Numbered from the stretch's first letter, positions 1 through 64,000 are shown. The stretch is DNA of 64,000 nt from Chthoniobacter sp. (GCA_036501065.1 DASYAY010000093.1:28191-92190); one strand, 5' to 3'. Made by a program: numbers and translations. The notes: generated by a model from the sequence alone, not told the origin.

Positions 1-67
1 TGGACCGGTTATCGCAGACAGGAAAGGGGCAGCATTTGAGTGGGATTGAGACTGTGGTCCGGAGGAA

Positions 68-144
68 GTAGGAGAGGCTTCCCAGCCTCTTCCGCCCGTC
101 CGGCGCGGACTCCTCCGATGAAGCGGCAAGGATGCCGCTCCTAC
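68..144. repeat. Inverted pair of GTAG-type REP-like palindromes (REPIN/BIME-like)
   Basis: GTAGGAGAGGCTTCCCAGCCTCT at 68-90. The reverse complement of 121-144 is GTAGGAGCGGCATCCTTGCCGCTT. Each is GTAG followed by a 6-bp stem with a 6-nt loop. Intergenic. Confidence 0.65.
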
Positions 145-206
145 TTCGGTTGCGGCTTCGCCGCCCCGCGCCTTGACGGTAAATCCTCGCCGCAGCCGCC
201 CCAGGG

Positions 207-977
207 TCAGCGCAGCTTGGCCAGCAGTTCCCGCCCCTTTTCCTTCGTCTCGGGGTCATCCTTTTCCGTGTTGGGCATCGCCAGGCCTTTGGTCAGGCAC
301 CGGCGGGCGTCGGCCGACCGGCCCATATCCAGGTAGGTGCGGCCGAGTGCGATGAAGTGCATGAGGCGGTTCGGATTGAGTTGAATCGCCTTCTCGAAGC
401 AGCGCTCCGCATCTTCGTAATTTGCCGGTGGCAATTTCCCGTAGACGACCTGGGCCAGGGCGCGCTTCATCGGACTCACCTCGGCAAGGCCGAGATACCA
501 ACGCCCAAGGATTTGCCAGCCGAGATCGTTGTTCGCGTCCAGGGCGAGAACTTTGTCGACGGCCAATTTCATGATCCGTGAATCGGCGATCTGCTCCTTG
601 GTGCTCAAAAGGGGAAGTAATTTTCCGTAGCTGATGGCGACGGACAGTTGCGTCTCCGGGTTGTTCGGCGCGAGGCCCACCGCGCGCTCCGCGTAGTTCA
701 CGGCCACGGTCCCCAGATGCGTTTTTTCGACCTTGTCCGACGCGTCGCTCATCAAATGGCGGTACTGGCGGGCAATCCGAACCAGTAGATCCACGTTGTG
801 GGGGTCCAATTTCTCCGCCGGCAGATAATATTTGAGCGCCTCAGCCGGTTGAAGCTTGTCGTAGCAGATGTTGCCTTGCTGGATCAAAGTCTCCAGCGAA
901 TCAGCCGAGTGGCCTGGGACGGCAAAAAAAAGATTGGCCGCGATAATAAGGATGCTACAAGGGAGGATTCGCTTCAT
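207..977 (-). CDS. Exported TPR-like helical-repeat protein (resembles RMDN/PTPIP51-like bacterial proteins)
   Basis: ATG at 977 gives MKRILPCSILIIAANLFFAVPGHS-A, a signal peptide. TPR-like segments include EDAERCFEKAIQLNPN and ADARRCLTKGLAMP. The family assignment is from recalled similarity only. Confidence 0.75.
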   Translation of the reverse strand: MKRILPCSILIIAANLFFAVPGHSADSLETLIQQGNICYDKLQPAEALKYYLPAEKLDPHNVDLLVRIARQYRHLMSDASDKVEKTHLGTVAVNYAERAVGLAPNNPETQLSVAISYGKLLPLLSTKEQIADSRIMKLAVDKVLALDANNDLGWQILGRWYLGLAEVSPMKRALAQVVYGKLPPANYEDAERCFEKAIQLNPNRLMHFIALGRTYLDMGRSADARRCLTKGLAMPNTEKDDPETKEKGRELLAKLR

Positions 978-1038
978 CTTGGGTGCTACGAATCGCCCGA
1001 AGCCTTCTCTTCGCAAGGGGGATTTCGCTGGATGACAA

Positions 1039-2304
1039 TTATTTAATCTTCACCGCGGCTTCAACGAGACGGCCCGCGTTGAGCAATGCGGCTTCACTCC
1101 GATAGCGCCCGATTAACTGCAAGCTCGCGGCTGGAAAACCGGCGTGAGCCAGGGGGATGGGAACGGCCAGGGCCGGGTTCCCCGCCACATTCACCGGGAC
1201 GGTGTTTTGCATTCCCAGCACGCGTTCGTCCATGACGCCGACCCGGAAATTCAGGGTCATGTGCGGCGGAATGTTTTGCATCGTAGGCAGGGCGATGAAG
1301 TCGACTTTTTCGAGAACCGCCTCCAAATCGCCTTGCCAGGCGCGCTGGCGGGAGAGCGCCTGCCGATAGCGATCGCCGTAGTCGAGGCGGCCGAGGAGAA
1401 TGCCGCTCTTCGTGCGCCCGCTGATGTCCCCGTCGTTGCCATATTTTTGGTAATTCAACCAGATACCCACGGCGGCCATGGTATCGCCGTCTTTTTTGGC
1501 CTGATCCCATTGGTCCCGAAAACGGTCGCTCAGGCGAACCACCTGGAACCCCGTTTTGGCCAACGCCGCATCCACGGCGGCGTCGATTTTCGGATTCGTC
1601 CCTTTGAGCATCAGGCGCCCGACACGAATGCGCTGGGCCGATGGCATCTGCGCTTTGGCCGCCGCATAGCGGGAGGCGAATCCCGATTCGAGAAGACCCA
1701 TGCCCTCGGCGGTGCCGGCAACATCCCGGGCGAGCGGACCCACCGTATCCAGAATTTCCGGCTCGATCGGATAAATGCCCTTCAACGAAACCAGGCCGCG
1801 CGTCGTCTTGAGGCCAACCACACCACAGCAGGCCGCCGGAACGCGAATGGAACCGGCGGTATCCGTGCCGAAAGCAACGTCGGCCTCGCGATTGGCCACA
1901 GCTACGGCCGAACCACAGGAGGAACCGCCGGCGATTCGTTTCCATCCATGGCTCAGCGGACTTTCAGGAGTGCCGAAATATTCGTTGATCCCCGAAGGCG
2001 CCACGGCGAACTCACTCAAATTCGTCTTTCCGACGATCGGCACATGCCGCTCCCGGGCAATTCCCAGGCAGGCCGCATCTCTTTTCGCCGGTGGAGCATG
2101 TTTCGCGAGAAACTCCGAACCGGCGGTGGTGACCACACCCTTCATATCGATGTTGTCCTTGATCGCCAGCTTCCACTCGCTGGGTTTTGCCGGCGGCCAG
2201 TATTCGATGAAGGCCCGGTCGCGCGTCGCCGCACGAGGGCCAATCGTACAGCCATCGAAAGCGAGCAGACAGACCAGGCCCGTCAGGACGAGTTTCAGCG
2301 TCAC
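1039..2304 (-). CDS. Amidase-signature family hydrolase, probable lipoprotein
   Basis: Ser-cisSer-Lys triad motifs AIKDNID, GGSSCGSAVAVA and GTDTAGSIRVPA, plus VGKTNLSEFA. Hydrophobic N-terminus ends in LLAFDGC (possible lipobox). Confidence 0.9.
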   Translation of the reverse strand: MTLKLVLTGLVCLLAFDGCTIGPRAATRDRAFIEYWPPAKPSEWKLAIKDNIDMKGVVTTAGSEFLAKHAPPAKRDAACLGIARERHVPIVGKTNLSEFAVAPSGINEYFGTPESPLSHGWKRIAGGSSCGSAVAVANREADVAFGTDTAGSIRVPAACCGVVGLKTTRGLVSLKGIYPIEPEILDTVGPLARDVAGTAEGMGLLESGFASRYAAAKAQMPSAQRIRVGRLMLKGTNPKIDAAVDAALAKTGFQVVRLSDRFRDQWDQAKKDGDTMAAVGIWLNYQKYGNDGDISGRTKSGILLGRLDYGDRYRQALSRQRAWQGDLEAVLEKVDFIALPTMQNIPPHMTLNFRVGVMDERVLGMQNTVPVNVAGNPALAVPIPLAHAGFPAASLQLIGRYRSEAALLNAGRLVEAAVKIK

Positions 2305-2378
2305 AATCTGTGAATCGCTGGACCGCGCGGGTTCGCTCTTATCTCGCCGAGGAAATCAGGATTTTGCGCGGGTCCGAA

Positions 2379-4724
2379 TCAGTGTTCGAGGTTCGCCGCC
2401 CGCAGGCGCAGGGCGTTGCCAATCACCGAAACGGAACTCAGGCTCATGGCGGCTCCGGCGATGATCGGACTGAGGAGTAGGCCAAAGAACGGATAGAGCA
2501 GCCCCGCGGCGATGGGGATGCCGAGGGCATTGTAGACAAAGGCGAAGAAGAGATTCTGCCGAATGTTGCGCATGACCGCGCGGCTGAGACGGATGGCGCG
2601 CACCACACCGCCGAGATCGCCTTTGACCAACGTCACGCCTGCACTTTCCATGGCCACGTCAGTGCCGGTGCCCATGGCGATGCCGACGTCCGCCGAGGCC
2701 AGCGCCGGGGCGTCGTTGATGCCGTCTCCGGCCATGGCCACAACCGCGCCGCCTTTTCGCAGAGCTTCCACGCGGGCATGCTTGTCGCCGGGGGCTACGC
2801 CCGCTTCCACCTCGTCGATCCCGATTTCCCGGGCGACCGCCCGAGCCGTGCGCTCGTTGTCACCGGTAAGCATGATCACCTTCAGTCCGGCTTCATGCAA
2901 AGAGCCGATCGCCGCGAACGCCGACGCTTTGATCGGATCGGCCACAGCCAGCGCGCCCACAGTCCTTCCATCGCGCGCCACGAAGATCACCGTCTGGCCG
3001 CGCTCTTCCAGAGGCTTCGCCTTCGCGGCGAAATCCCCAGCGTCCTGCACCCCTTGTTCCTGAAGATAGTCCTGTTTTCCGACGAGGACGCTGCGTCCGT
3101 CGATTTTCGCACTCACTCCCCCACCGGTCGTCGAGGCAAAATCCTGCGCTGGCGCGATCTTCAGCTTCCGGTCTTTGGCCGCCGCGACGATGGCAGCGGC
3201 CAGCGGGTGCTCGCTCGATTGTTCCGCGGCCGCGGCGAGCGCGATGAGTTCATCCTCGTCCAATTCGTTCCCGACGAGCGCTTGCACCAGGCGCGGCTTG
3301 CCTTCGGTAAGTGTCCCGGTCTTGTCCACCACCACCGTGCTGACTTTCTCCAACCGTTCGATGGCTTCGGCGTTCTTGATGAGGACACCGGCGCGGGCGC
3401 CGCGGCCAACTCCGACCATGATGGACATCGGCGTGGCCAACCCGAGAGCGCAGGGACAAGCGATGATGAGCACGGCGACCGCATTCACGACCGCCAAGCC
3501 AAGCCGCGGTTCAGGTCCCAGCCACAGCCAGAGGATGAAGGTGAGCGCGGCCACGCCAATCACTGTCGGCACAAACCAGCCCGCCACGCGATCGGCCAGG
3601 GCCTGGATGGGCGCGCGGCTGCGTTGCGCATCGGCCACCATTTGCACGATGCGAGCGAGCACCGTCTCGCTGCCCACGTGTTCCGCTTTCATGACAAAAG
3701 CCCCGGCGCCGTTGATCGTGCCACCGGTCACCACATCACCGGCCGCCTTTTCAATCGGCATTGCTTCTCCGGTGAGCATGGACTCGTCGAGTGAGGATTT
3801 TCCCTCGAGGATGATTCCGTCGACTGGGACCTTATCACCGGGACGGACCCGCAGACGATCGCCCGCTTTGACCTCCTCCAGAAGCACGTCGCGCTCCCCA
3901 TCGGCCTCGATTCGGCGCGCCATGGCGGGCGCCAAATCCAGCAAGGCTCGCAAAGCGGCGCCGGTCCGCCGCCGGGCGCGCAACTCGAGCACTTGTCCCA
4001 GCAGCACGAGCACCACGATGGTCGCCGCCGCTTCGAAATAGATCGGCACCGCCGCGTGATGGCTGGCCGGAAAGATGCCGGGCGCGAACAGGGCCACGGC
4101 GCTGAACGCGTAGGCCGCAGCCACGCCCACAGCAATGAGCGTGAACATGTTTAAGTGACGGGTGACGAGCGACCGCGCACCGCGGACAAAAAACGGCCAA
4201 CCCGCCCACAGCACCACCGGCGTGGAAAGGACCAATTGAGTCCAGCGCGAGGCTGCGCTCAGCGTCCACTCCGGCGGGGACGGCAGCACATGCGCCATCG
4301 CCAGGAGAAAAACCGGCACGGCGAGGACTGCACCGATCCACAAGCGGCGGATCATATCGCGCAGTTCCCCATCCTCAGGCTCGGCCGCGGTGACCGTTTT
4401 CGGTTCCAGGGTCATCCCGCATTTGGGGCAGTCTCCGGGATGGTCCTGCTCGACCTCCGGATGCATCGGGCAGGTGTAAATGACGGTGGTGCGCGCGGTC
4501 GAAGCAACGGCCGATTCCAGAGCCATGCCGCACTTTGGGCACGCGCCGGGCTGGTCGCTCTCGATCCCAGGACACATCGGGCAATAGTAGGCCGCGCTCC
4601 CCGAAGGTTTGACCGCCGCATGGTCGTGGTGATCGTGATGGCCGCCACCACAGCAGGCGTGAACCGCGGGCTCCGGCTTCGGTCCACAGCAGGAGTGGCC
4701 GGTATCGTCGGGTTGGTGATTCAT
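2379..4724 (-). CDS. copA: Cu(I)/Ag(I)-exporting P1B-type ATPase
   Basis: Motifs [34 protein letters not shown] and MSLSS. N-terminal His/Cys-rich tract plus YYCPMCP and YTCPMHP metal-binding modules. ATG at 4724 overlaps the csoR stop (ATGA). Confidence 0.93.
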
Positions 4725-5011
4725 TTCAAGAAACGGGAAAGAGACGTGCGCAGTTCCTCGAGGAGTTTCGCCGGTTTCATCGGTTTCGCGGAGGCATGCT
4801 CCGAGGCGGTGCCGTGACCGAGCACGCAGGATTCGACATGGCTGGCGAGCAATTCGACGCCGAGAGCGTCCAGAGCCGAGCGAACGGCGGAGATCTGGTT
4901 GAGGATGTCGACGCAATAACGTTCTTCGTCGAGCATTCGCTGGATGCCGGTGACCTGGCCGGCGATACGTTTCATCCGCGCCTGGAGCCGGCGTTGGGTA
5001 TCGGGTTTCAT
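4721..5011 (-). CDS. csoR: CsoR/RcnR-family metal-sensing repressor
   Basis: [43 protein letters not shown]...SHVESC contains the Cys...His-x3-Cys copper ligand set. It lies directly upstream of and is coupled to copA. Confidence 0.9.
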
Positions 5012-5020
5012 GCCGTATGG

Positions 5021-5041
5021 ATATACCCCCTGTGGGTATAT
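5021..5041 (-). promoter_or_regulatory. CsoR operator
   Basis: Perfect inverted repeat ATATACCC-CCTGT-GGGTATAT, 9 nt upstream of the csoR ATG. It matches the TATACCC..GGGTATA G/C-tract operators of the CsoR family. A TTGCAA -35-like hexamer abuts it on the minus strand. Confidence 0.85.
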
Positions 5042-5074
5042 TGCAAGCCGCCCGGAAAATGCCTCGGCAGCGCG

Positions 5075-5143
5075 TCTTCCCATTCTTCCCATTCTTCCCA
5101 TGGGAGGAATGGGAAGAATAGGAGGCATGAGAAGTATGGGAGG
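5075..5143. repeat. Inverted array of 9-bp tandem repeats
   Basis: (TCTTCCCAT)x3 followed by five degenerate complementary units (ATGGGAGGA ATGGGAAGA ATAGGAGGC ATGAGAAGT ATGGGAGG). Lies just 3' of the stop of the 5151-7424 gene. Confidence 0.75.
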
Positions 5144-5150
5144 CGACGGC

Positions 5151-7424
5151 CTACCGTGCTCTGCGAGTCTCGCACCATTCCCGCCAGAGACGGCGATACG
5201 CCGCCTCGATGTTCCGGGCGAAACGCGGGGCGTCCATGAGCGGCGAGGCTTGCATGCGCGCACGCAGCGTGGATCGCAGCTCCTCCAGTCGATCCAAATC
5301 CATCGCCCACTTCGCCGCGATCTCGAGGTATTCGGCCGGGCTGGCTGCGGCGAATTCGGGCAGACCTACGGTGTGCAGCAAGCTCAGGCCGGTGCGGGAG
5401 ATGGGATGCTCCCCCGACAAACTCACGACGGGAACGCCCATCCACAAAGCGTGGCAGGTGGTGGTCATGCCATTGAACGGGAAGGAGTCGAGGGCGACGT
5501 CGATCTTCCCGAAAAGTTGCACATAGGCCGCCCATGGGCCGGGCGCGAAGAGTTCCAGCCGGACAGGATCGACGCCCTGAGCCGCAAATAAGCGGGAGGC
5601 GCGTTCGGCGGCCTGTCCGGGCGGACACACCATCAACAACCGCGAATGAGGAACCCGCCGCAGCAGTTCCGCCCAGCCGCGCAACGTCGCTTCCTTGATC
5701 TTGGCGAATTGGTTGAGCGAGCCGAAGGTGACCACGGAATGTTGCCTCGCCGGAAGCGTCCCGACTGCGGGGAAATCATCCACCGGCGCGTAGCAACACC
5801 AGCTCTCCGGCAAACGGATCACCCGCTCCGTGGACGCGGCATCGACTAAATCATCCGGCTCGATTTTGTCGTCCGACAACCGGTGACGAATCGTCTCCAC
5901 GCCAGAGCTGCCGGCGTGAGCCAGCCAGGAGATTTGCAACGGGGCCGGTTCTCGCGCAAACACGAGCAGGCGATTTTCCGCGGTGTGCATGGAAAGATCG
6001 ACGAGGATATCGATCCCATCCTCCCGGACGCGCGCCGCGACCTCTTCGTCCGACAGGGGGAAAATATCGTGCCAGACATCCGCGAGTTCCCGCAAACGGG
6101 CGGTGACCACGTCCGGTTGAGCGACGCTCGCATAGACGTGAACCTCGCATTGCGCTCGATCATGGGCCGCGAAGAGCGGCGCCAGGAAAAAGGAAACGGC
6201 GTGCGCATGAAGATCCGGAGAGATGTAACCCACGCGCAATCGTCGCGCGGGGTCCGGGACATTCCGCGGCGGAGTCGCGCCGGTCCGCAACGGCGCAGTA
6301 AAAAGACGATTCCATTCCGCCTGAGCGTCGTGAATGGCCATCGCATCGATCTCCGCGGAATGGTAGAGCGCGTAGATCAAGTTGCTGAGATAGACGGCGT
6401 TGCCCGGACTGAAATGGATGGCCTGCCGATACGCGGTGATCGCCTCCTCGATCCTTCCGCCATCCTTGAGCGCATTGGCCAGGTTGTTGTGCGCGGCGGA
6501 AAGATCCGGGCGAAAGCGAAGCACCTCCTGATAAGCGGCAATCGCCGCATCAATCTGCGCTTGATCTTTAAGTGCCAGGCCGAGGTTGTTGCGGGCCTCG
6601 ACGTAATCCGGCTTTACTTGCAGGGCCGTGCGAAAAGCCGCCTCCGCCGCCTGCGGCTGGCGGGACTTTCGCAGCGCCAAGCCCAGGTTGTTGTGCGCTT
6701 CCGCCAGATCCGGTTGGATGCGAAGAGCCGTTTCGAAGGAAGTAATGGCGGCGGCGGTCTGCCCAAGATCGTTGAGCGCGATCCCGAGATTGTTATGCGC
6801 TCGCGCGGAGTTCGGTTGGAGTTGCAACGCCCTTTGATAAGCCGCGAGGCTTTCTTCCTTCTGCCCGCGATCCTTCAACGCCGTGCCGAGATTGTCGTAA
6901 GCCTCGGGAAGGTTGGGCTCGATTTGCACGGCCGCGCGATAGGCCGTGATGGCTTCTTCGATTCGCCCGGATTCCTTCAACGCCACCCCGAGATTATTGT
7001 AGGCGCTGGCGAAATTCGGCCGGAAACGGAGCGCCGCAGCGAATGCGGCGATCGCTTCCTCGAGCCGGCCCAGGTCCCGCAAGGCATTGCCGAGATTGCT
7101 GTAAACATCCGCGGAATCCGGCTTGATTTCGAGCCCCCGGCGGCAGGCGGCGACGGCTTCCTCGTGCTTGCCTTCCGCCGTCCGGATGAGCGCGAGGTTG
7201 TTGTGGTAATCGAGCACCCCCGGGTTCAAGGCGATGGCGCGAGTGACCAGCGCGGCCGCGTCCGGAAGTTGATTCCGCTGAAACGCGATCATCCCCAGGA
7301 GATGCAGGCAGCCGTCGTGATTCGGAAAAACGGCGAGGACCTGGCGATAGATCGACTCCGCTTCGGCAAGACGTCCCGCGAGATGATGCTGGAGAGCGAG
7401 TTGGACGTGGTCGGCGACAGTCAT
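5151..7424 (-). CDS. TPR-containing GT41 glycosyltransferase (O-GlcNAc transferase/SPINDLY-like)
   Basis: About ten 34-aa TPRs (AxNNLGxAL...AIxAYxxALxxxP), then RVGYISPDLHAHAV, DILVDLSMHT, FGSLNQFAKI and DVALDSFPFNGMTTTCHALWMGVPVV. No signal peptide. Confidence 0.92.
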   Translation of the reverse strand: MTVADHVQLALQHHLAGRLAEAESIYRQVLAVFPNHDGCLHLLGMIAFQRNQLPDAAALVTRAIALNPGVLDYHNNLALIRTAEGKHEEAVAACRRGLEIKPDSADVYSNLGNALRDLGRLEEAIAAFAAALRFRPNFASAYNNLGVALKESGRIEEAITAYRAAVQIEPNLPEAYDNLGTALKDRGQKEESLAAYQRALQLQPNSARAHNNLGIALNDLGQTAAAITSFETALRIQPDLAEAHNNLGLALRKSRQPQAAEAAFRTALQVKPDYVEARNNLGLALKDQAQIDAAIAAYQEVLRFRPDLSAAHNNLANALKDGGRIEEAITAYRQAIHFSPGNAVYLSNLIYALYHSAEIDAMAIHDAQAEWNRLFTAPLRTGATPPRNVPDPARRLRVGYISPDLHAHAVSFFLAPLFAAHDRAQCEVHVYASVAQPDVVTARLRELADVWHDIFPLSDEEVAARVREDGIDILVDLSMHTAENRLLVFAREPAPLQISWLAHAGSSGVETIRHRLSDDKIEPDDLVDAASTERVIRLPESWCCYAPVDDFPAVGTLPARQHSVVTFGSLNQFAKIKEATLRGWAELLRRVPHSRLLMVCPPGQAAERASRLFAAQGVDPVRLELFAPGPWAAYVQLFGKIDVALDSFPFNGMTTTCHALWMGVPVVSLSGEHPISRTGLSLLHTVGLPEFAAASPAEYLEIAAKWAMDLDRLEELRSTLRARMQASPLMDAPRFARNIEAAYRRLWREWCETRRAR

Positions 7425-7521
7425 GGCAAGCGATAGGATACTCGATCTTCACCCGCAAATCTCCCTTTCGACGACGGGGAACGCCCCGGTGGTGATGGAG
7501 GCTGATGCATCCGGTTGTCGC

Positions 7522-9939
7522 TCAAATTTGGGATTCACACCAGCGCTGCCACATCCGCCGGTAGGCGGCTTCGATGTTCCGCGTGAAGCGTGGGGCGTCC
7601 ATCAAAATGGACGCCTCCATCCGCGGTCGCAAGGTCCGGCGGAGTTCCGCAAGACGCGGGAGATCACGCGCCAACTCGACGGAAATCCGCACATATTCAT
7701 CGGGTGAAGATGTGACCAGGTCCGGCATCCCCAGATTGGACATTTGACTCAGGCCGGCGCGGGAGACCGGATGTTCGCCGGCGAGACTGACCACGGGAAC
7801 GCCCATCCACAAAGCATCGAGACTGGTGCTGTGTCCGTTGTAGGGAAAGGTATCCAGCACCAGGTCGATTCCGTGATACCCGGTGAGATACTGGCTCCGC
7901 GGCGCCTTGGTCATAAACTCGACACGCTTTCGGTCGATGCCCCTCGCTTCGAGCGAAGCCAGGAACGCCTCGCGGCACTGTCCTCGCGGCGCCAGCAACC
8001 GGAGCCGCGACTCCGAGACCTCGGCCAGAATGCGCGTCCACAAGGCAATGAGCGGGCCGTTGATTTTGCAGAAGTTATTCAAGCAGCCGAAAGTGACGTA
8101 GCCGGTGCGCACAGCCGGCAACTCGTTGATTTCCAGGTGCTCTTCCAAAGGATCGAAACACCAGAAGCTGTCGAGGAGGCAGACCCGATCGGAATGCGGA
8201 ATGCGGAGTGCGGAATGCGGAATCGCCAGCCCTTCCAATTCCACATCCCGCACTCCGCGTTCCGCATTTCCCTCCAGCCACCGGTCGCTGATTCGATACT
8301 CGATTGCTTCGACGCCGGTGCCGCCCGGATATCCGGCAAAAGAAACCTGCACGGGCGCGGGCCGGCGGGCGAAAGCCAGGAGGCGATGGTGAGCGAGATG
8401 CTGGCTCAGGTCCACGAGCACATCCACGCCATCCTCCCGAATCTGCGCGGCAAGGTCCTCGTCGGAAAGGCGCGCAACGTCCCGCCATTGGTCCGCGCAT
8501 TTCTGAAATTCCGATGTCAGCGCGTCGGAATCGGGCAGCGAGGCGTAGCAGAAAATCTCGAATTGCGCGTGATCGTGGTGGCGAAACAGCGGCAGGAGAT
8601 TGCGGCCGATCACGTGCTGGCGAAAATCCGTGGAGACATAGCCGACTTTCAATCGGCGCGATGGCTCCCGCGGATTGCTGTGCCGCGGAATGGAGATGCC
8701 TAATGGCCGGGCGTGCCGTTCATTCCATTTCGCCAGCTCCTCGCGAATCTGCTTTGCCCCGAAGCCCGGATGAAAATGCAGAAGGTAAACGAGATGACTG
8801 TGATATGCGGCCTTGCCGGGGAGCAACGCCATCGCGCGGCGGTAGTGATCCAGCGCCGAATCCAATTCACCCCGGTCTTTCAGGGCCGTGCCCCAGTGGT
8901 CGAAGGCATCGGCGCTCTCCGGTCGAATTGCCAGCGCATTTTGGTAGGCGGCCACCGCTTCGTCCAATTGATCGTGCTCCTGAAGGAGATTGCCGAGATT
9001 CACCCAGGCCTCGATGAAATGCGGATTGCAGCGCAACGCGGCGCGGTAGGCGTTTGCCGCCGCTTCCCGCTGGCCTTGGCGCAGCCAGGCATTGCCCAAA
9101 TTGTAATGACTGTCGGCGTGGTCCGGTTGAATCTGGAGCGCGGCGCGGAAGGCCTCGATCGCAGCGTCGACCTCTCCTTCATCGAGCAACGCCTTGCCCA
9201 GATTCCCATGGGCCGCGGGATAGTCCGGCCGGAATTGGAGGGCCGTTTGATAAGCCGCCTTCGCCGCTGCAATCCGGTCCTGGCGATGCAGGGCGATGCC
9301 GAGATTGTAGTGAGCCTCGGCGAAATCGGGCCGCAGACGGATCGCTTCCTGATAAGCCGCAGCCGCCTCGGAAAAGGCCGCCTGATCGAGCAACGAATTT
9401 CCCAGCCGGTAATGGATTTCCGGCTCCAACGGCCGCAGCCGGAGCGCTTCCCGAAAGGCGGACGTGGCGGCAGCCAGACTCCCCTGCTCCAGCAAAAGCG
9501 TTCCGAGATTCTGCCACGCGTCGGGGTAATCGGGCTTCAGTTGAAGAGCCGTGCGATATTCGGCGACGGCCTCGGCAGCGAGTCCCTGTTTCTGGAAGAC
9601 GAGACCCAGATTGTAATGCGCTTCCGCATAGGCGGGCCGGAACGCGCAGGCCTGGCGAAAACTGGCTGCGGCCACATCGAGATTACCGAGGTTCATCCAG
9701 GCATTGCCCTGGTTGTTGTGATACGCGGCTTCGGCTGGCTGAATCGCCAGGGCCCGGCCAATCAAATCCACTGCCACCCGGTGCTGGCCGGACTGCAGCG
9801 CAACGACGCCGAGCAGGTGCAGCGCATCGGCATGATTCGGCTGGTGCGCCAGAATCTGCCGATAGATGGACTCCGCTTCCCGCAGTTTTCCCGCTTGGTG
9901 AAATTGGACCGCGAGGTCGAAGGATTGTTGGATGGTCAC
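7522..9939 (-). CDS. TPR-containing GT41 glycosyltransferase (O-GlcNAc transferase/SPINDLY-like)
   Basis: TPR array, then KVGYVSTDFRQHVIG, DVLVDLSQHL, FGCLNNFCKI and LDTFPYNGHSTSLDALWMGVPVV. GTG start lies 12 nt after the stop of the giant PEP-CTERM gene. Confidence 0.92.
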   Translation of the reverse strand: MTIQQSFDLAVQFHQAGKLREAESIYRQILAHQPNHADALHLLGVVALQSGQHRVAVDLIGRALAIQPAEAAYHNNQGNAWMNLGNLDVAAASFRQACAFRPAYAEAHYNLGLVFQKQGLAAEAVAEYRTALQLKPDYPDAWQNLGTLLLEQGSLAAATSAFREALRLRPLEPEIHYRLGNSLLDQAAFSEAAAAYQEAIRLRPDFAEAHYNLGIALHRQDRIAAAKAAYQTALQFRPDYPAAHGNLGKALLDEGEVDAAIEAFRAALQIQPDHADSHYNLGNAWLRQGQREAAANAYRAALRCNPHFIEAWVNLGNLLQEHDQLDEAVAAYQNALAIRPESADAFDHWGTALKDRGELDSALDHYRRAMALLPGKAAYHSHLVYLLHFHPGFGAKQIREELAKWNERHARPLGISIPRHSNPREPSRRLKVGYVSTDFRQHVIGRNLLPLFRHHDHAQFEIFCYASLPDSDALTSEFQKCADQWRDVARLSDEDLAAQIREDGVDVLVDLSQHLAHHRLLAFARRPAPVQVSFAGYPGGTGVEAIEYRISDRWLEGNAERGVRDVELEGLAIPHSALRIPHSDRVCLLDSFWCFDPLEEHLEINELPAVRTGYVTFGCLNNFCKINGPLIALWTRILAEVSESRLRLLAPRGQCREAFLASLEARGIDRKRVEFMTKAPRSQYLTGYHGIDLVLDTFPYNGHSTSLDALWMGVPVVSLAGEHPVSRAGLSQMSNLGMPDLVTSSPDEYVRISVELARDLPRLAELRRTLRPRMEASILMDAPRFTRNIEAAYRRMWQRWCESQI
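8190..8268. repeat. In-frame palindromic heptamer array inside GT41 gene
   Basis: CGGAATG CGGAATG CGGAGTG CGGAATG CGGAATC, a spacer, then CCACATC CCGCACT CCGCGTT CCGCATT (complementary arm). Encodes NAERGVRDV...IPHSALRIPHS. Confidence 0.85.
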
Positions 9940-9951
9940 AAAGGACCCGGA

Positions 9952-10044
9952 TCAGGTACGGGAACGGCGGCGGCGGAAGCGCTGGAGGCCGAGCGCCAGA
10001 CCGAGGCTGCCCGCGAGCATCGACAACGAGTTCGGTTCGGGAAT
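9952..10044 (-). other. PEP-CTERM (exosortase) sorting signal
   Basis: IPEPNSLSMLAGSLGLALGLQRFRRRRSRT-stop: Pro-Glu-Pro motif, transmembrane segment and basic tail. Confidence 0.92.
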
Positions 10045-13000
10045 CGCCATGATGGCGACATCGTTGCCGCTGCCGTGTGCAAACTGGCTGTCCACCCCAT
10101 TGTTGTAGCTGGCGGAATAACTGACCGCGAACTCCTGGCTGCCCACGTTGAAGGTGCTGTAACCGGGCAGATTCGGATCGCTGCCGGTGGCGTTGGCGAA
10201 GGTTCCGCTCGCCGTGGTATTCGCGCCGACGATGAGGTAGAAGGCATTGCCATCCAGGTTCTGCGTGCTGCCGGTGACCGTTCCCGAGAACGGGATGAAG
10301 CTATTGATGAGCGAAACGTCGAGGCTGACGTTGTTGAGATCGACGGTGCTGCCCGAGGCCACTAGCACTTGATCGTAACTGGAACCGGCGGTGGTGCCGC
10401 CGAGTTCGATCGAGAGGTGAGCGGGGCCGTTGCCCAGACCGGTATTCGTGCCCAGCGTGAGGTTTCCGCCGACGCTCAACTGGCCAACCGTGCTCGTGCC
10501 GCTGCCGCCGGTATCACCGGGCGCCACGGTGCCGCCGCCATTCGTGTCACTCACCGCCGTCAGGTTGCCGCTGATGTAGTTGGTCGTGCCGGTGATGGCC
10601 AGACCCGGGCCGCTGGCGAGAGTCGCACCGCTGGACACCGTGGTCGTGGCGAGCGTGCCGGCCAGCGAACCGCTGACAATCAGCGTGCCCTGCGTCACGC
10701 TCGTCGGACCGGTGTAGCTATTGACGCCGGAGAGCGTAGCCTTGCCGGTGCCCACCTTGGTAAGGCCGAGACCGTGGCCGCCATCACCGATGGCCGAAGA
10801 CACCGTGAGATTACCGGGACCGCCGATGCTGCTGGCGGTCTGCAACGTCACGGGACCGGCGTAGGTGGCCGGAGTCGAAACGTTGCTATTCGTCAGCGCA
10901 CCCACGCTGCTGCTGAACTGGCCATTCAGGTTCAACGGAACCGTCGCGGTCGGCATCAGGCCGTTGAGGTCGAGGGCCGCCCCGTTGCTCACGGTCACAC
11001 TGGCGGTATTGTTCGTGCCGTTGCCCAGGGCCCCGGCTGCGCCCAACTGCAGCGTGCCGCTGGCCACGCTGGTGGCGCCGGTGTAGGTGTTCGTGCCGCT
11101 GAGCAGGAGGGTGCCCGTGCCGGACATGGTGAGCGTCCCGGTGCCCGTCTCAATGGGAGCGGCAATGGTGACATTGCCGGTGCCGGCCACTTGCAAGTTG
11201 TCGCCCGAGCCGGTGATGCTCGGCGTGTTCGACGAGCCGTTGACGATCAACTGATTGCTGCCGGTGCTGTTGTTCGTCCACGTCTGGCTCGCGCCGAGAA
11301 CGACGTTGGCGTTGATCGTGTCGGTGCCGGCATTATTGTTCATCGTGATGCCGGAATTCACCAGCGTCAGGGTCTCGGTATTGTTCCCGCCATCACCGAT
11401 GGAGACGTCGCTCGTCGCGGCACTGGTAAAGGTGAGGCTGTTGATCAGGAAGGCCGCGCCCAAGGTGGTGCTGAGATTCTGCGCCACGGGATTGGTGGTG
11501 TAGAAGAAGACGTTCGTCGCGGCCACCGGCACCGACTGGGTGTCAATGTTGCTCGTGGCATCGGTGCGCCAGTTGGTGACACCACCGGCATTGTTGGTGT
11601 TCCAATTTCCATCCACGGCGCCCGCCCAGTAGGCATTGGCCGACGCCGCCACCGAGACTTCCAGCGCGGTCTGCGTAGCCGTATCCTGGCTGCCCGCAAG
11701 AGTCAGCGAATAAGTCTTGCCGCCCACGGTGATGGAGGTGGTTTCCAGGGTGAAGTTGTTTGTCGTGCCCGCGCCGGAGAAGCCGCCACCGGCTTCGATG
11801 AGCGGAATCACCCCGGTGGGAATGCTTGTGGCACCGGCAATGAGGCTCAGGTTGATCAGGTTGGCCCCGGTGCCCGCAGTCACGCTCGCATTCTTATTCA
11901 CGACGATTTCGTCGGCGCCGGCGTTGCCGATATCGAAGTCGAGATTGACCGGGCTTCCGGTCGTGCCGCTCACGGTGAAAGCGTTGCCCGAGAAGCTGGA
12001 ACCTTGGATGAGGTTGAAGGTGCCGATCGTCGTGCCGTTGACGAGGTTCAAGGTGGAACCCGCCCCGAGGGTGAGGCTGGCGCCGCCCGCCGCGACCAAG
12101 GCGCTCCCGGCGTTGACCACCGTGGTCGGCGCGCCGCTGGCCACGATCGGGGCAAAAGTTGCGCCTGCGCCGACGGAGATGGCGGTATTGCCGAGGGTGG
12201 CGAAGCTCGTGCTCGTGCTGAGGTTCTCGATCGTGAGGGTATTGCCGGCAACCGGGCTCAGGACGGTGGCCCCGCTGTAGGTATTGGCGCCGGACAGGAT
12301 CTGATCGCCCATGCCACCCTTGGTCAACGCCAGCGAACCCGCACCACCCGCACCCGCCTTGGTGTCGGTGAGGATGCCCGCAAAGGTCGCCGTGGAAGCG
12401 TTGTCGCCGCCGATGGTCAGGATGGTGGTCGTGCTGCTGGAATCATCGGTGACCATGCCCCCGGTCGTGGCGGTGTCCCCAAAGAGCGAGCCCACGCTGA
12501 GAGTCGCCTGGCCGTGGGTGTCGAAGACCGCACCCGCGCTGATTTGAATGGCATTGGTGCTGGCGAAGGCGAGGCCGCTGCCCACCTGGAGAACGCCACC
12601 GGCGACCACGACTTCTCCGTTGCCGAGGCTATCCGTGCCGGAAACGACGAGCACGCCCGGGCCGGCCTTGGTGAAGGCCGTGCCGGTCGCCGTGCTGCTG
12701 ATGTTACCGCTGATCACCGCGGTATCGAGCGGACTGCTCACGGTAATGGTCGGGCCGGCGGTCCCCAAGGTCATCGCCCCGGTCAGGGTCAAGGACGTCC
12801 CCGCAGCCGGCACGCCGCTGCTGACCAACGAATTGCCGATTGTGAAATTGCCATTGATCGTCGTGGAGTTGGCGATCGTCCGGGCAGTGCCGTCGGACTC
12901 GATCGTGCTGCCGCCATTGATCGCCAACGTTCCGGTGCCAACCGGGCCGCTGGTCACCGAACCGGTCGTACTCGCTCCGAAGATGATCGTGGACGCATTG

Positions 13001-16000
13001 AGCGTGACGCCACCGGTGAAGGTGCTCGCGCCGCTGAGGACCACGCCACCACCACCTGTGATGCTGAGATTGCCACCCGTGCTGGCGATGACGGCGGAGA
13101 GAATCAGGTCATCGGCCGAGAGACCGCTGACGGAGATGACGGGCGCGGTGTTACTGAGAGCCAGAGTGCCGCTGACCGTGGGCGTGCTGGTCAGGTCGTT
13201 GTTCTGCTCGGTGATCGCATTGGCGGCCGTAATGGTCAGCGTGCCACCGGAGGCGAGAACCGGGGTGACAGTGCCGCCGAGGCTGTTGTTGAAGGTGACG
13301 CTAGCCAGAGTGTTGACCCCGGTGAGGGTCACCGTGCCTCCGCCGTTAATCGTGAGGTTCGAGGTGGCCGCAATATTGCCCTGCGCCGACTCCGTCACGT
13401 TGTCGAGGTTGTTGACAACCAGATTGCCCGGGACTGCGACGATGGTCGAGCCGTTGGCACCCGTGGTATTGAGGGCCAACCCGCCGCTGACGTAAGTGGT
13501 GCCGGTGTAGGTATTGGCTCCCGTAAGCGTGAGGCCTCCGACGTCGACCACACTCACCGTGCCGCTGCCATTGTTGGCAATGACCGCGCTCACCGTCATA
13601 GCGCCGCTGTTATTCCGGATGAAGTCGAGTTCACCGCCGACGTTGAGCGCACCTGCGGTGAGTATGCCGTCCTGGATAGTAGTGGTGCCGATCGTGCCCA
13701 CGCTTGTGCGCATGATGCCACCGCTGACGACGTCCAGGACATTGGCGGCGCCGCCGATGTCCAGGGTCTGGACCACGGTCGCAGCGCCGCTGAATTGCAG
13801 CGAGTTCATGCTCATCGGCGAAGCGCCGGTAAGCGTGGTCGTGGTCGCGGCAGTGGTCGTATAATTTGCGGTGCCCGCCGGAGTGGCCACGAGGCTCGTG
13901 TAGCCGTTGGCGCCAAGTGCCGTCACCCCCGCGCTGTTGAACGTGCTGTTCGCCGTGCCTGTGCCCGAGGCCAATTGCGAGAGGGTGACGGTCGTGGTCG
14001 CGTTCGTCGAAGCCGTGATCGCGGTGATATAAGAACCCGCGGGGATGTTGCCGCCACTGACCATTTCACCGACCGTCAGATCCGCCGTGCTCGCGGTGTT
14101 CATCGTCACGATGTTGCTGTTGAAAGCGGTCGTCACGCTGAGGGTTTGCGCACCGCCGTAGGTCGCCCAGTTGTCACCCACAGTGTAAGCGCCACCGAGG
14201 ATGCCGCCGGTCAGGGCCGGTGCCGCACCGTTGAGATTGGTGATGAAGGTCTGCGGGTTGCCGGGGAGTGCCGAACCCAGCGTCTGGTTGGTGCCAGCGG
14301 TGAAGTTCACGACGGCGCCGGGCGTGCGATTGAGATTCCCGATCGTCAGGGTCGAGGTGTTGTTGGTGCCGGCGGGCGGGGCGATGTTGTTGATGACGTT
14401 GAAACCGGTGGCGAGGGTCACGCCGGTTCCACCGGCACCCACTGTCGTGGACGTCGAGGTGTAGTTGGCCCCGTCGATCTGGAGTTGGCCGCCGTTCAGA
14501 TTCACCGAAGCGGTCGTCGAAATCCGGTTGTTGTTATTGTTCGAGAGGCCGGTGTCGTTCAGGACCAACTCGCCGCCACCGTTGACGTTGATGGTGGAGG
14601 TATTCAGGCTGCCGCTGTCCTGGAGCACGATCACACTGCCCAGGATATTCGTCGTGCCGGAGTAGGTGTTCGCGCCGGTCAGCGTCAGCGTGGACGGTCC
14701 CTCCATGTAGAAGTTCAACCCGCCATCGATCGTCCCGCCGTACTCCGAAGAGGAGGACGTGGCGCTCACGAGGTTTGCCGCCGTGCTGCTGGTGATGCTC
14801 CCACCGGTCCCGCCGACGGTGTTGTTGTTTCGCAGCGCGCCGACGTACTGGTCGAAGCCATTGAGGTTGAGCGTACCACCGTTGACGGTCAGCGCCTGGA
14901 CGATCGGCACCGTGGCCGTAGGAATGACCGCGAGGGTATTGGCCGCGCCGCTGTTGAGAACCAGGGTGCCGCCGTTCACGGTGGTCGTGCCCGTGTAGTA
15001 GACGGGGTTATTGAGGTTCAACGTGCCGTTGTCCGCCTTGACCAAACCGCTGGCTGTGCCGGCGAGGAAGCCGTTGAGATTGAGCACGGACGAGCCGGTG
15101 ACGTGGAATTCGAACTGCACGGGTGTCGTGCCACCCGGGATCAATTCGCCGACGTTGAGCGTGTTGCTCGTGGCGGCGAGAATGCCGCCGGTGTTGACCG
15201 TAAGGACGTTGAGAGCGCCGGTATTCGTGTAGCCCTGGGCCACCGTGCCCTGAATCGCCTGGCCGCCGCCGATCGAATTGACGGCGTTGGCGGTGTCCAG
15301 CGTCAGGCTGTTCAGCGAAGTCGCAGCGCTGTAGGTCTGGGCCGAGCTGAAATTGCCGTAGTTCGTCGTGGAATTGTTGCCGGTCGCGAGCGTCGGCGCG
15401 AGTTCGGTGGTCGCGCTCAGCGCCCGAATGAACTTGGTGCTGCCGCTATCGACCGTGGCAAAACCGATGCCGGTGCCAGTGGACGAGGAGTCGACGATGA
15501 CATCGGCCCGGATGCCCATGGTCGTGGAGTTGTTCAGACCGGTGCCTTGCGTGACGCCAGCGATGCCCGCGGTGCCGGAGAAGGCCGCTCCGGTGACGAG
15601 ATTGGCGAAGCCGGCTCCGGTGGTCGTGCTGGCGCCTTGAATGAGCAGGCTGCCGCCACTGATCGCGGTTTCCGGGGTGAAGGTGCCGAGCGTAAGAGTG
15701 GTGCTGCCACCCAGGCCCGGGTTGAGCGTGATCTTGCCGCCGCCATTGGTCACGCCGAGAGTGCCGATGGTTTCGGATGCGTTGGTGGTCGCGAGATTGC
15801 TGCCATTGTAGACGAAGCTGCCACCCTGGATGGTCACGTTCTTACCGCTCAGGCGGTTGACGACGCTGTTCAAGCTGTTGTCGAGCGTGAGGACGCCGGT
15901 CGAATTGAGAGCGTAAGTGGCAAAGTTAAAGGTGCCCGCGCCGCTAATCGTGACTCCACCCTGGTTGACCGTGAAGGTGCCGGTCGGCGCCGTGCTGTTG

Positions 16001-19000
16001 GTCACGCCATTGACCGTCGGCGCATCCAGACCGGTGGTCAGCGTCATCGTGCCGAGGCCGATCTTGGTGATCGACAAGTCGGCCGCGGTGGCCGAGGCAA
16101 AAGCGCCGCTGAAGAGCGTGCTCGCATTGTCCGCGCCAACCGTGAGAACGTAGGCCACTGCCGCGGAATTGGTCACCAGGCCGCTGCCGGCGAGGGAACC
16201 AAGCTCACCGCTCCCGTTGGTCGTGCCCGCCCGAACGTCGAGTTCAGCGCCTGCGGCAACGGAAACATCCGCGTTCAGGAGGACCTGGCCCGAGGTCAGG
16301 GTGGTCGCCGTGGAAAGCTGCAAAATGCCGCCGGCGATGTTGATCGGTCCGGAAATGTTGTCACCGGCGCTCGTCAAGGCCAGCGTGCCGACACCGGCCT
16401 TGGTGAAGCCCGCCGTGCCGACGAGTCCCCCGGAGAAGGTATCAGAGACATTCGCAGCCGTGACCGGAATCGTGGTGGTGATCGTCGGATCGCTGGCCCC
16501 AATGTTCACCTGCCCGGCGAGCGTCAGGCTGTTCGTCGTCAGCCCTCCGCCAAGGGTAAAGCTGCCGTTGACCACGACCGGGTTGAGAATCGTTTGCGCA
16601 GCGCCGCCGGCGAGCAGCGACGTTCCGCTGCTGATGGTCAGCGTACCCAGACCGATGGGGCCGAAGATGCCCTGCGTCGGGTTGGCCACGGTGCTCACCC
16701 CCATGGGCGTGCCGGGTGTCGTCACCGAAGTGCTGCTCCCGAGGATCAAAGAGCCGTTGGTCAATTGCACTCCGCCGGTGAAGTTATCGCCAAAGGCGGT
16801 CAAGGTGGCGGTGACGTTGGTGGTCACAGCGGACTGGAGGATAATCTGCGTGGAGCTGAGAATCGACGTGATGACGTCATTCGCCGGAATGTCGGTTCCG
16901 GTGACTTGCATGCCGACGGAGAGCCCGGTGGTGGAGGCCAGGGTCACGGTCGTGCTCGTGGTGACCATGGCCGCACTCCCGAGACCAATCTGCGGATTGA
17001 GCACCAGCGATCCCGTGCCGGCCTTGATCAAGCCGGCCGGCTGGGCGGTGCCGCCGATCGCGTTTTGAATCGGCGAGGTGATCAGCAAGTCGTCGGGCGA
17101 ACTGCCGCTCGTCGCGATGGTCAGATTCGAACCGGCCAGTTCGAGGCTCAGCACGGAGATCGTGGGAGTCGTGGCCAGGTTGTTGTTCGTCGCCGTGATG
17201 CCGTTGTTCAGCACCAGCAGGTTGGTCGGCGAGGAACCGGTGACGGTCGGCGCGGTGGTGCCGCCGGTGCCGTTGAAGGTGATGCTCGCCAGCGTATTGC
17301 TGCCGGCGTTCGGCATGGTGAGCGTGCCGGAACCGTTGATGGTGACGTTGCTCGTCGAAGCGATGAGACCGTCACCGGCGCTGAAATTGAGTGCGGTGCC
17401 ACTGTTGATCGTAGCCGTGGAAGGCGCGCTGAGGATGGCCGTCGCGCCGACGAGCGACACGATGGTGTCTCCCGCCGGGATATTCGTCCCGCTCACCGTC
17501 ATGCCGACAGCCAGCCCCGTGGTGCTCGAGAAGGTCAGCGTGGCGTTGGCCCCGCTCTGGGTCGTGCTCGTGCTCGCGAAGTAGTTCGCGTTGGCGTTGG
17601 CGTTGTTGAGGATGAGGTTGCCGGGAACATCGACCACGCCTGCGTTGGCGTTGACCAGCGCAACCGTCGTGCCGCCGATCTGCAAGGTGCCTTGATCGAC
17701 GACGGTATTGCCCGTGTAACCTTCGGAGAAGGCCACCAACTGGGTTGGCGCGGAGAGGGAAAGCGTGCCGGTGCCAAAACCGGTGGCATTCGTCGGGGCG
17801 CTCAAGGTCACCTGCGTGGCGTTGGTGATGCTGGCGATGAGGTCACCGGCCGGAATTCCCGGTCCGCCGATCGTCATTCCCGGATACAATCCCTGGGTCG
17901 TGGCCAGCGTGACCAGGAAGTTGGTAGCGGTCGTCGTGCCGCTGACCGAGACGTTGTTCGCCGAGTTCGTCAAAGGCGCGCCGAAGGTCAAGGTCGCGGT
18001 GGTGCCCGCGGCGACGGCCGAGGTTGCCGTCGAGAGCGTCACGGTGGTGCCGCTGATGCTGGCAATGGTCTCGCCGGCCGGAACGCCGTAACCGATCACC
18101 GACATGCCCGGAGCCAGACCCGCCACCGACGGCAGGGTGAGAGCAGTCCCGGAAGTCGGGATCGAAATGCCGGAGACATTGGTCCCCACGGTGCCCACGT
18201 TGCTGCCATAGGTGAGATTGGCAGCGCCGCCGGCGGTCGGGGTATTCGACAGCGTGATGTGGCCTCCATCGATAATCCCGTTCACCGTAGTGCCGAGCGG
18301 AATTCCATTCCCGTAGACCGGTTCGCCGACGAAGAGGCCGACGCTCGAAGGCACCCCGACGGTCGCACTCGAAGTCGAAAGCGCGCTCGCCAGGGAGCTC
18401 TGCGAAGACCCGCCGAAAGAGATCGTATCTGTCGAAGTCGTCGTCCCGCCAATCGGATTGGAGAGCGTCACCTGGCCGGTGGCCGGATTGTAGGCCGTGA
18501 CAATTGTATTTGCCGGAAGGGTCGCGGTGCCGGTGGGGAAGGTCACGACCTGGCCGACGTTCAAGCCGAGGGTATTTGCCGGCACGTTGAAGGTCGTGGC
18601 ACCGGCATTGAGCGTGGCGTTCGTCGAAGTCTGCGTCCCGACCGAACCAAAGATGAGCGTGGCGTTGGCGGAGCTGGCAGTGACCGCGGCGGTGTCAATC
18701 AACGTCGCCGTGTTGCCCGAGAGGCTCAGGACCGTGACCGTTCCCGCGCCGAAGGAGCCAGTGCCGCCGGTGTTCGCGGCCAGAGTCACCACGCTGCCGG
18801 GGAGCAATTCCGTTCCTGCTGGAACCGTGACATTGAACTTCGTGTTCGCGCCGGCTGCCGGGAACGACAGGCTGGAGAGGACCTCGCTGCCCGGCATGAA
18901 GAAGGCCTCGTTGGCCGCCGTCGTCGAACCAGTGGTGACATTGGTGCCAATCGTGATCGTCGTGCCCGAGAGAATTCCCGTGATGATCGCATTGGCCGGG

Positions 19001-22000
19001 ACACCGGTGGCTCCGGTCGGCAGGGTTTCACCGACGGCCAAACCGGCGGTGGAAGTCACGGTGACCGTCGAAGAATTCGCCGTCGTGCTCGAAACGGCAA
19101 CAATCGGCGATGCCCCGAGGTTCAACTGCTGCGCCCCCGACTTCACGAAATTGACCGGGCCGAGATTGTTATCGGTGATCAGCGACTGGAAGTTTTCCGT
19201 GCCGCCATTGTTGTAGAAGTAGAGGGTCTGGTTCGATTGCGCGCCTGCGGTATAGCGCCCGCCCTGGAAGCCGGCCACACCACCCGTGCTGAGAATGCCG
19301 CCGGTGTTGATCGTGATCAACTGGTCGAGACCATTTTGCGTGGCGATGAAGGCGCCGCTCACCCGGAAGGAATTGATCGTCCGCGCGGTGATGCCGCCCG
19401 TCGTCGCACCCATGGTGATGTTGTCGGTCGGCACGCCCGCGGTGATGGCGTCAGTGGCATAAGCCGGGAAGTTGGTCGACCCCATCGCGCCAACCCCCAG
19501 CGAGCCGTTGACCGGCATGCTGAGGTAAGTGGCGAAGTCGGTACTGTTCGCGATCGCCCAGCCGCCGATGATGCCGTTGACCAGCGTCGGCGCGGAGGAG
19601 AGCAGGATTTGCGAATTGGATCCACCATTGGCCGGGCTGGCCCCATTGACTGCGGTCACCGGGGCGCCGAGCGTTCCACCGGTCGCGGTGAAATCGATCA
19701 TGCCGTTGGAGTCGCCCTGGCTCAAGCTGGCCAGGGTGAGAACGACGCTGCTGCCAAAGTTGGAGCTGCTTGCCCAGAGGGTCGGAGTGATGGTGCTCTG
19801 GCCGCTGCTGACGACAAAATTGCCGAGGGTCAGATTATTCGCGCCCTGGCTGGCGAGATAGTTGAACGTGCCGCCGACGGAATCAATCGTCGCACCGGTG
19901 GGCAGACGGTTGGCACTGGCGACGAGGCCGCTGTTGTCGTAGGTGAGCGTAGAATAATCGAGGCCGATCGGCCCGGTGCTGGCGGCGATCGAGCCGCTGT
20001 CACGCAAGACGAGGGCGCTGCCCATGATCGTCGTACTCCCCGTGTAAGAGCTGGCGCCGTTCAAGGTCAGAGTATTGGTGCCCGCCTTGACGAAATTGAT
20101 CGCCTGGGTGCCCGTCGAGCCGCCGATGGACCCGGCAAAATTGCCGGCGCTCGTCTGGACGACGGTCAGCGTCGCCGTGTTGCTGCTCGTGTTCACCACG
20201 TTCCCAGCCTCGCCGGCGAGCGTATTGACGCTCGTGAGGTTGCCGACCGCTTGATTCTGACCGTCGAGATCGAGGGCGCTGCCGACGCCATTCAAACGCA
20301 AGTCCAGGACCGTGGGAGTGGTGGCGTTCGGATTGACGAGGATGGTGTTGGCCGCCCCGCTGGCGAGTTGGATGGCGCCGCCATTGATCACCGTGCCGTT
20401 GCTCGCCGCCGTGCCGGAGTAATACTGCGGCACATCAAATACCAAGGTGCCGTTATCGGCCTTCACGATGCCGGTGGTGTTGTTGACGATGGAGTTGTTT
20501 AGCGTCAGGACATTGCTACCGGTGACGTGGATATCCATCGACGTGCCATTGCTGGTAATGACGCCGGTACTGGTGATCGTGGAGCCTCCGCTCTGGAGAA
20601 TACCGGCGGCGGTCAGCGTGATGGTCAATGCGCCACCTGCCCCAAAATTCCCACCCGTGCTGCCCCACGCGTTGGTGAAGCCGGAGCCGCTGGAAAGGGT
20701 CAAGGTATTGGCCGAGACATTGGTGAACAGGTTCGTCACCACCGCCGTCGTGGTCAAACCCAAGCCGACGTTGTTCGTGCTCCCAGCGGCCGTGCTGACG
20801 TCGAGTTCGCCTGCCGCCAGCGGGCGAATCACCTTGTTGGTGGAGTCGAGGACGGCAAATCCGATCACGCCCCCAATCGCGGTGTCATCGACAATGATGT
20901 CCTGGCGCACGGGCATCGTGGTCGTACCATTGCCCCCTGTCCCCTGGCTGCCCGTGACGTTGAACGTCGCGTTGGTTCCCAGGCCGAGGGTGCCATTGCC
21001 CGCTCCCGCGGAAGACGCGGCGTTTTGGATGAGGAGTGTGCCAGTGCCGTTCTGGCTGGAAAATGCGAACCCGGTAGAGGCGATATTCAGCGCCACCCCC
21101 GCACCGGGATTGGAGAAGGTGATGATGCCCCCGCCATTCTGGATGATGATCGAACCGGAGGTGGCGGTGGTTTGCCCGAGGGTCTCCGTGACGGCCGTGC
21201 CGCTGTTGCCGTCGATGACGAGCTGACCGCCCTGCATGGTGAGGATGCGGCCCTGGCCGTCGAAGGCGTTGCCGATGCCCGTTGAACCACTCGAGGGGAT
21301 TCCGTTGATGCCCAAACGGCCGGACAGGGCATTCGAATTGTTGTCGAGGACGAGGCTGCCGCCCGAGTTGAGAATATAGTTGGTGAAGCCGAGCGCGCCG
21401 TTAGTGCCGCTGAGGTAAATGCCGCCGCTGGCTGTGCCGGCCGCGCCGACGCTGGCGCCATCGCCGATGATCAGTGTGCCGAGGGACTGGCTGGCGCTGT
21501 TGCCGGAGAGCGACCAGGTGCCCGAGCCGATCTTGGTGATGTTCAACAAACCGCTCGTGTAATCGCTGGTGATGATGCCGGCGAAACCCGTGGAGGTGTT
21601 GTCGCCGCCGGTCACGAGTGTGCCTCCGGCGGTCGCACTGAAGTTCTTGATGAAGCTCCCCGCCACGCCGCTGATCGAACCCACTTCCAGATCGGTCTGG
21701 CCGCGCATGTCCAGCGCCGTGCCGGACGCGAGAGCGATGGTCGTATTTTGGTAGTTCGCGTTGCCCGCCAGGACCACTTCGCCCGCGGATACGGATAGAT
21801 CGATGGTCGCCGTGCTGGCGCCGCCGAGGGAGAGCGCGCCGGCGCCATCCTTGGTGAGCGTGATCGTGCCGGTATTGGCGATGTTCGAGTTTATCGCCAG
21901 GCCAACCTGCTGGTTGGTAAAGCCGTTATTGATGACGCTCCCGTCGGCGTTCGCCGCCACGGTGATTTCCGCCGTCGACGGCAGGACGAGGTTGCCGAAA

Positions 22001-23304
22001 AGCTGCGGGATGGTGCGCAAATCCTGAAGGTTCGAAACCGCGATGGTGCCGGTCGTCGCCGTCAGGGTCAGGACACCGGAACCGGTGAGGATCGTCGGGC
22101 CATTGCTGCCGTTGCTGCCGCCGAGGGACTGGAAGGCCAGGGCGCTGAGCGACTGGTTATAGCCGTTCAGGTTGAACTCGGCCTCGCTGGCGATGCTCAC
22201 CGTGGCGCTCGGATTGATCTGGTTGCTGGCAATCAGCACCAGGGCGCTATCGGCGGCCGGCAGGGAATCCGGCGCGGTGCTGGTCGTGGCGCTGTTGCTG
22301 TTGCTGCCCGTAAGGTTGATACTCGTACCGGTGCCCAAGGCATAACCGGAGCCCGTCAGGTTATCGAGATTGACGATCGCCCCGGAGATGTAAGTCGCCC
22401 CGGTATAGATGTTGGAATCCGTGAGGGTGACCGCCTGGGCGTTCGGCAGGGTCGCGCCATCGACGACCAGACCGAAGCTCTGGAAGGTGCTGCTGCCAAT
22501 CTGCGCATTGATGGTCAGCGTATTGGCGCCGAGGTTCAGGTAGATGTCCGCTCCGGTGGTGTCGAGCACACCGCGCACCGCCACGGTCCCGATACTCCGG
22601 GCGCTGTTGTCGACACCGGAAATGATGCCGCCGCTGGTCAAGGTGAGCACATCGGTGAAATTGCCGAAGACCACATTGCTCGCACCGCCCATATTCAGGG
22701 CGGTGATCGTCTGCCCTCCCGTGACGACATTATAACTTCCCGTGGCCGTGGTCCGCACGATCACACTCGCCGTGCTCGGCACGCTGCTGTCGTCCGGCAC
22801 GAAAAATGGAGCGGAAACCAACGACGGATATTGCATCGCGGAGGTTAGACCACGCACGCCGGTGACCGGATCATAGGTGGCAAATTCCAGGCCGGCGCCA
22901 GCGGTCACGGAATCTTCCCCGCTGTAGACGGTCGCCCAACCGCCGATCAAGCCATTGGCCAGCGTGGGCGTGTTCGTGAAGGTGAAATACGGGTTGTCGC
23001 CGATGTTCCCCGTGCCGGCGAAGAAGGTAAGCGTCGCGCCGGCGTCCAGCGTCAACGTGCCGTTGATCTTGATCGTCGCCGTGCCGACACCCGCGCCGGC
23101 ACCACCGATTTGACCGACGTCGGCCCGGAGGGCGTTGGCCCCACCGGCCAGGGTGACGTTGCCGAGTGTCACCGTGCTGTCGAGCCCGCTGCGGCTGATG
23201 AACTGGAATTCGCCGCCGTTCAGGTTGAGCGCAGCATTGGACGGAATGCGGTTGGACAGGGCTTGCAGACCGGTGTCATTCCACTGGAGCGCCGAATTGA
23301 CGAT
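9952..23304 (-). CDS. C-terminal part (4450 aa) of giant PATR-repeat PEP-CTERM surface protein, continued from the upstream ORF across a frameshift
   Basis: Many PATR repeats (e.g. FVKAGTNTLTLNGASSYTGSTTIMGS, LTKVGTGKATLSGVNSYTGPTSVTQGTL). Ends IPEP + hydrophobic segment + RFRRRRSRT. Repeat-like sequence begins at IVNSALQWND (23304); the ORF-track residues upstream of this are off-frame. Confidence 0.9.
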   Translation of the reverse strand: MVNSALQWNDTGLQALSNRIPSNAALNLNGGEFQFISRSGLDSTVTLGNVTLAGGANALRADVGQIGGAGAGVGTATIKINGTLTLDAGATLTFFAGTGNIGDNPYFTFTNTPTLANGLIGGWATVYSGEDSVTAGAGLEFATYDPVTGVRGLTSAMQYPSLVSAPFFVPDDSSVPSTASVIVRTTATGSYNVVTGGQTITALNMGGASNVVFGNFTDVLTLTSGGIISGVDNSARSIGTVAVRGVLDTTGADIYLNLGANTLTINAQIGSSTFQSFGLVVDGATLPNAQAVTLTDSNIYTGATYISGAIVNLDNLTGSGYALGTGTSINLTGSNSNSATTSTAPDSLPAADSALVLIASNQINPSATVSIASEAEFNLNGYNQSLSALAFQSLGGSNGSNGPTILTGSGVLTLTATTGTIAVSNLQDLRTIPQLFGNLVLPSTAEITVAANADGSVINNGFTNQQVGLAINSNIANTGTITLTKDGAGALSLGGASTATIDLSVSAGEVVLAGNANYQNTTIALASGTALDMRGQTDLEVGSISGVAGSFIKNFSATAGGTLVTGGDNTSTGFAGIITSDYTSGLLNITKIGSGTWSLSGNSASQSLGTLIIGDGASVGAAGTASGGIYLSGTNGALGFTNYILNSGGSLVLDNNSNALSGRLGINGIPSSGSTGIGNAFDGQGRILTMQGGQLVIDGNSGTAVTETLGQTTATSGSIIIQNGGGIITFSNPGAGVALNIASTGFAFSSQNGTGTLLIQNAASSAGAGNGTLGLGTNATFNVTGSQGTGGNGTTTMPVRQDIIVDDTAIGGVIGFAVLDSTNKVIRPLAAGELDVSTAAGSTNNVGLGLTTTAVVTNLFTNVSANTLTLSSGSGFTNAWGSTGGNFGAGGALTITLTAAGILQSGGSTITSTGVITSNGTSMDIHVTGSNVLTLNNSIVNNTTGIVKADNGTLVFDVPQYYSGTAASNGTVINGGAIQLASGAANTILVNPNATTPTVLDLRLNGVGSALDLDGQNQAVGNLTSVNTLAGEAGNVVNTSSNTATLTVVQTSAGNFAGSIGGSTGTQAINFVKAGTNTLTLNGASSYTGSTTIMGSALVLRDSGSIAASTGPIGLDYSTLTYDNSGLVASANRLPTGATIDSVGGTFNYLASQGANNLTLGNFVVSSGQSTITPTLWASSSNFGSSVVLTLASLSQGDSNGMIDFTATGGTLGAPVTAVNGASPANGGSNSQILLSSAPTLVNGIIGGWAIANSTDFATYLSMPVNGSLGVGAMGSTNFPAYATDAITAGVPTDNITMGATTGGITARTINSFRVSGAFIATQNGLDQLITINTGGILSTGGVAGFQGGRYTAGAQSNQTLYFYNNGGTENFQSLITDNNLGPVNFVKSGAQQLNLGASPIVAVSSTTANSSTVTVTSTAGLAVGETLPTGATGVPANAIITGILSGTTITIGTNVTTGSTTAANEAFFMPGSEVLSSLSFPAAGANTKFNVTVPAGTELLPGSVVTLAANTGGTGSFGAGTVTVLSLSGNTATLIDTAAVTASSANATLIFGSVGTQTSTNATLNAGATTFNVPANTLGLNVGQVVTFPTGTATLPANTIVTAYNPATGQVTLSNPIGGTTTSTDTISFGGSSQSSLASALSTSSATVGVPSSVGLFVGEPVYGNGIPLGTTVNGIIDGGHITLSNTPTAGGAANLTYGSNVGTVGTNVSGISIPTSGTALTLPSVAGLAPGMSVIGYGVPAGETIASISGTTVTLSTATSAVAAGTTATLTFGAPLTNSANNVSVSGTTTATNFLVTLATTQGLYPGMTIGGPGIPAGDLIASITNATQVTLSAPTNATGFGTGTLSLSAPTQLVAFSEGYTGNTVVDQGTLQIGGTTVALVNANAGVVDVPGNLILNNANANANYFASTSTTQSGANATLTFSSTTGLAVGMTVSGTNIPAGDTIVSLVGATAILSAPSTATINSGTALNFSAGDGLIASTSNVTINGSGTLTMPNAGSNTLASITFNGTGGTTAPTVTGSSPTNLLVLNNGITATNNNLATTPTISVLSLELAGSNLTIATSGSSPDDLLITSPIQNAIGGTAQPAGLIKAGTGSLVLNPQIGLGSAAMVTTSTTVTLASTTGLSVGMQVTGTDIPANDVITSILSSTQIILQSAVTTNVTATLTAFGDNFTGGVQLTNGSLILGSSTSVTTPGTPMGVSTVANPTQGIFGPIGLGTLTISSGTSLLAGGAAQTILNPVVVNGSFTLGGGLTTNSLTLAGQVNIGASDPTITTTIPVTAANVSDTFSGGLVGTAGFTKAGVGTLALTSAGDNISGPINIAGGILQLSTATTLTSGQVLLNADVSVAAGAELDVRAGTTNGSGELGSLAGSGLVTNSAAVAYVLTVGADNASTLFSGAFASATAADLSITKIGLGTMTLTTGLDAPTVNGVTNSTAPTGTFTVNQGGVTISGAGTFNFATYALNSTGVLTLDNSLNSVVNRLSGKNVTIQGGSFVYNGSNLATTNASETIGTLGVTNGGGKITLNPGLGGSTTLTLGTFTPETAISGGSLLIQGASTTTGAGFANLVTGAAFSGTAGIAGVTQGTGLNNSTTMGIRADVIVDSSSTGTGIGFATVDSGSTKFIRALSATTELAPTLATGNNSTTNYGNFSSAQTYSAATSLNSLTLDTANAVNSIGGGQAIQGTVAQGYTNTGALNVLTVNTGGILAATSNTLNVGELIPGGTTPVQFEFHVTGSSVLNLNGFLAGTASGLVKADNGTLNLNNPVYYTGTTTVNGGTLVLNSGAANTLAVIPTATVPIVQALTVNGGTLNLNGFDQYVGALRNNNTVGGTGGSITSSTAANLVSATSSSSEYGGTIDGGLNFYMEGPSTLTLTGANTYSGTTNILGSVIVLQDSGSLNTSTINVNGGGELVLNDTGLSNNNNNRISTTASVNLNGGQLQIDGANYTSTSTTVGAGGTGVTLATGFNVINNIAPPAGTNNTSTLTIGNLNRTPGAVVNFTAGTNQTLGSALPGNPQTFITNLNGAAPALTGGILGGAYTVGDNWATYGGAQTLSVTTAFNSNIVTMNTASTADLTVGEMVSGGNIPAGSYITAITASTNATTTVTLSQLASGTGTANSTFNSAGVTALGANGYTSLVATPAGTANYTTTAATTTTLTGASPMSMNSLQFSGAATVVQTLDIGGAANVLDVVSGGIMRTSVGTIGTTTIQDGILTAGALNVGGELDFIRNNSGAMTVSAVIANNGSGTVSVVDVGGLTLTGANTYTGTTYVSGGLALNTTGANGSTIVAVPGNLVVNNLDNVTESAQGNIAATSNLTINGGGTVTLTGVNTLASVTFNNSLGGTVTPVLASGGTLTITAANAITEQNNDLTSTPTVSGTLALSNTAPVISVSGLSADDLILSAVIASTGGNLSITGGGGVVLSGASTFTGGVTLNASTIIFGASTTGSVTSGPVGTGTLAINGGSTIESDGTARTIANSTTINGNFTIGNSLVSSGVPAAGTSLTLTGAMTLGTAGPTITVSSPLDTAVISGNISSTATGTAFTKAGPGVLVVSGTDSLGNGEVVVAGGVLQVGSGLAFASTNAIQISAGAVFDTHGQATLSVGSLFGDTATTGGMVTDDSSSTTTILTIGGDNASTATFAGILTDTKAGAGGAGSLALTKGGMGDQILSGANTYSGATVLSPVAGNTLTIENLSTSTSFATLGNTAISVGAGATFAPIVASGAPTTVVNAGSALVAAGGASLTLGAGSTLNLVNGTTIGTFNLIQGSSFSGNAFTVSGTTGSPVNLDFDIGNAGADEIVVNKNASVTAGTGANLINLSLIAGATSIPTGVIPLIEAGGGFSGAGTTNNFTLETTSITVGGKTYSLTLAGSQDTATQTALEVSVAASANAYWAGAVDGNWNTNNAGGVTNWRTDATSNIDTQSVPVAATNVFFYTTNPVAQNLSTTLGAAFLINSLTFTSAATSDVSIGDGGNNTETLTLVNSGITMNNNAGTDTINANVVLGASQTWTNNSTGSNQLIVNGSSNTPSITGSGDNLQVAGTGNVTIAAPIETGTGTLTMSGTGTLLLSGTNTYTGATSVASGTLQLGAAGALGNGTNNTASVTVSNGAALDLNGLMPTATVPLNLNGQFSSSVGALTNSNVSTPATYAGPVTLQTASSIGGPGNLTVSSAIGDGGHGLGLTKVGTGKATLSGVNSYTGPTSVTQGTLIVSGSLAGTLATTTVSSGATLASGPGLAITGTTNYISGNLTAVSDTNGGGTVAPGDTGGSGTSTVGQLSVGGNLTLGTNTGLGNGPAHLSIELGGTTAGSSYDQVLVASGSTVDLNNVSLDVSLINSFIPFSGTVTGSTQNLDGNAFYLIVGANTTASGTFANATGSDPNLPGYSTFNVGSQEFAVSYSASYNNGVDSQFAHGSGNDVAIMAIPEPNSLSMLAGSLGLALGLQRFRRRRSRT

Positions 23305-26300
23305 GGGATGTTCGAGCTGGTAATGCTGCCTTGATCGACCAGCGCCAGGAGGTTGCCCAGCACCAGCGTGTTGCCGGAGTAGGTATTGGTGTAGTGGAAG
23401 GTCAGGGTACTCGCGCCGGACTTGATGAAGTTGATATTGCCGGTGATCGAACCCGCCCAATCCTGGCTGGCGCTCGGCATCGTGTAGAGATCCACCGCGG
23501 AACCGCCCGCGCTGTTCGTGATCGTCCCGCCCGCGCCCGGCAGGGTGCCGGCGCTCGCGAGGTTGCCGACCGTCTGGCTGCTGCCATTCAGATCGAGCGT
23601 GCCGCCGCTGCCCACCTGGAGCGTGTCGGCATTGACTGTCGTGGTGATGTTGGCGCCGCTCACCGAGTTGGGCGTGGAGAATTTGTAATACAGGGCGTTG
23701 TTGGACGGCCCGGAAGCAAACTGCAACGTGCCCAGGTTCACCGAAGTTTGCCCCGTGTACCCTTCCGCCGAGCTGTTGCTCAGGATGAGCGTGCCGTCAC
23801 CGCTCTTCGTCAGGCCGCCCGTGGTCGGAGCGAGCGCGCCGCCGACATTGGGCAGAACCGTGAGCGAGGTGGTCGTGCCGCCTTCATTGAAGATCTGGAA
23901 GATCATCTCGAAGGTGTTGGCCGCCATTGAAGTGCCGCCATTGATGAATCCAGTGCCGGCGATGGTATTGGTCGTGCCGCTGTAATCAAGGATGCCACCG
24001 CTCTGGATGCCCAGCGCATTGAGACCGTTGATCGTGACTGGCGTGGACGCCGCTGTCGGCGTGATGGTCAAAGAGTTTGGTATGTAAAGGTCGAGCGAGT
24101 TGGCGCTGGCCAGCAGGGTCTGCGACGGCGTGCCCGTGTTGAAGATGAAGTTGCTGTTGTTGACGTTCGACGCGTTGTTGAGCGTTCCGTTGTTCCACGC
24201 GCCGACGCCGTAGTCGCCCGAGGTCAACGCCTGGAGACCAGTCGTGGTGGCGTTGTTGTTGTAGCTGGCGAAGCTATAGCTGCCGCCCACGCCGGTGGAT
24301 GAGTTGTCCACAACCAGCCATGGCGCCACGCCGGTATTCGTCGCATTCAACGTGATCGCCGTCTGGCCGGTGAAGAAGCTCGTTGTAAACGTCCCCGTGA
24401 CCACGATGTAAGTGTCTCCGGCGGTTCCAAGAGCGGTCCCGTTGCCGCCAAGGTTGTTGGCTTGGATGAGCCCGGTGGCCCGGCCGCTGCGCGCCAACGG
24501 CAGGGTGCCCGAGTTCGTGTACTCGATGCTCGATGTGCTATTCGGGCTCAGACGAATGAGGTTGAAGACGTTGGCCAGCGTCAGGTTGTTGGTGGTCGTG
24601 CTTTCCACCTCCGCCACCGTGCCGCTGTTCACCGTCAGGAGCAGTTCGCCACCGTTGAGCGTGATCGAGTGGCCGTTGGTCCGGCTCGCTCCCGCGCCAG
24701 TCAAGCCGCTGTAATCCAGATTGAGGATGTTCGGCGAATTGCCGTTGGCCACCGAGGTCACATAGCCGAACGGAACGGACGCCGTGCCGGTGGTAGTGAA
24801 CTGCGGGCCGGCGCTGACCGCGAGACTGCCTGCGCCGTTCTGGACCGTGGCCGCGCCGGAAAACTCGAGCGTGCCTTCGCCGACGATCCAACTGGTGACC
24901 GACGAACCATTGGTCACGCCCGTGAGGTCGACCAAGTTCGTGCCCACCTTGGTGAAGTTAACTCCACCCGTGATCTGCCCGGCGAGCGTGATGTTGCCGC
25001 CTGCGGTCGCGATCCCGGAGAGGCTGTTGAGATAGTTGCTGCCGACGCTGGCCGCCCCAGCCAGGGTGATCGTTCCCGTCCACGTCGCTGCGGTGGAGGA
25101 AGTATTGATCAAGCTCCCAAGCGCGCTGGCATCGTTGCCCGTGGCGCCGCCGGTGGGCACGCCGGTGATCGAGCCCAAGCCTGCATAGCCGACCCCGTTC
25201 AACGACAACGGATTGGCATTGCTCACGTTCTGGCCGTCGAGGTCGAGCACCGCCCCGCCGGCGATCGTCACGATGTCCGCGGCCGCGCCCAAGCCCGAGG
25301 CGCTGGCCGCGGTGGACAACTGGAGGACACCGAGGTTCACATTGGTGTTGAACGTCGCGCTGCTGCTCGCAGTGAGGATCAAGGTGTCGGTGCCGACCTT
25401 CGTCAAAGTCGGCGTACCGGTCGACACCGCAATGCCGTTGAGCGCCAGGTTGCCGTTGCCGCCAATCGTCGAGCTCGAACCCAAAGTGAGAGTGCCGCTC
25501 AGGCTGGCCGCATTCGGGCTGCTGTTCCAAAGAGCGCCGCCGTCGTTGGCCAGGAATACCGCCGTCGGCGTGGCGGAAGCCGACGGAAAGACCGGACCGG
25601 CGCCGCTAATCGTGATGTTACCGGCCACATTCGTTTGCCCGTTGAGATCGAGCATGCCGGAGGCGTTGAAGTAATAGGTGCCCGAACCGGCCGCCGTCTC
25701 CGCCTGGGAAAGCGTGATGGTTGTTCCGCTGATGCCGGCGATGTAAGTGCCGGCGGGAATACCCGTGCCGGAGACAGCCATGCCGAGTTGCAGGTTGAGC
25801 GTGGTGACGGTGTCGGAACCGCCCAGGGTGAGGGTGGTATTTCCCGTGGCGATTCCCGTGACCGTCCCCGTGGTCGCGCTGTTCACGCTGCGGATGACCG
25901 TGCCGCCGAGGGTCGCAGTCGTCCCGGAACTGAGCGCGTTCGGGCTGTTCAGCAGAACCGTGCCGCCTTGGACGATCAAGTCGCCGGTGAAGGTGCTCGT
26001 ATTGGTGCCGCCGAGGATCAGCATCCCCTGCCCCGCCTTGAAGAGTGCGCCCGCGGTGCCCGCCCCGCTCTCGGTGATGTTGCCGATGAGGTTCAGCGTC
26101 CCCGCGGAGAAAGTGGCCGTATTGGTGGTCGCCAGAATGACGCCGGTGCCAATGGAGATGCCTCCGGTGGCCGTGCCGCCATTGCCGTCAAAGCCAACGT
26201 ACCCGGCGCCGTAACTGCCGCCGGAACTGCCATTGACCACATTGAGGATCGTGTTGTTCCCCAAAGTCAGCGACGGAGTGCTCGTCGTGGGATTGACCAC

Positions 26301-29300
26301 CGCGCCGAACTGCGTCCCCAGCGTGTCGATCGTCGCCGAACCACTGGCCAAAGAGTAGGGCGTGGTGTTGATCGCGGCGAAGTTGTAGCCGTTGGCAAAG
26401 GTGGGCGCGCCCGTGACGGCGTCGAGATTGCTCGACGCAATCGCCTGGAAGCCCGCGGTGCCGATTCCCGTGGCATTGGGCGTCCCGTTCGTGCCCGTGT
26501 CGGGGCCGGAATAAAGCAGCGTATAAGCGCCGCTGCTCCCGATATTATAAGGCTTGAAGTCGATGACGTGATAGCCGGCGGAGAGCACGATCGAACCTGT
26601 CCCCGGCGCCTGGGTGATCGCCTGGCCACCGGTATCGTTATCCGCCAGGATCGCCGAGCCATCGATATAGAGCGTGCCCCCATCGTCCGTGCCGAAGCGG
26701 AAGACATAAGTCCCGCTGGTGGTGATATGCAGCAAGCCGCTGAGGTTAAACAACGAATCGGCAGCCGCCGGCCCAAGCGTCGGCGGACGGTTGTTCATAT
26801 TCGCGTCGTTCACGGTGCTCACCAATCCCGAACCGCTAAAGCCCAGGGCCGAAGTCTGCTGACTGATGCCGCCACTCGTCGGCGCCGTCGCCAGGGTGGT
26901 GCCCACGATGTTCAATCCACCCGGAGCGAATCCTCCGGGAAGCGAGGTCACCGGCGTGAGCGGCGCGCTGATGGCCAGCGGGTAGTAGTTCCCCATGCCG
27001 TTGTAATTCGCCAGGTTGATCGTGCTCCCGCCGTTGGTCGCCTTCGTCGTTCCGATGATCAACGCATCGGGGAAGAGCAAATTACCGGCGCCAATGTTCG
27101 TCGGTGAATGTCCGGCGGTGTAGCCCAGCACCTCGACGGTCATTCCCGCGGGAATGTTCAACTGCGGTGAACCGGCGCCGCTCACGGTGAGGTTGCCGAT
27201 GAAAAGGTTGTAGGCGTTCGAAGCGCCCAGATCGAGGACCTGCGTGCCCGTCATCGTCAATTGCGGCACTTCGATGGAGTTCCCCAAACCGTTGGCCTGG
27301 CCGGTCCCCAACAGACCTACCCCCACCGTGGTGGCATTGGCCACGAAGAGGTTGGCATAATTGGACAACGGATTGATCGTCACGTTGAGGTTCGGATAAA
27401 CGATGAGCCCGTTGGTCGTCGCCCCATTGTTTTCCAGCGCGAGCATGCCGTTGCTCGTCAGGGTAATACTCGAGTTGGCCAGCGGTTGCGGAGCGGAACC
27501 GACGGCGCCGCCGAGTACGAGGACGCCCTGGTCGATCGTGATCGAACCGCCGAAGGTGTCGTTGTTGAGCAGGGCCAGGGTGCCGAGACCCGTCTTGATG
27601 ATTCCCGAGGTGGCGCCACCGCTGACGATCCCGCTCAGGCTCAGGAAACTGCCGGGAACGTCGACGTTCACCGTAGTATTGCCCGAGGGCAGGGTCAGCG
27701 CGCCGGACAACGTCAGGCCGTTGCCACCCTTGAAATTGAGATTGTTGCTCCCCAAAACGAGCGGGTTGGCGACGGCGTTGCCCGTAGCCGTCGACTCGAG
27801 GAAGGTGTTGTTGGCGATGGTGAAGGCCCCGGTGCCCAGCGGGCCGGAGATGACGCCCGTGCCCGCGCCCGAGGACGCCGGGGCACTCGAAGAACTGCTC
27901 GCGCCAATGAGGATGCCGCCTTGTTGCAGGTCGACCCCGCCGCCGAACGTGCTCGCATTGCTGCTCAATTCGAGCAACCCGCCGCCAGTGACATTGAGCG
28001 CCACACCCGCGCCAGTCACGCCGATGCCGGTGATGGCCGAACTGATGTTCAGCGTGGCCGCGACCTGGGTGATGGTCGTTCCATTGATCTGGATGGGATT
28101 AATCGTCAGGGTGTTGGTGCCGTTGGCCAGGCCGACCGTGGCGCCGCTGATCGTCGCGACCTGGGCCGGATTGCTCGAACTCGCCGTGATCGGGCTCAAG
28201 CTGGTCAGACTGAGGATCGTCGCCGGCACCGTCGCCGTCGTGCCCAAAGCCACCGTCGGCCCCTGGCTCTCACTGCCATTGTTGTTGAAGATGAGACTGC
28301 TCAACGTCTGCGCACCGGCGAGGTTCAACTGCGAACGACCGAGGAGCGTGACGGTCGTGTTGGGAGCGATCTGGCCGCCAATCCCGACGGTATTCCCGCC
28401 GATTTCAGTGATGCCGACGTTGACGGTGGTCGTGCCAGTATTGGTCGGACTGCCGACAATCGTCAGGCCGCCTCCGGGAATCGACACGGTGCCAACAGTC
28501 CCGGCATCCAGATTCAACGTTCCTTCGTTGACCACGGTGCCGCCGCTGTAGGTATTGCCCGAGCTGCCAAAGGTGAGGTTTTGTCCGCCGCTGACCGTGG
28601 TGGCATTCGACAGGACGATCGTGCTGCCGTTGATGACCGACGCAACCGTGGTTCCCGCTGGGATTCCGGTCCCGGAAATCGCCTCGCCGATATACAGACC
28701 CGAAGTGCTCAGGCCGGTCACCGTCGTATTCGAGGCCATGGTGCCCGCCTGGGTCGAGGCCCCCGTCGTGCCGAAGGTCAGCACCGTCGCGCCGGTGCCG
28801 GTGAGGGTGACGTTGTTCGAGAGCATGAGGAAGCCCGTCCCGCCGCCGCTCATGATCGTCGTGCCCGCGGGCAGTCCGCTGCCGCTCACCGCCTCACCGT
28901 TGAAGGTCGCCCCGGCAAAGGAGGTGGGAATGGCCACGATCGGACTGCCATTGGCGTAAGTCACGGCGGAGGCCATATCCGAAGTGCCCGTGGTCAGCGT
29001 CAAAATACCGGTGCCTGATTTGTTCAGCCGCGTCACACCAACGCCATTGTCCTGGATGGAGGAGTTGATGACGAAGTTGGGCGAAAACGTCAGCGTCTGG
29101 GACGCGCTCGTCGAGGTGGCATTGTAGTTCGTGGTAAACTGCGTGCCGCTGAGAACCTGCGTCACGTAGGTCCCGATCGGCATTCCCGTGCCTGATACCG
29201 CCATGCCGGCGAAGAGGTTCGCGGTCGAACCGACGGTCACCGTATTGGTGTTGATGATCGTCGCATTGGACGTCACCCCGGTCTGGGTGGTCGTGCCCGT

Positions 29301-32300
29301 GGCACTATCGTAAATGACCAGGGAATTGGTGCCGCCGCTGGTCCCGCCCACGGTGAGGATACCGCGCACGGTGGGCGTGCCGATGGTCGTCGAACCTTCA
29401 CCGGCGATGTTGCCATGCATCAACCCGCCCTGGGTGATGTTGAGGACATCGTTCGAGTTTGTGAATGCGAGGTCGTTTTCCGCCACACCGGCAAAGCGCA
29501 GGTAATCGGTCGTGGCGCCACCCGAGGGCAGGACGATGACCTGGTTGAAGCCGAGAATGCCCGTCTGGATACTCGTGACATTGAGCGAGTTCGAGCCGAC
29601 CAGCGAACCGAAGCCGTTGAGCGTGCCGCCCGAGTAAGTGCTGAGCTGGCTGAACGGAGTGGTCACGGTGGTCACCGTTCCACCCGACATGTAGCCACCG
29701 TTGAAGCCCTGGTAGCCGGCATCGCCCACCCCGCCGACGCCCAACGACGGATTGTACGCCGCGAAGGTATCGGTGTTGGAAATCGCCCATGCGCCGATCA
29801 CGCCGGTGGGCGCGTTATAGCCAAGACCGGTGGGATTGGTGAACAGGATCCGCGGATCATCTTCGGTCCCCCCGAGCGTGGCCGGAGTGAAATTCACCGT
29901 GGCATCGCCGACACGGCTGAAACTCGCGAAAGTCATGTCCGTGTTATTGTAGATACCGGAGGTGGCCACCGTCGCCGTGATCGTATTCGCACCCGACGCC
30001 ACCGTGAGCCCTCCGAAGGTTTCGGTGGTGTAGGTATTGGCCCGGCCGTTCAACGTGAGCGTGCCGCCATTCATCGTGATCGGCGCCTTATCGTTGATCC
30101 GATCGTTGATGTTGATCTGCAGGTTGTTGTTGTTGTTCAGGCTCAAGGCAGCGTAGTTGAGCGTGATCGAGGAGGTGTCCAGCAGGGTCGCGTCATCCTC
30201 CAAGGCCACCTGGCCGCCCATGAAAATCGTCGGGCCAAAATACGGGTTCGCCGACTCCAGGGTGAGGGTCGACTGGGTGCTGTTGCCGCTCAACCGGACG
30301 AAGGTGATCGCATTGGCCGAGCTCCCGGTGATGCTGCCGGCCCACGTCGAATTAGCGTTAGTCCCGTTGCTGACGAAGACCGCCGGACCGGTGGAACTGG
30401 TGATCGTCCCACCGGAGTTCGGAATGACCGCCCCGCTACTCGCCAACACCCCGATGTATTGGTTGTTGCCGTTGAGGTCGAGAATCGCCCCTGAGTTGAC
30501 GTTGAGTTGCCCGCCGTTGTCGAAGAGGGTGTTGTTGCCGGCGCCGAGAATAGTCGTGCCCCCATTGAGGGTCGTCGTGCCCGTATAGAACTGCCGCGCG
30601 GTGATATCCAACGTGCCGCTGAGCCCTTTGGTGAAGCCGCCGGTGGCGACGTTGGCCACGGGCGCGGTCGCGTTCGGGAAGAACTCCGTCGCGGCAACGT
30701 TCTGGTTGATCGCCAGGGAACCGACAATCGTCCCCCCGATGTTCAGAGTCGCTCCTGAACCGACATAGACGATCGCTTCCACGCCGGTGGTACTCGGCAC
30801 CGTGGCCGAACTGCTCGGGGCATTCAGTTGCCCGGTGACGATCCGGGTCGCATTGAGGGTGTCCGTGACATTACCAGTGACGAGCACCGCCCCGCTGCCC
30901 AAGGTGAGCGAAATATCGCCCGGCAAACCGGTCGCGCCGTCATTGCCGACACCGACCGTCGTGGCGGTCCCGTTGATCGCGAGCGCATTGAGAATGCGGC
31001 TGCCCGGAGCCGTCCCGGCGGAGAAGACGGCATTGGTCGTGGAACTGGTGACGTCCAGCACGGTCGTGGTGACCGGTGTCTGGCCGGAGGTCAGGCTGGT
31101 GACGTCGAGCGCCAGGCCGGTGCCGACCGCGCCGTTATTGTAATTGGTGAAGGCCGTCAGACCATCGGCGCCGGTCGTGACGAAGAAGGTCGAGCCGGAG
31201 GATTCCACGGTGATTCGCGGGATGATTCCATTGTTCGATCCGACGGTCGCACCGGCCACGGGAAGGCCAAAGCCGATCGCGGTCGGAGCCGACACCCCGC
31301 CAAATTCCACGCCCTGGCTCAGGACGACCGTGGTCGCGGTGATACTGCTGATCGTCGTCCCGTTGAAGATCCCGGCCCCGTAAACGGATTCGCCGACGAA
31401 TAACCCGCCCGTGCCGCTCAAAGTCAGCGTCGTGCCGGTAGCGGCAGTCGCCGACATGCTCGTGCCGAGATTGAGTTCGTTGCTCGTCGTTGTGCCCAAC
31501 GCCGTGTTCGATTGCAGATCGAGCGTGCTCCCGGTGTTCACGACCAACGCGCCGAAATTCAGGACGGTATTGCCGCCGTTATTGGTAATGTTGATCACGC
31601 TCTGGCCGCTGCCCAAAGTCAAAGCCCCGGCCACTCCCAGAGTCCCTTCCGTACTACCTGTATTGGAACCTTTGAAATTCAAAGTGCCGGCGGTCAGGGT
31701 GAGCGGGCGATTGCCCAACCGGTTGTTCACCGCACCGATTCCGGTGTTGACGGTCATGTTGCCACCGTCGGCGGTGGTGTCATCCAGCGTCAGGACGGCG
31801 CCCGGATTGACCGTAATGCTCGTCGGGCCGCCGAAATAAACCGTCCCCCCGCTGGCCACACTCGAGGCCAGGGTGAGAGTCAGGGTGTTTCCACCACCGC
31901 CACCGCTGATCGTCACCCCGTTACTCGGGATGCCGGCACCGGTGACGGTTTCGCCCGTCGCCGAAGCCGCGCCACTCGTTACCGTCAGCGTAGTCGACGC
32001 GTTGTTGACGGCTCCGGTTTCAGTGGTCAGCGCATTGTAGTTGAACGCGCCGTTCGTGCCGCTCAGCGTGGTCATGCCCGCATTGAGAATGACCGCACCG
32101 CCAATCTGATTGTTGCCGGTCAGATTGAGTGCGCCCGTGCCGTCGAAGGTAAAGCCGCTGTTGATCGCCACGCTGGCCACTCCCGCGTTGTTCGCATTCC
32201 AGATCGGGCCGGTGATGTTCGTCGTTCCGGAACCGGCCAGAGTCCACGTCCGAGCCGTCGTGGTGGCGACTTCGGAGAGGGCCACCGCCGCGCCGCTACC

Positions 32301-35300
32301 GCTGTTCGCGATGGTCAGCGCCGCGCCACCGGAGAGATTGTTGTAGGTCAGGCGATTGCTGCCGCTATTGATGAGCGTCGGGTTCGCGGAGTTGCTGTTG
32401 AAGGTAAACGAATTCGCCGCGCCCGTCCCCGTGCCGTTGATGAAGGTGGCAAAGGTCCCGTTGAGGGTGAGCGTATTGGTGGTAGCCGTGGTGCTCCCGA
32501 TGGCGCTGCCGGTATTGTTCTGCACCGTGCCGCCGCCAAAGCTGAAGGTCGCGCCGGCCACGCCAAATGGCAGGTTCTGACTCGCCGTGGACTGGAGAAC
32601 GAGCGTGCCTTCCGTGAGACTGACCCCGGCGGTATTCAGGTTCGCCGTGGCGTTCGCGAGGATCACCGTGCCCTCGGTGTTGATCGCGAGGGTGAAGGTG
32701 TCCGTGCCATTGTTGCCGGGCAGCGCCGCATTGATCGTCGTGGTCGGCCCCGTCCCTTCGAGGGTCAGCGTCTGGCTGACCGTCGCGGTGCCGGTCCAGG
32801 TAATGGCCGATCCGCCGATGGTCAGCGACCCTTCGGAAATGTCGTTCTGCAGCACCCAATTGTTGCCGCCGCCGGCCACGTTGAAGTTCTTCAGGGTGAC
32901 CGAGTAGAGGCCGGAAATCTGGTTGGTGCTATTGTTCGCCAAAGTGACGCCGTTGTTCAGCGTCAGCCCACTCGGGTTGAGTGTGAACAAGGCGCCATTG
33001 GAGAACGTCAACGCCCCGGCGGTGGTGTTTTCGCCCAACGGATTGGGACTGGAGTTCGAAATGCTGCCCCAGCCACTGCCGATGCCGAGCGCACCTCCAC
33101 TGATCGTGACCGTGCCGGTGAAGGTGTTCGCACCGTTCAAAATCCACGTGCCGCCGTCGGCTTTCGAGATGGTGAGCGCACCGCCGTTGTCGGCGAGGAC
33201 GGAATTGATGGTATTGGCATCGAGGCTCGCGCCACGCAAGGTCAGGGTCTTGGCGCCCGGATTCAGGTTGACGACGCTGGTCAGGACCAGCGCGCCGCTG
33301 CCGCTGGCGTCGATCGTATCGCCGCCGGTGGTCACGTTGAGATTGACGGTGCGGGTGGTCGTTTCACCGGGGCCGGTATAGAGCAAATAACCGCCGGTCC
33401 CGGCTCCCGTGCCGATGTACAACTGGCCGGTGGCGTCGCCGAAAGCGCTGGATGCTCCGCCAGAGCCGATGCTCGAAACCGCGATCTGTCCGGTGATCGT
33501 CGTGTTGCCCGAGTAGGTGTTGTTCGCGGCGAGGATGAGCATCGTCGAACCGGCCGCGGAGAGATTGAGCTCGCTGCCCGTGCGCCCGCTGATCACGCCC
33601 GACAAGGTGTAGATGTCCGCCGAGGTGGAAGCGTCGTCCGTGACGGTGATGTTTCGGGAGCCACCGTTCAGATCCAATGGATTGAGGACGGTGGTATCCG
33701 AAAGCGCCGTCGTCGAACCGAGCATGAAGGTGCCGCTGGTAAAGGACGCGGTGCCGAAGACCAGCGGAGTCAGAGAGCTGACGCCCCCGATGGCCACGGT
33801 GAGCGATGAACTCGAAGCGGCGAACCCGCCACTGGCTGTGCCGCCGAGCCATTGCACCTCGTCCGCACCGGAGCCCAGCGTCCGGGTAAACGTCCCGGCG
33901 GTCTCCAGGACGCCACCGTTGAAGACGAGGTTGCTGGCCGTCGGCAGAGAGGAACCGTCCTGCGCGCGCAAGGCGCCCTGCGTAATGGTCGTCGGCCCGG
34001 TGTAGGTATTGTTGCCATTGCCCAGAATCCACAAGCCCACGCCATTCTTGGTCACGCTCAGGGGCGACCCGTCGATGCTGTTGTTGACCAACTGGAGATC
34101 GATCTCGTTGTCCCCCAGCGATGAACCCAGGAGGGTCAGAACCTTCGAACCCGTCGTCGAGAACTGCACCGGCGCGGTGTTGTTGAACCACAACGCCGCG
34201 TTGTTGGCGGTGCCGGCGTTGACTCCGCTGTTCCCGTAGCCGCCGGAGGAGTCGATCGCCCCGTTGCCCGCCAAAGTGAAGAGGCGGTTCGTCTGGACCG
34301 AGGGCGACTGGATTTGCGTGAGGAAGTTGTTCTGGTTTTGGCCAATGTACTGCAGCGTGCCGGTGGTGCCGGATGTGCCGAGCACGAGGCTGGCCGCATT
34401 GCTCTCGGACGCGCCGGTGCCGATCGAACTCGGAACGCCATAGTTGGCCAGGTTCGTCACCGAGAGGACGCCTTGCGCGATGTCGGTGATACCGCTGTAG
34501 GTGTTATAACCAATCGTCCCGAGCGTCTGGCCCGTGGCACTCGTGCTCCCCGCCGCCCCGGTCAGCGCGTTGAAATATTCCGTGCCGGTCCCGTTCTTGG
34601 TCACGTTCAGCACCCCGCCGCCGTCCGTGAGAAGACCGGAGAACGTGGCGTTGGCCGTGCTCACGCCGTAGTAACCGATATTCAACGTCGCCGCGGTATT
34701 CGAGCCGCCGCCGCTGTTCGTCACCGTGCCCCCACCCGCCAGCATCCCGACAGTCGTCGTCGACCCTGGTCCCGCCGCGTTGATGTCCAACGTCGCGCCT
34801 TGGCGGACGGTGATGACATTCCCCGCGGTCGTGATGTCGCCCAGGCTGGCTTGGGCGCCGGAAAGCATGAGCGTGCCGGCGTTCACCGTCACGTTGCCGG
34901 TGAAATAGTTGGAGCCACTGATGACCAGGGTCCCGTTGCCCCCCTTGGTCAGGGAGGCTGCGCCGCTGCCGATCGGAGCGCTGATCGTCAGGGTGTTCGT
35001 GGGAGTGGTGCCACCCGTGTAAATGACCAATTCCTGACCCGCTCCCCCCAGGGTGAAGGCCGGATTGGTGCTGGAAATCGTCGCCGAGCCCGTCGAATTG
35101 TCGAAGAGGACGCTGCCGGTGAAGGGCGCGGTACCGATGCTCAAAGCTCCGCCGAGGGTAATCGCGGTATTGCCGGTGATCTTCAGTGCGTTGACCGTTT
35201 CCGCCGCCGTCGTGGTCACGGTGCTGTTCGCCAGGTAAGTCGAGGTCGCGGTCGACCCGGAAGCCGGGAGACCCGTGACGTAACCGCCATAAGGCGCGAC

Positions 35301-38300
35301 CGTGAACGGTCCCGATCCCGTCACCGTGGCGAAGTCCACCGCCCCGGTCGCGGTATTGGTATAGATGGCGTAGCCGCTGTTCAAGCCTTGCCCGATGATG
35401 CCATTCACCAAGGTCGGCGTCGTCGTGAAGGTAATCGTCGTCCCCGTCCCCGGGGCAAAGTTCAGGTCCGTGCCCGGCGCGCGGCCGAAGGAAAGCGTGT
35501 TTCCGCTGGCCACCGTTTGGGCGCTGCTGATCACCAGCGACGTGCCGCTGGCGATGCTCGTGACCGTCGCCACTCCGGTGAAGGAAGGTCCTGTCACCGT
35601 CTCACCCACGAACAATCCCGCCGTGCTCGTCACCGCCAGGGTCGTGCTGTTGTTCGCCGCGGTCGCCGAGGTCTGCGAACCCAATGACGCAAAATTCAAG
35701 GTCGGCGAACCGCCGCTGGCCAACGTCACGACCGTCCCCTGGCCCGCCAGGGGCACGAGGATGCCCGCGTTGGTGATCAGTGAGCCCGTCGTCGACGAAC
35801 CCAGCAACGTGAAGGTGCCTCCCGCGTAGCCGTTACCGGTCAGATTGTCGGTATTGAAAAGAACATTGTTGACGGCGGTAATCGGCGTCGAGCCGGCGCC
35901 TGAATTGGCGGTCGGCTGAATCTCCAGATTGCCACCCGCGACGGTGACGTTTCCGGTGAAACTGGCCCCGGTGGCATTGGCCGTCGACCCGAAGTTCAGC
36001 GTGGTCGAAGTCGCGACCGCCCCCGGCAAATTGTTGTTCAGGGTAATGGTGTTGCCATTGATGGCCGCGATCACCGAACCGCTAGGGATGCCCGTGCCGG
36101 TCACCGATTGACCGACCACCAGGCCGTTCACACTGCTCAGCGTGAGGGTGTTCGAATTGGTCGTGCCCGCCACAGAGGGATTGGTGGTCGAGGCCAGGCC
36201 ATTGAAGGCCAGGCTCGTCCCGCTGCTCACCTGGCCCGTCAGCGCCGAATTCAACGTGATGACCGAACCGGTGATCGCCGTGATGAAATCGCCATTCGGG
36301 ATGGCGGCATTGCCAGCTTGGGAAACAACCATGCCGATGGCGATTCCACTCGTGCTCGTCAGAGAAACGGTCGTCGCGCCGGTGGTCGACGCCGCCGACG
36401 AAGTAGTCACCGCCGGCGCGTCCAACGTCGGGGCGACAAAGGTCGACGCCGTAGGCGCATACAGCCACGTGCCGGAGCCGCCCTTGAGAATCGACGTCGG
36501 GTTCAAGGACGATTCATCCTGAATCGCGCCGGCGATCTGGTTCACCACCGCCGCATTGGTGGTATTATTGTAACCTTCGAGATAAAGCGTCTTACTCCCG
36601 CCACCCGTGGCCGCAATGCTATTGGTGAGGATGAGCGCCGTGGCGCCAGTATTCGTGCTATTTTGCTGCTGGTTGCCAAAGATTCCCGCGGCCCCGGTGG
36701 TGCCCGCGAGAATGATGGCTTTGCCCGACGTTTCTCCGAGGCCGGCGTTCGCCGACCCGAGATAGTTGAGCAGGCCGAAGGTTCCGCCACTGCCGATTTG
36801 CACCCCGCCGCTGACCGTCGCGTTGAGGGCATTCATCGCGTTGATCGCCACCGTGCCGTTGGTAATGTTGAACGCACCGACTTCCGTCGCGGCCGTCCCC
36901 TGAATCGCCAGGGTGCCCACACCGGTCTTTTGCCAGATATGATCATCGGCTTGATTGGTCACGGCGTTGAGCAAGTTACCCACCAGCAACATATCGCCGG
37001 TGACTCCCAGCACATCGACACGCGAGGTCGTATCCGCCGTGCTCAGATTCGCGTTGATCGTCAGCAAACCATTGAGGTCCGTGGTGAGATTGATCGGATT
37101 GCCCGTAGCCACGGCAACGGTGCTCGTTGCCCCAGTGCCGAAGGTGATTCCATAACCGTCGCCCCCGATATCGGACGTGGACCCAAACACCGTCGTAATG
37201 TTGCTCGCCGCGCTGTTGAAGCCGAGGATCAACGTCCCGTTGACCGTAGCCCCACCGAAAGTGATCGTCTGGTTGATCGCATTGCCCGGAGTGCTGGCGG
37301 TGCTGTCGACCCCGCGCCCGACCAGGACGGTGGAATTGCCGGTGGTCGTGGCCAGCGTCTTCGTGCCGAAGTTCACGTTGGCCGGATCGACGCGCAGTTC
37401 GAGCGTGCCGCCGGCCAGGCGGATGGACGTGACGTCCACAGCGACGCCCATGTCGCCCGCCGCACTCACCCGGGTGTTGCCGGGATCCACTTCAAAATCT
37501 CCAATGAAGTTATTGTTCGCGTTGGTCACCGTGACCTGCCCGATGATGCTCACTCCGTTCCAGTGGCGGAAGTCGGTCTGGCCGATGACACCGCCCGTCA
37601 TGAAAGCGTTGATCGTGAGGTTGCCCTGGCCGGTGGCCAGAAAGGCGTTTCCGCCGAAAACGTTGGAAATGTTCAACGTCGAGCTGCTGGAAAACACTTC
37701 CGTGCCGACGATGCTCGCCAGCCGCGTATCGGAGTAACTCGACGTTGTGATGATCCCATTGAAGACGTTGTTGCCAATGCTCACCAAAGCGTAATCGCCG
37801 TTCCCGGAGACGTCACCCGACCCCCAGCCGGAAATGGTCAGGTTGCGATTGATGGTCAATCCGTTGGTTCCCCCTTGGATGACCAAAGCCCCCGAAGGCA
37901 TGGCGCCGCCGCCTGCGTTCGCGTTGGTGCTACCCATGACGGCAATCGCGCTGTTACCCATGCCAAGTTCGCCAAGGTTATTAATCACCAGCGTCCCACT
38001 GATCACGGTCGTGAAGCCGGTATAACTGTTCGCCGTGTTCGTCAGGTAAAGCGTGCTGCCACCACTCAGGGCGAGAGAGCCGGAGCCTTCGATCTGGCCG
38101 GCGTAAGTGTTCCACGAGCCGGGATTGCCGATCGCCGTGGCATAATTGATACCGCCGCCGAAGGCCGTGAAGCCACCACCAATCGTCATCACCCCGCCAT
38201 TGCCGAGGAGCAAGTTACCTCCCTGGGCGCCACCGCCGGAAAGCGTAAAGACGCTTTCGGAGAACCCGTCGATGTCCAGCGTGGCACTCGAGCTATTGGC

Positions 38301-41300
38301 CAGGATGAACGCCGAGTCGGCACTCAGGGCATTGTTATTCTGGGTCTGCAGATAGACACTATTGACATAAGTCGGGCCGCTATAAGTGCTCGGCGTGCCG
38401 AAGGTCAGCGTCGTCGGGTTACTCGTCGTCGCGCTGCCGGTCAGGACCACGGTGGTCCCGCTGATCGACGAGATATAAGTGCCCGCCGGAAGGCCGATGG
38501 CGCTGACGGCTTCGCCCACATAGAGACCCGAGGTGGTCAAGCCAGTCACCGTGCTGCTGGCATTCGTCAGGGTGCCGACCAGGTTGGTCTGGCCGCCGTC
38601 GAGAACGATCGTGCCACCGCCATCCATGACCACGCTGCCCGTGCCGCCCGAGAGCACACTGCCGATCGTGAAGATGCCCGTGCCGAGCTGGTGAATATCG
38701 AGTTCGGCGTTGTTCGCGCCGATCTGGCCGCCGTAGATGGTTTCATTGTTCGCCCCTTGGAAAACCAGCGCGCCGCTCATCAGCGTCAGCACTGCGGCAC
38801 CGCCGGGCGCTGTCGAGCCAGGATCGCCCCCGAGGAACACCGCGTAGGTGCCGGCGGCGTTACCGCTCGTGTCGATCGTCAAAGAATTTACAGACCGCGC
38901 GCCCAGGGTGGCGCCGTTCGACCAATCCAGCACGCCCGTGAACAAGGCAGTAGGAATCGAGGCCGTGGTGTTTGGCGCAACATAGGTGCTGCCGAACGTG
39001 GTGTAGTCCGTCATCGCGTTGCTGCTGCCCGGCGTCAACGCCGTTGCCATCGTCGGGTCCTCGCTGTTGAAACGCTCAATGACAAACTGGCCGGAGACAT
39101 TCTGAATCGTTCCGAGGCCCGTGCCCCCGGAATCGGTAACAAGGACATAGCCCAGGATGTTATTCGTGCCCGAGCTCGCGCCGCTGCCGGTCACGGCGGC
39201 CGCCGGCACGACCACGTCGACGTTGTTCGCCGTGTCGTCGATATTCAGGATGGAATCGGCGCCGCGAGTCCACACTCCCCCAAGAACGAGGTCGGTGTCG
39301 GTGCTCGTGCCCGGACTCAACACCACACCGCTGTTGGTTCCCGTGTTTAAAGTGACATTTCCCAATGTCTGGCCGCCGGAACCGGTGGACGGCCCGGTGA
39401 CGCTGATCGTCCCACCGCCGAAAGTAACCGTCGGCGCGGCGGTGAAGACGCCACTTGGATTGAAGTTGAGGGACAGGGACAGGGTACCGCCGTTGAGAAC
39501 GAGGGCCAAACTGGTATTCGCGCCCGAGATGATGAGCGTGCCGGAATTGACCGTCGTCGAGCCCGTGTAGCCACTACCGCCATCCAGCGCCCATGTCCCG
39601 GTGCCGTTCATGATCAGCGAACCGGAATTTGCGGCGATAGTGCTGGCGATGGTGCCGCCGCCCGCGCCCGCCAGGGTCAGGGTGAAGCCGCCCATGTTGA
39701 ACCCCGCCAGGCTCGAAATGTCGAGGCCCCCACTGTCGGAAGAAATGGTGGACGAAGAACCAAGAGTAATGAGCCCGGTATAAAGAATCCCCCCACCGAG
39801 CCTCGCCGGGACAGCTGTGCTCGCCAGTGCACCCGACAGGCCCGCCGTGCCGGCACCGTTGCCATTCAGCGTCAGAGAGTTGGCGATGATCATCGTGCCG
39901 GACAGAGGAATCAATTGCTGCAAGTCCAAGGCTGCGCCTGAGGCCACGGTAATGCTCCCCGAGCCAAGGCCAGTTCCGTTTGACAGATCAATCTGGCCGC
40001 CATTAATCACCGTCGGTCCACTGAATGTGGGATTGGCGAGGTTAATCGATAGGTTCCCATCATCGTCCTTCGTGAGGGAGGAGATGTTCGAAAACGTGGA
40101 GAAGGCAGCGACGTTACCCGAACCAGCGATCGTCAGGGCGTTGCTATTGCCTATGATCCCACCGGTGAGCAGAAGGGTGCTGCCGGTGACTTCCGAATTG
40201 ATTTGCGCGTCCGTCGCGAGAGTGATTACCCCGGAGTAAGTGTTTAATCCGCCGGTGCTCCGTAGGGCGCCGTTGGAAGTGCCAGCGGTGACACCATTGA
40301 CGGAGTTGTTGCCATTGCCACTTCCCAGCACGGAACCGAACCCCGCGATGGTCATGTTATTGGTCACCGTCAGATTGCCATTGGGGCTGGTCCCATCGAG
40401 TTCAATCGAACTGCCGTTGCCGACATTCCCTGTGGAAACGCCCAACGCGCTGCTGTTCTGCAGGCGCAGGATGCCGTTGTAGATCATGGTCGTTCCAATA
40501 TAGGTGTTCGCCCCGCCGAGGATATCGGTGCCAACACCATACTTCTGGATGTTGTCGACGCTCGACCCGATGTTACCGCTGATTTGCAGGTTGCCGATGC
40601 CGTTCAACTGGAGATAGGAGCCATCGCTGCTCGTGATGTTGCCGCTAACATTCAGCAGGCCGGAAACCGAACTGATCTGGGCATTGCTATCGAGAATGAT
40701 CGGACCGCCCCAGGTATTGGGCCCGGCAATGTTATTCAAAGCACCTTGGGGAGCCGGCGCACCACCGTTGGTGATGTTATCAAATCCATTGAGGTGCAGG
40801 GTCTTGTTCAGGATGATGATCCCGCCACCCACGGACGCCTGGGTGGTTCCGCTGATCGCGCTCCCCGCGTTGATGTCCAGGTCGAGGCCGGCGCCACTCA
40901 TGACCGTGACCGCTCCCCCGGGCCCGGTTCCGGTGCCGAGCGCACCGCTGTTCGAGGCGACGAGGAAATAACCGCTGGTCACGTTGGTGCTGGCGGCGCC
41001 GTAATTCGTGGAGGTAATCGTGGTCGTGCCGGTGTAGGTGTTGCCACCGGTCAGCACGAGGACAAATCCACCGCCGGATTTGATCAGGCTGCCACCCGTG
41101 ATGACACCGGGGATGACCACTGTGCTGGAGGCGCCGTCGATGTCACCATAACCCGTTTGCGATCCGGCCACGCTCGCGCCGAGCGTGATGCCGCGATTGG
41201 GATTGAGCAGGGTGTTGGCCCCGCCGACACCGAGAGCACCACCGTCGACGTCGATGTTATTGGCCACCGGAGTCGCCGGCACGAAACCGAGGTTCGCGTC

Positions 41301-44300
41301 GCTCAACGTCGACCCACCGATATTCAGCAAGCCCCCAACGATCTGAATGGCATTGGCTCCGGTGAGATTGAGGGTGGACATGTTGGACGTTCCACCGATA
41401 GCGAGGTTACCCGGCCCATTTTTGATCAAGCCGTTGAAGCTACTCCCGCTCGTGATCGTTCCACTGAGCGTCTGGGTATTAAACGTCACACCGCTGATGG
41501 CGTTGGCCGTCAGCGTTAGCGTGCCGCTGGTGTTCCAGGCTTCCAACCCAGGGAGCGTCATGGCTGCCCCGCCATAATTGCCCAAGGTGACGTTCGTCGC
41601 CGCGCTTCCGAAAACGATCGGATTGGCCGCCAATGCACCGGTCGCGGAAAGAGAAGTGTTGTTCCCGGCAATGGTGAGAATACCAAACGCGCTGCCGTTC
41701 ACACCGAGGGCGTCGGTGTTCGCCAGGTACAGCCCGCCGGCGTTGAGGGTAATGCCCCCGGTAAAGGTATTGCCCGCAAAAGTCAGCGTCTGCGCGGTGG
41801 CCGCCGTCACATTCGTCCCCGTGCTCACGGTAAATTGCGTGCCGCTGAGAATCGAGGTGACGACCTCACCGCTCGGCAGACCGCCGCCGGTCACGATTTC
41901 GCCAACCGCCAGGCCCGTCGTCGAACCAACTGTCACGGTCGAATTGCCGGCCGTCGTGGACTCGGCGGTGCTGGCGATCGCCACCGAGGGCGATAACTCC
42001 AGCACCCCGGCGCCGTTTTTGATCAGCGCGCCCGCCACCCCCGGAGTGGTCGCGCTGGTGATCGGCGTGCTGATGTTCAGGGTGGCCGCGTAAGGCGAGA
42101 TGACCGTGCCGCCAGCGGTGCCGTCCGCTGTCACGGAGTTCGCAGTGACGGTCAACACACCGACGCCGTTGACCCCCGTAACTCCCGAGATATCCAGCGC
42201 CGTACCGCTGAGCGTGCTCACCACTGCGACGTTACTGGAAGATGCCGTAATACTGCTCGCCCCCGTCAGGTTCAGGAGACTGTTCGGGGTCGTGGTACTG
42301 TTGCCAATCAAGCTCAACGTCGGCGCCGTGCCGCCGAAGTTGTTGAAGCTGATCGCCGAGGTGAAGGTATTTGTCGGGCCCTGGAGAGCAAGCGTCGATC
42401 CGCCATTGAGGGTCACGTCCTGCGAAGCAATCGTCCCGCCGGCGATTTGCGTCACCGTGCCATTGTTGATCGTCAAACCGCCGCCGGGCAATGTGCCGGT
42501 TGTCCCGATGGTCACCGCGGCTCCGTTGACGACCGTTCCCCCGGAATAAGTATTCGCGCCGAAGATCGTTATGGCCGAGGTGTTCAGGCCGAAGTTGTTT
42601 CCATTGAGAACCAATCGCACCGGCGTGCCGTTATCATCGACAATCAGGGAATTGAGGGCCGTCCCCTGCCCGGTCGTCTGGTTTTGATCGTAGATGAAAA
42701 GGTCGTTCGCGCCGGCCCCGTTCGACCAGGCGGAAGTAATCTCGCCGCCAGGCTGGCCCGAACCCGGCGCAGCACCGACCGTGGCATTGCCGCCTCCAAA
42801 GGTCAGCGAAACGCTGCTATTGATCACCGCCGTCGTCGCCGCACTGAGGACGATGTTATTACCGCTGATCGAAGCAATGGTCGTTCCCGCCGGAACGTTG
42901 CTCCCGGTCACAGCCATACCGACCGCCAATCCCGTGGTGCTGGCAAAGGTCAGCGTCGAGTTGGCGCCGCTCTGGGTCGCACTCGTCGAGAAGGCGCCCG
43001 CGCCGAAAGTCAGCGAGGTGCCGCTATTGATCGTCGCAGTCGTCGCCTGGCTGAGCGTAATGATCGACCCATTGATCGCACTGATCGACGTGCCCGAGGC
43101 GATACTCGTGCCGCTGATGAGCAAGCCTACCGACAGACCGGAAACACTCGAAAAAGGAAGCGTGCTGCTCGCTCCCGTGATCGTCGTACTGAGGCTTTGC
43201 GTCTCCGTGCTCTCATTCTGCACGATCAAGCCGCCGCTGTTCAGGACCAGGAGGTCGCTGCCGCCGTTGAAGTTCAGCGCCACGTTGGTTTGCAGCACCG
43301 TGTTCACCAAATTAAAGGAATTCACCGTGGCCCCGCCGGAGGGCAGTGTCGCCGTCGCCGTGAGCCGGATGTTCTCGCCGCCCGTCGTCCCGCCCAGGTT
43401 CGCGGGCAGCGTGGCCGCGTTCGAATCGTAGCCGGCAAATCCCGTCGTGCTCAACGCCCCCACCCCGGTGCCGGCAATATAGCTGGCGAACTCGATGGGA
43501 TTGCTCGTGAAATAACCCGACTGCACCGTCGCCCAGCCGCCCAGGATGTTATTCGTCAGCTTCGGAGCGCTTCCGTTGATGTTAGCCAGGAAGATATTCT
43601 CGCTGTGCCCGGCGCTGTCGGAAATCAAACCGAGCGAGCCCGCGCTGTTGTTCTGATAGTTTTGCGCAAAATCGACGGTCGTCCCGGCGCTCGCACTGAC
43701 CGTCAGGTTGCCGATCACCAGCGTGGCCGAATCCGGCCCGTTCCCGATGTTACTCTGGTCGGTGGAACTGAGGATGTTCAGACCGGACTGGAGATTCACC
43801 GTCGCTACCGACTCGTGCGAATAGGTTGCGGCGCGTCCGAAGAAATCCAATCCGCCGCCGTTCATGTTGACTACCACATCGGACGGCAGGCGCGACGAGC
43901 TGTCGGTCAAAGTGCCGCTGGTATTGTTCAAGTTCAACGAGGCGAAATTCAGCGTCACGTTGGAACTGGCCAGTGAACCGTAATCTTCGAGAGTTACACC
44001 ATCCAAAGTGGCGCCGGAAGTCAAGCCGCCGCCATTGATCAAGGTCGTGCCGCCGTAAGTTTGGGCGTTGGTCACGGCCCAGTTACTCGTGCTGCCGGAA
44101 CGGATGAAATTAACATTCGTTCCAGAGATCGTCCCCGAGAAGTTCGTGCTCGCGCCAGTGTTTGTCACCAACGTGCCCGCGTTGGTGTTCGAAGTAATCA
44201 CCCCGCCCTGAGTCCCGCCATTGACGGTGGCGCCCGTGCTGCTCAAGGCGCCGACGACCTGAACCCCGCCGTTCAGATCCAATGTCGCTCCCTCGTTGAC

Positions 44301-47300
44301 CACCAAAGCATTGCCCGTCGTCGCGACCCCGACAATCAGGCCGTTGGTCGCTCCCGACGGCAATTGCAGGGTGCCGCCGTTGATCGTAGTCTGGCCGGTG
44401 AAGGGTTCCGAATTGGTCAGGACGACGGTGTTGCCGGAATCGATATTGATGCCACTGGTAGTCAGCAACGTGCTGGAAAGGGTCGTGGTGCCGGTAGTGC
44501 TCGGCGCGTAAAAATAGAGTGCGCCGGCGCCGCCTGAACTGATGAGTCCGCCGCTGATGCCGGAACTTCCCGGTTGGATGAGCACGCCGCCGCTGGCGAC
44601 AATTATCTCCTGCGCGGGAGCAATCGTAATACCGCCTCCGCTGGCCACGTTCAACGAGTTGATCGTCGTCGAACCAGTCAACGTCTGCGCGCTACTGAGG
44701 ACGACGTTGTTCGAAACGAGCGGCGCTGTAAGACTCGACGAACCGAGGACGGCGGCGCTGGCATTGGCCAGCGAGGTCACGTACTCACTCGCGGACAACG
44801 GACGCCAGATCGCCCCGGGCGCACCGACAGTCCCCGCGCTGCTGTCCGACGTGGCAAAGGAAAAGCCCGTGCCCGTGATGCTCGTATCGACAATCGCCCA
44901 CGGCAAAATGCCTTTGGCATCGCTGCCCGTCAGGCCAACGGCGCCGACAAAAGTCGGACCGGTGTTAGTCAGGAAGACAGCCTCATTGATTCCACCGGGA
45001 CTGCCGAGATTGGTGCCGCGGATCAGGACTTGGGCGCCCGCGCCGACCGCCACGCTGTTGGCCACGATGGCCGTGGTGTTGCCGGTACCCGGAGTGATCG
45101 TGACGGTCGTCGCGCCACCGTTAAACGTCAGCGTATTGAAAGTCTCCTGGTCATTACCGAGCGCGCTGCCGGTGTAATTCAGATTGGCGCCCTGTAGAAC
45201 AATCACCCGTCCACTCCCCAGACGATTCGAGATCGGCGTGACGCTATTGTCGGTGACGCTCAGCGTTGCCCCGGGATAAACCGTGATCCCATCGGTATTG
45301 CCGTTGATCAAACCACCTCCGCTGAGACTTACCTTGCCGTTGTAGATATTGAAGATTGCGCCGCTTCCATTGTAGTTTCCGACGCTCGTTTCAAAATCCA
45401 CCGTTCCGCTGCCCGATTTGTCCAATGAGTAAAGGACGCCGACGGGATTGGTGACGAAATTGATCGTGCCGCCACCAGTCAGATAAAGGATATGCCCGAC
45501 GGTCGCCACACCGCCTTCGACGTTGAGCGTCGAGCCGCTGTCCGCCCCGATTCCAATATCCTGACTGTAGGCAATCAGCGCACCCGTCAGGGTATTGACG
45601 CCGGCCACGCTCTCGAGCGCGCCGCCCGCGTTGATACCGCCCGCATCGCCGGCATTGCTACTCGAGGTATTTAGGTTAATCGGACTGGTAACCGTGATAT
45701 TGCCGGAGAGCTGAATGGCAGCCCCGACAGAGCCGGAGATCGAAACGTTCGTGGTACTTCCCAGCGCACTGCTGTTCGTCAGTTCCAATACCCCATCCAG
45801 GACGGCGACTGTCCCGGACCACGCACCGTTATTCGCGGAGAGCACCAAGGTGCCGGCATCGACCTTGGTGAATCCCGCATTCGTCGGCCCGAACGGGCTA
45901 CTCAAATTCCAGGTGGTATTGACCCCCACACCGAGATTCGCCGCCGAAAGAATGTCGATCACACGATTGCTCGGGATCGTCGTCACCGGGGTGTTGTAAC
46001 TAGTCACCGGGCTGCCGCCGACAGCGCCGGCCGCAATGTTACCGACGGCGTCGATCGTGCCACCTTTGAGCGTGATCTGGTTGGTCGATGTCCCCAAAGC
46101 TCCGTCGCTCGTGAAAGCCAGGAAGCCGCCGTTGACGAAAATGTTCCCCGTCTGGGAGTTACTGCCATTGCTCAGGAGTAACTCACCTGCGCCGGTCAGG
46201 GTCCAGGACTGGCTGCCCATCACCTCGCCGCTCAGGATCAAACTTGCCGGCTGGTTGCTCAGGGTCGAACTATAGTTCGCACCCACCGAAATCACCGTAT
46301 ACGGCTGGCCGAAGACGTTCGACGTCCCCATGAATTCGACACCGTAACCGGTATTGGCGCCCGGAGTTATAGTTACCGTCGTCCCGGGATTGGGCACATT
46401 CAGGCTGCCGAACTGCACGTCCTGGTTCACCGCCGTCGTATAGAGCGTGGGCGACGTGCTGCTCAGGTTCGTGCCCAGGCCGAGACGGGTCACCGAAATG
46501 CTTGGCGCCGTGAAAGTCAAGGCGCTGCCACTGTTGATCGCCGCCGACGTGTTGGCGCTCAGAACGACGGTGCTTGCCGTGATGGAAACAATGCTCGCCC
46601 CGGCGGGAATGCTGCCGCTCCCCGTCGCCACCATGCCCACGGAAAGTCCCGCGGTGCTCGCAAAGGTCAAGGTGGAGTTTGCACCGCTTTGGGTCGTGCT
46701 CGTCGTATCGGCACTAATCCCACTTCCGGCGATGGTCACGTTGTTGCCCGGCGTGATCGCGCCGAAAGTCGAAGTGGTGTTACTGGGATCGAAAGCCAGC
46801 GCCAGCGTGCCGCCACTGATGGTGATGCCGCTGCTGCCGAGTGGGCCGGTGGCGCCATTGCCGCCCGTCACGCTCGAACTATTCGCCTGAAGCACGCCGG
46901 CATTGAGGAAAACCCCGCCAGCGATGCTATTGGCGATGGAACCGCCAAGCCCCGCGTTCACCGTCCCGCCCAGAACAGCGATGCCGGTTCCCGACTTGGT
47001 GAATCCGCCCGTCGTCGAAATTGTCGTGTTGAGGACGAAGCTCCCGGAGTTATCGAACTGTTGGACGATGAAATCCGTCGAACCGGAACTCAGGGTGCCC
47101 CCGATGATGGTCGACGTATTGCCAGCGACGGTAGGCGTCACGAGGATACCGCCGGAGGTGATCGTGTTCGTGCCGGAGAGGGTGATGCTATCGGACGCCG
47201 TGTTATTGAAACGCAGGCTGTTGGTCGTGGCGTTGGTCTGGGTATTGGTCGCGAATGTTACCGTGGTATCATTCCCCGAAGCCCAGAGGTCGCTGACGTA

Positions 47301-50300
47301 ACTGCCCAATGCGGTGATGGCGCCCGGCGCCGAGCCCGTCCCGGCGCTGACCGCCCAATTGGCGCCGCCACCGACCGTTGCCCAGGCGCCGAGAATGCTC
47401 GTCGTGCCGTTCGCGGTCATGGTCGTAATCGGATCGGTAACTGTAAAGTCCACCGTGCCTCCTGCGCCGGACAATGTAATCGCCCCCAAAGCGAGCGTGG
47501 ACGTGCTCACACCGGTATTACTCACGAAAGCCCCGCCCGGATTCAGCGTGGTTCCATTGAAGGTCGGCGTTTGCGACGCGGTCGCGCTGGTATACTTCAG
47601 CGTGCCTCCCGTCAGGGCCAGGCCGCTGCCCGAATTGATCGAGCCGCCCGTGCCAATGGTCAGCGTGCTCCCGGGATTGATCGTCGTCGTTCCGGTATAG
47701 GCATTGGCCCCCGTCAAGGTGATGGTGCCCGGGCCGTTCGCCGTCAGGCCGAGATTCGGGCCCGAGATTGCTCCGCCAATCGTCAGTGCGTTGGTCGGAC
47801 TGAGATTGGTGACTGTCGTCGAACCCGCCATGGTAATGGCTCCCGCACCGAGATTGAATGCGTTCGTGCCGAGAAACGCGAAGCTCCCGTTCCAGTGCTC
47901 GGCATAAGTATTTAACGTCAGGCTGCCTGTGCTCGCGTCGATCGCCGTTCCGCCCGCGATGTTGAAGACAGTGCCGGTTGCCCCCAGCGCAGCATTGTTT
48001 CCGATACCAAGCACACCCGCATTCAAATTCACGTTTTGGCTCGAACCGCCAAAGGTGTTGGCGCCGCCCAGGATCAATTCACCCGAACCGCTCTTCGTCA
48101 GGCTGAAGCCCGTCCCACTGATCACACCACCGATGGTCAGTGCGTCTCCGCTGACCCCGGCGAGGCCGAAGAGCACCGCATTCGTCGTCACGTTGCGGCT
48201 CGCGCTCAAAGTCACCCCACCCGGTCCGAGACTCAAGCCATCGGAACCGACAAAGGTAAAATCCGCGTTCCACTGTTGCGCATAAGTGTTCGTCGCCGCC
48301 ACCGCGCTCGTCGAAGTGTTATCGATCGCCACGCTGCCGCCAGTGCCGCTGATGATGAAGCCGGTGTTAGTGGCGCCCAGGGCTGCCGCCGCGTTGATGT
48401 TCAGCATTCCTTGGTTGAGGGTGATCGTCTTGCCCGTGCCGCCGAAGCCGTTATTCACGCCCAAGGTCAAGGTGCCCGAGCCGGCCTTGATAAGGTTGAA
48501 GGCCCCACCAATGGCCCCGCTTTCCACCAAAGGAGCGCCGTTCAAGGTCAGCGTGGAGTTGGCACTCATGGTGACCGCGCCGCTTCCCATGCTGAGAGTG
48601 TTGCTCCCGGTGAAGGTAAATCCGCCGCCCCAGGTTTGCACATTGTTCGTCACGATGACTTGCGGCTCGCCGCTGGTGTTATCAAGAGTCACCCCTCCCG
48701 CAAGATTCAGCGTGCCGGTGCCGATCGCCGAATTGGCCGTTCCCGGATTCGAACCGCCATTGTTGATGTTCAACTGCCCCTGGTTGATCGTCAGACCACC
48801 CGTGAAGCTATTGAAGCCACCGAGCGTCAGGGTGCCACCACCGTTGAATGTGATGCTCGACGACGCCCCGGAAATGATCCCGTTGATCGGGGTCCCGTTC
48901 TGAATGCTCAAGGTCGAACCCGTCGGCACCGTCCACGTCTGGCTGCCTTGCAAAACCAAAGGAGCGTTGATGACCGTCGTAGTGCCCGAGTTATTGACGG
49001 TAATACCCGCGCCGCCCATCAGGGTGAGTGTCCCGTTCACCGCACCAGTGGTGCCTTGATTGACGGTCAACGTGCCCGTGGTCGCATTGTTGGCCAGCCC
49101 GGCAACCATGAAATTCTGATCGATCGTGGTCGTCACCCCGCTGTTGAAATTGACCGTATCTCCCGCGCCCGGCGTGATCCCGGCATCGGAACTGCCACCG
49201 GGGTCGAGCGACCAGTTGGTCCCGACGCCCCCCGAGACGTTGGCGTACCAGCTCGAGTTCGTCTGCGCGCCGCTCCAGTAGAAGTTTCCCACCGGCGCCG
49301 CGGTGACGGTGAGTGTGACAGTCGTCGCGCTCGTCGTGAGCGTCTCCAGATAACCGGTCGGAACGCTCAGCGCGGTGGCCGGTGTCAACGAGATCGTCCC
49401 CCCACTGGAAGTATCGATACCGCCCGCGGCGTTGATCAGGGTATAAGTGCCGGCGCTGTAACCCGGCAGATTGGTCAAGGCAATGAGGGCACCACCGGCG
49501 CCGACGGTGACACTGCCGCCCGCACCCAAATTCTGCGAGAGCACTAATTCGTCATTATCGCCGGCCGCACCGACATACAGGCCCAGGCGGCCAATGGAGC
49601 TGCTGCCGCCCAACGTGAGCGTCGCGCCCGGAGCCAGGGTGATCGTGGCGCCGTTGGCTGCGGCGTAAAAATCGAGCTGTGAGGTGACACTCGTGCCCAC
49701 CGCGATGGACTGAGTGCCGGCCAGGGCGCTGGGAACAACGCTCAACGCACCGCCTCCGTTGACGATCGTCGCCCCGGTATAAGTGTTCGCGCCGAGCAGC
49801 ACCAGCGACCCGTAACTGGCCGACTGCGTTACTGAACCACTCCCGCTGATGTTACCCTCATAATAGTAACCCAAGGCATCGGGGCGGTTGAAAATAAGCG
49901 CACCATTGTCGGTAATGCCGCCGGTTGCCGTCAGACTTCCCGCGGCCCCGCCAAAGCCAATCTGCAACGTGCTGCCCGCGGAGATGGTGGTCCCACCCGT
50001 GTAATTGTCATTGCCCAGGAGATAGACCGTCCCCGTGCCCGACGTCGTCAACCCATATCCGGCCAGGTTATCGATGATGTTACCGCTCAAAAAGATTGCG
50101 CTATTCGTGCCGATCGAAGCGTTGCTCGCCAGGGTTACTGCCCCGGTGAAATACGCGGCGTAAGGGGAGCTATCTTGCAGCGCGCCGTTTCCACTCACAC
50201 CGGTGCCATTGAGAACCAGCGCATTGACCACCGCGTTCGTCGTCCCGGAGGCGTTGGCCAGGGCCGGAATGACATCGTCAAACGTCGCGCCGCTCCCGAC

Positions 50301-53300
50301 AATGATCGTGCCATTTCCCACCGTGCCCGGGGCGGTTCCCGCCCGCAGAGTGCCGGCATTCACGTCGATGTTGCCGGTGAAACTGCCGTTCGGATTATTG
50401 ATGAAGACCAAGCCGGCGGCGGTGGTGGTGCTGCCGCCGATGGTCAGATTGCCCGTGCCAGTCAACCCGTTGTTATCCGTGTTATAAGGATTGGTATATT
50501 GCAAGGACAGCGCACTGCTGCCCACGTCGAGCGTTCCGCCCGGTTGATTGACTGTATAAGTGAGGAAGTTTGTCGCCAGACCCGCCGTGCCCGTCAATTG
50601 CAGCGTGCCGCCGTTGAAGAAAATGGTTCTCGTCGCATTATTCGAACCGAGGGTCAGCGGCCCGAAGTAGTTCGTGCCGCCAATGCCCGTGCCGGCGATG
50701 GAGAGAGTCGCCGAGCCATCCAGGTTGATGCTACCGGTAAAAGCGCTGTTGTTGTTGGTGTAATAAGTCGGGTTGGCCAGGGTCACGACGCCACTGCCAG
50801 TGATCGTAATGCCGCCCGTCGTCCCGTTGGTCAGCGGCGTGGTGATGGTCAGGCCATCGGTGCTCAGCGGAACGTCGAAGATAAGATCGCCCGTACCGCC
50901 GCTGCTCAACCCGCCAATGCCTGTAATCGTAATGTTATTACTCCCAGTCGCGATGATTCCACCGCGGGCATTGCTTCCCCCGACCGTCATGGTCCCGCCG
51001 AGGACCAGCGAAGTCGCCCCATTCATTTTCAGCGTCGTGACCGTCGGACCCGCTGCCTGGTCGACCGTCCCTCCACTGCCGCTCGTGCTCAGAATTTCGT
51101 TGTTGCTCGAACCCGTCAGCGTGGAAAAGCCACCGGCGGGATTGGCCGCCACCGGATTCGAGAAACCGCTGTCCGTGCCGTAGACCGGAGCGCGCAGATA
51201 ACTGTTGGCCGCATTGGCGTAGGCGAAGTCGGTCCCACCGGCGATCCCGACGAAAGCGCCGGCGTTAACCAAGCCGGCCGAGATCGTCGTGAAGCTGATC
51301 TGGTTGGTCGTGCCGATCGCGCCGCCGCTGTAGAGGAAATCCGCCGTCGCGCCGTTGCTAAAGGCACCCAGCGAGGCAAATTTCACCACGTCATTTCCGC
51401 TTCCGCCGTAGACGGAGGTGACAGTTCCCAAGCCACCCGTGAAGGTCAGCGTGCCCAGCGTCGGGCCGCCCCCGGCGGCGGCTCCATCGACCACGAAGCC
51501 GCCGCCACCGGTATTAGCGGAGCCGAACGTCAGCGGATTGGCCGCCATCGTGCCAGTTTGGCCAAGGACGATGCTCCCGCCATTGATCGTGATCGCTCCC
51601 GTGAAGGTATTCGCGCCGGTCAGCGTCAGCGTGCCCATCCCGTTTTTCGTCAGCGTCCCAGTGGTGGTCGTGATCGCTCCGACATTCAAGTTACCCGTGC
51701 CGCCCACCGTGAAGTTGAAGGTGCCCGTGAGGCTGGCCAGGGTCGTGGTCGCCGTAACCGGGTCGGACGCGGAGAATGGATTGGCGGCGAAAAAGCTGTT
51801 GTTGGTATTGATCGTTCCCGCCCCCGTGAGCGTAGCCGCGCCAAAGGTAATCCCCGCCGTGGTGCTGGCCGTCACCTGTTCACCCGCCGTCACCGTCAGC
51901 GCGAATGCGCCGAGCGAGAGCGTGCCCAGGGTATCCGTCGTGCCCGCACCGAACGACGTGTTATCCGCCTGGATGGTCATGTTACCACCGACCGTCGTGT
52001 TATTGCCGTAAGGCAAACCACCGGTCAGTTGCAGAGTGCCGCCGTTGAGCGCCAGCGATCCGATCCCAAGGGCCTCCTGACTTGTCGTCGCCCGGAGCAC
52101 ACCCGAGGTCAGAGTCGTCGTTCCGTTTTGCTCGTTGATGCCGGAAAGAATGACCACACCGGAGCCAGTTCCGGCCACGGTAACCGCCGTGCCGATCACC
52201 GCAAAGGACCCTGTAACATTGATGTTTCCGACCGAGTTGGCGTCCAGCGCCATCGTGAATGCTCCGTTAATCGGCCCACCCAACGTCAAAGTCCCCGCGC
52301 CGGTGTTGGCAAAGGTCCCCGTGCTCGCACTCAAGGTAACATTGCCGGCCGTCACCGCGCCCGGCCCCGCATCGGTCAGCGTGACGTTCCCAATGGCCAC
52401 ATCCCCCAGATTCAATACCCCTCCGCCGTAACTGTTGTTCGCGACCGTCGCGCTTCCGCTCACGTTGAATTGGTTGGTGAACGTGATCTGCGTTCCGCTG
52501 TTGATCGCCGCGAAGGTGTTCACATTCAAAACCGCGGTGGTCGCAGTGAGCGAGACGATCGTCGCGCCGGCAGGGATATTCGGATGGGCCGTCACCGCCA
52601 TCCCCACTGCCAGACCCGTCGTGCTCGTGAAGGTCAGCGTCGTATTCGCCGCGCTCTGCGTCGTGCTCGTCGTGTCGGTGCTGCTCGCGGTGGAAAATGC
52701 CAGGGTGCCATTGCCGTTCGCGATGATCGTGTTTGCTCCCGTCAGCGTATTCCCCAACGTGAGAACGGTATTGCCCCCCCCCGTCGGATTGACCGTGGTA
52801 AACGTGGCGTTCCCATTGAGCGTCGTCGTGCCGAAAGTCACCCCAGCCGTCCCGCTCGTCACGTTACTCCCACCGGTCACCATCAGGGTCTGCGTTCCCC
52901 CGGGGAACGCCGGCGCGCCCATCGCCAGGGTGCCAAAGGTGTAAGTGCTCCCGGCCCCGGATCCTCCGGAAGTCACGTCGCTCGTGATCATCGAGGTAGC
53001 CGTCACCGTCGTGGCATTGTTCAGGGTCACCGTGCTGCCGGGCGCGGAAGCCAACTGAAGGACGCCCCCGTTGAGCACCAACGGTCCCGTGCCGAGCACC
53101 GTGCTCGTGCCCGATGCTGCCGTCGCCCGCAAAATGCCGGAATTGATCGTCGTCGTGCCGGTGTAAGTATTGGAAGCGCTCGGCGAAAGCTCAACCACAC
53201 CGCTTCCGGAACTCTCCACGAACAAACTGCCGGAACCGCTTAGGACCCCGGAAAGTGTGATGCCACCAGTCGAAGTGCTGTCCAACGCCAGGGCGAATCC

Positions 53301-53873
53301 GCTGTTGCTGACCGCGCTGTTCACGAGGAGCGCGCCGGCGGAACTGTTCACCCAGGCTTGAGCCGTGCCCAGGGCCACACTCAGGTTCGTACTGCTCAGG
53401 GTCGTCGAGCCCGAGCCGGCTGCGGAATTGATCACGATTCCACCACCGCCGATCGTCAGCACCTGCGCCGAAGCCCCGCCTTGGAACGCGTAGCCCCCGG
53501 TATTGAACTGCATCCCGAACGCGGTGATGCCGCCGTTGTCGAGGGTCACCGTGCCCGCCGCGCCCTGGAAGATCGCTGCGTCGCTCCCATTGTTCGACCA
53601 CGTGGCCGCGCTCCCGCCGCCCGAGCCCAAAGTCCCCGGCATCCACCAGGAACTGTTCGTCGTGTCCCAATTGCCATTGCCGCCCGACGGCTCACCAGTG
53701 CCTGGCCCATCATTCAGCGGATCCCAGAACAACACCGTGATCGCCGACTTGGCCCGATGGATACCGAGCGTCAAAGCGGTCGACAGGACCAGCCACGATG
53801 AAAGCCGCTTGAGGAATTGCGCCGAAAGCTTGCCGGCTTTCCGCGTTTTGGAAGATTTTTGGGGCGGGTACAT
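23220..53873 (-). CDS. N-terminal part (10,189 in-frame aa plus 28-aa off-frame tail) of giant PATR-repeat surface protein/adhesin
   Basis: 30.6-kb open frame. Signal peptide MYPPQKSSKTRKAGKLSAQFLKRLSSWLVLSTALTLGIHRAKS. Dozens of PATR repeats (LTKxGxGTLxLxGxNTYTGxTxINxGxL). Strongly Gly/Thr/Ser/Ala/Asn-rich. The last 28 aa (PSSIRR...MLRST) break this composition. Confidence 0.92.
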   Translation of the reverse strand: MYPPQKSSKTRKAGKLSAQFLKRLSSWLVLSTALTLGIHRAKSAITVLFWDPLNDGPGTGEPSGGNGNWDTTNSSWWMPGTLGSGGGSAATWSNNGSDAAIFQGAAGTVTLDNGGITAFGMQFNTGGYAFQGGASAQVLTIGGGGIVINSAAGSGSTTLSSTNLSVALGTAQAWVNSSAGALLVNSAVSNSGFALALDSTSTGGITLSGVLSGSGSLFVESSGSGVVELSPSASNTYTGTTTINSGILRATAASGTSTVLGTGPLVLNGGVLQLASAPGSTVTLNNATTVTATSMITSDVTSGGSGAGSTYTFGTLAMGAPAFPGGTQTLMVTGGSNVTSGTAGVTFGTTTLNGNATFTTVNPTGGGNTVLTLGNTLTGANTIIANGNGTLAFSTASSTDTTSTTQSAANTTLTFTSTTGLAVGMAVTAHPNIPAGATIVSLTATTAVLNVNTFAAINSGTQITFTNQFNVSGSATVANNSYGGGVLNLGDVAIGNVTLTDAGPGAVTAGNVTLSASTGTFANTGAGTLTLGGPINGAFTMALDANSVGNINVTGSFAVIGTAVTVAGTGSGVVILSGINEQNGTTTLTSGVLRATTSQEALGIGSLALNGGTLQLTGGLPYGNNTTVGGNMTIQADNTSFGAGTTDTLGTLSLGAFALTVTAGEQVTASTTAGITFGAATLTGAGTINTNNSFFAANPFSASDPVTATTTLASLTGTFNFTVGGTGNLNVGAITTTTGTLTKNGMGTLTLTGANTFTGAITINGGSIVLGQTGTMAANPLTFGSANTGGGGFVVDGAAAGGGPTLGTLTFTGGLGTVTSVYGGSGNDVVKFASLGAFSNGATADFLYSGGAIGTTNQISFTTISAGLVNAGAFVGIAGGTDFAYANAANSYLRAPVYGTDSGFSNPVAANPAGGFSTLTGSSNNEILSTSGSGGTVDQAAGPTVTTLKMNGATSLVLGGTMTVGGSNARGGIIATGSNNITITGIGGLSSGGTGDLIFDVPLSTDGLTITTPLTNGTTGGITITGSGVVTLANPTYYTNNNSAFTGSINLDGSATLSIAGTGIGGTNYFGPLTLGSNNATRTIFFNGGTLQLTGTAGLATNFLTYTVNQPGGTLDVGSSALSLQYTNPYNTDNNGLTGTGNLTIGGSTTTAAGLVFINNPNGSFTGNIDVNAGTLRAGTAPGTVGNGTIIVGSGATFDDVIPALANASGTTNAVVNALVLNGTGVSGNGALQDSSPYAAYFTGAVTLASNASIGTNSAIFLSGNIIDNLAGYGLTTSGTGTVYLLGNDNYTGGTTISAGSTLQIGFGGAAGSLTATGGITDNGALIFNRPDALGYYYEGNISGSGSVTQSASYGSLVLLGANTYTGATIVNGGGALSVVPSALAGTQSIAVGTSVTSQLDFYAAANGATITLAPGATLTLGGSSSIGRLGLYVGAAGDNDELVLSQNLGAGGSVTVGAGGALIALTNLPGYSAGTYTLINAAGGIDTSSGGTISLTPATALSVPTGYLETLTTSATTVTLTVTAAPVGNFYWSGAQTNSSWYANVSGGVGTNWSLDPGGSSDAGITPGAGDTVNFNSGVTTTIDQNFMVAGLANNATTGTLTVNQGTTGAVNGTLTLMGGAGITVNNSGTTTVINAPLVLQGSQTWTVPTGSTLSIQNGTPINGIISGASSSITFNGGGTLTLGGFNSFTGGLTINQGQLNINNGGSNPGTANSAIGTGTLNLAGGVTLDNTSGEPQVIVTNNVQTWGGGFTFTGSNTLSMGSGAVTMSANSTLTLNGAPLVESGAIGGAFNLIKAGSGTLTLGVNNGFGGTGKTITLNQGMLNINAAAALGATNTGFIISGTGGSVAIDNTSTSAVAATNTYAQQWNADFTFVGSDGLSLGPGGVTLSASRNVTTNAVLFGLAGVSGDALTIGGVISGTGFSLTKSGSGELILGGANTFGGSSQNVNLNAGVLGIGNNAALGATGTVFNIAGGTAIDASTGSLTLNTYAEHWNGSFAFLGTNAFNLGAGAITMAGSTTVTNLSPTNALTIGGAISGPNLGLTANGPGTITLTGANAYTGTTTINPGSTLTIGTGGSINSGSGLALTGGTLKYTSATASQTPTFNGTTLNPGGAFVSNTGVSTSTLALGAITLSGAGGTVDFTVTDPITTMTANGTTSILGAWATVGGGANWAVSAGTGSAPGAITALGSYVSDLWASGNDTTVTFATNTQTNATTNSLRFNNTASDSITLSGTNTITSGGILVTPTVAGNTSTIIGGTLSSGSTDFIVQQFDNSGSFVLNTTISTTGGFTKSGTGIAVLGGTVNAGLGGSIANSIAGGVFLNAGVLQANSSSVTGGNGATGPLGSSGITISGGTLALAFDPSNTTSTFGAITPGNNVTIAGSGISADTTSTTQSGANSTLTFASTAGLSVGMVATGSGSIPAGASIVSITASTVVLSANTSAAINSGSALTFTAPSISVTRLGLGTNLSSTSPTLYTTAVNQDVQFGSLNVPNPGTTVTITPGANTGYGVEFMGTSNVFGQPYTVISVGANYSSTLSNQPASLILSGEVMGSQSWTLTGAGELLLSNGSNSQTGNIFVNGGFLAFTSDGALGTSTNQITLKGGTIDAVGNIAAGAVGGSPVTSYNTPVTTIPSNRVIDILSAANLGVGVNTTWNLSSPFGPTNAGFTKVDAGTLVLSANNGAWSGTVAVLDGVLELTNSSALGSTTNVSISGSVGAAIQLSGNITVTSPINLNTSSSNAGDAGGINAGGALESVAGVNTLTGALIAYSQDIGIGADSGSTLNVEGGVATVGHILYLTGGGTINFVTNPVGVLYSLDKSGSGTVDFETSVGNYNGSGAIFNIYNGKVSLSGGGLINGNTDGITVYPGATLSVTDNSVTPISNRLGSGRVIVLQGANLNYTGSALGNDQETFNTLTFNGGATTVTITPGTGNTTAIVANSVAVGAGAQVLIRGTNLGSPGGINEAVFLTNTGPTFVGAVGLTGSDAKGILPWAIVDTSITGTGFSFATSDSSAGTVGAPGAIWRPLSASEYVTSLANASAAVLGSSSLTAPLVSNNVVLSSAQTLTGSTTINSLNVASGGGITIAPAQEIIVASGGVLIQPGSSGISGGLISSGGAGALYFYAPSTTGTTTLSSTLLTTSGINIDSGNTVVLTNSEPFTGQTTINGGTLQLPSGATNGLIVGVATTGNALVVNEGATLDLNGGVQVVGALSSTGATVNGGTQGGVITSNTNAGTLVTNTGASTNFSGTISGTNVNFIRSGSTSNWAVTNAQTYGGTTLINGGGLTSGATLDGVTLEDYGSLASSNVTLNFASLNLNNTSGTLTDSSSRLPSDVVVNMNGGGLDFFGRAATYSHESVATVNLQSGLNILSSTDQSNIGNGPDSATLVIGNLTVSASAGTTVDFAQNYQNNSAGSLGLISDSAGHSENIFLANINGSAPKLTNNILGGWATVQSGYFTSNPIEFASYIAGTGVGALSTTGFAGYDSNAATLPANLGGTTGGENIRLTATATLPSGGATVNSFNLVNTVLQTNVALNFNGGSDLLVLNSGGLIVQNESTETQSLSTTITGASSTLPFSSVSGLSVGLLISGTSIASGTSISAINGSIITLSQATTATINSGTSLTFGAGAFSTSATQSGANSTLTFASTTGLAVGMAVTGSNVPAGTTIASISGNNIVLSAATTAVINSSVSLTFGGGNATVGAAPGSGQPGGEITSAWSNGAGANDLFIYDQNQTTGQGTALNSLIVDDNGTPVRLVLNGNNFGLNTSAITIFGANTYSGGTVVNGAAVTIGTTGTLPGGGLTINNGTVTQIAGGTIASQDVTLNGGSTLALQGPTNTFTSAISFNNFGGTAPTLSLIGNSTTTPNSLLNLTGASSITASSSNVAVVSTLSGTALDISGVTGVNGVGVLTVTANSVTADGTAGGTVISPYAATLNISTPITSATTPGVAGALIKNGAGVLELSPSVAIASTAESTTAGNSTVTVGSTTGLAVGEIVTGGGLPSGEVVTSILSGTQFTVSTGTNVTAATAQTLTFAGNTFTGGITLNAGGLYLANTDALGVNGSAFGILTIAGNNTSLSATGALAANPIVFGSAATNVTLGNYGGAAMTLPGLEAWNTSGTLTLTANAISGVTFNTQTLSGTITSGSSFNGLIKNGPGNLAIGGTSNMSTLNLTGANAIQIVGGLLNIGGSTLSDANLGFVPATPVANNIDVDGGALGVGGANTLLNPNRGITLGASVAGSQTGYGDIDGASSTVVIPGVITGGSLIKSGGGFVLVLTGGNTYTGTTTITSTNYGAASTNVTSGYFLVASNSGALGTGTGPGGAVTVMSGAGLDLDINAGSAISGTTQASVGGGIIILNKTLHLNGFDNITNGGAPAPQGALNNIAGPNTWGGPIILDSNAQISSVSGLLNVSGNITSSDGSYLQLNGIGNLQISGNIGSSVDNIQKYGVGTDILGGANTYIGTTMIYNGILRLQNSSALGVSTGNVGNGSSIELDGTSPNGNLTVTNNMTIAGFGSVLGSGNGNNSVNGVTAGTSNGALRSTGGLNTYSGVITLATDAQINSEVTGSTLLLTGGIIGNSNALTIAGSGNVAAFSTFSNISSLTKDDDGNLSINLANPTFSGPTVINGGQIDLSNGTGLGSGSITVASGAALDLQQLIPLSGTMIIANSLTLNGNGAGTAGLSGALASTAVPARLGGGILYTGLITLGSSSTISSDSGGLDISSLAGFNMGGFTLTLAGAGGGTIASTIAANSGSLIMNGTGTWALDGGSGYTGSTTVNSGTLIISGANTSLALVLNGGTLSLSLNFNPSGVFTAAPTVTFGGGTISVTGPSTGSGGQTLGNVTLNTGTNSGVVLSPGTSTDTDLVLGGVWTRGADSILNIDDTANNVDVVVPAAAVTGSGASSGTNNILGYVLVTDSGGTGLGTIQNVSGQFVIERFNSEDPTMATALTPGSSNAMTDYTTFGSTYVAPNTTASIPTALFTGVLDWSNGATLGARSVNSLTIDTSGNAAGTYAVFLGGDPGSTAPGGAAVLTLMSGALVFQGANNETIYGGQIGANNAELDIHQLGTGIFTIGSVLSGGTGSVVMDGGGTIVLDGGQTNLVGTLTNASSTVTGLTTSGLYVGEAVSAIGLPAGTYISSISGTTVVLTGSATTSNPTTLTFGTPSTYSGPTYVNSVYLQTQNNNALSADSAFILANSSSATLDIDGFSESVFTLSGGGAQGGNLLLGNGGVMTIGGGFTAFGGGINYATAIGNPGSWNTYAGQIEGSGSLALSGGSTLYLTNTANSYTGFTTVISGTLVINNLGELGMGNSAIAVMGSTNANAGGGAMPSGALVIQGGTNGLTINRNLTISGWGSGDVSGNGDYALVSIGNNVFNGIITTSSYSDTRLASIVGTEVFSSSSTLNISNVFGGNAFLATGQGNLTINAFMTGGVIGQTDFRHWNGVSIIGQVTVTNANNNFIGDFEVDPGNTRVSAAGDMGVAVDVTSIRLAGGTLELRVDPANVNFGTKTLATTTGNSTVLVGRGVDSTASTPGNAINQTITFGGATVNGTLILGFNSAASNITTVFGSTSDIGGDGYGITFGTGATSTVAVATGNPINLTTDLNGLLTINANLSTADTTSRVDVLGVTGDMLLVGNLLNAVTNQADDHIWQKTGVGTLAIQGTAATEVGAFNITNGTVAINAMNALNATVSGGVQIGSGGTFGLLNYLGSANAGLGETSGKAIILAGTTGAAGIFGNQQQNSTNTGATALILTNSIAATGGGSKTLYLEGYNNTTNAAVVNQIAGAIQDESSLNPTSILKGGSGTWLYAPTASTFVAPTLDAPAVTTSSAASTTGATTVSLTSTSGIAIGMVVSQAGNAAIPNGDFITAITGSVITLNSALTGQVSSGTSLAFNGLASTTNPSVAGTTNSNTLTLSSVNGLVVGQSVTGTGIPSGSVIAAINGNTITLNNNLPGAVATSTTLNFGSTANATGASFTGNVTVAGGNLEIQPTANSGAGSTPITAVNNVLFNTDNLTGNGYAGGTFTLLGSSTTGSLITNAGILVPLAGQGTVVTLASGGSPTLNFASLGSQTSATAANNSTTLAVTSTAGLFVGETVTGPSFTGVATVTSIASGTSLVISSAQTVASGNTLSFGRAPGTDLNFAPGTGTTITFTTTPTLVNGIIGQGLNSGYAIYTNTATGAVDFATVTGSGPFTVAPYGGYVTGLPASGSTATSTYLANSTVTTTAAETVNALKITGNTAITLGGALSIGTAPFTGSVLFDNSTGSATISSTNPAFTLGGAGQELVIYTGGTTPTNTLTISAPIGSGAASLTKGGNGTLVISGSNYFTGNVTVNAGTLMLSGAQASLGDITTAGNVITVRQGATLDINAAGPGSTTTVGMLAGGGTVTNSGGGSNTAATLNIGYYGVSTANATFSGLLTDGGGVLNVTKNGTGTEYFNALTGAAGSTSATGQTLGTIGYNTYSGITDIAQGVLSVTNLANYGVPSSIGTGASESNAASLVLGTSGTTGTLQYIGQNQNNFLTQIQSPSVQTNRLFTLAGNGAIDSSGGYGNSGVNAGTANNAALWFNNTAPVQFSTTGSKVLTLLGSSLGDNEIDLQLVNNSIDGSPLSVTKNGVGLWILGNGNNTYTGPTTITQGALRAQDGSSLPTASNLVFNGGVLETAGTFTRTLGSGADEVQWLGGTASGGFAASSSSLTVAIGGVSSLTPLVFGTASFTSGTFMLGSTTALSDTTVLNPLDLNGGSRNITVTDDASTSADIYTLSGVISGRTGSELNLSAAGSTMLILAANNTYSGNTTITGQIAVSSIGSGGASSAFGDATGQLYIGTGAGTGGYLLYTGPGETTTRTVNLNVTTGGDTIDASGSGALVLTSVVNLNPGAKTLTLRGASLDANTINSVLADNGGALTISKADGGTWILNGANTFTGTVTISGGALGIGSGWGSISNSSPNPLGENTTAGALTFSNGALFTLNPSGLTLNNGVTLANNSTNQISGLYSVTLKNFNVAGGGNNWVLQNDISEGSLTIGGSAITWTGTATVSQTLTLEGTGPTTTINAALPGNNGTDTFTLAINTEGTVILANATANLNTAGVSLTEGTLVLQSTASQNLPFGVAGATFSFGGGTVQNNTGSAIGSTTATTNTLTLNGTFATFINGTGTGAANSFTFNSNSANPTLINSGSNRLTYNNLSGGAALTIANSGSGAAVALSEVATTTARTWTLAGSGTTNITGPIWNANNAGVASVAINSGFTFDGTGALNLTGNNQIGGAVILNAGMTTLSGTNGAFNYNALTTETGAVNNASTTLTVTSGAASATGETVTGAGIPSNGVTISGGGGGNTLTLTLASSVASGGTVYFGGPTSITVNPGAVLTLDDTTADGGNMTVNTGIGAVNNRLGNRPLTLTAGTLNFKGSNTGSTEGTLGVAGALTLGSGQSVINITNNGGNTVLNFGALVVNTGSTLDLQSNTALGTTTSNELNLGTSMSATAATGTTLTLSGTGGLFVGESVYGAGIFNGTTISSITATTVVLSQGVEFGGVSAPTAIGFGLPVAGATVGSNNGIIPRITVESSGSTFFVTTGADGLTAFTNYNNGAVGTGLALDVTSLTSGQTPVTTTVLDVTSSTTNAVFSAGTAPGSRILNALAINGTATTVGVGNDGATGLPGDISLTLGSGAVLVTGNVTDTLNATRIVTGQLNAPSSSATVPSTTGVEAIVYVGSGATLNIGGTIVGSLAINQNVAATEFFPNATAPVANVATGGFTKGLSGTLDITARQFYTGTTTLNGGTTILGAGNNTLFDNGGQLNVNSGAILDLNGNNQYIGVLASSGAVIPNSGGTITSSTGPAVFVSNGTNANSTWAGSITGSSANAITFVRLSGNSTQSTLTLESANPYFGPTIFMGGQVALEDDATLLDTSSITLNYAALSLNNNNNLQININDRINDKAPITMNGGTLTLNGRANTYTTETFGGLTVASGANTITATVATSGIYNNTDMTFASFSRVGDATVNFTPATLGGTEDDPRILFTNPTGLGYNAPTGVIGAWAISNTDTFAAYNPSLGVGGVGDAGYQGFNGGYMSGGTVTTVTTPFSQLSTYSGGTLNGFGSLVGSNSLNVTSIQTGILGFNQVIVLPSGGATTDYLRFAGVAENDLAFTNSNDVLNITQGGLMHGNIAGEGSTTIGTPTVRGILTVGGTSGGTNSLVIYDSATGTTTQTGVTSNATIINTNTVTVGSTANLFAGMAVSGTGMPIGTYVTQVLSGTQFTTNYNATSTSASQTLTFSPNFVINSSIQDNGVGVTRLNKSGTGILTLTTGTSDMASAVTYANGSPIVAIPTSFAGATFNGEAVSGSGLPAGTTIMSGGGTGFLMLSNNVTLTGTGATVLTFGTTGASTQAGTMASNTTVTGLSTSGLYIGEAISGTGIPAGTTVASVINGSTIVLSNATTVSGGQNLTFGSSGNTYSGGTVVNEGTLNLDAGTVGTVSIPGGGLTIVGSPTNTGTTTVNVGITEIGGNTVGIGGQIAPNTTVTLLGRSQLNLAGAQTLSSLIFNNNGSESQGPTVALGTTATVPATILSLTSLSPITASSSNPAQVATISGATVGLANGTNTLTINPIQINGTTITQVAATLNISSAITGIGVTGAGVALNVTGGGLLELSSNASTFGGGVDLQQGGILIGASSSSSAPASSGAGTGVISGPLGTGAFTIANNTFLESTATGNAVANPLVLGSNNLNFKGGNGLTLSGALTLPSGNTTVNVDVPGSFLSLSGIVSGGATSGIIKTGLGTLALLNNDTFGGSITIDQGVLVLGGAVGSAPQPLANSSITLTSNGMLALENNGATTNGLIVYPNLNVTINPLSNYANLFVANATTVGVGLLGTGQANGLGNSIEVPQLTMTGTQVLDLGASNAYNLFIGNLTVSGAGSPQLNIPAGMTVEVLGYTAGHSPTNIGAGNLLFPDALIIGTTKATNGGSTINLANYNGMGNYYPLAISAPLTPVTSLPGGFAPGGLNIVGTTLATAPTSGGISQQTSALGFSGSGLVSTVNDANMNNRPPTLGPAAADSLFNLSGLLHITTSGTYVFRFGTDDGGTLYIDGSAILADNDTGGQAITQAPGTGSIVLSAGYHVIDFKPYNIGSSGAYTLLYSGPDTGTNGTPNATGIGTAGFQAIASSNLDAVTGAPTFANGYNFAAINTTPYSLASGSATIDTLGTQFGAVVNPTTSTPSLTLGNNTILNVVNGSSGGSYGAGYVGFDGNGGTATGGISIGTGVILATTNTATFSAGTLNLIGNITESGAGTAGALFKAGQGMLILGGTNTSTFTGDLIVQGGTVLLNSPNALSSGTTATLGGTVIRSVNSATTGTVTGIATGNTTLTLGGSDTVTTLNLQLGMAVSGTGIPAGTYIAGISGTTITLSQAETAAGSGTYYFNASGMLDLNGQTNVAGNITISGAGPVFPSASATPTAVFLANDGGALWNSSPNAASLSGTLTLGSSSTIGGNGNLALNGIAVSTGTPTLTKVGTDTLILTASSSATFNTNVNLGVLQLSTAASASGLGAAADIVTIAGGAVLDLDGQNVSNANPLSLNGVGYAGLGSITGVPTGGATGNDASALGSLINTSSTAATWTGTITLAGAASVGSNYLNSLSGIATAGGNITLAGQITGGVNFTKVGTNLVDLTGVTNGSSVTSWIVGEGTLEFSGAATVQNGAGSLAVSAGPQFTTTGTASVPFGYVTSVANGNSPNILNLDYSGLTGAGASRTNGHSITLNGGELLLTVNSGTVAEVESTTTNNLTLANVFNLIRLSPNSTSSIEYTNSGTLPLARSGRATGLIQANNLGGNGTALGTAGDTYIVVTGTFTTSFFTGQTAITLNATNTGVAPWLVVDNSSTGVGGSYSFASYNNNATTTGLQALTSGDYGVGAWNNGTLNNASNVNNSNFIFNTGTPSQTLLASANSLDLYIPNSLTITPTAASTPVTINGLNALGIQSGGILDYSGTTNTIAGTGFINGGTSMAANTFEMIFQIFNEGGTTTSLTVLPNVGGALAPTTGGLTKSGDGTLILSNSSAEGYTGQTSVNLGTLQFASGPSNNALYYKFSTPNSVSGANITTTVNADTLQVGSGGTLDLNGSSQTVGNLASAGTLPGAGGTITNSAGGSAVDLYTMPSASQDWAGSITGNINFIKSGASTLTFHYTNTYSGNTLVLGNLLALVDQGSITSSNIPSSIRRSSGMTPVCKPCPTAFRPMLRST
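26497..26920 (-). other. PA14-like carbohydrate-binding domain within the giant protein
   Basis: FNLSGLLHITTSGTYVFRFGTDDGGTLYIDGSAIL...GSIVLSAGYHVIDF...YTLLYSGP fits the PA14 pattern (G.Y.F...(S/T)DDG..L.IDG...L..G.H.I). Boundaries are approximate. Confidence 0.8.
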
Positions 53874-54032
53874 AGGCGAATGCGAGCTCAGCTGCTACGG
53901 GGGGCAGGGACGGGAAAAGGGCAAACTTTGGGATGTTGTGGATATGATCCAGATGCGTCAAAAATATTTTCGGGATTAATCTGCCCTTACGTGATAGCGC
54001 GCCCTTGACATCCGGAAAATCTCGGCAATTTC

Positions 54033-54049
54033 GTAGTGTTATACACTAC
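54033..54049. promoter_or_regulatory. Palindrome in divergent promoter region, candidate transcription-factor site
   Basis: GTAGTGT-TAT-ACACTAC is a perfect 7-bp inverted repeat in the relatively AT-rich 569-bp gap. On the minus strand it overlaps a TATAAC -10-like hexamer. Confidence 0.45.
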
Positions 54050-54442
54050 CTATCTTGTGGTTTTGCACGAACTCCCGGCTTTTCCGCAAATGGCCTGCAA
54101 ATCGACGGTTAGGTCCGGTTGCCCCGTGTCGTGGACCGCAAACACCACCGGCGGTTCCGGCACATTCCCGATGCTTTTCAAGGGGTGACCTTGTATTGGC
54201 CAAACGCCAGAGCCATGATGAGGCGTGAATCGTACGCGCCAATCCGGAGTTTTTCGGGACTCAGCCTGCCGCCGGAGATCCGCCACCCCCAGCGCCTTCG
54301 AAGCGCAAGCATCCCCAAAAGCGGTTGATAATTTAATTAACATAATTCGCAGGGCGGGACCTCGAATCGGCAGCAGGTTGCGCTCCCGAATCTGTTAAAT
54401 TCGCGCGCAAGGTTCTCCCAACCACCAAGGTCACCAGTCTCC

Positions 54443-56554
54443 GTGATCATTTCCCCCGCCCAGCAGCCGCTTTTCGATCTCGTCTGCCAGTGCCTCCAAA
54501 GCGGCCGTGTCGACCAGGCCCGGCAGCTCGCCGGGCAATTTCTCGCGGCCGCTCCCGGAAGCCCTCTCGCCCACTACCTCCTCGGGCTCGCCACTCGCCA
54601 ATCGGGCCGTCTCGCAGAAGCCGCCGAGTACTTCCGGCGGGCGATTGCCGCCGATCCGGCGGAAGCCACCTTTTACAACGATCTCGGCGACGTCCTTCAC
54701 ACCCAGGGACTGTTGGACGAAGCCATCGCCGCCTACCGTCGGGCCACCGAACTTCATCCCGCGTACGCCGCCGCCTACAATAATCTCGGGAACGCCCTGA
54801 AAACCCTCGGCCGGCTCGAAGAAGCATTGGCCGCCTACTCCCACGCCCTCGAACTCGCGGCCGGAATCGCCGAGATTCACAGCAACTTCGCCGGTGTCCT
54901 CCGGGAACTCGGCCGGCTGGAGGAAGCCGTCGCCGCCGCCCGCCGGGCCATCACGCTCAAGCCCGCCTTCGCCATGGCTCACACCAACCTTGGCCATGCC
55001 TTGCTCAGCGCCGGCGACCACGACGCGGCCATTGCCGCATTTGGACGGGCGCTCACTCTCGAGCCCAACCTCGCCATCGCTCACAATAACCTCGGCTCCG
55101 CTTTGAAAGGCGTCGGCCGCGAAGCGGAGGCGATGGCGTCCTTCCAGCGCGCCGTCAACGCAGACCCGCGGTACGCGCCGGCCATCGCCAATCTCGCCTC
55201 GGCCCTCCACGAATGCGGAAATGTCGCCGAAGCGATCCAACTCGACCAGCGGGCCCTGCAGTTGCCCGGCGCATCGGCCGCCATTTACAGCAACTACCTC
55301 GCGATCCTTCAGCTTCAATCCGGCGCCACGCTCGCCGGACTGCTCGAAGCGCATCGCGGATATGAATACCGTTACGGCCAGCCTCTGCGGACATCCTGGC
55401 CGCGGCATCCCAACGTGCCCGACCCGCATCGCCCGTTGCGCCTCGGCTTCGTCTCCCCCCACCTGACCCGCCACCCCGTCGGCTTCTTTCTCGTCCAATT
55501 GCTCGAGAACCTCGACCCGGATCAATTCGCCGTCATTGGCTACGCCGATAGTTCGCGGGCCGACGCCATGACCGCCCGACTGAAAGCCCGCGCCTGCGAA
55601 TGGCACCTGGTCAAAAGCCTGACCGACGACGCCCTCGCCCAGTGCATTCGCGACGATCGCATCGATCTTCTTTTCGATCTCGAAGGGCACAACGCAGGAA
55701 ATCGCCTGCTCACTTTCGCGCGCAAACCGGCGCCCGTGCAAATCACCTGGCTCGATTATGTCGGGACGACCGGCCTGGCCGCGATCGACTACATCCTCGC
55801 GGATTCCCGCCAGATTCCCCCGGAAGCCGAACCCTTCTATTCCGAGAAGGTCCTCCGCATGCCCGACGATTACATCTGCTTCGATCCGCCGGCCGAGGCG
55901 CCGCCCGTTGGCCCACTCCCGGCTTTGGCCAACGGGTTCGTCACCTTCGCCAGTTTCAATGCCCTTCCCAAGATCACCGCTCAATCCGTGGAAATCTGGA
56001 GCCGCATTCTTCAAAAAGTTCCCGGCGCATGTTTGCACCTCAGAAATCGCCGCATTGACGATCCGGCAATCGTCGCTCGTTTCCGGCAGTCATTCTCCGA
56101 AAACGCCATCGATCCCGCACGGGTCCACTTCCACGGCTGGTCGGCGCGGAACGAACTGCTCGCCGCCTATGACGAAGTCGACATCGCCCTCGATACCCTT
56201 CCCTACAATGGCGGCTTGACCACGTGCGAAGCGCTCTGGATGGGCGTGCCCGTCGTGACCTGCCCGGGCGAAACCTTCGCCAGCCGGCATGGCTTGGCCC
56301 ACTTGACCGCCGCCGGCGCCACCGAGACGATCGCGCGCGATTTGGATGAATACGTCGAAATCGCCGTGCGGCTGGCCGGCGACCTCCCTCGTCTCTCGCT
56401 CCTGCGAACCAGCCTCCGCGCGCAAATGGCCGCCTCGCCCTTGTGCGATGGGCCCCGCTTCGCCCGCAACTTCAGCAGCGTGATCCGGGAGGCCTGGCGG
56501 CATTGGTGCGCGAGCGCACCACCCGATGGTTCCGCGCATCCGTCATCGACGTAA
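54443..56554 (+). CDS. TPR-containing GT41 glycosyltransferase (SPINDLY-like), divergent paralog
   Basis: TPR array, then RLGFVSPHLTRHPVG, DLLFDLEGHN, FASFNALPKI and DIALDTLPYNGGLTTCEALWMGVPVV. GTG start; its exact position is uncertain. Confidence 0.9.
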   Translation: MIISPAQQPLFDLVCQCLQSGRVDQARQLAGQFLAAAPGSPLAHYLLGLATRQSGRLAEAAEYFRRAIAADPAEATFYNDLGDVLHTQGLLDEAIAAYRRATELHPAYAAAYNNLGNALKTLGRLEEALAAYSHALELAAGIAEIHSNFAGVLRELGRLEEAVAAARRAITLKPAFAMAHTNLGHALLSAGDHDAAIAAFGRALTLEPNLAIAHNNLGSALKGVGREAEAMASFQRAVNADPRYAPAIANLASALHECGNVAEAIQLDQRALQLPGASAAIYSNYLAILQLQSGATLAGLLEAHRGYEYRYGQPLRTSWPRHPNVPDPHRPLRLGFVSPHLTRHPVGFFLVQLLENLDPDQFAVIGYADSSRADAMTARLKARACEWHLVKSLTDDALAQCIRDDRIDLLFDLEGHNAGNRLLTFARKPAPVQITWLDYVGTTGLAAIDYILADSRQIPPEAEPFYSEKVLRMPDDYICFDPPAEAPPVGPLPALANGFVTFASFNALPKITAQSVEIWSRILQKVPGACLHLRNRRIDDPAIVARFRQSFSENAIDPARVHFHGWSARNELLAAYDEVDIALDTLPYNGGLTTCEALWMGVPVVTCPGETFASRHGLAHLTAAGATETIARDLDEYVEIAVRLAGDLPRLSLLRTSLRAQMAASPLCDGPRFARNFSSVIREAWRHWCASAPPDGSAHPSST

Positions 56555-56596
56555 CCTCCGACTTGCTCGATCTTCGCTCATAGCTGCCGATTGGCC

Positions 56597-58840
56597 ATGA
56601 CGGTCCCACAAGCTTTCGCCCTCGCCCTCCAACATCACCAGGCCGGCCGGTTGGCCGACGCGGAAGCCCTGTATCGCCAGATCCTCTCGGCGCAGCCAAA
56701 CCACGCCGATTCCTGGCATTTGCTGGGCGTGATCGCCCACGCCGCCGGCAAGCGCGATCTCGCCGTCGAATGGATTCGCCGGGCCATCTCCCTCGACCCG
56801 GACAACGCTACCGCTTACTACAACCTAGGCAACGCTCTCAAGGAACAGGGCCGAATGGACGAAGCCATCGCCGCGTTTGAACAAGCCCTCGCGCGCCAAC
56901 CGGCCAGCGCCGAAGCGCACAACAACCTCGGCAATTCCTTGCACGAGCTGGGCCGGTTCGATGAAGCCGTTCACCATTGCCGCCGCGCCATCGCCCTCAA
57001 ACCCGATTTCGTCCAGGCTCACTACAACCTCGGCAACGCCCTCAAGGATCGCGGAGATTTCAGCGAGGCCATCGCCGCCTACCGCCGGAGCATCGCCTTG
57101 GATTCCGCTTTTGCTTCCGGCCATAACAATCTCGGAATCGCCCTCGCGCAACAAAAGCAGCACGACGAAGCCATCGCCGCCTTTCGCGAAGCCATCCGGC
57201 TCGACCCCGCCGCGCACAAGGCGCACAACAATCTCGGCCTGGCCCTCGTCCAATTGCGCCGGATCGACGAAGCCATCGCCAGCTATCGTTCCGCGCTCGC
57301 TCTCACCCCCGATTACTTCGACGCCCACGTCAATCTCGGCCTCGCCTGCCGCGAGAAAGGACAATACGACAACGCCGTCGCCCACTTCCAGCGAGCCCTC
57401 GAACTCGACCCCAACTCCACCGAAGCTTCCAACAATCTCGGCAGCGTACTCAAGGACCAGGGTCTCGTCGTCGAAGCCATTGCCGCCCATCGGCGATCCT
57501 TGCAATCCGATCCGGACAACGCCCGCGTCCACAGCAACATCATTCTCGCGATGTATTTGGATCACGCCCAAAACAGCCGCACCATTGCCGAAGAGCAGCA
57601 GCGCTGGAATGCCCGTTTCGGACGCCCCGCGGAAAGACTGCCCCCTCCCAGCGACCGCGACCGCAATCCGGAACGGCGCTTGCGCATCGGCTACGTCTCT
57701 CCCGATTTCCGCGATCACGTCGTCGGTCGAAACCTCGTCCCGCTTTTTCGCGAACACGACAGCGAGCAATTCGAAATCCTCTGCTACTCGGAAGCCCAGC
57801 GTTCCGACAATTTGACCACCCTCTTCCGCCAAAGGGCTAGCCAATGGCGCAACACCGCAGACCTGTCGGACCAAGCCCTCGCTGAGGCGATCCGCCGCGA
57901 TCGCGTCGACATCCTCGTGGACCTGTCCCAGCACACCGCCGACAACCGCCTGGCCGCCTTCGCCTATCACCCCGCGCCCATCCAGGTCAGCTTCGCCGGT
58001 TATCCCGCCGCCACCGGTCTCGAAACCATCCGCTACCGCCTCAGCGACCCCTGGCTCGAATCGAAGATCGAAGATCGGAGTTCGGAGTTCGGGTGGCAAA
58101 AGCGCCCCGATCTCCCATCTCCGAACTCCCATCTCCCATCTCCCATCTCCCATCTCCGACCCGCGGAGCAGGTCCGCTTCCTCGACAGCTTCTGGTGTTA
58201 CGATCCGTGCGGCGTGCAGATCGACGTCAGCGAATTGCCGGCCACGAAAAACGGCTTCGTCACTTTCGGATGCTTGAACAGCTTTTGCAAAATCAACGAA
58301 CCCCAATTGAAACTCTGGGCAAAAGTGCTCGGCGTCATTCCGGATTCAAGACTCCTCGTCCTCAGCACCGAAGGCAGCCACCGCCTCCGGATGCTGGATA
58401 TCCTCCAACGCGAAGGAGTTCCCTCGCACCGCGTGGACTTCGCCACTCCACGTCCGCGCCGTCCCTATCTCGAGTTGTATCACCGTCTCGATCTCACCCT
58501 CGACACCTTCCCCTACAACGGCCACACCACCAGCCTCGATTCCCTTTGGATGGGCGTCCCTGTAGTCAGCCTCGCCGGCGAACTTTCTGTCTCGCGCGGC
58601 GGACTCAGCGTCCTCAGCAACCTCGGTCTCCCCGAACTCACCACCCACTCGGGTGACGATTTCGTCCAGGTCGCCACCGGACTCGCGCGCGACCTCCCAC
58701 GTCTCGGCTATCTCCGCTCCACTTTGCGCCGCCGGTTGGAGAAATCGGTCCTCATGGATGGCCCCCGTTTCGCCCGCCAAATCGAGGCCGCATACCGGAC
58801 CATGTGGCGCCAATGGTGCGCCGGAGCCACTCCCGAATGA
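56597..58840 (+). CDS. TPR-containing GT41 glycosyltransferase (O-GlcNAc transferase/SPINDLY-like)
   Basis: ATG gives MTVPQAFALALQHHQAG, as in the paralogs. TPRs, then RIGYVSPDFRDHVVG, FGCLNSFCKI and LDTFPYNGHTTSLDSLWMGVPVV. Confidence 0.92.
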   Translation: MTVPQAFALALQHHQAGRLADAEALYRQILSAQPNHADSWHLLGVIAHAAGKRDLAVEWIRRAISLDPDNATAYYNLGNALKEQGRMDEAIAAFEQALARQPASAEAHNNLGNSLHELGRFDEAVHHCRRAIALKPDFVQAHYNLGNALKDRGDFSEAIAAYRRSIALDSAFASGHNNLGIALAQQKQHDEAIAAFREAIRLDPAAHKAHNNLGLALVQLRRIDEAIASYRSALALTPDYFDAHVNLGLACREKGQYDNAVAHFQRALELDPNSTEASNNLGSVLKDQGLVVEAIAAHRRSLQSDPDNARVHSNIILAMYLDHAQNSRTIAEEQQRWNARFGRPAERLPPPSDRDRNPERRLRIGYVSPDFRDHVVGRNLVPLFREHDSEQFEILCYSEAQRSDNLTTLFRQRASQWRNTADLSDQALAEAIRRDRVDILVDLSQHTADNRLAAFAYHPAPIQVSFAGYPAATGLETIRYRLSDPWLESKIEDRSSEFGWQKRPDLPSPNSHLPSPISHLRPAEQVRFLDSFWCYDPCGVQIDVSELPATKNGFVTFGCLNSFCKINEPQLKLWAKVLGVIPDSRLLVLSTEGSHRLRMLDILQREGVPSHRVDFATPRPRRPYLELYHRLDLTLDTFPYNGHTTSLDSLWMGVPVVSLAGELSVSRGGLSVLSNLGLPELTTHSGDDFVQVATGLARDLPRLGYLRSTLRRRLEKSVLMDGPRFARQIEAAYRTMWRQWCAGATPE
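58061..58159. repeat. In-frame palindromic heptamer array inside GT41 gene
   Basis: Five TCG(A/G)AG(A/T)-type units, an 11-nt spacer, then seven CC(G/C)A(T/A)CT units including (CCCATCT)x4. Encodes SKIEDRSSEFG...PDLPSPNSHLPSPISHLR. Confidence 0.88.
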
Positions 58841-61014
58841 TGACCGTTCCACAAGCCTTCACCCTCGCCCTCCAGCATCACGAAGCCGGCCGGCTCGCCG
58901 AGGCCGAGTCGCTCTACCGGCAGATTCTTGCCGTCCAGCCCCACCATCCCGGCGCCTGGCATTTTCTCGGAGTGCTCGCCCATCAACGAGGCCAGCCCGA
59001 CCTTGCGCTCCAATGGATGTCCGGAGCGCTGACCCACGATCCCCACAACGCCGGCGCGCATTGCAATCTCGGCGCCGTCTATTTCGCGCTTGGCCGCCTG
59101 GACGAGGCCATGGCGAGCTATCGCCGGGCCATCGCGATCAAACCCGATTACGCCGATCCCCATTACAATCTCGGTCTGGCCCTGGCCAATTTGAAACGCT
59201 TCGAGGAAGCGACCGCCGCCTATCGCCGCGCCGTCGAAATCAATCCTGCCTATGCCGAGGCCCACAACAATCTCAGCAATGTCTTGATGGAACTGGGTCG
59301 GGACGAGGAAGCGATCGCTTCCGCCCAGCGCGCCCTCGCCCTCCGGCCCGACTATCCCGAACCCCATACCAATCTCGGCATCCTTCTGAAGAAACAAGGC
59401 CGGCTCGACGAAGCCCTCGCCGCGCATCGCCGCGCTCTCGCCCTCAAACCGGATTTCGCGGAAGCGCACACCAATCTCGGCGTCGCCCTCGCCGGGAAAG
59501 GGCAGCTCGACGACGCCATCGCCGCCTATCGCCGCGCCCTCGAGCTGAAACCGGAATATCCCGACGCCCTCTACGGGCTGGCCAATGCCTTGACGCAACT
59601 GGGCCGCCTGGATGAAGCGCTCGCGCCCTGTCGCCGCACGCTGGAACTCCAACCCGACCATTCCGAAGCACAAACCAACCTCGGTTATCTGCTCGGGGAA
59701 CGAGGCCAGTTCGAAGAAGCCGTGACCGCCTATCGTCGCGCCGTGGAACTCAAACCGGAGTTCGCGCCAGTCCACTGCAACCTCGCCCTCGCCCTGATCC
59801 AGGTGGGGAAAATCGACGAGGCCATCGCCGCTTGCCGTCGTGCTCTCGAACTCCAATCGGACCTCCCCGATGCCCACAACAACCTCGGCGTCGCTCTCGC
59901 CCGGGTTGAGCGTTTCGCCGAGGCCATCCACGCCTATCGCCGGTCCCTGGAACTCAATCCCGATTATGCGGACGCTCACAACAACCTCGCCATCGCCCTC
60001 ACCGAATTCGGTCAGTTCGAAGAAGCTGCCGCGGCGTACCGCCAAGCCCTCGCTCTCAAGCCGGAGAAAATCGAGGCCAGGATCAATTATGCCGGCCTCC
60101 TCCTGCTCCGCGGCGACTACCAGCAAGGCTGGCCGCTCTATGAATCCCGCGCTCGTGAAGCCGGCTTTGCCAGCCGCGCCTTTGCCCAGCCCCGGTGGAA
60201 CGGAGAACCACTGGCCGGACAACGCCTCCTCATCCACGCCGAGCAAGGCCTGGGCGACTCCATCCAATTCATTCGCTATGCCGAACTCATCGCCGGCCGC
60301 GGCGGTGAAGTAATCGTCGAATGTCAGCCAGCAATAGTTGAACTTTTCTCCACTGCCCAAGGCGTGCGCGAGGCCCTGCCCGCCGGCCAGCCGCTTTCTT
60401 CCTTTGACTGGCAACTGCCGATGCTCAGCCAGCCTCTGGTCTTTGGCACAACCTCCGGGACCATCCCCAACCACGTCCCCTATCTCTTCCCCGAGCCGGC
60501 TCGTTGCGAGGCCTGGCAAAAACGGCTGAATCCGGATCGAACACGCCAGCGCGTCGGGCTGGCCTGGGCCGGAAGTCCTCACCACCGCCGCAATCGCATC
60601 CGCAACGTCCCGCCGGAAGAACTCCTCCCCTTGTTCGGCCTGGAAAACATCGATTTTTACAGCCTCCAACTCGGCCCGGAAGGCGCCCAAATCCGCCAGC
60701 ATCCGGAAGGCGCCACCCTCATCGACCTGACCGAACACCTCCACGATTTTGCCGATACCGCCGCCCTCATGTCGCAACTGGACTTGATCATCTCCATCGA
60801 CTCCGCGGTCGCACATCTCGCCGGCGCCCTCGCCCGCCCAGTCTGGACCCTCCTACCCTTTGTCCCCGATTGGCGCTGGGGCCTGCTCGCCGAATCCACC
60901 CCGTGGTATCCCACGATGCGCCTCTTCCGCCAGCCCTCCATCGGCGATTGGGATTCAGTCATCCAACGCATCTTCCACGACCTCCGCGAGAGCCACCTCT
61001 ATAGCGTCTCCTGA
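58840..61014 (+). CDS. TPR-containing glycosyltransferase with GT9-like (heptosyltransferase-like) GT-B C-terminal domain
   Basis: Long TPR array, then WNGEPLAGQRLLIHAEQGLGDSIQFIRY, VGLAWAGS and LDLIISIDSAVAHLAGALARPVWTLLPFVPDWRW...PWYPTMRLFRQ. Start (58837 or 58840) overlaps the upstream stop (ATGATG). Confidence 0.88.
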   Translation: MTVPQAFTLALQHHEAGRLAEAESLYRQILAVQPHHPGAWHFLGVLAHQRGQPDLALQWMSGALTHDPHNAGAHCNLGAVYFALGRLDEAMASYRRAIAIKPDYADPHYNLGLALANLKRFEEATAAYRRAVEINPAYAEAHNNLSNVLMELGRDEEAIASAQRALALRPDYPEPHTNLGILLKKQGRLDEALAAHRRALALKPDFAEAHTNLGVALAGKGQLDDAIAAYRRALELKPEYPDALYGLANALTQLGRLDEALAPCRRTLELQPDHSEAQTNLGYLLGERGQFEEAVTAYRRAVELKPEFAPVHCNLALALIQVGKIDEAIAACRRALELQSDLPDAHNNLGVALARVERFAEAIHAYRRSLELNPDYADAHNNLAIALTEFGQFEEAAAAYRQALALKPEKIEARINYAGLLLLRGDYQQGWPLYESRAREAGFASRAFAQPRWNGEPLAGQRLLIHAEQGLGDSIQFIRYAELIAGRGGEVIVECQPAIVELFSTAQGVREALPAGQPLSSFDWQLPMLSQPLVFGTTSGTIPNHVPYLFPEPARCEAWQKRLNPDRTRQRVGLAWAGSPHHRRNRIRNVPPEELLPLFGLENIDFYSLQLGPEGAQIRQHPEGATLIDLTEHLHDFADTAALMSQLDLIISIDSAVAHLAGALARPVWTLLPFVPDWRWGLLAESTPWYPTMRLFRQPSIGDWDSVIQRIFHDLRESHLYSVS

Positions 61015-61065
61015 ATGTAATCTCCGGTTCGGCCGAAGAACTCCGCGAAGCGATCGAAAAAAGCC

Positions 61066-61106
61066 TGTCATTCTGAGTGCGGAGCGGAGCGAAGCCGAAG
61101 AACCTC
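61066..61106. repeat. Single arm of an intergenic GTCATTCTGAG-type REP-like element
   Basis: TGTCATTCTGAGTGCGGAGCGGAGCGAAGCCGAAGAACCTC resembles the widespread GTCATTCTGAGCG..AGCGAAGAATCT repeat (recalled similarity). No partner arm is visible. Confidence 0.4.
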
Positions 61107-61325
61107 CAATATCTGCGGGGCAGCGGTGCGGAGCCGTAGGTGATCAAAGCGAAAATTACTTTCGAGAGATACTCTAACTAATCTCGGATACCGCAATCCA
61201 CCACCCCCCTCTCGCCAAAACCGTCCCACCCAAAGCCTCACCCACAAGCCAACACCCCCTGTCAGCGCTACTCCCCCCAATCACCTCGCCGCCACCATTC
61301 AAAACGCCGCCCACGAATCGACCCA

Positions 61326-61349
61326 TTGGATGTTGGGTGTTGGATGTTG
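61326..61349. repeat. Short intergenic heptamer tandem repeat
   Basis: TTGGATG TTGGGTG TTGGATG TTG, about 75 nt upstream of the ATG at 61423. Confidence 0.55.
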
Positions 61350-61422
61350 CCCTCCCCCATTCCCCCAAGGAAGATTGCCTTTCCCCCCAAGGCGGTGTCT
61401 TGTTCCGCCTCCCAAATCGACG

Positions 61423-63621
61423 ATGCCCCCGGTCACGGTCCCCCAAGCCTTTGCCTTAGCGATCCAGCATCACCAGGCTGGCCGGCTCGCCGAAGCCGAG
61501 GCGGTCTACCGCCAGATCCTCGGCGTGGATCCCAATCACGCCGACGCCTGGCACATGCTCGGCGTCGTTGCCAACCAGGTCGGGCAACGGAAGCTTTCCG
61601 CGGAATGGATCCGCAAGTCGATCGCGCTGAACCCGAATAATTCCGAAGCCCATTATAACCTCGGCAACACCTTCAAGGACGATGGCCACGTCGACGAAGC
61701 CATCGCCGCTTTTCAACGCGCGCTCGCTCTGCGCCCCGCTTATGCCGAGGCCGCGAACAACCTCGGCGTCGTCCTCTCCCTGCGCGGACGCTTCGCCGAA
61801 GCCATCGCCATCTGCCGCCGCGCCGTGGAGCTGAGTCCCAACCTCGTCGCGGCGCACTACAATCTCGGCAACGCCCTCAAGGATCACGGCGCCCTGGAAG
61901 AAGCCGTTGCCGCCTACCGTCGCGGGCTCGAACTCGACCCAAACTTGCCCCAGGCCCACAACAACCTCGGCGTCGCCCTCGATCGATTGGGCCAATACGA
62001 CCAGTCCATCGCCGTATTCCATCGCGCCCTCCAGCTTCAACCCGGTTTTGCCGAGGCTGAAAACAATCTCGGCGCCGCCCTTTACCGCAAAGGCCAGCTC
62101 GACGATGCCGAAGCCGCCTGTCACCGGGCGCTCCAACTCAAACCGAATTTCCCGGACGCTCATAACAACCTCGGAAACATCTTTTGCGCCCGCGGCCAGG
62201 TCCACGAAGCGGTCAACGAATTCCGCTGCGCCATCGAAGGAGCGACTGCGCCCTCCGGAGTGCACAGCAGTTTGCTCTTCACCCTTCATTACGTCCCGGA
62301 TCTGGATGAAAAAACCATCGCCGCGGAGCACGAACGCTGGAATCAGCTTTTCTCCGCGATTCGCCGCGCGCCGTCGCCGCCCTATTCCAACGACCGCGAT
62401 CCGTCGCGCCGCCTGCGGATCGGCTACATTTCGCCGGATTTTCTGGATCACGTCGTCGGCCACAATCTCGTCCCCTTGTTTCGGCACCACGATCGGGAGA
62501 ACTTCGAAATCTTCTGTTACACGTCGGCCGCGAAATCGGATCATCTCACCGAACGCTTCCGCCAGTGGTCCGATCACTGGCGCAGCACCGTCGGCCTTTC
62601 GGACGAAGCCCTCGCCGGAATGATTCGCCAGGACGCCATCGATATTCTCGTCGATCTCGCCCAGCACACCTCCGGCAATCGCCTCGCCGCCTTCGCCCAC
62701 AAACCGGCTCCCGTGCAGGTCAGCTTTGCCGGCTACCCCGCCAGCACCGGCCTTCAGGAAATCGCCTACCGCATCAGCGACCGCTGGCTGGAAGGCTCCG
62801 CCTCGGAGTTCGAAGATGGGAAATCGGAGATCGGGCGCACGTTTCCACCCGAACTCCGAACTCCGAACTCCGATCCCCGATCTCCGATCCCCGATCTCCC
62901 ATCTCCCATCTCCCATCTCCGACCTGCGGAGCAGGTCTCCGAAATCGACAGCTTTTGGTGCTACGACCCCGATGGACTGGAGATCGCCGTGAACGAATCG
63001 CCGGCCGCGAAAACCGGCGGCCGGATCGTCTTTGGCAGCCTCAACAGCTTCGGCAAAATCAATGCCTCTGTCCTCCAGCTTTGGGCGCAAATCCTCGGCC
63101 AGGTGAAAGATTCGCGCCTCCTCTTGTTGAGCCGCCACGGCAGTCACCAGAAGCGCGTGCGGGATTTCTTCGAACAGGAAGGAATCGCCGGCGACCGCGT
63201 GGAGTTTGTCGATCGATGCCCGCGTGACGAATATCTCCGGACTTTCCAGCGCATCGACATCGGCCTCGACCCGTTTCCCTATGGCGGCCACACCTCCAGC
63301 CTCGACGCTCTCTGGATGGGCGTGCCGGTGATCAGCCTCTGCGGGCACATGCCGGTCTCGCGCAGCGGCCTGAGCATCCTCCACAATCTGGGTCTGCCCG
63401 AGCTCGTCGCCCATTCCAAAAGCCAGTACCTCCAGATCGCTACAGACCTCGCCCACGATCTCCCGCGCCTCGCCGATCTCCGCGCCAACTTGCGCACCCG
63501 CATGGAAGCATCCGTGCTCATGGACGCCCCCCATTTTACCCGCCAAATCGAAATTGCCTATCGCCAGATGTGGCGCCACTGGCTCCAGGGCGAAAAATCA
63601 ATCCCGGCAAATTCCCCCTGA
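61423..63621 (+). CDS. TPR-containing GT41 glycosyltransferase (O-GlcNAc transferase/SPINDLY-like)
   Basis: ATG gives MPPVTVPQAFALAIQHHQAG. TPRs, then RIGYISPDFLDHVVG, FGSLNSFGKI and LDPFPYGGHTSSLDALWMGVPVI. Confidence 0.92.
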   Translation: MPPVTVPQAFALAIQHHQAGRLAEAEAVYRQILGVDPNHADAWHMLGVVANQVGQRKLSAEWIRKSIALNPNNSEAHYNLGNTFKDDGHVDEAIAAFQRALALRPAYAEAANNLGVVLSLRGRFAEAIAICRRAVELSPNLVAAHYNLGNALKDHGALEEAVAAYRRGLELDPNLPQAHNNLGVALDRLGQYDQSIAVFHRALQLQPGFAEAENNLGAALYRKGQLDDAEAACHRALQLKPNFPDAHNNLGNIFCARGQVHEAVNEFRCAIEGATAPSGVHSSLLFTLHYVPDLDEKTIAAEHERWNQLFSAIRRAPSPPYSNDRDPSRRLRIGYISPDFLDHVVGHNLVPLFRHHDRENFEIFCYTSAAKSDHLTERFRQWSDHWRSTVGLSDEALAGMIRQDAIDILVDLAQHTSGNRLAAFAHKPAPVQVSFAGYPASTGLQEIAYRISDRWLEGSASEFEDGKSEIGRTFPPELRTPNSDPRSPIPDLPSPISHLRPAEQVSEIDSFWCYDPDGLEIAVNESPAAKTGGRIVFGSLNSFGKINASVLQLWAQILGQVKDSRLLLLSRHGSHQKRVRDFFEQEGIAGDRVEFVDRCPRDEYLRTFQRIDIGLDPFPYGGHTSSLDALWMGVPVISLCGHMPVSRSGLSILHNLGLPELVAHSKSQYLQIATDLAHDLPRLADLRANLRTRMEASVLMDAPHFTRQIEIAYRQMWRHWLQGEKSIPANSP
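62803..62925. repeat. In-frame palindromic heptamer array inside GT41 gene
   Basis: Five left-arm units (TCGGAGT TCGAAGA TGGGAAA TCGGAGA TCGGGCG), an 11-nt spacer, then ten right-arm units (CCGAACT x3, CCGATCC/CCGATCT x4, CCCATCT x3). Confidence 0.88.
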
Positions 63622-63727
63622 GACCTCCGAAATTCATCGCCACAGCCAAATTGACCGCCACCTTTAACCAGTCTAAGGAATTCCACGGCCCCGGATAATG
63701 CCCAAGATAAGCCTGAAGAGCGACCTC

Positions 63728-64000
63728 ATGCACGTCCGTACCCACCCGCTTTTAATCCTCGCCGCCACTCTCGCGCCCCTGGCGCTGCACGCGGAGACCC
63801 ACGAGCTCACCCTGGAGCGCGATGTGCGGCCCATCCTCAAGGAGCATTGCTTCCAATGCCACGGGGAAGGCGGCCGGCTCAAGGGTGGCGTGGACCTGCG
63901 CTTGCGCCGCTTCATGGAGAAGACGGACAAGGACGGCGATCAGGTGATGGTCCCCGGCAAGCCCGAGGAAAGCGAGATGCTCCAACTCGTCCGCGACGGT
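63728..64000 (+). CDS. Exported protein with planctomycete-type cytochrome c domain (partial, runs off the window)
   Basis: My translation: MHVRTHPLLILAATLAPLALHA-ETHELTLERDVRPILKEHCFQCHGEGGRLKGGVDLR...VPGKPEESEMLQLV. It has a signal peptide, the RDVRPIL..CxxCHG heme motif and the VPGKPEES motif typical of PSCyt1 domains, often fused to DUF1549/DUF1553. Confidence 0.85.
   Translation, partial: MHVRTHPLLILAATLAPLALHAETHELTLERDVRPILKEHCFQCHGEGGRLKGGVDLRLRRFMEKTDKDGDQVMVPGKPEESEMLQLVRDG

What the first reader, a model, noticed from the sequence alone, without database searches (positions are those of the whole stretch)
5151..63621. Candidate dedicated glycosylation system: giant PEP-CTERM adhesin enclosed by six TPR-glycosyltransferases
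Seen: a ~44-kb Ser/Thr/Asn-rich surface-protein gene is followed after only 12 nt by a GT41 gene and then a second one. Divergently upstream sit three more GT41 genes and one GT9-like gene. None of the six has a signal peptide, and no unrelated gene interrupts the 58-kb block. Established: GT41 includes OGT (O-GlcNAc), SPINDLY (O-fucose) and HMW1C/NGT, which glycosylates the co-encoded HMW1 adhesin in the cytoplasm. Serine-rich repeat adhesins of streptococci likewise have flanking glycosyltransferases. Inference: this is a cytoplasmic, pre-export, multi-enzyme pathway in which TPR-bearing OGT/SPY-like enzymes decorate an exosortase-targeted giant protein. Protein targets of bacterial TPR-GT41 enzymes are mostly unknown, and I know of no described system with this make-up.
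Basis: partly seen in the sequence, partly recalled or inferred. Interest (0 to 1): 0.92.

Follow-up and report, generated by a model that had tools for sequence, protein, structure and literature searches.

The report
Giant surface protein with glycosyltransferase partner
A soil bacterium encodes a 14,640-residue surface protein (broken by a one-base deletion in this assembly, intact in other samples) between six enzyme genes of protein-glycosylating families; one of them repeatedly sits head-to-head with such giants in related species and likely adds sugars to them before export, while the other five look like local additions from a large genome-wide pool.

Summary
The block is real: five TPR-GT41 genes, one TPR-GT9-like gene and a 43.9-kb Ser/Thr/Asn-rich beta-helix gene with a PEP-CTERM-like tail. 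A dedicated six-enzyme pathway is not supported. The genome has 26 GT41 and 12 GT9-like TPR genes, and 19 GT41 lie away from giants, including a seven-gene array. The same locus in relatives has two, one or no GT41. What holds up is a two-gene module: one SPINDLY-like subfamily (gene 54443) sits head-to-head with giant genes at three chromosomal contexts, at two of them across a conserved 54-nt element. A second subfamily precedes giants in another genus. Across the family 3 of 40 giants adjoin a GT41 (about 0.1 expected; two loci, one of them this one), and 7 of 19 giant-bearing genomes show no GT41. Close homologues in another family follow flagellin tandems. Best reading: accessory cytoplasmic O-glycosylation of a giant before export, akin to cyanobacterial Ogt/PilA and flagellin islands. 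No biochemical evidence. New variant of a known kind.

The parts
9952..53873 (-). Giant PATR beta-helix surface-protein gene, 14,640 aa when intact; extended N-terminal signal-like segment with a conserved RLSSWLVLST motif; C-terminal PEP-CTERM-like tail
   Evidence: ORFs; PATR over cut-off at both ends; model of a 219-aa piece pLDDT 82 matches beta-helices such as the IcsA passenger, Z 12.2, rmsd 2.8, 163 aligned; N-terminal alignment
23300..23310 (-). 1-bp deletion splitting the giant into 10,217-aa and 4,502-aa ORFs in this assembly; not in a simple repeat
   Evidence: sequence; table 4 (extra base in X3 and X4, absent in X1)
9952..10044 (-). PEP-CTERM-like sorting signal (IPEP, hydrophobic helix, Arg cluster)
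   Evidence: borderline scores; exosortase PF09721 has 3 matches over cut-off in the genome
53957..54010 (-). Conserved 54-nt intergenic element (inverted GTCAA/TTGAC arms around a near-palindromic TYACGTAA), about 85-140 nt upstream of the giant start; likely regulatory
   Evidence: 4 matches in 151 genomes, all between a clade-A GT41 and a giant (pattern derived from those four); also in L181, L185, L202, L207
54443..56554 (+). TPR-GT41 of 'clade A', head-to-head with the giant; SPINDLY-like donor signature (R/A/Y at SPY K689/A731/Y744, plus H495, K665, E752)
   Evidence: (E 7e-88 to SPY, 1e-48 to OGT, 7e-5 to NGT)
56597..58840 (+). TPR-GT41 of the genome's expanded subfamily (L/L/Y signature)
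58840..61014 (+). TPR plus GT9-like glycosyltransferase; start overlaps the previous stop; member of a very large uncharacterised family
   Evidence: 6,827 relatives at E<=1e-30 among 8,000 scored; no solved relative by sequence
61423..63621 (+). TPR-GT41 of the expanded subfamily (probable start 61423, not 61330)
7522..9939 (-). TPR-GT41, 12 nt after the giant stop; basal member of the expanded subfamily
5151..7424 (-). Divergent TPR-GT41 (V/L/F signature; His in place of SPY E752)
2379..5011 (-). Flank: heavy-metal P-type ATPase and a small CsoR-like gene (CsoR name recalled from the sequence, not from a call); marks orthology with G061:C49 and G069:C46
63698..64000 (+). Flank: start of a planctomycete-cytochrome-c-domain gene; marks orthology of the locus

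Best explanation
The core is a two-gene module in which the SPINDLY-like TPR-GT41 at 54443, encoded head-to-head with the giant gene, likely adds single sugars to Ser/Thr of the unfolded giant in the cytoplasm before export, and the other five TPR-glycosyltransferases are likely later local additions from a pool of 38 such genes. Inferred steps: (1) shared control through the 54-nt element; (2) the TPR arm threads the nascent chain and the GT-B domain transfers a sugar from a GDP-sugar, possibly GDP-fucose; (3) Sec export via the extended signal; (4) exosortase processing of the PEP-CTERM-like tail; (5) display as a long glycosylated beta-helix rod. The added enzymes have other active-site signatures and would vary the glycan coat. 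Shown: gene anatomy, family membership, retained catalytic residues, recurrence of the pairing, fold type of one fragment. In the population that gave this assembly the giant is frameshifted, so it would be anchorless or not made.
For: Clade A occurs twice in the genome, both times head-to-head with a giant (C93, C115). In a subclade of six (FastTree support 0.95), five are head-to-head with a giant start. The pairing holds at the orthologous locus in G061 and G069 and at another flank in L190. A second subfamily lies directly upstream of 8,297- and 9,963-aa giants beside clpB in genus g37. 3 of 40 family giants adjoin a GT41 against about 0.095 expected. His495 and Lys665 equivalents are kept in all five GT41 (roles from PMC9715652 and PMC10027727). 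gmd is present over cut-off. Of the 3 strongest homologues among 400 phylum genomes, 2 lie directly after 3-4 flagellin genes. Precedent: Ogt two genes from pilA is needed for PilA glycosylation; GT41 in enterobacterial flagellin islands.
Against: 19 of 26 GT41 and 10 of 12 GT9-like genes in the genome have no large STN-rich neighbour. 37 of 40 family giants have no adjacent GT, and 7 of 19 giant-bearing genomes have no GT41 at E<=1e-12, three of them 95-98% complete. L207 and L213 show the same locus without a GT41, and L207 keeps the 54-nt element. 5 of 8 clade-A hits in the unbiased search have no giant beside them. Of the three adjacent cases, one is this locus's orthologue and two are one locus. 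C115 shares the element, so it is not independent of C93. GT-flanked and unflanked giants have the same composition. Two clade-A copies beside a giant (G061:C49, L202) have Gly at the K689 position, and all lack SPY T747/T748, so the donor is uncertain. No expression or glycoprotein data.
Confidence: 0.55

Rival explanations
1. One reading: all six enzymes form one dedicated, ordered pathway for this protein.
For: Uninterrupted 58-kb block; 12-nt and overlapping junctions; at least three GT41 active-site signatures plus a GT9-like enzyme.
Against: Only one of the six is conserved at the orthologous locus. Four of the other five have their closest paralogue elsewhere in the genome, at 45-55% identity. 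A larger array on C53 has no giant.
Confidence: 0.15
2. No functional link: TPR-GT genes are an expanded family that inserts at many sites, variable surface loci among them, and the enzymes modify cytoplasmic proteins as plant SPY does; the clade-A pairing is inherited linkage.
For: 38 genes in about 22 scattered clusters; presence beside giants is patchy even at one locus; many giants occur without GT41.
Against: Pairing at four distinct flanks with two subfamilies; element and enzyme found together before a second giant; homologues beside flagellins, an autotransporter and an FHA-like protein.
Confidence: 0.2
3. The enzymes serve surface proteins as a shared pool (pilins, autotransporters, about 33 large STN-rich proteins), or act mainly as TPR chaperones, with no locus-specific pairing.
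For: 33 STN-rich genes of 800 aa or more; two pilin-like genes 3 kb from a three-GT41 array in G061:C44; a GT9-like gene between two PEP-CTERM-like proteins on C38.
Against: Clade A's position is far more specific than a shared pool needs; catalytic residues are kept, which argues against a pure chaperone.
Confidence: 0.1

Closest known systems
Synechococcus elongatus Ogt (Synpcc7942_0051) and PilA (PMC9306852, passages read)
   Same: Bacterial TPR-GT41 encoded next to a surface-protein gene and needed for its glycosylation
   Different: One enzyme, small pilin, GlcNAc signal; here a 14,640-aa beta-helix with a PEP-CTERM-like tail and up to six enzymes
Flagellin glycosylation islands with GT41/COG3914 (PMC4875605, passages read)
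   Same: SPINDLY-family GT41 beside an exported Ser/Thr-rich substrate; variable number of GTs; the same setting is seen for close homologues in G542, G333 and G002
   Different: Substrate is flagellin; islands carry sugar-synthesis and methyltransferase genes, which this block lacks; no flagellin was found in this genome
Arabidopsis SPINDLY (PDB 7Y4I, 8DTF; PMC9715652, PMC10027727)
   Same: Best solved match for the 54443 catalytic domain (E 7e-88); H495, K665, A731, Y744, E752 kept, Arg for K689
   Different: SPY modifies nucleocytoplasmic proteins; 54443 lacks S496, H728, T747, T748; the other four GT41 lack the K689/A731 pair
Haemophilus HMW1C/NGT with HMW1 (PMC10507012, passages read)
   Same: GT41 modifying a co-encoded beta-helical surface protein (the giant's fragment also aligns to the HMW1 secretion domain, Z 9.1)
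   Different: NGT has an AAD domain, not TPRs, and acts on Asn; these enzymes match NGT only at E about 1e-4, and the giant shows no sequon excess (350 vs 336)
Serine-rich repeat proteins with SecA2/Y2 clusters (PMC6973325, passages read)
   Same: Large Ser-rich surface protein with two to ten GT genes and a C-terminal sorting signal
   Different: Gram-positive, GtfA/B priming, accessory Sec genes in the cluster; none of these is in this block

Membership tests
GT41 (five genes) | PF13844 over the gathering score, N-terminal TPRs | tested here: met
   147-188 bits against 25
GT41 (five genes) | Catalytic His (SPY H495) and Lys (SPY K665) | tested here: met
   positions read off the alignment
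SPY-like O-fucosyltransferase clan, gene 54443 | K689/A731/Y744 signature (PMC10027727) | tested here: inconclusive
   R/A/Y, a conservative change; T747 and T748 not kept
SPY-like O-fucosyltransferase clan, other four GT41 | K689/A731/Y744 signature | tested here: not met
   L/L/Y, L/T/Y, L/G/Y and V/L/F; mixed, like the 'intermediate' group
SPY-like O-fucosyltransferase clan | GDP-fucose transfer to Ser/Thr | not testable with these tools
   needs an assay; gmd is present
HMW1C/NGT | AAD domain without TPR; NGT model score | tested here: not met
   TPRs present; NF049992 21.9 bits against 1000
HMW1C/NGT | Sequon-directed substrate | tested here: inconclusive
   350 N-X-S/T against 336 expected, z 0.9; abundant but not enriched
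GT9 heptosyltransferases (58840 gene) | PF01075 score and equivalog models | tested here: inconclusive
   26.5 bits against 22 over 35 residues; far below the WaaC/WaaF/RfaQ model cut-offs
PEP-CTERM/exosortase target | PEP motif, hydrophobic helix and basic cluster at the C-terminus | tested here: inconclusive
   pattern visible; scores just under the cut-offs
PEP-CTERM/exosortase target | Exosortase in the genome | tested here: met
   3 PF09721 matches over cut-off
PATR beta-helix proteins | PATR repeats and beta-helix fold | tested here: met
   (one 219-aa fragment folded)
SRRP/accessory Sec cluster | secA2, secY2, asp and gtfAB beside the adhesin | tested here: not met
   no such genes in the block; the second SecA-like gene is on C70
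Adhesin | Binding to a surface or cell | not testable with these tools
   no binding domain identified; only two 1,500-aa ends were scanned against Pfam and NCBIfam

The most novel reading that the evidence does not exclude
A SPINDLY-like bacterial protein O-fucosyltransferase and a shared bidirectional control element form a portable cassette that has been placed in front of different giant (8,000-15,000 aa) exosortase-type beta-helix genes, and extra TPR-GTs with other donor pockets are recruited to diversify a cytoplasmically built glycan coat. This would give a bacterial SPY-like enzyme a defined substrate and show pre-export glycosylation of a PEP-CTERM protein.
Probability: 0.3. Interest if true: 0.8.

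Novelty: new variant of a known kind. Interest (0 to 1): 0.55.

Why it matters
PMC10027727 notes that very few SPY-like proteins have been characterised. This locus names one enzyme (54443) and one candidate substrate, with natural presence/absence variants of the locus as controls. PEP-CTERM proteins are thought to be heavily glycosylated (PMC4960237); a cytoplasmic route would add to that picture. A soluble GDP-sugar protein O-glycosyltransferase from a bacterium could also be a glycoengineering tool.

Tried and rejected
Two genes rather than one: rejected, since other samples restore a single frame. Assembly artefact: unlikely, since an independent assembly of the possible source run shows the same deletion. 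Repeat-driven phase variation: no simple repeat at the site. N-glycosylation signature: no sequon excess. Sigma-70 consensus scan: no promoter in either intergenic region. Foreign origin: GC and GC3 (0.72-0.83 against a median of 0.76) give no sign. Single-sequence fold failed (pLDDT 45); Foldseek gave no match at E<=0.001. No solved relative of the GT9-like domain by sequence. No RNA holder listed. No complex prediction was sent (enzyme-substrate pair). 20 GT41 regions of relatives and 25 loci of more distant homologues showed no adjacent giant of this type, but many contigs end near the genes. The careful tree did not finish; quick IQ-TREE and FastTree trees were used. Paper searches for GT41 plus PEP-CTERM and for giant genes plus glycosyltransferase plus TPR returned nothing; searches returned no description of this pairing in their listings. 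The library lacks most subscription papers, and no supplements were read (the SPY signature table in the PMC10027727 supplement could bear on clade placement).

Full report
Observation. The window is G000:C93:28191-92190 of a 6.69-Mb, 87.6%-complete genome held in soil metagenome runs. Genes beside a named Chthoniobacteraceae homologue include several at 68-81% identity to its genes, so Verrucomicrobiota, probably that family, is an inference. Five genes carry TPRs plus PF13844 well over cut-off. The sixth has TPRs plus a weak GT9 match. A dicodon gene caller of my own finds nothing else between 5151 and 63621. Probable starts are 56597, 58840 and 61423.

The giant. It is two ORFs here, 10,217 and 4,502 aa. 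Of four runs laid on 19000-28000, X3 and X4 have one extra base at 23,306, which gives one 14,640-aa frame. X1, flagged as the possible source, has the deletion in a 47.9-kb contig at depth 28, and X2 has no cover at the site. So the gene is real and the sequenced population likely carries a frameshift allele that loses the anchor. Only 4500-12000 and 19000-28000 were laid. The protein is 35% Ser+Thr+Asn, 16% Gly, with no Cys and few charged residues. PATR repeats score over cut-off in both 1,500-aa ends scanned. A 219-aa piece folded with a 20-row alignment (pLDDT 82) aligns to beta-helices: IcsA passenger Z 12.2, rmsd 2.8, 163 aligned; TibA, HMW1 and EtpA at Z 8.7-10.2. A shared fold shows no function, and adhesion is untested. 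The tail reads IPEP, hydrophobic helix, Arg cluster, but scores just under both cut-offs. Three exosortase matches exist.

The enzymes. The 54443 catalytic domain is closest to Arabidopsis SPY (E 7e-88), then a bacterial TPR protein (5djs, 2e-82), XcOGT and human OGT (about 1e-48) and NGT (7e-5). PMC10027727 (section 7 and passages read) gives K689/A731/Y744 as the SPY signature and describes a mixed prokaryotic group; PMC9715652 (passages) shows that H495 and K665 are needed. All five GT41 keep H495 and K665. Gene 54443 reads R/A/Y with E752 but lacks T747 and T748; the other four read L or V at 689. Different donors are therefore likely, and a GDP-sugar is plausible only for 54443. gmd is present. 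Sequons are not enriched (350 vs 336), which together with the weak NGT match favours O-linkage.

Test in the genome. There are 26 GT41 and 12 GT9-like TPR genes. Seven GT41 are in runs that touch a giant: five here and two on C115, again head-to-head. Nineteen are not, including five GT41 plus two GT9-like genes in a row on C53. Of the other three giants of this type, C115 (10,385 aa) is flanked, C48 (17,001 aa) is 18 kb from a GT41, and C28 starts 1.5 kb from a contig end. One of three by chance is p about 0.03, but C115 is not independent (see below). The two GT41 facing the giants' starts belong to one separate clade ('clade A'). Four of the other five window enzymes have their best paralogue elsewhere in the genome, at 45-55%; 61423's best is 56597.

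Test in relatives. The locus, marked by the cytochrome-domain gene on one side and the metal ATPase on the other, holds two GT41 and an 8,216-aa giant in G061 and one clade-A GT41 with a frameshift-ridden giant in G069; neither has downstream GTs. A metagenome scan with the giants' N-terminus gave 45 loci (L191 and L193 look alike; four have under 1 kb upstream). Two have clade A head-to-head (L202, same locus type as G061; L190, another flank), L187 has a GT41 one gene away, and L207 and L213 show this locus with no GT41. In 151 family genomes, the 150 listed rows (39 weaker rows unlisted) gave 40 open frames of at least 4,000 aa in 19 other genomes. Three adjoin a GT41 (G061:C49, G157:C167, G158:C44) against about 0.095 expected. 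G157 and G158 are one locus beside clpB, with a different subfamily in tandem orientation. G069:C46 (adjacent) and G061:C44 (20 kb away) fell under the length threshold and were not counted. Seven of the 19 genomes, with 13 giants, show no GT41 at E<=1e-12. Searching from the enzyme side, 8 clade-A hits were found and 3 face a giant, this gene included. Within clade A a six-member subclade has five such cases, two of them found through the giant search. Kin are not independent, so the honest count is four chromosomal contexts.

A conserved element. A 54-nt element at 53957-54010 occurs twice in the genome, at C93 and C115, and four times in 151 genomes, always between clade A and a giant (the pattern was built from these four). 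C115's giant shares downstream neighbours with G061:C44, which has neither element nor adjacent GT41. This suggests that enzyme and element were copied together in front of a second giant. L207 keeps the element without the enzyme and L190 has the enzyme without the element, so the element may simply control the giant. No sigma-70 match was found.

Wider pattern. Among 400 phylum genomes no clade-A member was found; of three weaker hits, two in complete genomes lie directly after tandem flagellin genes and the third is at a contig end. Arrays also lie 6 kb from flagellin in G002, beside a PATR autotransporter in G061 and near a DUF3739 protein in G137. This genome shows no flagellin. In print, S. 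elongatus Ogt, two genes from pilA, is needed for PilA glycosylation (PMC9306852, passages), GT41 genes occur in 14 of 42 enterobacterial flagellin island types (PMC4875605, passages), and SRRP clusters carry two to ten GTs (PMC6973325, passages). A preprint on Omnitrophota giants (10.64898/2026.06.07.730766, passages) has no mention of tetratricopeptide or PEP-CTERM in its main text. PMC4683255 was seen as a listing only. That HMW1C acts in the cytoplasm before export is recalled and only partly seen. Earlier AI notes report similar pairings in other genomes and in phages; these are untested leads.

Verdict. The feature is real and the association is above chance, but it is accessory and rests on one enzyme. 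The six-gene enclosure is a local build-up in a genome rich in such genes. It works most likely like Ogt/PilA, flagellin islands and HMW1C/HMW1, without being a member of the NGT or SRRP systems. I found no description of the pairing with giant PEP-CTERM-like proteins in the searches run. New variant of a known kind; interest 0.55.

Noticed in passing
G000:C70:15406-32476 (L233): A second, shorter SecA-like gene (630 aa, 471 bits, below cut-off) lies with an exporter-like cluster around a 4,389-aa STN-rich protein; possibly a dedicated export system for that protein.
   Followed up: partly
G000:C53:90454-104880 (L054): Seven TPR-glycosyltransferase genes in a row (five GT41, two GT9-like) with no obvious substrate gene beside them.
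   Followed up: partly
G000:C38:16452-52645 (L053): A TPR-GT9-like gene sits between PEP-CTERM-like proteins of 2,769 and 3,508 aa, with a third of 5,020 aa next to them.
   Followed up: partly
G000:C48:3570-54575 and C28:1510-26259: Two more giants of the same family, 17,001 and about 8,250 aa. Different parts of the giants match different paralogues across species, which hints at shuffling of segments.
   Followed up: partly
window 53730-53873: The giants share an extended N-terminal signal-like segment with an almost invariant RLSSW-VLST motif, specific enough to retrieve 45 metagenome loci; may mark a special export or processing route.
   Followed up: partly
L229:12348-20000 and L231:11788-20000: In two complete genomes of another family a SPY-like TPR-GT41 follows fliD-like and three to four flagellin genes.
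   Followed up: partly
window 7522-9939, 56597-58840 and 61423-63621: Three GT41 carry 15-35-aa low-complexity Pro/Ser-rich inserts at the same point between the two catalytic lobes.
   Followed up: no
window 207-5011: Flanking genes: a TPR protein with an RMD1-3 match, a 421-aa unassigned gene, a heavy-metal P-type ATPase and a small CsoR-like gene.
   Followed up: no
G000:C115:33799-48600: Polyketide-synthase-like genes (judged from the sequence, not scanned) lie just beyond the two GT41 genes of the second module.
   Followed up: no
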